32,748 nt of DNA from Candidatus Firestoneibacteriota bacterium (GTDB lineage: Bacteria; Oederibacteriota; D2-FULL-39-29; JBDRBU01), in NCBI GenBank assembly GCA_043822305.1, contig JBDRBU010000081.1:1-32748 (forward strand). Reading direction: 5' to 3'. Positions 1 to 32,748 of the stretch are shown piece after piece (the first letter of the stretch is position 1; each line of letters opens with the position of its first letter). Position numbers and translations under genes: made by a program. The notes below the pieces were generated by a model, which saw only the letters and a list, made by a program, of their open reading frames with translations, had not been told where the DNA came from and did not search any database.

Positions 1-22
1 TTACATAATCCTTGTTAAGCAT
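1..22 (-). CDS. 5' end of a gene running off the window (MLNKDYV...)
   Basis: GGAGG (33..37, minus) lies 10 nt before the ATG at 22. Only 7 codons are visible. Confidence 0.45.
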
Positions 23-140
23 CTGTCATTTTCCTCCGTATAATATGTTTTTATTTATATTATACAGGATTTAACAGATACTTTCTATTTCAAAGATCCA
101 TCCTATCCTATTACATCTCTACAATAGAACCTGAAGAACC
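6..140 (-). repeat. ~135-bp repeat, inverted copy of 32608..32748, carrying promoter-like hexamers, a long imperfect palindrome, RBS and an ATG pointing out of the window
   Basis: The reverse complement reads ggttcttcaggttctattgtagagatgtaataggataggatggatctttgaaatagaaagtatctgttaaatcctgtataatataaat...catattatacggaggaaaatgacagatgcttaac. By eye it aligns end-to-end with 32608..32748, with scattered substitutions and 3 small indels. Confidence 0.92.
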
Positions 141-162
141 ACAATACTTTTTGTACTTTCAT
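103..162 (-). pseudogene. 19-aa mini-ORF MKVQKVLWFFRFYCRDVIG, probably a gene truncated by the repeat
   Basis: Strong SD gaggagg followed by atgtaaaa and ATG at 162. The frame enters the repeat at 140 after 7 codons and stops at TAG 103..105. Confidence 0.4.
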
Positions 163-219
163 TTTTACATCCTCCTCTAATGTCTAGTTCATTGGACTTA
201 CTTTTTTTTGTTATATTAT

Positions 220-714
220 TTATTTTCTCTTTTTTCTTTTCTTTTTATTTGTTATTATTTCAGTACCTCTGAGACGTTTTAAATCTTTTTGATCTATTTC
301 TCTATTATAATATTCTTTTATTTCTATAAGGTCATCCTTAGAAACAAAATGAGCTTTAATATCTAAAAAATTACCGTCTACTTTGGACTTCCATGCTTTC
401 TCAAAGTCCAAGTTACCCTGAGATACAAATATATCAATCCTATTAGGTTCAATACCCATACTATAATAACTATTTTTATCGAGAAATTTATTATAATCCA
501 AATCAATAGATATAAATTCTTTTATTGCTTTGGTGCATTTAATTATGTTTTCTTTGCTTTCTTTAATCCAAAAATCAATATCCTTACTATACCGGGATAT
601 ATTAGTATGCTTAATTGTCGCATATGCCCCAACAATAAGATACTCAACATTATTTTTATTTAATATCCTAATAAAATCTTTAAAATCTTTTAATTCGGAA
701 GTATCTTTTTCCAA
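220..714 (-). CDS. Putative nucleotidyltransferase (Pol-beta superfamily, DUF6036-like)
   Basis: YLIVGAYA...RYSKDIDFWI (G-A/S plus DxD motif), later RIDIF and R..D..DL. TTG start with aaggag SD. Confidence 0.75.
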   Translation of the reverse strand: MEKDTSELKDFKDFIRILNKNNVEYLIVGAYATIKHTNISRYSKDIDFWIKESKENIIKCTKAIKEFISIDLDYNKFLDKNSYYSMGIEPNRIDIFVSQGNLDFEKAWKSKVDGNFLDIKAHFVSKDDLIEIKEYYNREIDQKDLKRLRGTEIITNKKKRKKRK

Positions 715-941
715 GCACCACTCCTTTTAAAAGAATCATTTTTAATATTATTCATTTCTTTATAACCCTTAATAAGCCAGTTCATTGTCTTTAATGCTGT
801 ATTAAAATCTTTTTCAATATTTAAAGCTTCTACCTGGGCGTGAGTACCAAAACCATAAAACCATTTTCTACCGGTTTTTTTATCAATATGTGTCTTGATT
901 TTCATCGGCTTTACATTTTCATAAATGACTTTTGTATTCAT
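690..941 (-). CDS. Small hypothetical protein, probable partner of the downstream nucleotidyltransferase
   Basis: The GAGGAGG SD is better spaced for the ATG at 941 than the GTG at 950. Overlaps the next gene by 25 nt. Confidence 0.65.
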   Translation of the reverse strand: MNTKVIYENVKPMKIKTHIDKKTGRKWFYGFGTHAQVEALNIEKDFNTALKTMNWLIKGYKEMNNIKNDSFKRSGAWKKILPN

Positions 942-965
942 TTCAAACACTTCCTCCTCGTTTTC

Positions 966-1955
966 CTACTTAATCCCAAACACTGCTTTTCTAACTTCTT
1001 CCATTGTTTTTTCTGCAACTTCCTTTGCTTTTTTTAGACCATGTTCTAACACATCATTTATGTATCCTTTCTTAGATATTATCAAATTTCTCTTTTGATG
1101 AATCTCTTCTAACCCTGATGTAATATTTTTTATTAACATATTTTTACAATCAGCACATCCTAATTTCCCGGATGGACAATCTGTTTTGATATTTCCCTTC
1201 TCGTTTTGACTATACATATGGTGAAGCAAAAATACCGGACACTCATTTGGATGTCCTGCATCTCCTAAATGAATCTTTCCTGGGTCAGTATAACATAACT
1301 TGATTTTCTTTTTAATCTCTTCTTTTGAATCAGATATATAAATACAATTATTGTATGATTTACTCATTTTCCTTCCATCAGTTCCTAAAACCTTAGGAAT
1401 CTCTGTAAAAAGATGAACTGGCTCTGGAAACACTTGCCCATATAAATTATTAAATCTACGACAAATCTCTCTGGTTAACTCCAAATGAGGAAGTTGATCC
1501 TGTCCTATTGGCACAACTTCTGCCTTATATATTAGTATATCTGCTGCTTGCAATACCGGATAACCAAGGAACCCATAATTAGATAAGTCCCTATCCTTTA
1601 TTTCTTTCGTTTGCTCCTTATAAGTAGGACATCTTTCTAACCAGGAAATAGGGGTTATCATAGAAAGTAACAAATGTAACTCGGAATGCTGGGTTACATT
1701 TGATTGTACAAATATAGTACTTTTTTCTGGATCAATTCCTGCTGATAACCAGTCAACTACCATTTCTTTAATATTAGTGGGAATCTCTTTCGAATTGGCA
1801 TACTCAGATGTTAAAGCATGCCAATCTGCAACCATATAATAACATTTGTAACTGTCTTGAAGTTTAACCCAATTATTGAGTGCACCTAATAAATTTCCAA
1901 TATGCAATTTACCAGTTGGCCTCATCCCGCTTAATGTTGTAGATAAATCCACCAA
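966..1955 (-). CDS. trpS: Tryptophan--tRNA ligase
   Basis: SGMRPTGKLHIGN (HIGH), YPVLQAADIL, VPIGQDQLPHLE, KMSKS. Confidence 0.98.
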   Translation of the reverse strand: MVDLSTTLSGMRPTGKLHIGNLLGALNNWVKLQDSYKCYYMVADWHALTSEYANSKEIPTNIKEMVVDWLSAGIDPEKSTIFVQSNVTQHSELHLLLSMITPISWLERCPTYKEQTKEIKDRDLSNYGFLGYPVLQAADILIYKAEVVPIGQDQLPHLELTREICRRFNNLYGQVFPEPVHLFTEIPKVLGTDGRKMSKSYNNCIYISDSKEEIKKKIKLCYTDPGKIHLGDAGHPNECPVFLLHHMYSQNEKGNIKTDCPSGKLGCADCKNMLIKNITSGLEEIHQKRNLIISKKGYINDVLEHGLKKAKEVAEKTMEEVRKAVFGIK

Positions 1956-2566
1956 AATTCTAACCCCCTTCCTGAAAATATTCTAAGAAAAAAATCTATG
2001 GGTGGAAATAAAATTATACTACTTAACGGAGTAAAAATTATACATAGCAATCCAACTATTGACACTATAGGATTTATTGCTTCAAATTTAAATGCATATT
2101 TAGCCGGAAGCAAACTGGCCAGTACTCTAGAACCATCCAACGGTGGTAAAGGCAGAAGATTAAATATTCCCAGACCACAATTTATAATAAGTAAATATGC
2201 AAAAATCATCAAAATACTTTCTTTTAATATATATGGGTTAATCATTCTTACCATAATTCCACATATAAATGCTAAAAATAAGTTAGAAGCAGGACCGGCT
2301 ATGGCCACAAAAAATATATCCGCCCTTGGATTTTTGAAATTATATGGATTGATTGGAACCGGTTTTGCCCAACCAAATGGACCAAACATCAACATCAAAG
2401 CACCTAAAACATCAAGGTGAGAAATAGGATTCAAAGTAAGCCGTCCTGCATCTTTTGCCGTATGATCGCCTTTCAGGAATGCAACAAATCCATGTGCAAA
2501 TTCATGAATTGTAAGTGCTAAAAGTATAACCATTATTCTAATAACACCCCTAACTAAAGATTCCAA
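1931..2566 (-). CDS. Site-2 protease family (M50) Zn metalloprotease
   Basis: HEFAH, GRLTLNPISHLD, FGWAKPVP, AGPASN, NLLPLPPLDG, hydrophobic segments. Confidence 0.95.
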   Translation of the reverse strand: MESLVRGVIRIMVILLALTIHEFAHGFVAFLKGDHTAKDAGRLTLNPISHLDVLGALMLMFGPFGWAKPVPINPYNFKNPRADIFFVAIAGPASNLFLAFICGIMVRMINPYILKESILMIFAYLLIINCGLGIFNLLPLPPLDGSRVLASLLPAKYAFKFEAINPIVSIVGLLCIIFTPLSSIILFPPIDFFLRIFSGRGLEFWWIYLQH

Positions 2567-2583
2567 AATCCCTCCATAAACCA

Positions 2584-2642
2584 GGGACAGCGCCTACTTA
2601 TTTTTCTTTATATCAAATAGTAAATTAAATTGTGGCTGTCCA
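2584..2642. repeat. Short element bounded by inverted GG(G)ACAGC motifs (MITE-like or empty TIR pair)
   Basis: GGGACAGCGCCTACTTATT at 2584 (+) faces GTGGACAGCCACAATTTAATT ending at 2642 (-). Confidence 0.55.
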
Positions 2643-2652
2643 CTTTAATTGT

Positions 2653-2681
2653 ATTCTATCACAGTTATAACATAACTTCAA
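2653..2681 (-). promoter_or_regulatory. Sigma70-type promoter for the site-2 protease/trpS unit
   Basis: TTGAAG (2681..2676), 17 nt, then TAGAAT (2658..2653) with a TGn extended -10. Confidence 0.6.
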
Positions 2682-2716
2682 GTATATATTTTCAGTTGAA
2701 ATAGACCTACCCCCCC

Positions 2717-4909
2717 TTATAGGAGGCCACTAATTCTTCTTACATACCAGTCGACTGTTAAAAATATAATTATTAAAACAAAAAATATTAAAGAATCCCA
2801 AATAATAGATTTATTCGTGCTGGTTACAATTTCTACAACTGGTTTTAATTTAATATTAAAATCTGATAAATTTTGGCTATTAAAGTATTCTCCTCCTGAA
2901 TTATTTGCAATCCCAGAAAGCAACTTCTCATTCAAGAATATATCTTTATCTTCGCTGGATTGTGGAGAAACTTCAGTTATTATTACATCTTTACCCAGAT
3001 TTTTATTCCCTTTGTATGAATTAGCCCTAAGAGTATATTTCCCTATATCTTCTCCTATGAGACTACACTCGTAAATCCCATCCCCAATATACGGGATGTT
3101 ATTAAATGATAAAGTTTTTCCTGAGGGATCGGTTAAATTAATATCAACAACGGCATTATCTTCATATTGGTAATAATCATTTAAAACAGTAGTAAGCACT
3201 CTTATTGTTTCACCTTTACCATAAACTTTCTTGTCTGTGCTTACTTTAACTTGTTTTAATTCGGGTGTATTTATTAACCAATTAAACATTTGATGCCAGT
3301 ATTTACTGTAATAAAAATTTCCTTTACCAGCACCAGCTAAACCCATTGACCATCTCCAGGTAGAGTTAGTTCCAACAGATAGCACCCGACCTTGACCTTT
3401 TGGCCATATGGTTATAACCGGTAATGGAGCACCATCTGCATCTTTTAAATCCTCTGTGCCGGCTAAAACAACCGCTCCTTTTTTTGCTCTAACGAATTTA
3501 TTACAACCTTCTAACTCTGGTAAACTCTGCCATATATCTAAATTTTCTTCCTTCGTATCAGAAAGCGTATTTATTGGATGTTCTAATGGTTTAACTTTAA
3601 AAAAACCAGACTCAAACACCTCATCAAACCCACTGATTTCAACAGGCAAAATTTCCTCTATTTGAGTTCCTTTATAACCACCTCGGCCATAACTTTCATC
3701 ACCACCTATCATCACAAAAGCACCACCAAATTTTTCAACAAAGTCTTTAACACTATTTAAAAGTTCTGGGGCAAAGTATTTAATATAACTAAAATTTTCT
3801 AAAACCACTACATCAAAACTAAATATCTCTTTCGTGAAAATCTCTGTGGCCGGAAAAGGAATTAAGGTTAACTCGTTTTCCGGGAAAAATACAACATCCT
3901 CATTACTTCTAAGAATTATAAAAGAAACAACTTCGTAATTTGGATTTGTCTTTAATGCTTGTCTTAAAAACCTGTATTCAAAATTAGGACAACCAGATAA
4001 GTAAAGTATCCTTACTTTTTCTTTTAAAACATTTAAATTAAATTCCTTTAAATTATTTTCTTTATTAATTTCTCCTTTTTCAGGTGGGATTATGACCTGA
4101 AATTTCTGCAACCCTGTTTCTTTCGGAATATAGTTAAATCTTACTTCTATTTCTTTCCCTTCTTCCTTAATCTTAACAAATTTATCTGATATTACATTTT
4201 TATCTTTCTTTAAAAGAACATTTACCATCTTTCCTATGGAGTTATATCCTTTAACCTTGACTATAATATTAGTTTCCATATTTCTAAAAGCAATATTACT
4301 TACTGAAATATCGTTTATTTCTAAATCAAATCCTGTTCGAGTTGAACCAATTCCAATAGTATGCACCGGAATATCTATTGATTTTGAAACCTCTAAGGGA
4401 TCAACCAGACCATTATGATTACCGTCTGATATAAGCACTAAATTAGTATCTACGGAATCTCCTTCTTTCATTAATTCTTCTTTTACCTCTACCAACGCAT
4501 TTCCTATATCAGTAGTTTCTCCATCTAATTTTTCTAATCTTAAAATGTTTTCATAATTCATTCTAACCGGAGTACCGGCATATGTATAGCATATGACCTC
4601 ATGAGTTTTTTTAAATCCTTCAATTTTGTTTTTTAAAATATCTTTTACGACACTAAACTTATGAAACGGATATTTAATATCCATACTTTTTGAGACATCA
4701 ACCAGAACTACAACTTTTGACTTTTTATATTTTTTTTCTTCTTTAATTAAAACCGGATGCAAGAAAATAAAGATAAGAAATAAAAATATTATAGCCCTTA
4801 GAATAATTAATAACTTTTTACTTCTTTCTGCAAATTTAGCAATGTAAATTAAAGAAAAATAACCTGATATTAAAAAAATTATTATCCATAAATTAAATTC
4901 AAATTTCAT
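2717..4909 (-). CDS. Membrane protein with vWA-like, Ig-like and class-I glutamine amidotransferase-like domains
   Basis: N-terminal TM helices, VVVLVDVSKSM and LISDG (MIDAS), FVEKFGGAFVMIGGDESYG, W.W motif, C-terminal TM ending WYVRRISGLL. Confidence 0.8.
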   Translation of the reverse strand: MKFEFNLWIIIFLISGYFSLIYIAKFAERSKKLLIILRAIIFLFLIFIFLHPVLIKEEKKYKKSKVVVLVDVSKSMDIKYPFHKFSVVKDILKNKIEGFKKTHEVICYTYAGTPVRMNYENILRLEKLDGETTDIGNALVEVKEELMKEGDSVDTNLVLISDGNHNGLVDPLEVSKSIDIPVHTIGIGSTRTGFDLEINDISVSNIAFRNMETNIIVKVKGYNSIGKMVNVLLKKDKNVISDKFVKIKEEGKEIEVRFNYIPKETGLQKFQVIIPPEKGEINKENNLKEFNLNVLKEKVRILYLSGCPNFEYRFLRQALKTNPNYEVVSFIILRSNEDVVFFPENELTLIPFPATEIFTKEIFSFDVVVLENFSYIKYFAPELLNSVKDFVEKFGGAFVMIGGDESYGRGGYKGTQIEEILPVEISGFDEVFESGFFKVKPLEHPINTLSDTKEENLDIWQSLPELEGCNKFVRAKKGAVVLAGTEDLKDADGAPLPVITIWPKGQGRVLSVGTNSTWRWSMGLAGAGKGNFYYSKYWHQMFNWLINTPELKQVKVSTDKKVYGKGETIRVLTTVLNDYYQYEDNAVVDINLTDPSGKTLSFNNIPYIGDGIYECSLIGEDIGKYTLRANSYKGNKNLGKDVIITEVSPQSSEDKDIFLNEKLLSGIANNSGGEYFNSQNLSDFNIKLKPVVEIVTSTNKSIIWDSLIFFVLIIIFLTVDWYVRRISGLL

Positions 4910-5664
4910 TATTTCTTTTCCTGTTTTAACATTCTCATTTCTTCTATCTTCCTTTGTATATACTGTAAATGTATGGCGTCTAATTTATATGTTCCTGTTA
5001 AGGCATACATAAGTATATTAACTGTTAATTTCATACCTTCAAATCTTTGTTTCTCACCATATGGAATACAATCTTTTAGAAAATTACCTAACTTATCTTT
5101 TGCCCATATACCTAATAAATCATTATGCGAGTAAATAACAGCCATTTGATTGTTGTATTCTATCCCTTCTAAATAAGGGACACTAACCTTTGCCCCAACA
5201 ACTTGAGGTATTAAATAAAACGCATAAAAAATTGCATGATTATCCTTAATTCTTTCAAAATTAGAGTTCGGTATAACTCTTAAAAATTCTCTTTTTATCG
5301 CTTTATCAAATCCAAAATCCTTGATTCCTGATGTATCATCAATAAAACAAATACCTCCTCCATCAAAAAATCTTTTTAATGTTTCTATATCTCTATCAGA
5401 AAACTTATTAAACTCGGAATCTCCTGTTATGACTAAAAATGGATAGTTAAAAATCTCATCGTTATTTAATGTTATTTCTTTTCTCTCTTTTGCAGAATGA
5501 ATATTAGTTGTGGTTATTATAAAATCATAAATCTCGGGCCAACTTCCCGGATTAGGGTCATAGTTTCCCCCATTATATTTAAGCTGTATGAAAAAGAAAT
5601 TATCTTTTGAAGCAAAAGACAAATTGCAACTAATAATTAATATAATAATTATTAAAAACCTCAT
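4909..5664 (-). CDS. DUF4159 domain protein
   Basis: Signal-peptide-like N-terminus, YPFLVITG, GGICFIDD, NDLLGIW, VNILMYALTGTYKLDAIH. Confidence 0.85.
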   Translation of the reverse strand: MRFLIIIILIISCNLSFASKDNFFFIQLKYNGGNYDPNPGSWPEIYDFIITTTNIHSAKERKEITLNNDEIFNYPFLVITGDSEFNKFSDRDIETLKRFFDGGGICFIDDTSGIKDFGFDKAIKREFLRVIPNSNFERIKDNHAIFYAFYLIPQVVGAKVSVPYLEGIEYNNQMAVIYSHNDLLGIWAKDKLGNFLKDCIPYGEKQRFEGMKLTVNILMYALTGTYKLDAIHLQYIQRKIEEMRMLKQEKK

Positions 5665-7748
5665 TTAATTCTCCTTATGGAAAGGTATCCTTCTAACATT
5701 AAAAGTATTATAACTAATCCAATTAATATTTTGTTAATTTCTCTGCCTCTCAGTATGAGAATAAGTTCATTAACAATATTCTTGTAATCCCTTATAAGAA
5801 ATATCCCAGATGAAGGGATAGATTTTTTAATTTCACCAATCTCTTGTTTTCTCAAATCAGATTCCTTACTTTTTACATCTAAATTTACAGTAAAATACTC
5901 TGTCTTAATTAAACCACCAGAAAAAACATATCTTAACTTATAAATACCCACTTCTTCTAACTCTTTAAACTCTATTTGATTATTTGATATTAAGGACAAT
6001 GGAACAACTTTATTTGAAGGTAAAACTATTTCTACTTTTTTGGGTAAATTATTCAAGGGAAATGTTTTTCTGTAAATATCTCCAACATATATACTTTTTT
6101 GAATTTCTTTTTCTTGCTCTTTTGTCAAATAATCTACAATATTTTGCATAAAAGGTAAATAAATAGCCCTTAACGGGAAATTACTCCAATCTCTGTCAGC
6201 CGGAAACGGGAATATTAATATTTTACCAAACTTAGTATATTTAAAATCTTTCTCGATAATACCTGGCAAATTACTTTTAAAATTTGCTAAAACTTTAGTA
6301 TCGCTTTTTGGCCGGACATAGTAATGTTTATTAAAAATAACTCTTTCAAATCCTTTAATATCTAATGATTTAAATAAACTGTGATTTTGACTAATACTAT
6401 TTACATCAATTATATCTTCTTTCTCAATTACTTGAATAATATCAGCCGGGAAAACTTCCTCGTTGAATTTCTTGTAATCTTCTATATTAATCTTATCTCC
6501 CAGAAAATAAATCAGATTTCCGCCTTTTCTAACATAATCAATTAATCTTTTCGCAACACTTTGTGAAAGTTTAGAAACATTACATAAAAATATAATACTA
6601 AAATCATCCAAATTTTTCCATTCTAACTCCTCTGGCACACATACCGTAGAAGATATTTTAGATTCCAATTTTAAATCCGGACTGAAGGCTAATCTTAAAT
6701 AAAATGTCTCACTTAAAAACTGTGATAATTTCACATCACCATCAACACATAAAACTTTCTTTTTCTCTTCTACATCTAATTTAACATAATAAACATTATC
6801 TAATGTTAATCCATCTTCAATATCTAATTTTACATATCCTGAATAATTATCTTTCCTTTTGAAATTGTAAAACAAATTCTTTGATATTTTTCTATAGCCA
6901 TCAATTCCAAAAAATCCATATCCACATTTTTGTTCATTTATAGATAAAAATACTGGAACTTTGAAAAATCGGACAGGTGAGAAATTTTCAACTTCAACAT
7001 TTATTTTTACCTGGTCTTTTATAAAAAAAGACTGCACAACTTCATTTATGGCTATATTTGATATCTCTTGGCCTAGATCAACAAAAATTATCTTAATATT
7101 TTTATCAAAATTTGATAAAATTTTCTCATCAAGAGAACTAAATCCGTGTTTTGCAAAATCTGTTACAAATATTATTTGTTTATTGGTAATATTACTTTCT
7201 TTTAATATAGAATAACCATAATTTAGTCCGGATAATATTGAAGTGGTTCTCTGGGATATTTTAGCCCTTTTAATTTTCTCTGTTAAAAGTTTTGTATTGG
7301 AAGTTAAATTACTTGTAACGGGAACTATTTTGTCAGATAAAAGCGAAAAACAAACCTTATCATAACTTCTTAACACCTTTAATATATTCTCACAAACACC
7401 TTTTCCTGTTTCAAATTCTGAAGATACTCCCAGGGAATAGGAATTATCCAAGATTAAACAAATGGCTAAGGGTTCATCTTGATTTTTTGAAAGAAATCCT
7501 GATTGTTGTAATATAGGCCTGGCAAAAGCAAAAATAAGAAAAGTTATTATTAAAATTCTTAAAAGAAGTAAAAGATACTGCCATAACCTTATCTTCTTTA
7601 TCGTCCTTGTAACTGCAAGTTTTATAAACTTAATCTCGCTAAACGCAAGAATTCTGGCTTTCTTTATAGATAATAAATGAATAATAATAGGAATAATAAG
7701 TAAAGGCAGAGCTAAAAGAAAATATGTATTAAAAAATGATAGATTCAC
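5661..7748 (-). CDS. BatA-domain / vWA-domain membrane protein
   Basis: N-terminal LLALPLLIIPIIIHLL...LLLLLRI...AFARP (BatA), LILDNSYS (MIDAS), C-terminal TM. Confidence 0.85.
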   Translation of the reverse strand: MNLSFFNTYFLLALPLLIIPIIIHLLSIKKARILAFSEIKFIKLAVTRTIKKIRLWQYLLLLLRILIITFLIFAFARPILQQSGFLSKNQDEPLAICLILDNSYSLGVSSEFETGKGVCENILKVLRSYDKVCFSLLSDKIVPVTSNLTSNTKLLTEKIKRAKISQRTTSILSGLNYGYSILKESNITNKQIIFVTDFAKHGFSSLDEKILSNFDKNIKIIFVDLGQEISNIAINEVVQSFFIKDQVKINVEVENFSPVRFFKVPVFLSINEQKCGYGFFGIDGYRKISKNLFYNFKRKDNYSGYVKLDIEDGLTLDNVYYVKLDVEEKKKVLCVDGDVKLSQFLSETFYLRLAFSPDLKLESKISSTVCVPEELEWKNLDDFSIIFLCNVSKLSQSVAKRLIDYVRKGGNLIYFLGDKINIEDYKKFNEEVFPADIIQVIEKEDIIDVNSISQNHSLFKSLDIKGFERVIFNKHYYVRPKSDTKVLANFKSNLPGIIEKDFKYTKFGKILIFPFPADRDWSNFPLRAIYLPFMQNIVDYLTKEQEKEIQKSIYVGDIYRKTFPLNNLPKKVEIVLPSNKVVPLSLISNNQIEFKELEEVGIYKLRYVFSGGLIKTEYFTVNLDVKSKESDLRKQEIGEIKKSIPSSGIFLIRDYKNIVNELILILRGREINKILIGLVIILLMLEGYLSIRRIK

Positions 7749-8632
7749 TTTAGCAATCTTTCCCTCTTCTCCAGATAACGAATTAAACCATGTTCAAGCG
7801 GTGTTAGAGTATCAAATAAAACATAGTCTATATTATTTTTCTCGCAGATTGATTTATGTTTATTTATAAATTCGTTAATTAGTTTTTTGTATTCATGTCT
7901 TATCATATCGGGCAAAGCAAGAACTCTTAATTTATCTTCCATTCCTTCAAATATAAACGGCTCTTTAAAATTTAAAACCAGTTCTGCATTATCAAGAATA
8001 TGAAAAACTATAACCTCGTTTTTCTTTGAATTAAGATATTTTAAATATTTTAATACCTTATCTTCATTATCATACAAATCCGAGATTAAAATAATTAAAC
8101 CTCTTTTTTTCATAAACCCGCTTATATTTTCAAGTGCCTCCCAAATGGAAGTCTTTCCACCTGATGAAATATTATCAAGTGAATTCATGATAAATTTCAT
8201 ATGGGATAATGCTGACTTTGGAGGAATATACTCTGCAATTTTTTCATTAAATAACATTAATCCAACTTTATCCTGCTGTCTTAACATAAGGTAAGTTAAA
8301 GAAGCAGCTAAATAAGAAGCATACTGGAGTTTTGTAATTTTACCTGAAGCATATCCCATTGATGAAGATTTATCAAGAAGTATATAACTAATTAATGTAG
8401 ATTCTTCTTTATACTGTTTTATGTAATATCTATCGGTCCGGCCTAAAATCTTCCAATCCAAATATTTTAATTCATCTCCGGGAACATACTCTCTATGTTC
8501 AGCAAAATCTAAACTAAGTCCTTTTAAAGCACTATCATGTAGTCCGGCCATAAAGCCATCGACGACAACTTTTGCTCTTAATTTCATATCTGATAATTTA
8601 ACTAAATCGGTAGGATTTAAAAATTTGCTCAT
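7745..8632 (-). CDS. DUF58 domain protein (vWA-like, MoxR-associated)
   Basis: G.H.S...G.SLDFAEHREYVPGDELKYLDWK, ILLDKSSSM, ILISD. Confidence 0.93.
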   Translation of the reverse strand: MSKFLNPTDLVKLSDMKLRAKVVVDGFMAGLHDSALKGLSLDFAEHREYVPGDELKYLDWKILGRTDRYYIKQYKEESTLISYILLDKSSSMGYASGKITKLQYASYLAASLTYLMLRQQDKVGLMLFNEKIAEYIPPKSALSHMKFIMNSLDNISSGGKTSIWEALENISGFMKKRGLIILISDLYDNEDKVLKYLKYLNSKKNEVIVFHILDNAELVLNFKEPFIFEGMEDKLRVLALPDMIRHEYKKLINEFINKHKSICEKNNIDYVLFDTLTPLEHGLIRYLEKRERLLK

Positions 8633-8639
8633 ATGATTT

Positions 8640-9647
8640 TCACTTTGGTTTTACTACTTTAAGTAAATTATCGACTATAGTCTCCGGTGTTACTCCGTCC
8701 GCTTCTGCTTTGAACGAAAGAACAATTCTGTGTTTTAAAACTATATGGGCTATAGCAAATATATCTTCTATAGATGCTGATAATCTTCCATTTAATATTG
8801 CTCTGGCTTTAGCACCAATAATTAAACTTTGCGAAGCTCTTGGACCTGCTCCCCAATTTACCATCTCTTTAATAAATTCTGGAGAACTACTTTCTTTTGG
8901 CCTCGTGGCGGTAACAAGATCAACTGCATAATTTATAACATAATCAGAAGCAGGAACTTTTCTAACTATTTCTTGCAATTTTAATATATCTTTTGAACTT
9001 AATACTTTATGAAGAATTGTTTCATAACTTCCGGTTGTAGTTTTTACTATCTCGATTTCTTCTTTTTTTGAAGGATAATCTATTGAAATGTTAAAGAAAA
9101 ATCTGTCTAATTGTGCTTCTGGAAGTGGATATGTTCCTTCATACTCTATAGGATTCTGTGTGGCTAAAACAAAAAATGGAACCGGAATTAGATATGTCTG
9201 TCCTCCTACTGTTACTTTATATTCTTGCATAGATTGAAGTAATGCTGATTGAGTCTTAGGTGGAGTTCTATTAATCTCATCCGCCAGGACAATATTTGCA
9301 AATACTGGACCTTTTATAAACCTAAAACTCCTTTTTCCTGTAATCGCCTCTTCTTCTATAACCTCTGTTCCCGTGATATCAGAAGGCATTAAATCCGGTG
9401 TAAATTGTATTCTTTTAAACTCTAAATCTAAGATTTTAGCTATGCTTTCTATTAAAAGCGTTTTGGCTAATCCAGGAACACCCACCAGCAAACAATGTCC
9501 TTTTGAAAAAAGACAAATCAACACTTCTTCTATCACCTTTTTCTGCCCAACTATAACTTTTTTAATTTGTTGCAAAATACTATCTTTTGCTTCTGACAAT
9601 TTCTCAACTAATTTTAAATCTTCTTTACTACTTAATTTTTCTTCCAT
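8640..9647 (-). CDS. moxR: MoxR family AAA+ ATPase
   Basis: GVPGLAKT (Walker A), RIQFTPDLMPSDITG, LADEINRTPPKTQSALL, ATQNPIEYEGTYPLPEAQLDRF. Confidence 0.96.
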   Translation of the reverse strand: MEEKLSSKEDLKLVEKLSEAKDSILQQIKKVIVGQKKVIEEVLICLFSKGHCLLVGVPGLAKTLLIESIAKILDLEFKRIQFTPDLMPSDITGTEVIEEEAITGKRSFRFIKGPVFANIVLADEINRTPPKTQSALLQSMQEYKVTVGGQTYLIPVPFFVLATQNPIEYEGTYPLPEAQLDRFFFNISIDYPSKKEEIEIVKTTTGSYETILHKVLSSKDILKLQEIVRKVPASDYVINYAVDLVTATRPKESSSPEFIKEMVNWGAGPRASQSLIIGAKARAILNGRLSASIEDIFAIAHIVLKHRIVLSFKAEADGVTPETIVDNLLKVVKPK

Positions 9648-9658
9648 ATGGTCTCCTT

Positions 9659-10954
9659 TTATTTCGCTAATAAATATCTTCTTAAAAGATCTAAGGCAGA
9701 TTGTGCGGTTTGCTCTTTTATTTTTATCCTATCTCCACTAAACCCCGTTAAAGAATTCTCTTTATCTGGTATCTTTTTTTTAAATGGGGTAAACCTGAAT
9801 TCTTTACATAATGTTTCCTCTTCAGAAGAAATCGCAATATAAACTAATCCAACTGGCTTTTCGGAAGTTCCTCCAGATGGTCCGGCTAGACCTGTAACAG
9901 ATAACCCTAAATTTGTTTTACTTGATTTTCTTATGCTAATAGCCATTTCTTCAGCAACCTCTTTACTAACTGCTCCAAAAGTTCTTATTGCTTCTTCTGG
10001 AACTTTTAGTAATTCCACTTTAGCCTCGTTTGAATAGGCTACAATCCCTCGTTTAAAATAAGATGAAGAACCCGGAATGTCTGTAAGTTTATTTGAAATT
10101 AATCCACCTGTACAAGATTCGGCCACTCCTATTGTTAAATTTTTCATAAAAAGTAATATGGCTACCACCTTCTCCATCGTCTCATCATCAATACCAAAAA
10201 TATTATCTTCAAGCCTCTCCCTTATTTTATTCTCAACCCTTGTGATCATCTCTTCAGCCGTGACAATATCTTTTGCTTTAGCCGTTAAACGAATTTTAAC
10301 TTCAGTATGACTGGCCAGCAAGGCAATGGTTGGATTAGATAAAGACCTAAATAAATCACCTATCTTCTCATCTATAACAGATTCACCTAATCCAAAAACC
10401 TTTAAGACCCTAGACTTTATAACACCCTCTGATTTAAAAGTTTCTTTTAAAAAAGGTAAAACAGAATTTTCCATCATGGCTTTAAGCTCGCGAGGAACAC
10501 CTGGAAGTAAAATAACATATTTATTGTCATCTGTCTTAATTATAAGACCCGGAGCAGTTCCATGATCATTATCAATAATTATAGAACCTGTTGGAATTAA
10601 CGCTTGAGAAACATTATTCTGAGGCATTTTTACTTTTCGTTTCTCAAAAAAACTTTTAATTTTTTCTAATATTTTCTCATTTAAAATTAACTTTTTATTT
10701 AAAACTTTGGTTACCGCTGATTTAGTTATATCATCAACAGTAGGACCAAGCCCACCAGTAATTATCACAACATCAGAGCGGGATAATGCAATTCTTAAAA
10801 CATCCTGTAACCTTTTTTCATTATCACCTACTGAACTCTTAAAATAAAGGTTAACACCTATCTCGGATAATTTTTGAGCAATGTAAGCAAAATTTGTATC
10901 TATAATTTGACCTAGCAATAGTTCTGTGCCAACAGTTATAATTTCCGTATTCAT
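9659..10954 (-). CDS. cinA: Competence/damage-inducible protein A (MoCF-binding-like + PncC NMN deamidase)
   Basis: GTELLLGQIIDTN, TGGLGPTVDDIT, LPGVPRE, AESCTGG, GAVS, TGLAGPSGG...KPVGLVY. Confidence 0.95.
   Translation of the reverse strand: MNTEIITVGTELLLGQIIDTNFAYIAQKLSEIGVNLYFKSSVGDNEKRLQDVLRIALSRSDVVIITGGLGPTVDDITKSAVTKVLNKKLILNEKILEKIKSFFEKRKVKMPQNNVSQALIPTGSIIIDNDHGTAPGLIIKTDDNKYVILLPGVPRELKAMMENSVLPFLKETFKSEGVIKSRVLKVFGLGESVIDEKIGDLFRSLSNPTIALLASHTEVKIRLTAKAKDIVTAEEMITRVENKIRERLEDNIFGIDDETMEKVVAILLFMKNLTIGVAESCTGGLISNKLTDIPGSSSYFKRGIVAYSNEAKVELLKVPEEAIRTFGAVSKEVAEEMAISIRKSSKTNLGLSVTGLAGPSGGTSEKPVGLVYIAISSEEETLCKEFRFTPFKKKIPDKENSLTGFSGDRIKIKEQTAQSALDLLRRYLLAK
9739..9795. repeat. 51-bp palindromic in-frame insertion in cinA bounded by TAAACC direct repeats
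   Basis: TAAACC at 9739..9744 and 9790..9795. Arms ACCCCGTTAAAGAA (9742..9755) and TTTTTAAATGGGGT (9777..9790). Confidence 0.8.
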
Positions 10955-13833
10955 ATCAGACCTTCTAAAAATTCATTTACATCTATAGGTATCTGTAGTA
11001 TTCTACCATCTTTACTTGCATAAAGTAAATATTTATTCTTTACCATAAATTCAAACAATTCCTTTGTAAGTACTACATCTTGCTGGCAGTACTCTATTAT
11101 CTCGTTTATTTTCCCTTCTTTAAACCATTGGAGTGATTGCAAACCATCTGCTATTTTACTTTTTTTTAGATTGGCTAAGGCAAGATGGTCCAAACTTAAT
11201 CTAAAACCTAATCGTTTATGAACTAATTCTAATATATCTAATGTTGGAAGTTTTGTAAAATCTATATTGGTATAATAAGAAAGGACATTCCAATCAAAGT
11301 TTTTTATGTTAAACCCAACTATTAAATCCGCTTTTAAGAATTCGTCAAACATATCCTTTATTTTATCCTCAGTATACGATTTAAATTGCTTGTCTTTAGT
11401 AGAGTAAATCACTCCTACGGCCATTTTCATTAAATGTTTATTATTCCAGCCACCAACTTCATCTGCGCTTCTTTGAGTCTCTAAATCAAAAACCAAAATA
11501 TTCATACTATTTAATTTATCAACCATATCTCCTCCTATATCATTCTCGGGCTGTTTTTTTAAAAAAATTTTTTCTTTTTCTTTAAATCCCTTCTTAATTA
11601 GAAATCTTTGCAATAAATCTATGGCCACATTTTTATCTAATGGTTTATTTCCATTCCCGCATTTGGGAGATTGAACACAAGATGGACACCCAAATTCACA
11701 AGGACAATCTTTAATTAAATTTAATGTTGCTTTAATCAATTCATCAATAGTTTGATATGCTTTTTCTGAAAGTCCAACTCCACCGCGATGGGCATCATAT
11801 ATAAATATTGTTGGAACCCCTGATTGATCATAAAAATCATAAGATACTCCACCTAAATCCATCCTATCACAAAGAGCAAAAAGCGGAAAAATAGAAATCA
11901 TTGAATGTTCAATAGCATGAATTCCACCCTGAAAATCACCGGCACCAGATTCTATAATTTCCTTTATACTCTTAGGTATCTCAAACCAAATAGAAACAGT
12001 TTCAAAAACATTCGGCGGTAATGTTAATTCCAATATACCTTCATCAAAAAAGACTTGTGTATAAATATTTTTTCTTACATAACCAATTACTTTTTCAGTG
12101 ATTTTAACCTTACCTAACTTAAGTAAAACCTCTCCTTGTTTTTTTTGTCTAGACACATCTAAAACTTCTACTTTTTCAGCGGTTCTGGGCTCAGTATAAT
12201 AATCCACATCAACCTCTCTTACTCTCACTTTTTTATTTATTAGATCAAGTTCTTTAACCTCATACTGAATTCCAGAATGAAGATATATAGCCTTAGGATG
12301 GCATTCATTTAAAACCCTTGGATAATCTATTTCACCTATTGTGCTCTTCTCATCAATTATTAAAAATGAATCTCCTATTGACCTGATACTCACATTTCTT
12401 TCGGGATGACGAATAAAACTAAAATATTTATTTTCTATACTTTTTTGTAATTTTCCATCTTTTACCAAAAATTCAAGAGATGAAATTAAACTTTCCCCAT
12501 AAATATCCTTATCATTTTCATCAAGAGGAAGTTCAAAAGCACTACAAGATAACTGAGCATTTGCAATTATATTATTATGGACATCAATTACCGCTGTTTC
12601 AAAATCCTTTCCGAAAAATTTTGCAGGATGGGTAATGAAATATTGGTCAAGTGCATCCTGTAATGCCAGAAGAATCACTACGGCCTCATTGGTTCTTCCA
12701 ACCCTCCCGCCTCTCTGCCAGGTACTCATCATACTACCGGGATACCCTACTAATAGACATACATCAAGTCCTCCTATATCTATTCCAACTTCAAGAGCAG
12801 AGGTGGATATTACTCCAAGTAATTCATTATTAAATAGTTTTTTTTCTATCTCCCGCCTTTCTTCCGGTAAATAACCAGCCCTATAAGCATTAATCTTTTT
12901 ATGATACTTTCCACCTAAGGCTGAAATCCGTTGATATATTAGTTCAGTTACCTTCCTCGCCTTTGTAAAAACAATCGTTTTCATATTATTATCTATACAT
13001 TCTTTTAAAAGATGTGCAGCATCCAGATAAGGACTGTCACAGGAATTCCATAACAAAAAATATTTTGAAGAAGTTGGTGCACCACTTTCATTTATTACAC
13101 TAAAATCTAAACCTGTTAAATTAAATACAAATTCTTTTGGATTTAAGATAGTAGCCGAAGAAGCAATAAATAACGGATCACTTCCATAATATTTACAAAT
13201 CCTTCGTAGCCTTCTTATTATATGACCTACATGCGAACCGAATACTCCTCTATAGGAATGAACTTCATCAATCACCACAAACTTTAAATTCTTAAAAAAT
13301 TCTTTCCAGTTACTGTGATATGGTAATATTCCCAGATGAAGCATATCCGGATTAGTCATGATTATATCTGGACAGTTCTTTCTTATCTTTTGACGCTCAT
13401 AACTTGATGTATCGCCATCATATATAGAAGCAAGAAAACAATCTTTATCAAACAACTCTTTTTTAAACTCCATAAGGGTTTTAAACTGATCATGTGTTAA
13501 TGCTTTTAAAGGATATATGTATAATGCTTTTGTTTTATTGTCCCTTAAACAACTATCTATGACCGGCAGGTTATAAATTAAGGTTTTTCCACTGGCCGTA
13601 GGTGTCACAGTTAATACATTTTTCTTTTCATTTATTATAAGGTCAAGGGCTTTCAACTGATGAGAGTAAAGTTGATTTATATTATTCTTTTTTAAATAAT
13701 TTATTAAAGGTTCTGATAAACAAGATGGAAACGGAGAGTATTCCCCCTTCTTTGAAGGTATATAATGAATATGAATTAAACTCTTAGCGTGCTCTGTATT
13801 CTTACTTAGATGCTCTATAAACTTTTTTATCAT
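10951..13833 (-). CDS. DEAD/DEAH-box helicase with DUF1998 (MrfA/SftH/Hrq1-like) fused to a C-terminal RNase H-like DEDD exonuclease (YprB/MrfB-like)
   Basis: TPTASGKT, DEVH, SAT, QRGGRVGR; C..D and CPCEFGCPSC (DUF1998); then VFDLETQ...GFNIKNFD...YCQQDV. Confidence 0.9.
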   Translation of the reverse strand: MIKKFIEHLSKNTEHAKSLIHIHYIPSKKGEYSPFPSCLSEPLINYLKKNNINQLYSHQLKALDLIINEKKNVLTVTPTASGKTLIYNLPVIDSCLRDNKTKALYIYPLKALTHDQFKTLMEFKKELFDKDCFLASIYDGDTSSYERQKIRKNCPDIIMTNPDMLHLGILPYHSNWKEFFKNLKFVVIDEVHSYRGVFGSHVGHIIRRLRRICKYYGSDPLFIASSATILNPKEFVFNLTGLDFSVINESGAPTSSKYFLLWNSCDSPYLDAAHLLKECIDNNMKTIVFTKARKVTELIYQRISALGGKYHKKINAYRAGYLPEERREIEKKLFNNELLGVISTSALEVGIDIGGLDVCLLVGYPGSMMSTWQRGGRVGRTNEAVVILLALQDALDQYFITHPAKFFGKDFETAVIDVHNNIIANAQLSCSAFELPLDENDKDIYGESLISSLEFLVKDGKLQKSIENKYFSFIRHPERNVSIRSIGDSFLIIDEKSTIGEIDYPRVLNECHPKAIYLHSGIQYEVKELDLINKKVRVREVDVDYYTEPRTAEKVEVLDVSRQKKQGEVLLKLGKVKITEKVIGYVRKNIYTQVFFDEGILELTLPPNVFETVSIWFEIPKSIKEIIESGAGDFQGGIHAIEHSMISIFPLFALCDRMDLGGVSYDFYDQSGVPTIFIYDAHRGGVGLSEKAYQTIDELIKATLNLIKDCPCEFGCPSCVQSPKCGNGNKPLDKNVAIDLLQRFLIKKGFKEKEKIFLKKQPENDIGGDMVDKLNSMNILVFDLETQRSADEVGGWNNKHLMKMAVGVIYSTKDKQFKSYTEDKIKDMFDEFLKADLIVGFNIKNFDWNVLSYYTNIDFTKLPTLDILELVHKRLGFRLSLDHLALANLKKSKIADGLQSLQWFKEGKINEIIEYCQQDVVLTKELFEFMVKNKYLLYASKDGRILQIPIDVNEFLEGLI

Positions 13834-13902
13834 GGGGTCTGGTCTATAAACCTCTTAACCACAGAGAACACAGAGTGATATTTTAATAATATTCCTTGCA
13901 GA

Positions 13903-13935
13903 GAAGATACCATCCACAAAGTTAGTGGTATCTTC
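13903..13935. terminator. Hairpin directly after the HEPN stop codon (possible terminator or REP-like palindrome)
   Basis: GAAGATACCA (13903..13912) / TGGTATCTTC (13926..13935): perfect 10-bp stem, no clear U-tract. Confidence 0.4.
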
Positions 13936-14323
13936 ATAAGTTCTTTTTAATGCCAATAATAAATTCCTCTGCAAGTTTAACAAACTCAGTAGCATCTTCA
14001 AAGGACAATTCCATTAATTCCTTATAGTCTTCTTCTTGTCTTACCTTAAACATTCTATGTAATATTTTTGAATAATGCTTATCAATTTTTCCTGTATGCA
14101 CAAACTCTTTGTCAAATATAGAAATAACACCCATATGTTTAGATGTCTTTATGCTTATATCAGTTTTTAAGAAAAGGGCTAAAACCATATAAAACATAGA
14201 ATAGTAGGCCCTATTTATTATGGACCTTGGACTCAGATTGTTCTGTAACATCTTTTTAGCATCAGAAAGAGTCTCTTCTGCCTGGTTCAACCTATAGGTG
14301 AAAAGAATCTCACTGTCTGTCAT
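13934..14323 (-). CDS. HEPN domain protein
   Basis: A.ETL.DA, NRAYYSMFY, KTSKHMGVIS.F, R.EEDY. Confidence 0.88.
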   Translation of the reverse strand: MTDSEILFTYRLNQAEETLSDAKKMLQNNLSPRSIINRAYYSMFYMVLALFLKTDISIKTSKHMGVISIFDKEFVHTGKIDKHYSKILHRMFKVRQEEDYKELMELSFEDATEFVKLAEEFIIGIKKNL

Positions 14324-14637
14324 ACTTTCACCCCTTCTGTTATAATATTTTTCACTATTGGAGATACTTTTAATGGAGATTTCTCAATTTCAGCCCTCGT
14401 AAAAATCAGTGGAGAGATAAAAATAAAATGTTCAAACCCAACTTCCCATACTGTATCAAAAATTTTTTCCTTTAACTCTCTATTAAGTAATTCGACCTCA
14501 AGGAAAATATCCATATCTGAATATTCATCGCTATCGCCACGTGCCCTTGAACCAAATATCCGAAAGTCAATCAATTGAACATCTTTGAATAATCTTTCTT
14601 TTAGTTCTTTAGCTATTTCATAATCTTTTTGTTTCAT
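14320..14637 (-). CDS. Minimal nucleotidyltransferase (MNT), partner of HEPN
   Basis: FGSRARGD...SDMDI; 4-nt ATGA overlap with the HEPN gene. Confidence 0.9.
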   Translation of the reverse strand: MKQKDYEIAKELKERLFKDVQLIDFRIFGSRARGDSDEYSDMDIFLEVELLNRELKEKIFDTVWEVGFEHFIFISPLIFTRAEIEKSPLKVSPIVKNIITEGVKV

Positions 14638-14655
14638 CCTTTACCTCTTGTACGA

Positions 14656-14684
14656 ATTATATACTATATTACAAATAATTTCAA
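14656..14684 (-). promoter_or_regulatory. Sigma70-type promoter of MNT-HEPN
   Basis: TTGAAA (14684..14679), 17 nt, TATAAT (14661..14656), followed by a gagg SD. Confidence 0.7.
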
Positions 14685-14688
14685 TAAT

Positions 14689-16110
14689 TTAATCTCCTCT
14701 CATCTCTTTTTTAGCTTCAACTATTACTTCATCTAAACAACTAACACCATCTTTTACTGCTTCCTTTGTTATGACCAAAGGCGGTGAAATTTTAACAGTA
14801 CCACCTCCAAATCCAACTGGTGCAAAAAGCATTAAACCTTTTTCCACACATTTACCAACAATAAGATGAGCTAAATCACCATCCGGTTCTTTAGTACCTT
14901 TTTTAACTAGATGAACACCGCAAACAAGACCTTCCCCATCAACTCCCCCGACTATATCTGAATGTTTGTTTTTTATTTTCAACAACTCTTCTTTTAAAAC
15001 TTTACCAATCTTAGCCGCATTTTCTGCGAGTTTATATTTTACAATATAATCTAAATTTGCTATCGCGGCGGCAATACATACTGGATTACCTGTATGTGTA
15101 CTTGTCATTGTATTGGGGTCGCATATATCCATAACATCTGCTCGTCCTATGACCGCAGATAATGGCAAAGAACTCGTTATACCTTTACCGAAAGTAGCCA
15201 GGTCTGGAACTATCTCATAATGCTCAAAACCAAACATTTTACCTGTCCGGCCAAATCCTGCTTGTATCTCATCCATAATCAAAAGAATCTTATTCTCATG
15301 GCAGTACTGTCGCAATCTTTTCATAAAACCTTTTGGTGCAAATGCTGCACTTCCACCTTGATATGTTTCTAATATTATCCCGGCTATTTGAACTTTAGAT
15401 TCGGTTTTTAATTCGTTTTTAATATACTTTGTAAAATTATCAAAACACTCATCGTCACATTTCTGATAACTTGATTTTCCCCAAGGACATCTAAAACAAT
15501 TTGGGAATGGTGCCTGATTAATATCTTTGTCATAGTTAACTATCCATTTTTTTAAGGCTGGAATACCTCCCAGAAACTGTGCTCCTAATGTTCTTCCATG
15601 AAAAGCATCTTTAAATGAAATAATCCCTATTTTTCTCTTATCAGCAATTTTCTGTCCCCAGGTTCTGGCTAATTTTAATGCTACTTCAACTGCTTCAGAA
15701 CCAGTAGTTAATAAAAATACTTTTTTTAAAGGATATGGTGCTAAATTTGAAAGTTTTTCAGTTAATTTTGCTCTTAATTCTGAAGGGAAACAATAGTTAT
15801 GTAGTAGCCCATGATTAACCTGTTTTATAATCGCTTTTTTAATTTCAGGATTACCATGACCCGAACTTGCTACTAAAACCCCGCAACTAAAATCAAGCCA
15901 TTTATTCCCGAATTTATCATAGACATTAACACCTTCTGCTTTATCCCACAAGGCAAGTGGCTGACCTGACATTGACCTTGGCTCATATTTTCTTAACTTT
16001 TTCAATATTGGAATGGATTTTGGTACAGGAAAACTCGTAGAAACAATCCTCCTGAATGGGGTACTTACCTTTTTAATCTTTTTTACCTTCATCTCATATT
16101 CTTTTGCCAT
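14689..16110 (-). CDS. Class-III PLP aminotransferase (GABA/ornithine aminotransferase-like)
   Basis: TGSEAVE, FHGRT, DEIQAGFGRTG, PDLATFGKG, THTGNP. Confidence 0.92.
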   Translation of the reverse strand: MAKEYEMKVKKIKKVSTPFRRIVSTSFPVPKSIPILKKLRKYEPRSMSGQPLALWDKAEGVNVYDKFGNKWLDFSCGVLVASSGHGNPEIKKAIIKQVNHGLLHNYCFPSELRAKLTEKLSNLAPYPLKKVFLLTTGSEAVEVALKLARTWGQKIADKRKIGIISFKDAFHGRTLGAQFLGGIPALKKWIVNYDKDINQAPFPNCFRCPWGKSSYQKCDDECFDNFTKYIKNELKTESKVQIAGIILETYQGGSAAFAPKGFMKRLRQYCHENKILLIMDEIQAGFGRTGKMFGFEHYEIVPDLATFGKGITSSLPLSAVIGRADVMDICDPNTMTSTHTGNPVCIAAAIANLDYIVKYKLAENAAKIGKVLKEELLKIKNKHSDIVGGVDGEGLVCGVHLVKKGTKEPDGDLAHLIVGKCVEKGLMLFAPVGFGGGTVKISPPLVITKEAVKDGVSCLDEVIVEAKKEMRGD

Positions 16111-16156
16111 CTCTCCTCCTTTTTAGGGTAAATTCATTTCCGAATCCTATATTTTT

Positions 16157-16570
16157 CTATATTTCTTTTCCTGTGGTGGCCATAGTTAATGAACCATATT
16201 TCACGCCTTTTGCTGATTTTAACTTATAAGATAGCTCTTCCATTTCCTTTGGCTTACCTTTTGCGACAACAATCTCCAAACAATTATCATTATCCAAATG
16301 AATATGTTGAGAAGAAATAATAAGATTTGAAAAATCATGTTGAATATCAATTAGTTTGTTTACAAGTTCTCTCTTATGATGATTATAAACCAGAGTAATT
16401 ACTCCTGATACTTTTTCACTTCCTGCCCATTCTTTTTTTATCAAACTTTCTCTGATTAAATCACTAATTGCTTTAGACCTATTAGAATAATTTTTTTCTT
16501 TAATATATTCGTCAAACTTTGTTAAAATCTTTTTCTCAAGTGATACACCAAAACGAACTAATTCCGACAT
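16157..16570 (-). CDS. nikR: Nickel-responsive regulator NikR
   Basis: RHH N-terminus RFGVSL...YSNRSKAI; Ni ligand region QH...HIHLDNDNCLE. Confidence 0.95.
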   Translation of the reverse strand: MSELVRFGVSLEKKILTKFDEYIKEKNYSNRSKAISDLIRESLIKKEWAGSEKVSGVITLVYNHHKRELVNKLIDIQHDFSNLIISSQHIHLDNDNCLEIVVAKGKPKEMEELSYKLKSAKGVKYGSLTMATTGKEI

Positions 16571-16584
16571 ATATTCTCCTATCT

Positions 16585-17340
16585 CTATATTTTTTTCGCA
16601 AATTCAACCGCATTTCTAAATATAGAAAGACCATCACCTTCTTCTGGTAATCTTCCTCTTGTCCATCTTGGATGATTATATCTTGTTAAAAATCTTTCTG
16701 GGTGCGGCATCATTCCCAGGATATTTCCACCCGGATTACAAATACCGGCAATACTTTCTTCTGAACCATTAGGATTATTAACATATTTAAAAACTATCAA
16801 ATCTTCTTTTTTTAATCTGTTAAGAACACTTTTACTTAATGTGATAAACTTCCCTTCTGCATGGGCAATTGGCAGATAAATAGTTTCCTTTACGCCCTTT
16901 GTAAATATACACCTTGAAGAAAACTTTTTAAGATAAACCCATTCATCCTGAAATCGGCCCGAATCATTAGAAGTTAAGGTAGTGTATTCCATCTTATCTA
17001 GACCATCAAAACCAGGAAGCAGCCCTGTCTTAACCAGAACCTGAAAACCATTGCAAATACCTATAATTAGTCTTCTACTTGAAACAAATTTACTGATAGC
17101 CTCAATGATTTTATATTTTATTTCATTCGCTAAAATCTTTCCAGCCGCAACATCATCTCCATATGAAAAACCACCAGGAATAGCAAGTATCTGATAATTC
17201 ATTATATCAATCTCTTTATTTAATAACTGGTTTATATGAATTAAATCAACATCCGCTCCGCATAATTTAAAAGCATGAACTGTTTCAGCATCGCAATTTG
17301 TTCCTGCTGTTCTTAAGACTATTACTTTTGGATTTTTCAT
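16585..17340 (-). CDS. purQ: FGAM synthase glutaminase subunit
   Basis: GTNCD, PGGFSYGD, GICNGFQ, MMPHPER. Start set at ATG 17340 (gaggt SD). Confidence 0.96.
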   Translation of the reverse strand: MKNPKVIVLRTAGTNCDAETVHAFKLCGADVDLIHINQLLNKEIDIMNYQILAIPGGFSYGDDVAAGKILANEIKYKIIEAISKFVSSRRLIIGICNGFQVLVKTGLLPGFDGLDKMEYTTLTSNDSGRFQDEWVYLKKFSSRCIFTKGVKETIYLPIAHAEGKFITLSKSVLNRLKKEDLIVFKYVNNPNGSEESIAGICNPGGNILGMMPHPERFLTRYNHPRWTRGRLPEEGDGLSIFRNAVEFAKKI

Positions 17341-17348
17341 TTCTACCT

Positions 17349-19718
17349 CTATGGATTTTTCAATGGTGACTGCCACGATTCTTTTAATTTATTTATGTCT
17401 TCATTTAGAATCACATTACTATTTAATCCATAAATAACTAATCTTTTGGTATTTTTAATTTTTCCAATATTTGCCACAGGGATATCTTTAAACATTTTTT
17501 CAAATTTTAATTTATTTCTTTTTTCTACTTCAACAATAAATCTTGTGTTTGATTCTGAAAACAGCAAAAAATCATCCCTGTTTAAATTGTCTTCTTTAGA
17601 AACCTTATTAAGATATATTTCCGCACCTAATCCTCCGGAAAAACACATTTCCGCTAAAGCAACACCAATCCCGCCTTCGGAACAATCATGACAGGACCTT
17701 ATGATCTTATTTTTAATCACATCATGAACTTTCTTAAATATTTTTTTGCCCAATTTTGCATTTACTTTTGGAACAAAGTTTCCAATCTGGCCAAACAATT
17801 TGCAATATATTGACCCGCCTAATTCATTAAATGTTTTACCAATTATATATATTAAGTTTTCATCTTCTTTAAAATCCATTGTTCCTGCTGTTCTTATATC
17901 TTCCATAACACATATACTCGAAATTAATAAAGTTCCTGGAATTGATATTTTTTTGCCGGTATTATAATCCATATATTCATTATTTAAACTGTCCTTACCT
18001 GAAATAAAAGGAGTTCCATAATTCTTGGCTAGATCATAACACGCAAGTGCTGCTCTGACCAAACCAGCCATTTGTTCTGGCTTATGAGGATTTCCCCAAC
18101 AGAAATTATCTAAAAGAGCAATTTTATCAATATCACCACCAACAGCGACAATATTTCTTATGGCCTCATCTATATTTGAAGCAGCCATCCAGTAAGGGTC
18201 TATCATTCCATACCTTGGATTTATTCCGTTGGCAACTATGACACCTTTATTTGAATTTAAAATTGGTCTGACAATACACGCATCCCCCGGCCCATCATTC
18301 GTCACACCCTGTAATGGTTTAATTATTGAGCCACCTTGAACCTCGTGGTCATACTGCCTTATTATCCATTCTTTACTGCAAACCGTTAAATCAGATAAAA
18401 TTTTATTTAAACTATCACCCAGATTAGAAGGACAATCTATAGAAAGTTCTTCATTGTTTTTTTCTTTCCAAATTGCATTAAGTTTAAATCTCGGCCCACC
18501 ATTATGAACAAAATCCATATCCAAATCCGCTACCTTAGATTTACCATAAAACAACTCTAATTTTTTAGTATCTGTAAACTCTCCGATTATAGTTGCCGGA
18601 ACATTTTCACTCTCAAAAATTTTCATTATAGAATGCAAATTTTTTATGGGGACAGCAAAAACCATTCTTTCCTGTGCTTCTGAAACCCATATTTCCCATG
18701 GGCTAAGTCCTTCATATTTTAATGGAATTCTTTCTAAATAAACTTTTGCACCCGTTTTTTCTCCCATCTCCCCAACTGCAGAAGAATACCCGCCTGCTCC
18801 GCAATCTGTAATGGCCGTATATAAATTTTTATCTCTGGCTTGAAGCAGAACATCCAAAACCTTTTTTTCAACAATTGGATTACCTATCTGAACAGCACTT
18901 ACTTCAGTATCTTTATCTAAAGCAATTGAAGAAAAAGTAGCCCCATGAATACCGTCTCTTCCGGTCTTTCCACCAAGACTAACTATAATATCGCCATTTT
19001 TTACTTTCTTGAAACATTTATCTTTTGGTATGATCCCTACTGTTCCGCAATAAACAAGAGGATTGCAAACATAACCTTCTTCAAATATCACGGTACCATT
19101 TGCCGTAGGAATTCCCATCCTGTTACCATAATCTCGGACACCCGAAACAACACCCTTAAAAACTCTTTTTGGATGTAGTATCCCTTCTATTAATTTATTA
19201 TGTGAAAAATCAAGCGGGCCAAAACAAAAAATATCTGTATTTAAAATCGGCTTCCCTCCAAGTCCAACACCCAGAATATCTCTTATGACACCACCTATAC
19301 CTGTCCCGGCACCTCCATATGGCTCAATAGCCGACGGATGGTTATGAGTTTCTACTTTAAAGGCTATATTAAAATTATCATCAAATTTAATTATTCCAGC
19401 ATTATCTTCAAAGACAGACACACACCATTTTTTATTTAATTCCTTTGTTACTTTAATTACAGTTTGTTTTAAAAGATTATCTATGATTTTACCATTGTAA
19501 TTAATTATACCCCTAAAACTTTTATGTTTGCAGTGCTCTGACCAGGTCTGGGCGATTGTTTCTAACTCAACATCGGTTGGATTTCTTTTTTTCTTCTTAA
19601 AATATCTTTGAACTGTTTTCATTTCATCAAGATTTAATGAAAGCAATCCTTTCTTACTAATATCAAGGAGTTTTTTATCATCTGCCTTTAAAATATTTAT
19701 TATCTTTACATTTTTCAT
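17349..19718 (-). CDS. purL: FGAM synthase subunit PurL (small type)
   Basis: WSEHCKHK, KVETHNHPS, DCGAGG, SEAQERM, HDCSEGG. Confidence 0.97.
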   Translation of the reverse strand: MKNVKIINILKADDKKLLDISKKGLLSLNLDEMKTVQRYFKKKKRNPTDVELETIAQTWSEHCKHKSFRGIINYNGKIIDNLLKQTVIKVTKELNKKWCVSVFEDNAGIIKFDDNFNIAFKVETHNHPSAIEPYGGAGTGIGGVIRDILGVGLGGKPILNTDIFCFGPLDFSHNKLIEGILHPKRVFKGVVSGVRDYGNRMGIPTANGTVIFEEGYVCNPLVYCGTVGIIPKDKCFKKVKNGDIIVSLGGKTGRDGIHGATFSSIALDKDTEVSAVQIGNPIVEKKVLDVLLQARDKNLYTAITDCGAGGYSSAVGEMGEKTGAKVYLERIPLKYEGLSPWEIWVSEAQERMVFAVPIKNLHSIMKIFESENVPATIIGEFTDTKKLELFYGKSKVADLDMDFVHNGGPRFKLNAIWKEKNNEELSIDCPSNLGDSLNKILSDLTVCSKEWIIRQYDHEVQGGSIIKPLQGVTNDGPGDACIVRPILNSNKGVIVANGINPRYGMIDPYWMAASNIDEAIRNIVAVGGDIDKIALLDNFCWGNPHKPEQMAGLVRAALACYDLAKNYGTPFISGKDSLNNEYMDYNTGKKISIPGTLLISSICVMEDIRTAGTMDFKEDENLIYIIGKTFNELGGSIYCKLFGQIGNFVPKVNAKLGKKIFKKVHDVIKNKIIRSCHDCSEGGIGVALAEMCFSGGLGAEIYLNKVSKEDNLNRDDFLLFSESNTRFIVEVEKRNKLKFEKMFKDIPVANIGKIKNTKRLVIYGLNSNVILNEDINKLKESWQSPLKNP

Positions 19719-19942
19719 TTTACTTGTTTTATTTTATAGTATTGAACTATACTATTTGCAAGCAGACCACTACAAATTTTTTCTATTTCTTTTTTTGAAA
19801 TTTTTCCTTTTATAATATAAACCTGACCTGTTTTTACCTCTTTCACACCAGTTATTCCTAAGTCACTTATACCTTTTTTAACACTATCTCCAACAGCATC
19901 AGTAACACCAGTTTTATACCACACCTCAATCTCCCATTTCAT
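19715..19942 (-). CDS. purS: FGAM synthase subunit PurS
   Basis: 75 aa, GVTDAVG...LLANSIVQ.Y; directly upstream of purL. Confidence 0.93.
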   Translation of the reverse strand: MKWEIEVWYKTGVTDAVGDSVKKGISDLGITGVKEVKTGQVYIIKGKISKKEIEKICSGLLANSIVQYYKIKQVK

Positions 19943-19982
19943 TTACACCTCCCATAAAAGGGGACAGACACCCTATTTATTT

Positions 19983-20975
19983 TCATAATGGAAGTTCTAC
20001 AACCTTCTTCTTAGCCGAAGATATATAAGCAGCCAGAGCAACTTCTAATGCTTTTAAGCCATCATACCCCGAGATAAATGGTTCTTTATTGTAAAGTATC
20101 ATATCAATAAAATTTTTTATCAACGAAACATCATAGTTAGACCCCCAATTTTCCATGTAATATTTATTATTTTTATCATCATATACAGAAATATTCTGTG
20201 AAAAAGCATCCACAGAAACAATGCCTTTCTCGCCAATGATTTTCATGGTTAAATCTCCCCAGGTAGGAAATGTCTTTGGTCTTGACCAACTTGGGTCTAG
20301 TGAAGCAAAAACACCATTTTCAAACTCCATCATTAGAGTTCCACAATCGTCTATTTTCATTTTATAAATCAATTTATCAACTTCTGCATAAACTTTCTTC
20401 ACTTCTCTTTTTAAAAACCATCTCATTAAATCAACAACATGGACGGTATGGTCCATTACGGCCCCACCACCTGCTAATTTTTTATTTATAAACCAACCAC
20501 CGGGCATTTTTCCGTGATTTGTACTTCTTATAGCAAGAATTTTACCAATCTCACCACTATTAACTAATCTTTTGGCTCTTACTACTGAAGGTATAAATCT
20601 ACAAGGAAAAGCAATTTGAAGTTTAACATTATTATTTTTACATACCTCAATCATTCTTATAGCATCTTTAATATTAGTCGCAATCGGTTTTTCACATAAA
20701 ATATGTTTTTTGGCATGAGCACACATTTCAGTTAATTCTTTATGTTTTACATTCTCAGAACAAATTATTACTGCTTCTAGATCATCTTGTTCAAGTAACT
20801 TTTTGAAACTGCTAAAATATTTTGTTTTAAATCTTTTAGCGGCATCCTGACCACGTTTACGATCATCATCTGCTACTCCCACAAGAATTGCATTTGGATT
20901 CAACTTAACGCAGTGCGCGTAAGAATAAGCATGCATATGGGCAAAACTTAGTATTCCTATTTTTATTTTATCCAT
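19983..20975 (-). CDS. Gfo/Idh/MocA family oxidoreductase
   Basis: Rossmann-like N-terminus, HILCEKP, GGGAVMDHTVHVVD. Confidence 0.93.
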   Translation of the reverse strand: MDKIKIGILSFAHMHAYSYAHCVKLNPNAILVGVADDDRKRGQDAAKRFKTKYFSSFKKLLEQDDLEAVIICSENVKHKELTEMCAHAKKHILCEKPIATNIKDAIRMIEVCKNNNVKLQIAFPCRFIPSVVRAKRLVNSGEIGKILAIRSTNHGKMPGGWFINKKLAGGGAVMDHTVHVVDLMRWFLKREVKKVYAEVDKLIYKMKIDDCGTLMMEFENGVFASLDPSWSRPKTFPTWGDLTMKIIGEKGIVSVDAFSQNISVYDDKNNKYYMENWGSNYDVSLIKNFIDMILYNKEPFISGYDGLKALEVALAAYISSAKKKVVELPL

Positions 20976-21964
20976 ATCACCTTACCTTTCTGTGCTGATT
21001 CTAACACAGCCAGTGCAACTTCTAATGACTTATATGCATCTTCAAATGTAACTTTTGGTTTAGAATTAAACCTGACATAATTAATAAAATCCTCTATCTC
21101 CAGTAAGTTTGCATTTTCATCAACTAGATTTTCCTTAAATACTTCACCCGAATCTAATTCCAAAGTTAAGGCCGAAGGTGTTTTACTATCATATGATAGT
21201 AAACCTTTATTACCGCAGATTTCGATATAACTTCTAAACCCAGTAGGATTTGACCAGCTTGCTTCTAAATGAGCTATAACACCGTTTTTAAACCTTAAAA
21301 TTGCAAGAGCATAATCCATATTTAAATTAGTCTCTGCATTGTTTAAACTTTTTGCATATACCCTTTTTACATCACCAAAACACCATCTTAAAAAATCTAT
21401 ATCATGAATCATTAAATCTAAAATAACTCCACCACTTTTATCGAAAGAATTAAACCAGCTATTCCCTCTCTTAAACCTTACACTTCTTGTAGCTCTGGCC
21501 ACTACGGGATTTCCTATACTTTTTTGGTCTATTAAATTTTTAATTGAAATATACTGGTTAAAATATCTAACTATATGGCCAACCATAATTTTAGATTTAT
21601 TCTTTCTTATTAACTTAGCAATTTCATCCGCTTCATCCATCGTCCTGCATAACGGCTTTTCTACAAACACAGCCCTGCCTTGCATTATACTTTCAATTAT
21701 ATATAATTTATGAGTATCTGTTGGCGTACATATATTTACAATATCGCTTTGTTTTATTAATTCTTTGTAATCCTCAAATCCTCTGAGACCATAGTCTTTT
21801 ATTTTTTTCAAATCAACATCATATGCACCTATAACATTTATCCCTTTTATCTTCCTGTAACAATCAAAATGTTTTTTACCCATCTTCCCAAAACCAATAA
21901 TTCCAACTTTAGCAACCTTAGCAACCCTAGGGTCAAACCTTGAATGTGGAATGCAAGATAACAT
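20963..21964 (-). CDS. Gfo/Idh/MocA family oxidoreductase; its first ~12 residues come from the adjacent transposase element
   Basis: VGIIGFGKMG, VFVEKP, GGVILDLMIHDID. The nearest in-frame start upstream of the Rossmann motif is ATG 21964 inside the element, with GGAGG 9 nt upstream. Confidence 0.88.
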   Translation of the reverse strand: MLSCIPHSRFDPRVAKVAKVGIIGFGKMGKKHFDCYRKIKGINVIGAYDVDLKKIKDYGLRGFEDYKELIKQSDIVNICTPTDTHKLYIIESIMQGRAVFVEKPLCRTMDEADEIAKLIRKNKSKIMVGHIVRYFNQYISIKNLIDQKSIGNPVVARATRSVRFKRGNSWFNSFDKSGGVILDLMIHDIDFLRWCFGDVKRVYAKSLNNAETNLNMDYALAILRFKNGVIAHLEASWSNPTGFRSYIEICGNKGLLSYDSKTPSALTLELDSGEVFKENLVDENANLLEIEDFINYVRFNSKPKVTFEDAYKSLEVALAVLESAQKGKVIWIK

Positions 21965-22904
21965 TTATTCTATCCTCCAATTCTTTTTGATTTCTCATCT
22001 GTTTAATTATCCGAACAATAACTTTACTTACAGCACTTCTACTTACTCCAAATAACTCTCCTATTTCCCTATTGTCTAATCCCGTATGCCTACCCAAAAT
22101 ATACATACCTACATCTCTGGCTACTTCTGGCTTATCTATTTTACGATTTATTAATCTATCCTTCTCCACCCCAAATTCTTTTCCTACCTCATCTAATACC
22201 CTTTCTATAATTTTATTATCTCCTAACATCCTTTGTTGTGGTAATTCATCACTCATAGACTTTCGATTAATAAATTCCTTTTGTATCCGACTGATAAACT
22301 TTTCACTTCCTAAAACTAATCCATACTTTATATCTTCTAAAACCTTCCTTTCCCGCCCACATACCTCTATTATTAATTTCCTATATTTAATCTGTGCATC
22401 TTGTTTACTTTCACTAAGTTCTTTTAATATCTCTTCAGATAATACCCATCTGTGTACCTTTTCGGGTCCTACATAATCATGATAACTACTCCATCGGTAA
22501 TCATTTAATTCATTAACCATCCCTGCACAAATTGGATTTAGGTGAATATAAAAACTTAAGTTCTGCCAGTAAGATTCCTCACCAACAAGAATACTTTTAT
22601 ATCGCCCTTGAAAAAGATGTCCACTTCTTTTGTGCTTTAAATTATAGTAAACACTATAAGATGTCTGCAACCATTGCATAGATTTAGAAAGATTTGCCTC
22701 AGGTGTTCGTAAAAGCAAATGGTAATGATTTCCCATCAATACAAAGGCAAAAATTTCTAATTTAAACTTCTCTACTGTCCGCTTTATACACTCTAAAAAT
22801 CGAAGGCAATCTTCATCAGAAAGAAAAATCACTCCCTTCTCAATACCTCTGGACATAACATGATAAATTGCACCTTTATATTGAATTCTCCATTGTCTTG
22901 CCAT
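21933..22904 (-). CDS. REP-associated tyrosine transposase-like (IS200/Y1 HUH) protein with C-terminal DnaA-C-like HTH
   Basis: YHVMSRG, NHYHLL (HUH), GHLFQGRYKS, YIHLNP, YRWSSY; C-terminal ARDVGMY...REIGELFGVSRSAVS. Confidence 0.9.
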   Translation of the reverse strand: MARQWRIQYKGAIYHVMSRGIEKGVIFLSDEDCLRFLECIKRTVEKFKLEIFAFVLMGNHYHLLLRTPEANLSKSMQWLQTSYSVYYNLKHKRSGHLFQGRYKSILVGEESYWQNLSFYIHLNPICAGMVNELNDYRWSSYHDYVGPEKVHRWVLSEEILKELSESKQDAQIKYRKLIIEVCGRERKVLEDIKYGLVLGSEKFISRIQKEFINRKSMSDELPQQRMLGDNKIIERVLDEVGKEFGVEKDRLINRKIDKPEVARDVGMYILGRHTGLDNREIGELFGVSRSAVSKVIVRIIKQMRNQKELEDRINVILHSTFKV

Positions 22905-22947
22905 AATATTGTTTATATTACCATATTATACTACACTAATCAATGTG

Positions 22948-22989
22948 CATTCCACAGGCATCATTTCACATTCCGCATTCCACATTCAA
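22948..22989 (+). repeat. Subterminal 7-bp tandem repeat
   Basis: cattcca-caggcat-catttca-cattccg-cattcca-cattcaa. Confidence 0.8.
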
Positions 22990-24746
22990 GGTTTGACCCC
23001 ATAATTTTTTGCGGTGCGTGGGACAAACCGCATTTCGTATAATTTTTTATAAAGAGAATTTCCAGATATTAACTCATCATGTTCACCCATCGCGACTATC
23101 ATTCCATTATCCATAACCACTATTTTGTGAGAATTAATCACTGTTGACAGTCGGTGAGCTATAACTATTGTTGTTCTGTTTTTCATTAAATTATTCAATG
23201 CCTCTTGAACTAATCTTTCAGATTCAGTATCTAAAGCAGAAGTGGCTTCATCCAATATCAAAACAGGAGGATTTTTAAGAACGGCCCTGGCCATAGCCAT
23301 TCTTTGTCTTTCACCACCTGATAATTTAACTCCTTTTTCACCTATAAATGTATCATACCCATTCTGTGTTTTTAATATAAAATCATGAGCATTAGCTGTT
23401 TTGGCCGCTATGATAATTTCATCAAAATTAGCATCTGTCCGGCCATAAGCAATATTGTTTCTAATTGTATCATTAAACAAAATTGTCTCCTGGGCAACTA
23501 AACCGAACTGTTCTCTTAACGAACTTATTTTAATATTTCTTATGTCAATCCCATCTACCTCTAATCTACCCGATGTCAAATCGTAAAATCTCGGGATTAA
23601 ATCAACAAGAGTGGATTTCCCGGATCCAGAAGGACCAACAATAGCCACAATCTCTCCTTTTTTAATTTCAAGATTTATATCTTTTAAAACTAATTTATCT
23701 TTTCTATAGCCAAAATTAACATTAACAAATGATATTTTCTCTTTAAAAGGCAACATATTTTTTGCATTTGGCTCGTCTTTAACCTCGAAAGATGTATCAA
23801 GAATTTCAAAAACCCTTTCAGCTGATGATATCGCCTGCTGTATAGCCATATTCACTCCATTTAAATTTTTTATAGGGTTAAATAGTAAAAATAACGCTCC
23901 AGTGAAACTTGCAAACGAACCAATGGTTAAATGTCCACTGCTGATTTGATAACCACTTACAATTATCAAAATAGAAATCGCTATTATGGCTATAAACTCT
24001 ATAATTGGATGTGACATGGCCGTAACCCTAACGGCTTTCATATATGTATCGAAAAAACTCCGGTTAACTCCTTTAAACTTCTCAAGTTCATAATTTTCCA
24101 TATTAAACGCTTTTACTATCCTAGTATTAGTAATACCCTCATGAGCGACAGAAGTTATATCACCAATTTTATTTTGGGCAGATATACTTATATTTCTTAA
24201 TTTTTTACCAAATCTGTAAATTGGCAAAACAATAATCGCACACACCCCAAATGAAAGCAGGGCTAATTCCCAATTCATTTTTAAAACAACACACGCTAAT
24301 CCTAAAAATGTAAATCCATTACTTAATATACTACAAATACTACCAACTGCATTTTGCATATTAACTACATCCGTCGTAATTCTGGAAAGAATCTGCCCTG
24401 TTTTATGTGAAGTAAAATAGCTAAGCGAGAGATACTGAATATGATTGTAACTTTGATTTCTTATATCCATGGTTATCTTCTGACCAACATTGTTAAGTAA
24501 ATAATCCTGAATATAAAATGCTAATCCTTTAACAAAATATATACCCACAAGACAAAGAGCAATACGCTTTATTACTTCAAATGCAGCTTTACCGTCAGCA
24601 TTTAAAAATCCCTTGTCAAATAAAGGCTTAAGCAAATACATAGAAGAAGCATTGCAAATAGAAACAAGCAACATGCATATGATGGCTATAAGAATTCTAT
24701 GTTTATAAGGTTTAGCATATTTAAGTATTCTTAAAAATATCTTCAT
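22986..24746 (-). CDS. msbA: ABC transporter permease/ATPase, lipid A flippase MsbA-like
   Basis: TM domain plus GPSGSGKS, LSGGERQR, ILDEATSALD, IAHRLST; near lpxB. The symbol rests partly on context. Confidence 0.8.
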   Translation of the reverse strand: MKIFLRILKYAKPYKHRILIAIICMLLVSICNASSMYLLKPLFDKGFLNADGKAAFEVIKRIALCLVGIYFVKGLAFYIQDYLLNNVGQKITMDIRNQSYNHIQYLSLSYFTSHKTGQILSRITTDVVNMQNAVGSICSILSNGFTFLGLACVVLKMNWELALLSFGVCAIIVLPIYRFGKKLRNISISAQNKIGDITSVAHEGITNTRIVKAFNMENYELEKFKGVNRSFFDTYMKAVRVTAMSHPIIEFIAIIAISILIIVSGYQISSGHLTIGSFASFTGALFLLFNPIKNLNGVNMAIQQAISSAERVFEILDTSFEVKDEPNAKNMLPFKEKISFVNVNFGYRKDKLVLKDINLEIKKGEIVAIVGPSGSGKSTLVDLIPRFYDLTSGRLEVDGIDIRNIKISSLREQFGLVAQETILFNDTIRNNIAYGRTDANFDEIIIAAKTANAHDFILKTQNGYDTFIGEKGVKLSGGERQRMAMARAVLKNPPVLILDEATSALDTESERLVQEALNNLMKNRTTIVIAHRLSTVINSHKIVVMDNGMIVAMGEHDELISGNSLYKKLYEMRFVPRTAKNYGVKP

Positions 24747-25468
24747 TTTACTAATGGACCTCCAAGTTTTTTAATAGCTCTTCTAATCTTTAATACACAC
24801 TTATCTATATTACCTATTATTTCTGGTTCTTTCAATCTTAAAATACACCAGCCAGATTTTCTAAGTGCCATGTCCCTTAAAGCATCTTTTAACCTTTGAC
24901 TTTTAATTGAATGCCATTTTGAACTATCACCTTCTATATTAAGTGGACCTCTTTTACAAAATATCACGAAATCCAACCTGTATCTTCTGCAATCTGACAA
25001 ACGAAAAGTATGTTCACGCAAAGATTTTATTTTGTGCTTTCCTAATGTCAAGCCCAGCATATCCTCAATAGGGTTAACATCAAACAATTCTGTGATATTT
25101 CTTGCTCTTTTTAATTTTTCAAAAGTTGTAAATCCAAACGATATTCTCATCCTGCTTTTATTTCTCACTGGACTTTTAAGTTTAAATATTTTTCTAAATT
25201 TTAATTTGTAATATTCATCATTGGCATTTGGATGATCAAACTCTTTTGGCAAAATCTTTATTCTCTTTAATGTTTTGTAACTAATCGGTTCCGCATAATA
25301 TCTTATAGAACTCCCTGATTTACCAAATGTAGCCGGTTGATAAAAAGCAATATAATCTGCTTTCCTTTTTGGCAGGCTAAAAACAGGAATTCTATACCAT
25401 TTTTCTTTAAGCAAAACATTAAGGTCTTTACGATTTTTTAAAACGGCAATTAATACTATTTCAGACAC
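24743..25468 (-). CDS. DUF559 (Vsr-like PD-(D/E)XK) endonuclease with an N-terminal WYRIP domain
   Basis: C-terminal YRLDFVI...IEGDS..WH...D..RD..L...GW.ILR; N-terminal WYRIPV...IAFYQ...IRYYA. Confidence 0.75.
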   Translation of the reverse strand: MSEIVLIAVLKNRKDLNVLLKEKWYRIPVFSLPKRKADYIAFYQPATFGKSGSSIRYYAEPISYKTLKRIKILPKEFDHPNANDEYYKLKFRKIFKLKSPVRNKSRMRISFGFTTFEKLKRARNITELFDVNPIEDMLGLTLGKHKIKSLREHTFRLSDCRRYRLDFVIFCKRGPLNIEGDSSKWHSIKSQRLKDALRDMALRKSGWCILRLKEPEIIGNIDKCVLKIRRAIKKLGGPLVK

Positions 25469-26574
25469 TTTAGCATCCCCTTAGCCATTCTCTGAGATAC
25501 ACCTATCTTACCTAACCCAATGTTAATTCTTTTTAAATCATTAATCATTTTTTCTCTTATTTTTTTATTATACAATAAATCACTTAATTCCTTTAAAATT
25601 TTATGCTCATTTGCGCAATCCTGGAACAGTTCTGGAACAATTTTACTACCGGCTAATATATTAGGCAAAGCGATATATGGTATTTTAAGTAAATTTTTTG
25701 CCAGGAAAAAGCTAAACGGTGATACTTTATAAATAACTACCAGAGGCACTCCTATTATAGCTGCCTCTAAAGTAACTGTGCCTGACGAGGCTAATATGCA
25801 ATCACAAACACTCATAATATCGTACTGCCTTCCTTTTATAACTTTTATATTAAGATTAGAAGAAATAAGATACTTTTTTATCGTACTATCCCCTATTGAA
25901 ACCGCTTGACACAAAACAAATTGAACATCTTTCAAATTTCTTACAGTCTTTAGGATTAAAGGAAGTAAACTATGTATCTCCTGATACCGGCTACCAGGAA
26001 ATAATCCTATAATTTTTTTATTTTTATCTAATTTAAATTCATGACGAAGTTTCTGCTTTGTTTTAGAAGGTTTAACAATATCAACTAAAGGATGGCCAAA
26101 GAATTCCACAGGAATATTAGCTTCTTCATAAATCTTCTTTTCAAAAGAAAAAATAACAAATGCCTTATCTATAAACTTTTTGATTTTTTTAATTCTTCCT
26201 CTTCCCCAAGCCCAAACCTGGGGTAAAACATAATAAATAACTTTTATATTATGCTTCTTTAGTTTTTCTGCAAGAATCAAATTAAAACCAGGATAATCGA
26301 TTAAAATTACTGCTTCTATTTTATTTTTTATTATAAAATCTACTGTTTTATTTAAGACTCTCATTAATTTAAAATAACTTTTTGCGGCTTCAGTAAATCC
26401 TATAATTCCAAAATCAACAAGATTGTAATATAACTTAACACCGGCCTCTTGCATTAAACTCCCGCCATTACCAAAAATTTCTATCTTTGGCTTAAGTATT
26501 TTCAACTCTTTAACCAAATTCGCAGCATATACATCTGCTGAAGAATCTCCTACATTAATAAATATTTTCACCAA
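25456..26574 (-). CDS. lpxB: Lipid-A-disaccharide synthase
   Basis: GDSSAD, IDYPGFN, PQVWAW..GR, GHPLVD, PGSR..E, SGTVTLE, LPNI. Confidence 0.95.
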   Translation of the reverse strand: MVKIFINVGDSSADVYAANLVKELKILKPKIEIFGNGGSLMQEAGVKLYYNLVDFGIIGFTEAAKSYFKLMRVLNKTVDFIIKNKIEAVILIDYPGFNLILAEKLKKHNIKVIYYVLPQVWAWGRGRIKKIKKFIDKAFVIFSFEKKIYEEANIPVEFFGHPLVDIVKPSKTKQKLRHEFKLDKNKKIIGLFPGSRYQEIHSLLPLILKTVRNLKDVQFVLCQAVSIGDSTIKKYLISSNLNIKVIKGRQYDIMSVCDCILASSGTVTLEAAIIGVPLVVIYKVSPFSFFLAKNLLKIPYIALPNILAGSKIVPELFQDCANEHKILKELSDLLYNKKIREKMINDLKRINIGLGKIGVSQRMAKGMLKCLK

Positions 26575-26583
26575 ACACCACCT

Positions 26584-27198
26584 TCAAATCACCATTATTA
26601 TTCCGTTTATTAAAAAATATAATCCTACAAGTAATGTGGCTACCTGTGAAATTTCCTGAATCTTAGTAAATTTTGAGAAATATGAACTAAATATCACTGG
26701 CCATAAAAACAAAGTTGTTGCAAGAAAAAAGCCGAAAGAAAAAATCAAAGCAGAAAAAATACTACCCAGAGAGATTAAAACTGACAGACTAACTAAAAAC
26801 GGTGGGCAAATATTAATTCCTACTAAAAACCCAGATATAAATGGAAATCTTTTAATCAGATTTGACCTTCCTGCGATTTTGCATAAACCTATTTCCGGAA
26901 AATTTTTAGTAAATCCATAAATAAGTAAAATCAAACTTGTAATAATTATTAAAATACCTATAATTCTTTTATCTAATATTTCTTTAGTCTGCTCTCCAAC
27001 AATACCAAAAATTAAACCAAAAATCAAATAAGCCATTAACCTGCCTGTCAGGAATTCAAGAATAACCAAGATACTATTTCTTAATTTTCTTTCTTCAGAA
27101 AGAAAATAAGGAACTAAAAAAGGAACGCATGCAATCAAACAAAATCCACCTGTACTTAATCCTAATCCAAATCCTTCAAAAAAAGGGGTCAGAGTCAT
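26584..27198 (-). CDS. Membrane protein, TauE/SafE or DsbD_2 (cytochrome c biogenesis-like) family
   Basis: About six hydrophobic segments, CLIAC, GRLMAY, G...CPP. Confidence 0.7.
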   Translation of the reverse strand: MTLTPFFEGFGLGLSTGGFCLIACVPFLVPYFLSEERKLRNSILVILEFLTGRLMAYLIFGLIFGIVGEQTKEILDKRIIGILIIITSLILLIYGFTKNFPEIGLCKIAGRSNLIKRFPFISGFLVGINICPPFLVSLSVLISLGSIFSALIFSFGFFLATTLFLWPVIFSSYFSKFTKIQEISQVATLLVGLYFLINGIIMVI

Positions 27199-27207
27199 TT
27201 TTTCCTT

Positions 27208-27942
27208 AAAAGGGGTCAGAGTGATTTTTTTGGTCTTCCTTTCTCTTTAAAAACTACATTTCTACATAATCTCTTTGAGAGTTCACTAATAAACTCTTTA
27301 CTTCCAATAACTGTACCTTTTTGTGTTGCATCTCTAACCATTTTTAATTCTTCATCAGAAATGCTGTTTAAAAACAATTTTTTATAATTTGTTTGTCTCT
27401 CCTTTTCTGTCCCACCTAAACCAATATAAATAGGATCAGGTTCAAGAAGACTATTCATCTTTCCTTCCGCTTTATATCCAAAACTTGACCAGCAATAATC
27501 CACCGGATTGCTCACTATCCCTGCTCTTACTGGATTTAACTCTATATATCTACTGCATGCTAAAAGATATTCATCTTTATCTACCAGGCTACTTTTAAAT
27601 CTTCCCTCCCACAATGTACCTGTTCTTTTATATTTCCAATTGATGTATTGCACATACCTTCTACCTAATGACTGTATCACATTTCCAAGACCACTTTCTG
27701 TTAAAGGTTCAACAAGTAAATGGACATGATTTGTCATTAGACAGTAAGCGTAGATTTTTGAACCCGTCTTTTCTTTTGATTCTTTCAAACACCTTATGAA
27801 AAAACACCTATCTTCATCACTATAAAAAATTACATTCCTATTATTCCCTCTTAAAATAATATGGTGAGGATATCCAGGAACAACTATTCTTGATTGTCTT
27901 GGCATAATTAGTTCTGTTAACAAAATTGACTCTGACCCCTTT
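27208..27942 (-). mobile_element. Second Y1/HUH transposase element with AAAGGGGTCAGAGT inverted repeats
   Basis: Motif at 27208..27222 (+) and 27929..27942 (-), with further copies at 27181..27195 (+) and 29249..29263 (-). Confidence 0.8.
27216..27905 (-). CDS. REP-associated tyrosine transposase-like (Y1 HUH) protein
   Basis: MPRQSR, HHIILRGNNR, YCLMTNHVHLL, GTLWEGRFKS, YIELNPVRAG, YCWSS, C-terminal GRPKK. Start set at ATG 27905. Confidence 0.92.
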   Translation of the reverse strand: MPRQSRIVVPGYPHHIILRGNNRNVIFYSDEDRCFFIRCLKESKEKTGSKIYAYCLMTNHVHLLVEPLTESGLGNVIQSLGRRYVQYINWKYKRTGTLWEGRFKSSLVDKDEYLLACSRYIELNPVRAGIVSNPVDYCWSSFGYKAEGKMNSLLEPDPIYIGLGGTEKERQTNYKKLFLNSISDEELKMVRDATQKGTVIGSKEFISELSKRLCRNVVFKEKGRPKKSL

Positions 27943-29233
27943 ATTTTAAATAACCTAAATACTCTGGTTGGGCTTTAATCATTTTATTAAAGATTTCTTT
28001 CGCATCGTTTATATTCCCAATCATAGGTTCCGCTATTAATGCCTGAAATGCTTTTTTTCTGTCTTTTTCAACAGAGGCTTCCACAGCTAATTTTAATTTT
28101 ATACTCTGGCTTAAAACATTCCAATAAACACTATCCGGAATATTACCAACATATATTCCATTAGGACCATTTGCATTAACTAAAGTTGGGAGTTCTAAAA
28201 CAGAATCATCTGGCATATTTGACACGCACCCGTTATTTAAAACATTTAAATTATAAATCTTAGGAGTATTATTCATTATACTTTCAATAACGGCTGTGCC
28301 TTTTTCACCCGAAGGTTCAAATAAATCTTTTACTGGTTCGCCTTTTATAGCCTTAACAATTCTTTCATATTTAATCTTCCTGTCTTTCATCATCAAAACT
28401 AATGCATCCAATCTTAATTCTAAATTCCATATCTTTTTATAATTAACTTCTTTTCTTAAATAATACGGGAAAAACTCTACGACATGCTTTTCCCCTCCAC
28501 CAGGCATGAACCCAAAAAGTTTATACAAATCAAACCTACACTTCATTTTTTCTGGATATCGGGAGTTTTTTGCGTATTCATCTAAAACAGGTTTTAAACT
28601 TTTACCATTAGACTTAATATCTAATATCCAGACACAATGATTTAAACCGGCATAATTAGTTGTAATGGTCTCAAAAGGAACTTTTGCTAATTCGGCTATA
28701 TCATTTACTGTGGCCATAAAATCATGACACATTCCCATTGCTCTAATTTTTGTATACTTATAAACAGCCTGGCATATAGAAGTCATAGGATTTGTGTAAG
28801 TAAGTAAAATAGCAGTTGGACAGACCTTTTCCATATCTTTGCCTATATCAATTACGGCCGGAACAAATCTTAATGTTCTAAAAACTCCGCCTGGACCGAC
28901 TGTATCTCCAACAGATTGCAAAATTCCAAATGATAAAGGTATTCCTATATCCTGTTTATGGCATGCAAATCCTCCAACATTTATTGATAAAAAAACAAAA
29001 TCAGCTCCATTCAAAGCCTTTTTTCTATTTTTTTCAACTTTAATTTTTAATCCAGACTTTATCTCTTCCTTCAATCTTAAACCATATTTATACATTAAAC
29101 TTGACAGTTCCTGGTTCGGATCATATAAAACCAATTCTGATTCATTTAAATATTTAGAAAGCAAACAATCTTTTATTATCCCCGGTGTAAAAAGTAAACT
29201 ACCAGATCCAACAACAACTATTTTTTTCTTCAT
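27941..29233 (-). CDS. Glycoside hydrolase family 4 (NAD-dependent, alpha-galactosidase/glucosidase-like)
   Basis: KIVVVGSGS, GDTVGPGG, YTNPM, GMCH, GLNHCVW. Start set at 29233 (aggagg SD, TAATG overlap with kbl). Confidence 0.9.
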   Translation of the reverse strand: MKKKIVVVGSGSLLFTPGIIKDCLLSKYLNESELVLYDPNQELSSLMYKYGLRLKEEIKSGLKIKVEKNRKKALNGADFVFLSINVGGFACHKQDIGIPLSFGILQSVGDTVGPGGVFRTLRFVPAVIDIGKDMEKVCPTAILLTYTNPMTSICQAVYKYTKIRAMGMCHDFMATVNDIAELAKVPFETITTNYAGLNHCVWILDIKSNGKSLKPVLDEYAKNSRYPEKMKCRFDLYKLFGFMPGGGEKHVVEFFPYYLRKEVNYKKIWNLELRLDALVLMMKDRKIKYERIVKAIKGEPVKDLFEPSGEKGTAVIESIMNNTPKIYNLNVLNNGCVSNMPDDSVLELPTLVNANGPNGIYVGNIPDSVYWNVLSQSIKLKLAVEASVEKDRKKAFQALIAEPMIGNINDAKEIFNKMIKAQPEYLGYLK

Positions 29234-30417
29234 TAAATACTCCTCCTTACTCTGACCCCTTTTATAACTTTTATAACAAAATCTAAATCTTTTTTTGTTA
29301 AACATGCTGACATTTGAAATCTTACACGAGCCTTTCCTTCTGGAACAACCGGATAACCAAATCCAACAACAAAAATACCGTATTTAAACAACTCATTACT
29401 TAATTCTATTGCTTTTTTTGTTTCACCTATCATTAAAGGAATAATGGCTGATTCTCCTTCGATAGGATTAAGCCCTATCTCCTTCAACTTACTTCTAAAG
29501 TATTTTATATTTGACATAAGTTTATTAACAAGAGATGGATTTTTTTCTAAAATCTCTATGGCCTTTAATGAACTTCCGGCAACTACCGGAGGTAAAGCAT
29601 TTGAAAAAATCTGAGGTCTTGAAACCTGATTTAAATAATCAATTAGTGATTTACTTCCAGCAACAAAACCACCGGCTGCTCCACCAAGTGCCTTGCCAAG
29701 TGTACTGGTTAATATATCAACCTTACCTTTTAATCCAAAATACTCAATAATTCCTTTTCCCCTTTTCCCTAAGACACCAGTTCCATGTGAATCATCAACA
29801 ATAACAACAGCATTATATTTTTCTGCAAGTTCACAAATTACATCAAGTTTTGCTACATCGCCTTCCATACTAAAAACACCGTCTGTAAATATAAACCTTT
29901 GGTTAAATTTAGATGATTCTTTCAAAATTACTTTGAGCATTTCCATATCAGAATGTTTATAAATCTTTTTTTCAACATTTTTGCAAATTCTAATCCCATC
30001 TATTAAACTCGCATGATTAAGTTCGTCTGAAATAACTACATCTTCCGGAGAACAAATAGCAGGAATAAGTCCTGTATTCGCTGCCCAGCATGAAACATAT
30101 GTTAAAGATGATTCAAATTCAAAAAATTCTGCAATCTTTTTTTCTAATTTTTTATGAATAGTAAATGTTCCACAAATAAATCTAACTGATGCTGTCCCGG
30201 CTCCATACTTTTTTAATGTATCTATGCCTGCTTTAATAACTAATGGGTTGTTGGCTAATCCCAGATAATTATTTGAAGAGAAAACCAATGTTTTCTTCTT
30301 ATCAATAATTACTTCCCTATCCATTGGGCTATCTATTTCTCTAAAAATTTTAAATGTTCCTTTTTCTTTCATTTCATCTGATTTTATATTTAATATTTTT
30401 ATAAAATTGTTATTCAT
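29233..30417 (-). CDS. kbl: Glycine C-acetyltransferase (2-amino-3-ketobutyrate CoA ligase)
   Basis: SNNYLGL, SVRFICGT, NHASLIDG, DGVFSMEG, DDSHG, TLGKALGG; adjacent to tdh. Confidence 0.93.
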   Translation of the reverse strand: MNNNFIKILNIKSDEMKEKGTFKIFREIDSPMDREVIIDKKKTLVFSSNNYLGLANNPLVIKAGIDTLKKYGAGTASVRFICGTFTIHKKLEKKIAEFFEFESSLTYVSCWAANTGLIPAICSPEDVVISDELNHASLIDGIRICKNVEKKIYKHSDMEMLKVILKESSKFNQRFIFTDGVFSMEGDVAKLDVICELAEKYNAVVIVDDSHGTGVLGKRGKGIIEYFGLKGKVDILTSTLGKALGGAAGGFVAGSKSLIDYLNQVSRPQIFSNALPPVVAGSSLKAIEILEKNPSLVNKLMSNIKYFRSKLKEIGLNPIEGESAIIPLMIGETKKAIELSNELFKYGIFVVGFGYPVVPEGKARVRFQMSACLTKKDLDFVIKVIKGVRVRRSI

Positions 30418-30427
30418 AATTTTTTAC

Positions 30428-30456
30428 TTGACAAAATTTATTTTGTTTAATATACT
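30428..30456 (+). promoter_or_regulatory. Sigma70 promoter of tdh
   Basis: TTGACA (30428..30433), 17 nt, TATACT (30451..30456). Confidence 0.8.
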
Positions 30457-30483
30457 AAACAATATATATATTATACTAAACAA
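30443..30483. promoter_or_regulatory. Candidate operator(s)
   Basis: Palindrome TTGTTTA-atatac-TAAACAA (30443..30462); direct repeat TATACTAAACAA at 30451 and 30472. Confidence 0.55.
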
Positions 30484-30498
30484 AGGGAGTAATATCAA
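30470..30498 (-). promoter_or_regulatory. Sigma70 promoter of kbl
   Basis: TTGATA (30498..30493), 17 nt, TATAAT (30475..30470). Confidence 0.7.
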
Positions 30499-31532
30499 TG
30501 AAAATGAAAGGTATTGCTAAAACAAAATCTGAAAAAGGTCTTGAGATTTTAGATTATGAAGTCCCTAAAATTGGATACAATGAAACACTAATAAAAATAA
30601 AAAAAGCAGGAATATGCGGAACAGATTTACATATTTATAATTATGATCATTGGGCAAAATCAAGGTTAAAACTACCTGTAATTGCTGGTCATGAGTTTGT
30701 TGGCGAAGTTATTGAAGTTGGAAAAGGAATAAAATTTGTAAAGCCGGGCGATAGAGTTTCTGCTGAAGGACATATTGTCTGTGGCCATTGTAGATTCTGC
30801 AGAACCGGTCAAGCACATATTTGTGAAAAAACACAAATTATCGGAGTTGATATAAATGGCTGTTTTGCTGAATATATTAAAATGCCTGCAGAAAACTTAT
30901 GGCCCGTAGTCAAAGGAATTCCTGATAAATATGCTGCCATATTTGATCCTTTAGGAAATGCTATGCACACGATAATGAGTGGAAATGTTTCGGGTAAATC
31001 TGTTTTAATAATTGGAGCAGGTGCCATTGGACTTTTTGCTATTCCACTTACTAAATCAGCCGGAGCAAACCTAGTCTTAGTTCTTGAACCTAATTCGTTC
31101 AAATGTAATTTAGCAAAAAAATTAGGTGCAGATAAAGTATTTAAACCGCAAACTAAAAACTTAAACGAGGTTATTCTGGATGCAACTGATGGATTAGGTC
31201 CGGAAGTAATTTTAGAGATGTCAGGTAATCCGAATGGTATCAAATTTGGTTTTGAAATTATTAGAAATGGGGGAACATTTGTAATGCTTGGAATTCCTTC
31301 AACAGATTTTACAATAAACTGGGCAAAGGATGTGATCTTTAAAGGAATTACAATAAACGGAGTTAGTGGAAGACGACTTTATGACACCTGGTATAGATGC
31401 CAGGGATTCCTTGAAAAAAATTACAAACTTATTGAACCTATTATAACCATGGAACTAAACTATACAGAATTTCAGAAAGGCTTTGATTTAATGAATACAG
31501 GAAATAGTGGAAAAATAATTTTAAATTTTTAA
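30498..31532 (+). CDS. tdh: L-threonine 3-dehydrogenase
   Basis: ICGTDLHIY, GHEFVGE, EGHIVCGHCRFCRTG, DPLGNA.HT, GAGAIG, GRRLYDTW. Confidence 0.95.
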   Translation: MKMKGIAKTKSEKGLEILDYEVPKIGYNETLIKIKKAGICGTDLHIYNYDHWAKSRLKLPVIAGHEFVGEVIEVGKGIKFVKPGDRVSAEGHIVCGHCRFCRTGQAHICEKTQIIGVDINGCFAEYIKMPAENLWPVVKGIPDKYAAIFDPLGNAMHTIMSGNVSGKSVLIIGAGAIGLFAIPLTKSAGANLVLVLEPNSFKCNLAKKLGADKVFKPQTKNLNEVILDATDGLGPEVILEMSGNPNGIKFGFEIIRNGGTFVMLGIPSTDFTINWAKDVIFKGITINGVSGRRLYDTWYRCQGFLEKNYKLIEPIITMELNYTEFQKGFDLMNTGNSGKIILNF

Positions 31533-31551
31533 AAATACGGAGGGCAATAAT

Positions 31552-32121
31552 ATGTCAGTCTCAGAAGTTCCATCACCACCAAAACTTGGTAAAAATATTT
31601 TACGAATTAGAAAAGAAAAAAAGATGAGTCTTGATGCTTTAGCAAAAAAATCAGGAGTTTTAAAAGCAATGCTTTTCCAGATTGAATTAGAAAATACAAA
31701 TCCTACATTAGCCACATTATGGAAAATCGCCCATGGATTAAATGTTCCTTTAGAAGAACTACTTGGCCGGGAAAAAGAATTAGGCAAAAAATTTGAAATT
31801 ACCAGATCTGAAAATCTCCCGGTACTATTTAATGACACAAAAAAATGCAAATTTGATATTATCTCAACTCTTGATATGAAAGACCTTGAAATTTATGTTT
31901 TAAGACTTAAAAAAGGTGGTAGTTTAAACTCTACAAAACATTATCCTGGAACTGAGGAAATTCTACACATACTTAATGGGAGTATTGAAGTAAGAGCAGG
32001 CAAAAAATCAGCAATATTAAACAAAGGAGATGTAATCCGGTACAATGCAGATGTAAATCATCTGATAAAGAACATTTCAAATGAAGATGTAACCTTGTTT
32101 ATGGTTGAGAGGTTTGAATAA
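31552..32121 (+). CDS. XRE-family HTH regulator with cupin domain
   Basis: IRKEKKMSLDALA...QIE...NPTLATLWKIA; cupin H.PGTEE...GD...Y.AD..H. Confidence 0.9.
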   Translation: MSVSEVPSPPKLGKNILRIRKEKKMSLDALAKKSGVLKAMLFQIELENTNPTLATLWKIAHGLNVPLEELLGREKELGKKFEITRSENLPVLFNDTKKCKFDIISTLDMKDLEIYVLRLKKGGSLNSTKHYPGTEEILHILNGSIEVRAGKKSAILNKGDVIRYNADVNHLIKNISNEDVTLFMVERFE

Positions 32122-32421
32122 ATAGGAATAATCAGTAAGGATTTACCGTTTCTTTCGTTATTAACTTGGAACAATTTCTGTAAGTCCTTATATAACAGGA
32201 GAAAACTTAAAAATGTCTTTTGTCAGGTCGTAATACTACGTAAATTGATTATTTTATTCTTAAATACTTTGCTTCCGTAACCAACGACCAAGCAAAAAAT
32301 AAATATGTCAATGTTTACAAGGTGTTTTCATGGTTTTGCAAAAAGTATTTTCTTATTCATCTTGTATTTATAACGATTTTTATAATATTATTGCTTTTTA
32401 CTTCAAGTTATTTACGAATGA

Positions 32422-32634
32422 CCCAAAATAAACACCTATTCCACAAATATAAAAGGAAAGTATCCATATACAAGAGATGACTCTTTCCCTTTCGGACATG
32501 GCGAAAAATCAGTGCTTTACATCTCAAAGTTTATTGAATTGACAGAAAAAGAGTGTTTAATGATCCGTTGGCATCAAAGACAGGGCGACTACGAATGGAA
32601 AAAATACGGTTCTTCAGGTTTGATTGTAGAGTAA
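32422..32634 (+). pseudogene. Fragment of an HD-domain phosphohydrolase
   Basis: A start-less frame translates PKINTYSTNIKGKYPYTRDDSFPFGHGEKSVLYISKFIELTEKECLMIRWH.... I recognise GHGEKSV...IRWH as an HD-family signature. No start codon or N-terminal half is present. Confidence 0.65.
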
Positions 32635-32748
32635 TAGGATAGGATGGATATTTGAGATAGAAAGCATCTGTTAAATCTTGTATAATATAAATTGATTAAA
32701 TTAAAAACATATTATACGGAGGAAATAACAGATGCTTAAGAGAGATTA
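32608..32748 (+). repeat. Inverted copy of the 6..140 element; promoter, RBS and ATG (MLKRD...) pointing out of the window
   Basis: TAGAAA (32658..32663), 17 nt, TATAAT (32681..32686); GGAGG 32718..32722; ATG 32732. Confidence 0.92.

Follow-up and report, generated by a model that had tools for sequence, protein, structure and literature searches.

TIR-associated tyrosine transposases (TIRYTs) and the elements that carry them, the TIRtrons, were described by Di Nocera, De Gregorio and Rocco (2013; PMC3733652), and they mostly correspond to subclass 2.1 of the TnpA-Y1 proteins defined by Quentin et al. (2018; PMC6006769). In those parts of the 2013 report that deal with their architecture, a gene for a RAYT-like Y1/HUH nuclease lies between terminal inverted repeats (TIRs) carrying the signature GGGGWSAS, several different cassettes may occur in one genome, and some species harbour moderately abundant repeat families that appear as single copies, dimers or groups. 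A C-terminal DnaA-like helix-turn-helix (HTH) is reported for some of the enzymes (PMC6006769, and likewise in these parts of PMC3733652); members of subclass 2.1 are characterised by a C-terminal extension or HTH of the Bac_DnaA_C, HTH_23 or HTH_28 type. No biochemical study of any TIRYT was found in the literature.

The architecture, the variety of cassettes and the dispersed repeats recur in the genome studied here, whose elements belong to the published TIRtron/TIRYT class with GGGGWSAS ends. We put a probability of roughly 85% on the reading that the window, that is the whole stretch of 32,748 nt that was analysed, contains two TIRtrons (~0.75-1.07 kb, each with one TIRYT gene and TIRs tipped GGGGWCA) and five loose ends, representing four families. 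The two TIRtrons are referred to as cassettes A and B, with a left end (LE) and a right end (RE). The features, together with two sites that fall outside the system, are:

27927..27942, (-): LE of cassette A, AAA followed by GGGGTCAGAGTCA, with the head G at 27939
27216..27905, (-): TIRYT-A gene, encoding a Y1/HUH enzyme of 229 aa from ATG 27905
27212..27224, (+): RE of cassette A, GGGGTCAGAGTGA, a G-for-C variant
27185..27197, (+): extra LE-type copy of family A, lying beyond the RE at a head-to-head distance of 27 nt
29248..29259, (-): loose copy of family A, trimmed to 12 nt
22975..23000, (-): LE of cassette B, GGGGTCAAACC..., 26 nt long and containing internal repeats of the GGAATG type
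21933..22904, (-): TIRYT-B gene, 323 aa, Y1/HUH domain plus putative C-terminal DnaA-like HTH
21930..21954, (+): RE of cassette B, matching the LE perfectly over 25 nt in inverted orientation
19960..19978, (+): loose copy of family D, GGGGACAGACACC followed by CTATTT, with its cognate cassette on contig C100
2583..2603, (+): loose copy of the GGGACAGCGCC subfamily, related to family C, whose cassette lies on contig C51
2622..2643, (-): degenerate copy (GTGGACAGCCAC...) of the GGGGACAGCCAC subfamily
2698..2716, (-): run of G following the vWA stop, unique in the genome and outside the system
13834..13844, (+): GGGGTCTGGTC beside the helicase ATG, single copy in the genome, outside the system

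Both gene products are RAYT-like Y1/HUH nucleases. The Pfam model Y1_Tnp matches TIRYT-A at 9.1e-15 and TIRYT-B at 2.3e-13, and the best NCBIfam model is REP_Tyr_transpos in either case, with 74.2 and 69.6 bits, respectively, which is below its cutoff of 80 bits. TIRYT-A displays the motifs HVH and RYIELNP; more generally, the Y1 proteins show HVH/HYH and RYIxxNP/FYIHLNP motifs, as expected for this family. A DnaA-like HTH in TIRYT-B is suggested by a Bac_DnaA_C match of 30.6 bits, just under the cutoff of 31.5, plus weak DnaA hits, whereas no HTH was recognised in TIRYT-A (229-235 aa). The longest ORF of TIRYT-A begins at TTG 27923, and the nearest homologue of TIRYT-B is just 39% identical. 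What encloses the genes is a pair of terminal inverted repeats and not REP hairpins. These repeats are headed GGGGTCA in both cassettes of the window, and that of cassette A comprises 16 nt. GGGGWSAS is present at the outer end of cassettes A, C, D and E, while the head of family B, GGGGTCAA, departs from it at the last position by ending in A. The terminal signature GGGG(A/T)(C/G)A, which the original prediction had given for some RAYT-like Y1 transposases, coincides with the TIRYT motif as given in the relevant parts of PMC3733652 and in PMC6006769.

REP/REPIN-RAYT systems (Nunvar 2010; Bertels & Rainey 2011; Ton-Hoang 2012) resemble the present one in having a related enzyme whose gene has on either side, in inverted orientation, a short repeat that is also dispersed in intergenic DNA, in devoting one enzyme to each repeat family and in forming inverted doublets. 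However, REPs carry a GTAG tag and, being imperfect palindromes rich in GC, form stable hairpins, whereas the repeats studied here begin with GGGGWCA, lack GTAG and are mostly single. Their loose copies revealed no convincing hairpin, with mean DNA folding energies of -0.9 to -2.8 kcal/mol that do not surpass the flank-swapped control, and column covariation was weak (best pair 0.74 observed versus 0.50 expected). A REP-like hairpin structure was rejected on these grounds and, as folding is no better than in the control, recognition of a hairpin in the manner of IS200 or REP elements is not evident. Insertion sequences of the IS200/IS605 family (IS608, ISDra2) share the Y1/HUH transposase, are likewise small, insert with no obvious duplication of the target and probably also act on single strands. 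In contrast, their ends are subterminal hairpins in the same orientation and not inverted repeats, and the NCBIfam model transpos_IS200 scores only 17.3 and 19.3 bits for the two proteins of the window, as compared to a cutoff of 55.

The original prediction listed eleven sites of a GGGG(A/T)C(A/T) family at gene boundaries. The bare 7-mer GGGGWCW is not significantly enriched in the window, with ten matches versus 6.00±2.57 expected and at least ten in 11 of 100 shuffles, and the sites at 2584, 2642, 2716 and 21930 do not match it exactly, as they have GGG or another variant. We scored each site by the number of copies of its 12-mer in the 2.15-Mb genome, exact and with up to one mismatch; 300 composition-matched shuffles put the chance level at 0.02-0.05 exact copies and ~2 copies with up to one mismatch (95th percentile 6). 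The counts (exact/up to one mismatch) were 25/47 for 27185 and 27939, 2/31 for 27212, 1/33 for 29259, 7/18 for 23000, 10/22 for 21930 in register +1, 12/45 for 19960, 8/25 for 2584 and 2/15 for 2642, a degenerate member. The sites at 2716 and 13834 yielded no repeat (one exact copy in the genome, 4-8 with one mismatch), and the matches inside coding sequence at 15659, 18648 and 20145 are single exact copies without the tail of the repeat. That is, eight of the eleven sites stand as clear members of dispersed repeats and one as a degenerate member, but two are singletons attributable to chance. Could the whole family be a chance pattern in a G-poor genome? The 7-mer count in the window and the five singletons, i.e. 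two listed sites and all three matches within coding sequence, would fit this idea. However, the extended 12-mers reach 7-25 exact copies where 0.02-0.05 are expected, and perfect inverted repeats of 13-25 nt flank all five Y1 genes of the genome; chance is already refuted for nine of the eleven sites, and its overall probability is close to nil.

Genome-wide, 35% of the 370 copies of GGGGWCW are intergenic as compared to 8.1% of the genome, which ranks second among 105 patterns of the same composition; GGGGTCA and GGGGACA drive this excess, and not GGGGTCT or GGGGACT. The predicted boundary enrichment was borne out, since repeat copies lie nearer to CDS ends than intergenic placement predicts. 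Besides the two cassettes of the window, the genome contains three more, with repeats of 12-22 nt, and each of the five has its own end sequence. The five Y1 paralogues share 25-39% identity, and each is flanked by inverted repeats starting with (G)GGG[AT]CA, the outer heads being GGGGTCAG in family A, GGGGACAG in C and D, and GGGGACAC in E. Dispersed copies exist for four of the five end sequences and amount to 140, of which 118 are single, with 25/47 (exact/up to one mismatch) for family A, 7/18 for B, 23/43 for C and 12/45 for D. All eight inverted pairs have their heads outward and none has them inward, and the few heads-outward doublets look like gene-less mini-cassettes. The dispersed units span ~17-26 nt, with a median match to the end repeat of 17-18 nt (14-16 nt in family B), and rarely extend into the cassette interior. 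As only three to four copies per family reach LE- or RE-specific interior sequence, the possibility that the loose copies are decayed full cassettes was rejected. The association of the sites with the two HUH genes of the window, as originally proposed, holds insofar as each gene is bracketed by its repeats, but the sites at 2584, 2642 and 19960 represent families whose cognate genes reside on contigs C51 and C100 or are absent from the assembly. Compared with the published TIRtrons there is no difference of kind; the genome is a rich case, its 2.15 Mb containing five cassettes and no fewer than 140 copies of their ends.

Pairing of gene and repeat is conserved across species. The six closest homologues of TIRYT-A, which are 63-71% identical and stem from other MAGs, all have the same AAAAGGGGTCAGAGT[CG]A ends; the G variant occurs at the right end in all six and at the left end in two. 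Not one of the other window genes is found beside these six homologues, and the elements occupy different genomic contexts in other genomes. A clade at 41-51% identity has a different end that is equally conserved. GGGGWSAS was detected on both sides in 21 of 37 A-type homologue loci (28 with a looser pattern), and the strict motif in 9 of 29 B-type loci.

Within the window, the repeats are intimately connected with the termini of neighbouring genes, confirming that they contain or abut start codons, stop codons or Shine-Dalgarno (SD) sequences. In cassette A, the GH4 stop TAA is found 1 nt beyond the head of the LE, and the TIRYT-A stop TGA (27218-27216) is the head of the RE. The additional copy at 27185 together with T27198 provides the ATG (27198-27196) of the DsbD2-like gene and encodes its MTLTP start. 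The loose copy at 29259 falls within the final codons of the class I/II aminotransferase gene, abutting the GH4 SD (AAGGAGG). In cassette B, the LE contains the msbA stop TGA (22988-22986), with the MsbA tail extending 12 aa past LYEMRF and ending in the repeat, as compared to 3-7 aa in relatives, and the RE contains the TIRYT-B stop (21935-21933). The 3' region of TIRYT-B holds an SD (GGAGGA) and ATG 21964, from which the downstream gene Gfo2 is read, and reading continues through the RE, which contributes to the 16 extra residues at the N-terminus of Gfo2. The 40 nt that separate the Gfo1 stop from the purS SD accommodate the copy at 19960. The copy at 2583, which directly precedes the SD of the M50-like gene, forms a heads-outward doublet with that at 2622..2643. 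Copies so provide neighbours with stop and start codons, and three of the five cassettes contain the start of the gene downstream. Gene calls were crude longest ORFs, which are exact with respect to stops but not to starts. Overlaps affect one third of the gene pairs in this genome.

It was originally inferred that the solo copies are footprints or recombination sites through which the HUH enzyme inserts or excises genes at gene junctions; this would amount to an integron-like platform. Integron attC arrays indeed also place short repeats at junctions in co-oriented gene runs. However, there is no integrase of that type here and no array of promoterless accessory cassettes, and between the repeats lie housekeeping genes that are conserved, as is their order. 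We compared the window with genomes of the same order but of other families, with LpxB 45-53% identical; among those searched, none was of the same family or genus, and a metagenome scan with LpxB returned 13 loci of at most 40% identity, with only a distant Gfo-like-lpxB-msbA order. The strings GH4-lpxB-(DUF559)-msbA-Gfo2-Gfo1, purS-L-Q and MoxR...vWA are conserved in the same-order genomes. msbA and Gfo2 are adjacent in five of five loci and GH4 and lpxB in two of six, with no cassette between them; both full cassettes are insertions into an otherwise conserved gene string, which remains intact without them, and they do not border variable genes. A GH4 passenger between two family A copies was rejected, as the GH4-lpxB adjacency is common to two relatives.

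Some observations nevertheless point towards such a platform. All three junctions with loose copies (M50|vWA, purS|Gfo1 and GH4|aminotransferase) are synteny breaks relative to same-order genomes, as compared to 3 of 16 others (Fisher 0.02); of 11 same-order genomes just one yielded the DsbD2-like gene that neighbours cassette A, a gene placed here between GH4 and lpxB, whereas two relatives have these two side by side; and the heads-outward copies at 29259 and 19960 bound the conserved GH4...Gfo1 block. However, these two copies are from different families with different cognate enzymes, three breaks (MoxR|CinA, AT3|NikR and NikR|purQ) are free of repeats, and the association vanishes when all five repeat-bearing junctions are counted (Fisher 0.26). 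It is confounded by operon structure, given that operon borders are expected to gather both repeats and breakpoints, and since the relatives belong to other families of the order, the breaks are neither datable nor attributable to repeats. The proposed synteny comparison revealed broken loose-copy junctions, but also a string conserved across both cassettes. The neighbours are housekeeping genes for lipid A and purine synthesis rather than a patchwork of unrelated genes. Shuffling of gene cassettes by the motifs is not supported, and we consider an integron-like platform highly improbable.

Insertion of TIRtrons and dispersal of their ends, our preferred reading, has also to be weighed against a role for the host, in which the loose copies would be selected as sites for protein binding, RNA processing or stability, or translational coupling, with TIRYTs being domesticated maintainers and not selfish elements. 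REPs have been linked to mRNA stability and to the supply of stop codons in parts of Di Nocera et al. (2013; PMC3733652); that neighbouring genes stop or start on codons carried by a repeat, noted there for REPs, is seen here for TIRs. Among the 91 copies (140 in total) located between two called genes, 63 are flanked co-directionally. A stop codon at a distance of 0-10 nt is much commoner for heads than for tails, 19 of 78 TAA triplets next to a head serve as the stop of the adjoining gene versus a background of 7.7% (p = 6e-6), and the ends are conserved across species at 63-71% protein identity. However, the excess of stops follows from the repeat's own TAA or TGA landing in dispensable gene tails. 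Moreover, 35 copies are sense and 28 antisense between co-directional genes, on which basis an orientation bias relative to transcription (as a proxy for replication) was rejected, hairpin potential is weak, several unrelated families coexist, and copies also occur inside coding sequence. One of the latter, at the 5' end of the enolase ORF, is presumably an in-frame insert, judging from the N-termini of other enolases. An antisense excess within ORF 5' ends (18 versus 1) is probably an artefact of longest-ORF calling and was not used. On balance, selection of the copies by the host appears improbable. A further idea, which is unlikely, is that TIRtron ends are adapted to gene boundaries as portable punctuation: the head may act as a ready stop (TAA-A-GGGG, or TGA in TGACCCC) and the other reading direction, or the 3' end of the cassette, as a ready SD-ATG, so that an element or bare end could take over the terminus of an adjoining gene while leaving the operon active. 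This idea is suggested by a 175-bp mini-derivative on contig C14, which uses the same internal SD-ATG as cassette B, each feeding an unrelated downstream gene, and by three of the five cassettes starting the downstream gene internally. In a bolder extension, HUH-mediated joining between heads of different families might help to reshuffle operon blocks.

By analogy to TnpA of IS200/IS605 and TnpA-REP, each enzyme may recognise its own repeat, with the shared GGGG head as a putative catalytic contact and the variable inner part conferring specificity. It would cut and rejoin single-stranded DNA at the repeat, whereby cassettes and bare ends could be copied elsewhere. Copies would persist only where they are harmless, that is in the very short spacers of a genome that is 92% coding. 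The repeats bring along TAA or TGA on one side and A+TGA (i.e. ATG) in the other reading direction, which is why neighbouring genes often end or start inside them.

These results remove the tempting but unsupported notion of a new cassette system. For annotation, they imply that stops or starts of msbA, Gfo2, the DsbD2-like gene and the class I/II aminotransferase gene reside in repeat-derived sequence. TIRYT elements are widespread in the sampled phylum, with a homologue in 30 of 41 genomes including the present one and up to 14 matches in some. With five enzyme/repeat pairs side by side, at 8 to ~45 copies each, this genome constitutes a good natural test set for the recognition of a non-hairpin inverted repeat by Y1/HUH enzymes.

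The window is a complete contig (C81) of a 2.15-Mb genome in 125 contigs with 31.6% G+C, and its minus strand carries nearly all of the genes. Gene names were taken from Pfam, except for purS, which is absent from the Pfam scan and was named by its position and by 74-82% tblastn matches beside purL in relatives. From high to low coordinate, the gene order is:

class I/II aminotransferase, GH4 glycosidase, Y1_Tnp gene at 27216-27923 (gene A), DsbD2-like membrane protein, lpxB
DUF559 endonuclease-like gene, msbA-like ABC exporter, second Y1_Tnp gene with a DnaA-like C-terminus at 21933-22904 (gene B), two Gfo/Idh/MocA oxidoreductases (Gfo2, Gfo1)
purS, purL, purQ, NikR, class III aminotransferase, nucleotidyltransferase/HEPN pair, large helicase
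CinA, the MoxR-DUF58-BatA-DUF4159-vWA set, M50-like gene, class I tRNA synthetase

The DUF559 / REase_MTES_1575-like endonuclease gene (24743-25468, minus strand) lies between lpxB and msbA and overlaps both. It occupies the same spot in three of six same-order relatives, is missing from the other three, and is thus a variably present, possibly selfish gene within the lipid A cluster. The nucleotidyltransferase/HEPN pair (13934-14637, minus strand) resembles a toxin-antitoxin module between the class III aminotransferase and helicase genes; tblastn found no homologue at the aminotransferase-helicase gap of relatives, where the gap is of similar size (~1 kb).

The bare 7-mer GGGGWCW is unremarkable within the window, with 10 matches as compared to 6.0±2.6 expected, and 11 of 100 shuffles reach 10. 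Sites 2584, 2642, 2716 and 21930 do not fit this exact pattern. Longer repeats headed by the motif are found around both Y1_Tnp genes: gene A has AAAGGGGTCAGAGTCA immediately upstream and two reverse-complement copies immediately downstream, and gene B is flanked by perfect inverted 25-nt copies of GGGTCAAACCTTGAATGTGGAATGC. Searches by tblastn with both window proteins revealed five RAYT-like genes in the genome (two on C81, one each on C51, C68 and C100), mutually 25-39% identical, and a RAYT-like fragment on C14. The best NCBIfam model of the window proteins is REP_Tyr_transpos (74.2 and 69.6 bits, slightly below the 80-bit cutoff), and both score poorly with the IS200 model. All five genes are bracketed by inverted repeats starting with (G)GGG[AT]CA, which bears out the link between motif and HUH genes made in the original prediction. 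Each gene (TIRYT) with its terminal inverted repeats forms a cassette, or TIRtron; end sequences of four of the five are dispersed in the genome, and for E no copies other than the flanking two are genuine.

Cassette ends and genome copies of the family 12-mer cores (chance level from composition-matched shuffled 12-mers: 0.02-0.05 exact, ~2 with one mismatch)
A (C81): end GGGGTCAGAGTCA; 25 exact copies, 47 with at most one mismatch
B (C81): end GGGGTCAAACC...; 7 exact, 18 with at most one mismatch
C (C51): end GGGGACAGCGAC...; 23 exact, 43 with at most one mismatch
D (C100): end GGGGACAGACACC...; 12 exact, 45 with at most one mismatch
E (C68): end GGGGACACAATAC

Beyond the right end of cassette A, at a distance of 27 nt, lies another end copy. 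A tandem 9-nt duplication (GTTGCTAAG GTTGCTAAA; 21905-21930, minus strand) lies directly beyond the right end of cassette B, now within the N-terminal extension of Gfo2.

Eleven sites in the window had been listed as related motifs in the original prediction, and this observation is largely right. Eight are clear members of the repeat families and one is a probable member, while two are chance matches:

27185, 27212, 27939, 29259: family A
21930, 23000: family B
19960: family D
2584: GGGACAGCGCC subfamily, near C
2642: degenerate copy, GGGGACAGCCAC type
2716, 13834: single copies in the genome
15659, 18648, 20145 (matches inside coding sequence): likewise single copies in the genome

Genome-wide, 118 of 140 repeat copies are single. 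Among the 11 close pairs, eight are inverted, all with their heads (the GGGG-side tips) outward as in cassette ends and none with heads inward; the window pair 2583/2643 is also heads-outward. Loose copies, that is end repeats away from any cassette gene, match the end repeat over a median of 17-18 nt (14-16 nt for family B), and only three to four per family extend further, into interior sequence specific to the left or right end. The loose copies are therefore bare ends rather than decayed cassettes.

Other repeats are also present in the genome. A ~30-nt palindrome (TTTACCCACGCACC-ACCAGAG-GGTGCGGGGTTTAC) has 27 copies, some of them repeated in tandem every 30 nt (e.g. C27:5246-5340, C51:10509-10570); window positions 23005-23030 (minus strand), in the extended msbA tail just ahead of the family B repeat, are only a partial look-alike. 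A GC-rich hairpin family (GTCGGGGTC-AGAGAC-GACCCCGAC; 30-40 copies, e.g. C18:23227, C66:16483, C87:30047, C100:57137) begins with the same 10 nt as family A but is a distinct REP-like element, with a further hairpin inside the loop of some copies. Further strongly over-represented 10-mers are AGGGGGTTGT (118 copies), GGGGGTTAGGGG (about 67), GGTAGTCGCAGGCT (about 59) and AGCCGTGAGGA (30).

To locate copies relative to genes, we used our own crude set of 2,041 longest ORFs (92% coding), in which stops are exact and starts are not. Of 370 genomic GGGGWCW copies, 35% are intergenic as compared to 8.1% of the genome, and 24% are no more than 20 nt from a CDS end, versus a median of 5% among 105 same-composition patterns. 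This signal is driven by GGGGTCA and GGGGACA, not by GGGGTCT and GGGGACT. The proposed boundary enrichment indeed exceeds the intergenic expectation: 57 of 77 copies wholly between genes are at most 20 nt from a CDS end, whereas placing every copy uniformly inside its own gap would give 40.9±3.3 (maximum 52 in 2,000 trials), and 27 lie within 5 nt as compared to 17.5±2.9 under the same null. Genes whose 3' end points at the GGGG head mostly have their stop 0-10 nt from it (15 of 19 for family A); distances to tail-side genes are spread out, and thus the effect is one-sided. A TAA no more than 5 nt from the head serves as the called stop of the neighbouring gene at 19 of 78 copies, versus 7.7% of comparable TAA sites (p = 6e-6). 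Most simply, the repeat would bring its own TAA or TGA and be tolerated in dispensable gene tails.

The junctions in the window show how cassette ends meet reading frames. Each transposase gene takes its stop, a TGA, from the head of its own right end. The msbA product ends with LYEMRF plus 12 residues, its TGA stop falling within the left repeat of cassette B, whereas MsbA of five relatives stops 3-7 residues past LYEMQF. In relatives Gfo2 starts with M-x-K-V-G-I-I-G; the window gene has no start codon there, its ORF starting at ATG 21964 within the 3' end of TIRYT-B, after GGAGGA, and crossing the right repeat in frame with a gain of 16 residues. The outer family A copy forms the ATG of the DsbD2-like gene (MTLTP... 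as compared to MDA... in the sole homologue within the order). A 175-bp gene-less mini-cassette at C14:21342-21516, with a GGGTCAAACCT-type left end and a B-type right repeat, contains a promoter-like TTGACA...TAGGATAAT and the final ~70 nt of a TIRYT-B-like gene. It supplies the same internal SD-ATG as cassette B to a 711-aa ORF, which begins with 12 element-derived residues followed by an N-terminus resembling a lipoprotein signal. The enolase ORF on C87 has a loose family B repeat at its 5' end (~21447-21500; MSSFR-IPHSRFDP-ISKVMGREILDSRGNP...), which we interpret as an in-frame insert of 27 nt, since its removal leaves what resembles a normal enolase N-terminus.

The original prediction had gone further, proposing that the HUH enzymes shuffle gene cassettes at junctions via the motif copies. 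We compared the regions around lpxB, purL, helicase and vWA by tblastn with 11 same-order genomes (LpxB 45-53% identical). Conserved blocks are (GH4)-lpxB-(DUF559)-msbA-Gfo2-Gfo1, with msbA directly beside Gfo2 in 5/5 loci that have both and GH4 beside lpxB in 2/6; purS-purL-purQ (7/7); class III aminotransferase-helicase (6/7); helicase-CinA (3/6); MoxR-DUF58-BatA-DUF4159-vWA; and M50-tRNA synthetase (2/2). No same-order relative compared carries a cassette at either insertion point. Thus, both TIRtrons are plain insertions into a conserved gene string, which the relatives keep, and shuffling is not supported. A single observation leans towards it: the DsbD2-like gene, found in only 1/11 relatives, adjoins cassette A between genes that are adjacent in two relatives. 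Six of 19 evaluable junctions are synteny breaks, comprising 3/3 with a loose copy, 0/2 with a full cassette and 3/14 without a repeat (Fisher's test, 0.02 when only loose copies are counted and 0.26 when every junction bearing a repeat is). We do not read the former association as causal, because spacers that tolerate repeats divide transcription units, where rearrangements are tolerated too, because the relatives are distant, because the copies at the lpxB block borders come from different families, and because the sample is one window.

In the genome collection searched, the six closest TIRYT-A homologues (63-71% identical; MAGs titled Candidatus Omnitrophota or "bacterium") all have the same ends, AAAAGGGGTCAGAGT[CG]A, with the G-for-C variant, which encodes the enzyme's own stop codon, at the right end in 6/6 and at the left end in 2/6. 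No other window gene lies within 1.5 kb of these six, and therefore the cassette context differs in each genome. A more distant clade (41-51% identity, several phyla) has a different common end, AAAAGGGGAC[AG]GATTTATTT. Strict GGGGWSAS is found on both sides, inverted, at 21 of 37 near-full-length homologue loci, and a loosened form at 28. B-type homologues within the phylum are at most 39% identical, and a single genome has as many as 14 matches. Of 29 examined, 26 have inverted repeats no shorter than 14 nt, nine of them with the strict motif; these typically consist of a GGGG head and, behind it, short internal direct repeats, as in B. These sequences indicate that enzyme and repeat travel together.

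The genome holds five enzyme/repeat pairs, with bare ends and heads-outward doublets dispersed; the pairs are conserved across species in differing contexts, and insertion was into conserved strings. By analogy with TnpA of IS200/IS605 and with TnpA-REP, each TIRYT would cut and rejoin single-stranded DNA at its own repeat, the common GGGG head serving as catalytic contact and the variable inner part as specificity determinant. However, the analogy fails on one point: folding energies are weak and no better than those of a flank-swapped control. That is, the ends are not hairpins, and recognition must therefore differ. The two ends of a single-stranded cassette may pair, or the C-terminal HTH may bind duplex DNA. 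Single ends could result either from independent copying or from precise footprints.

The TIRtron/TIRYT class was named by Di Nocera, De Gregorio and Rocco (2013; PMC3733652), who describe RAYT-like genes flanked by terminal inverted repeats rather than REPs, many with GGGGWSAS in common, "moderately abundant families of TIRs" that occur in some species singly, as dimers or in groups, the presence of several distinct TIRYTs within a genome, and REP termini that supply stop codons. Quentin et al. (2018; PMC6006769) place 20 of 26 described TIRYTs in TnpA-Y1 subclass 2.1, report C-terminal HTH domains including Bac_DnaA_C, which gene B fits, and quote the consensus GGGG[AT][CG]A[CG], in agreement with the terminal-repeat signature of some RAYT-like Y1 transposases given in the original prediction. 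Full-text literature searches found no later or biochemical work on TIRYTs or TIRtrons. The system described here belongs to the known TIRtron class, of which it is another, unusually rich example.
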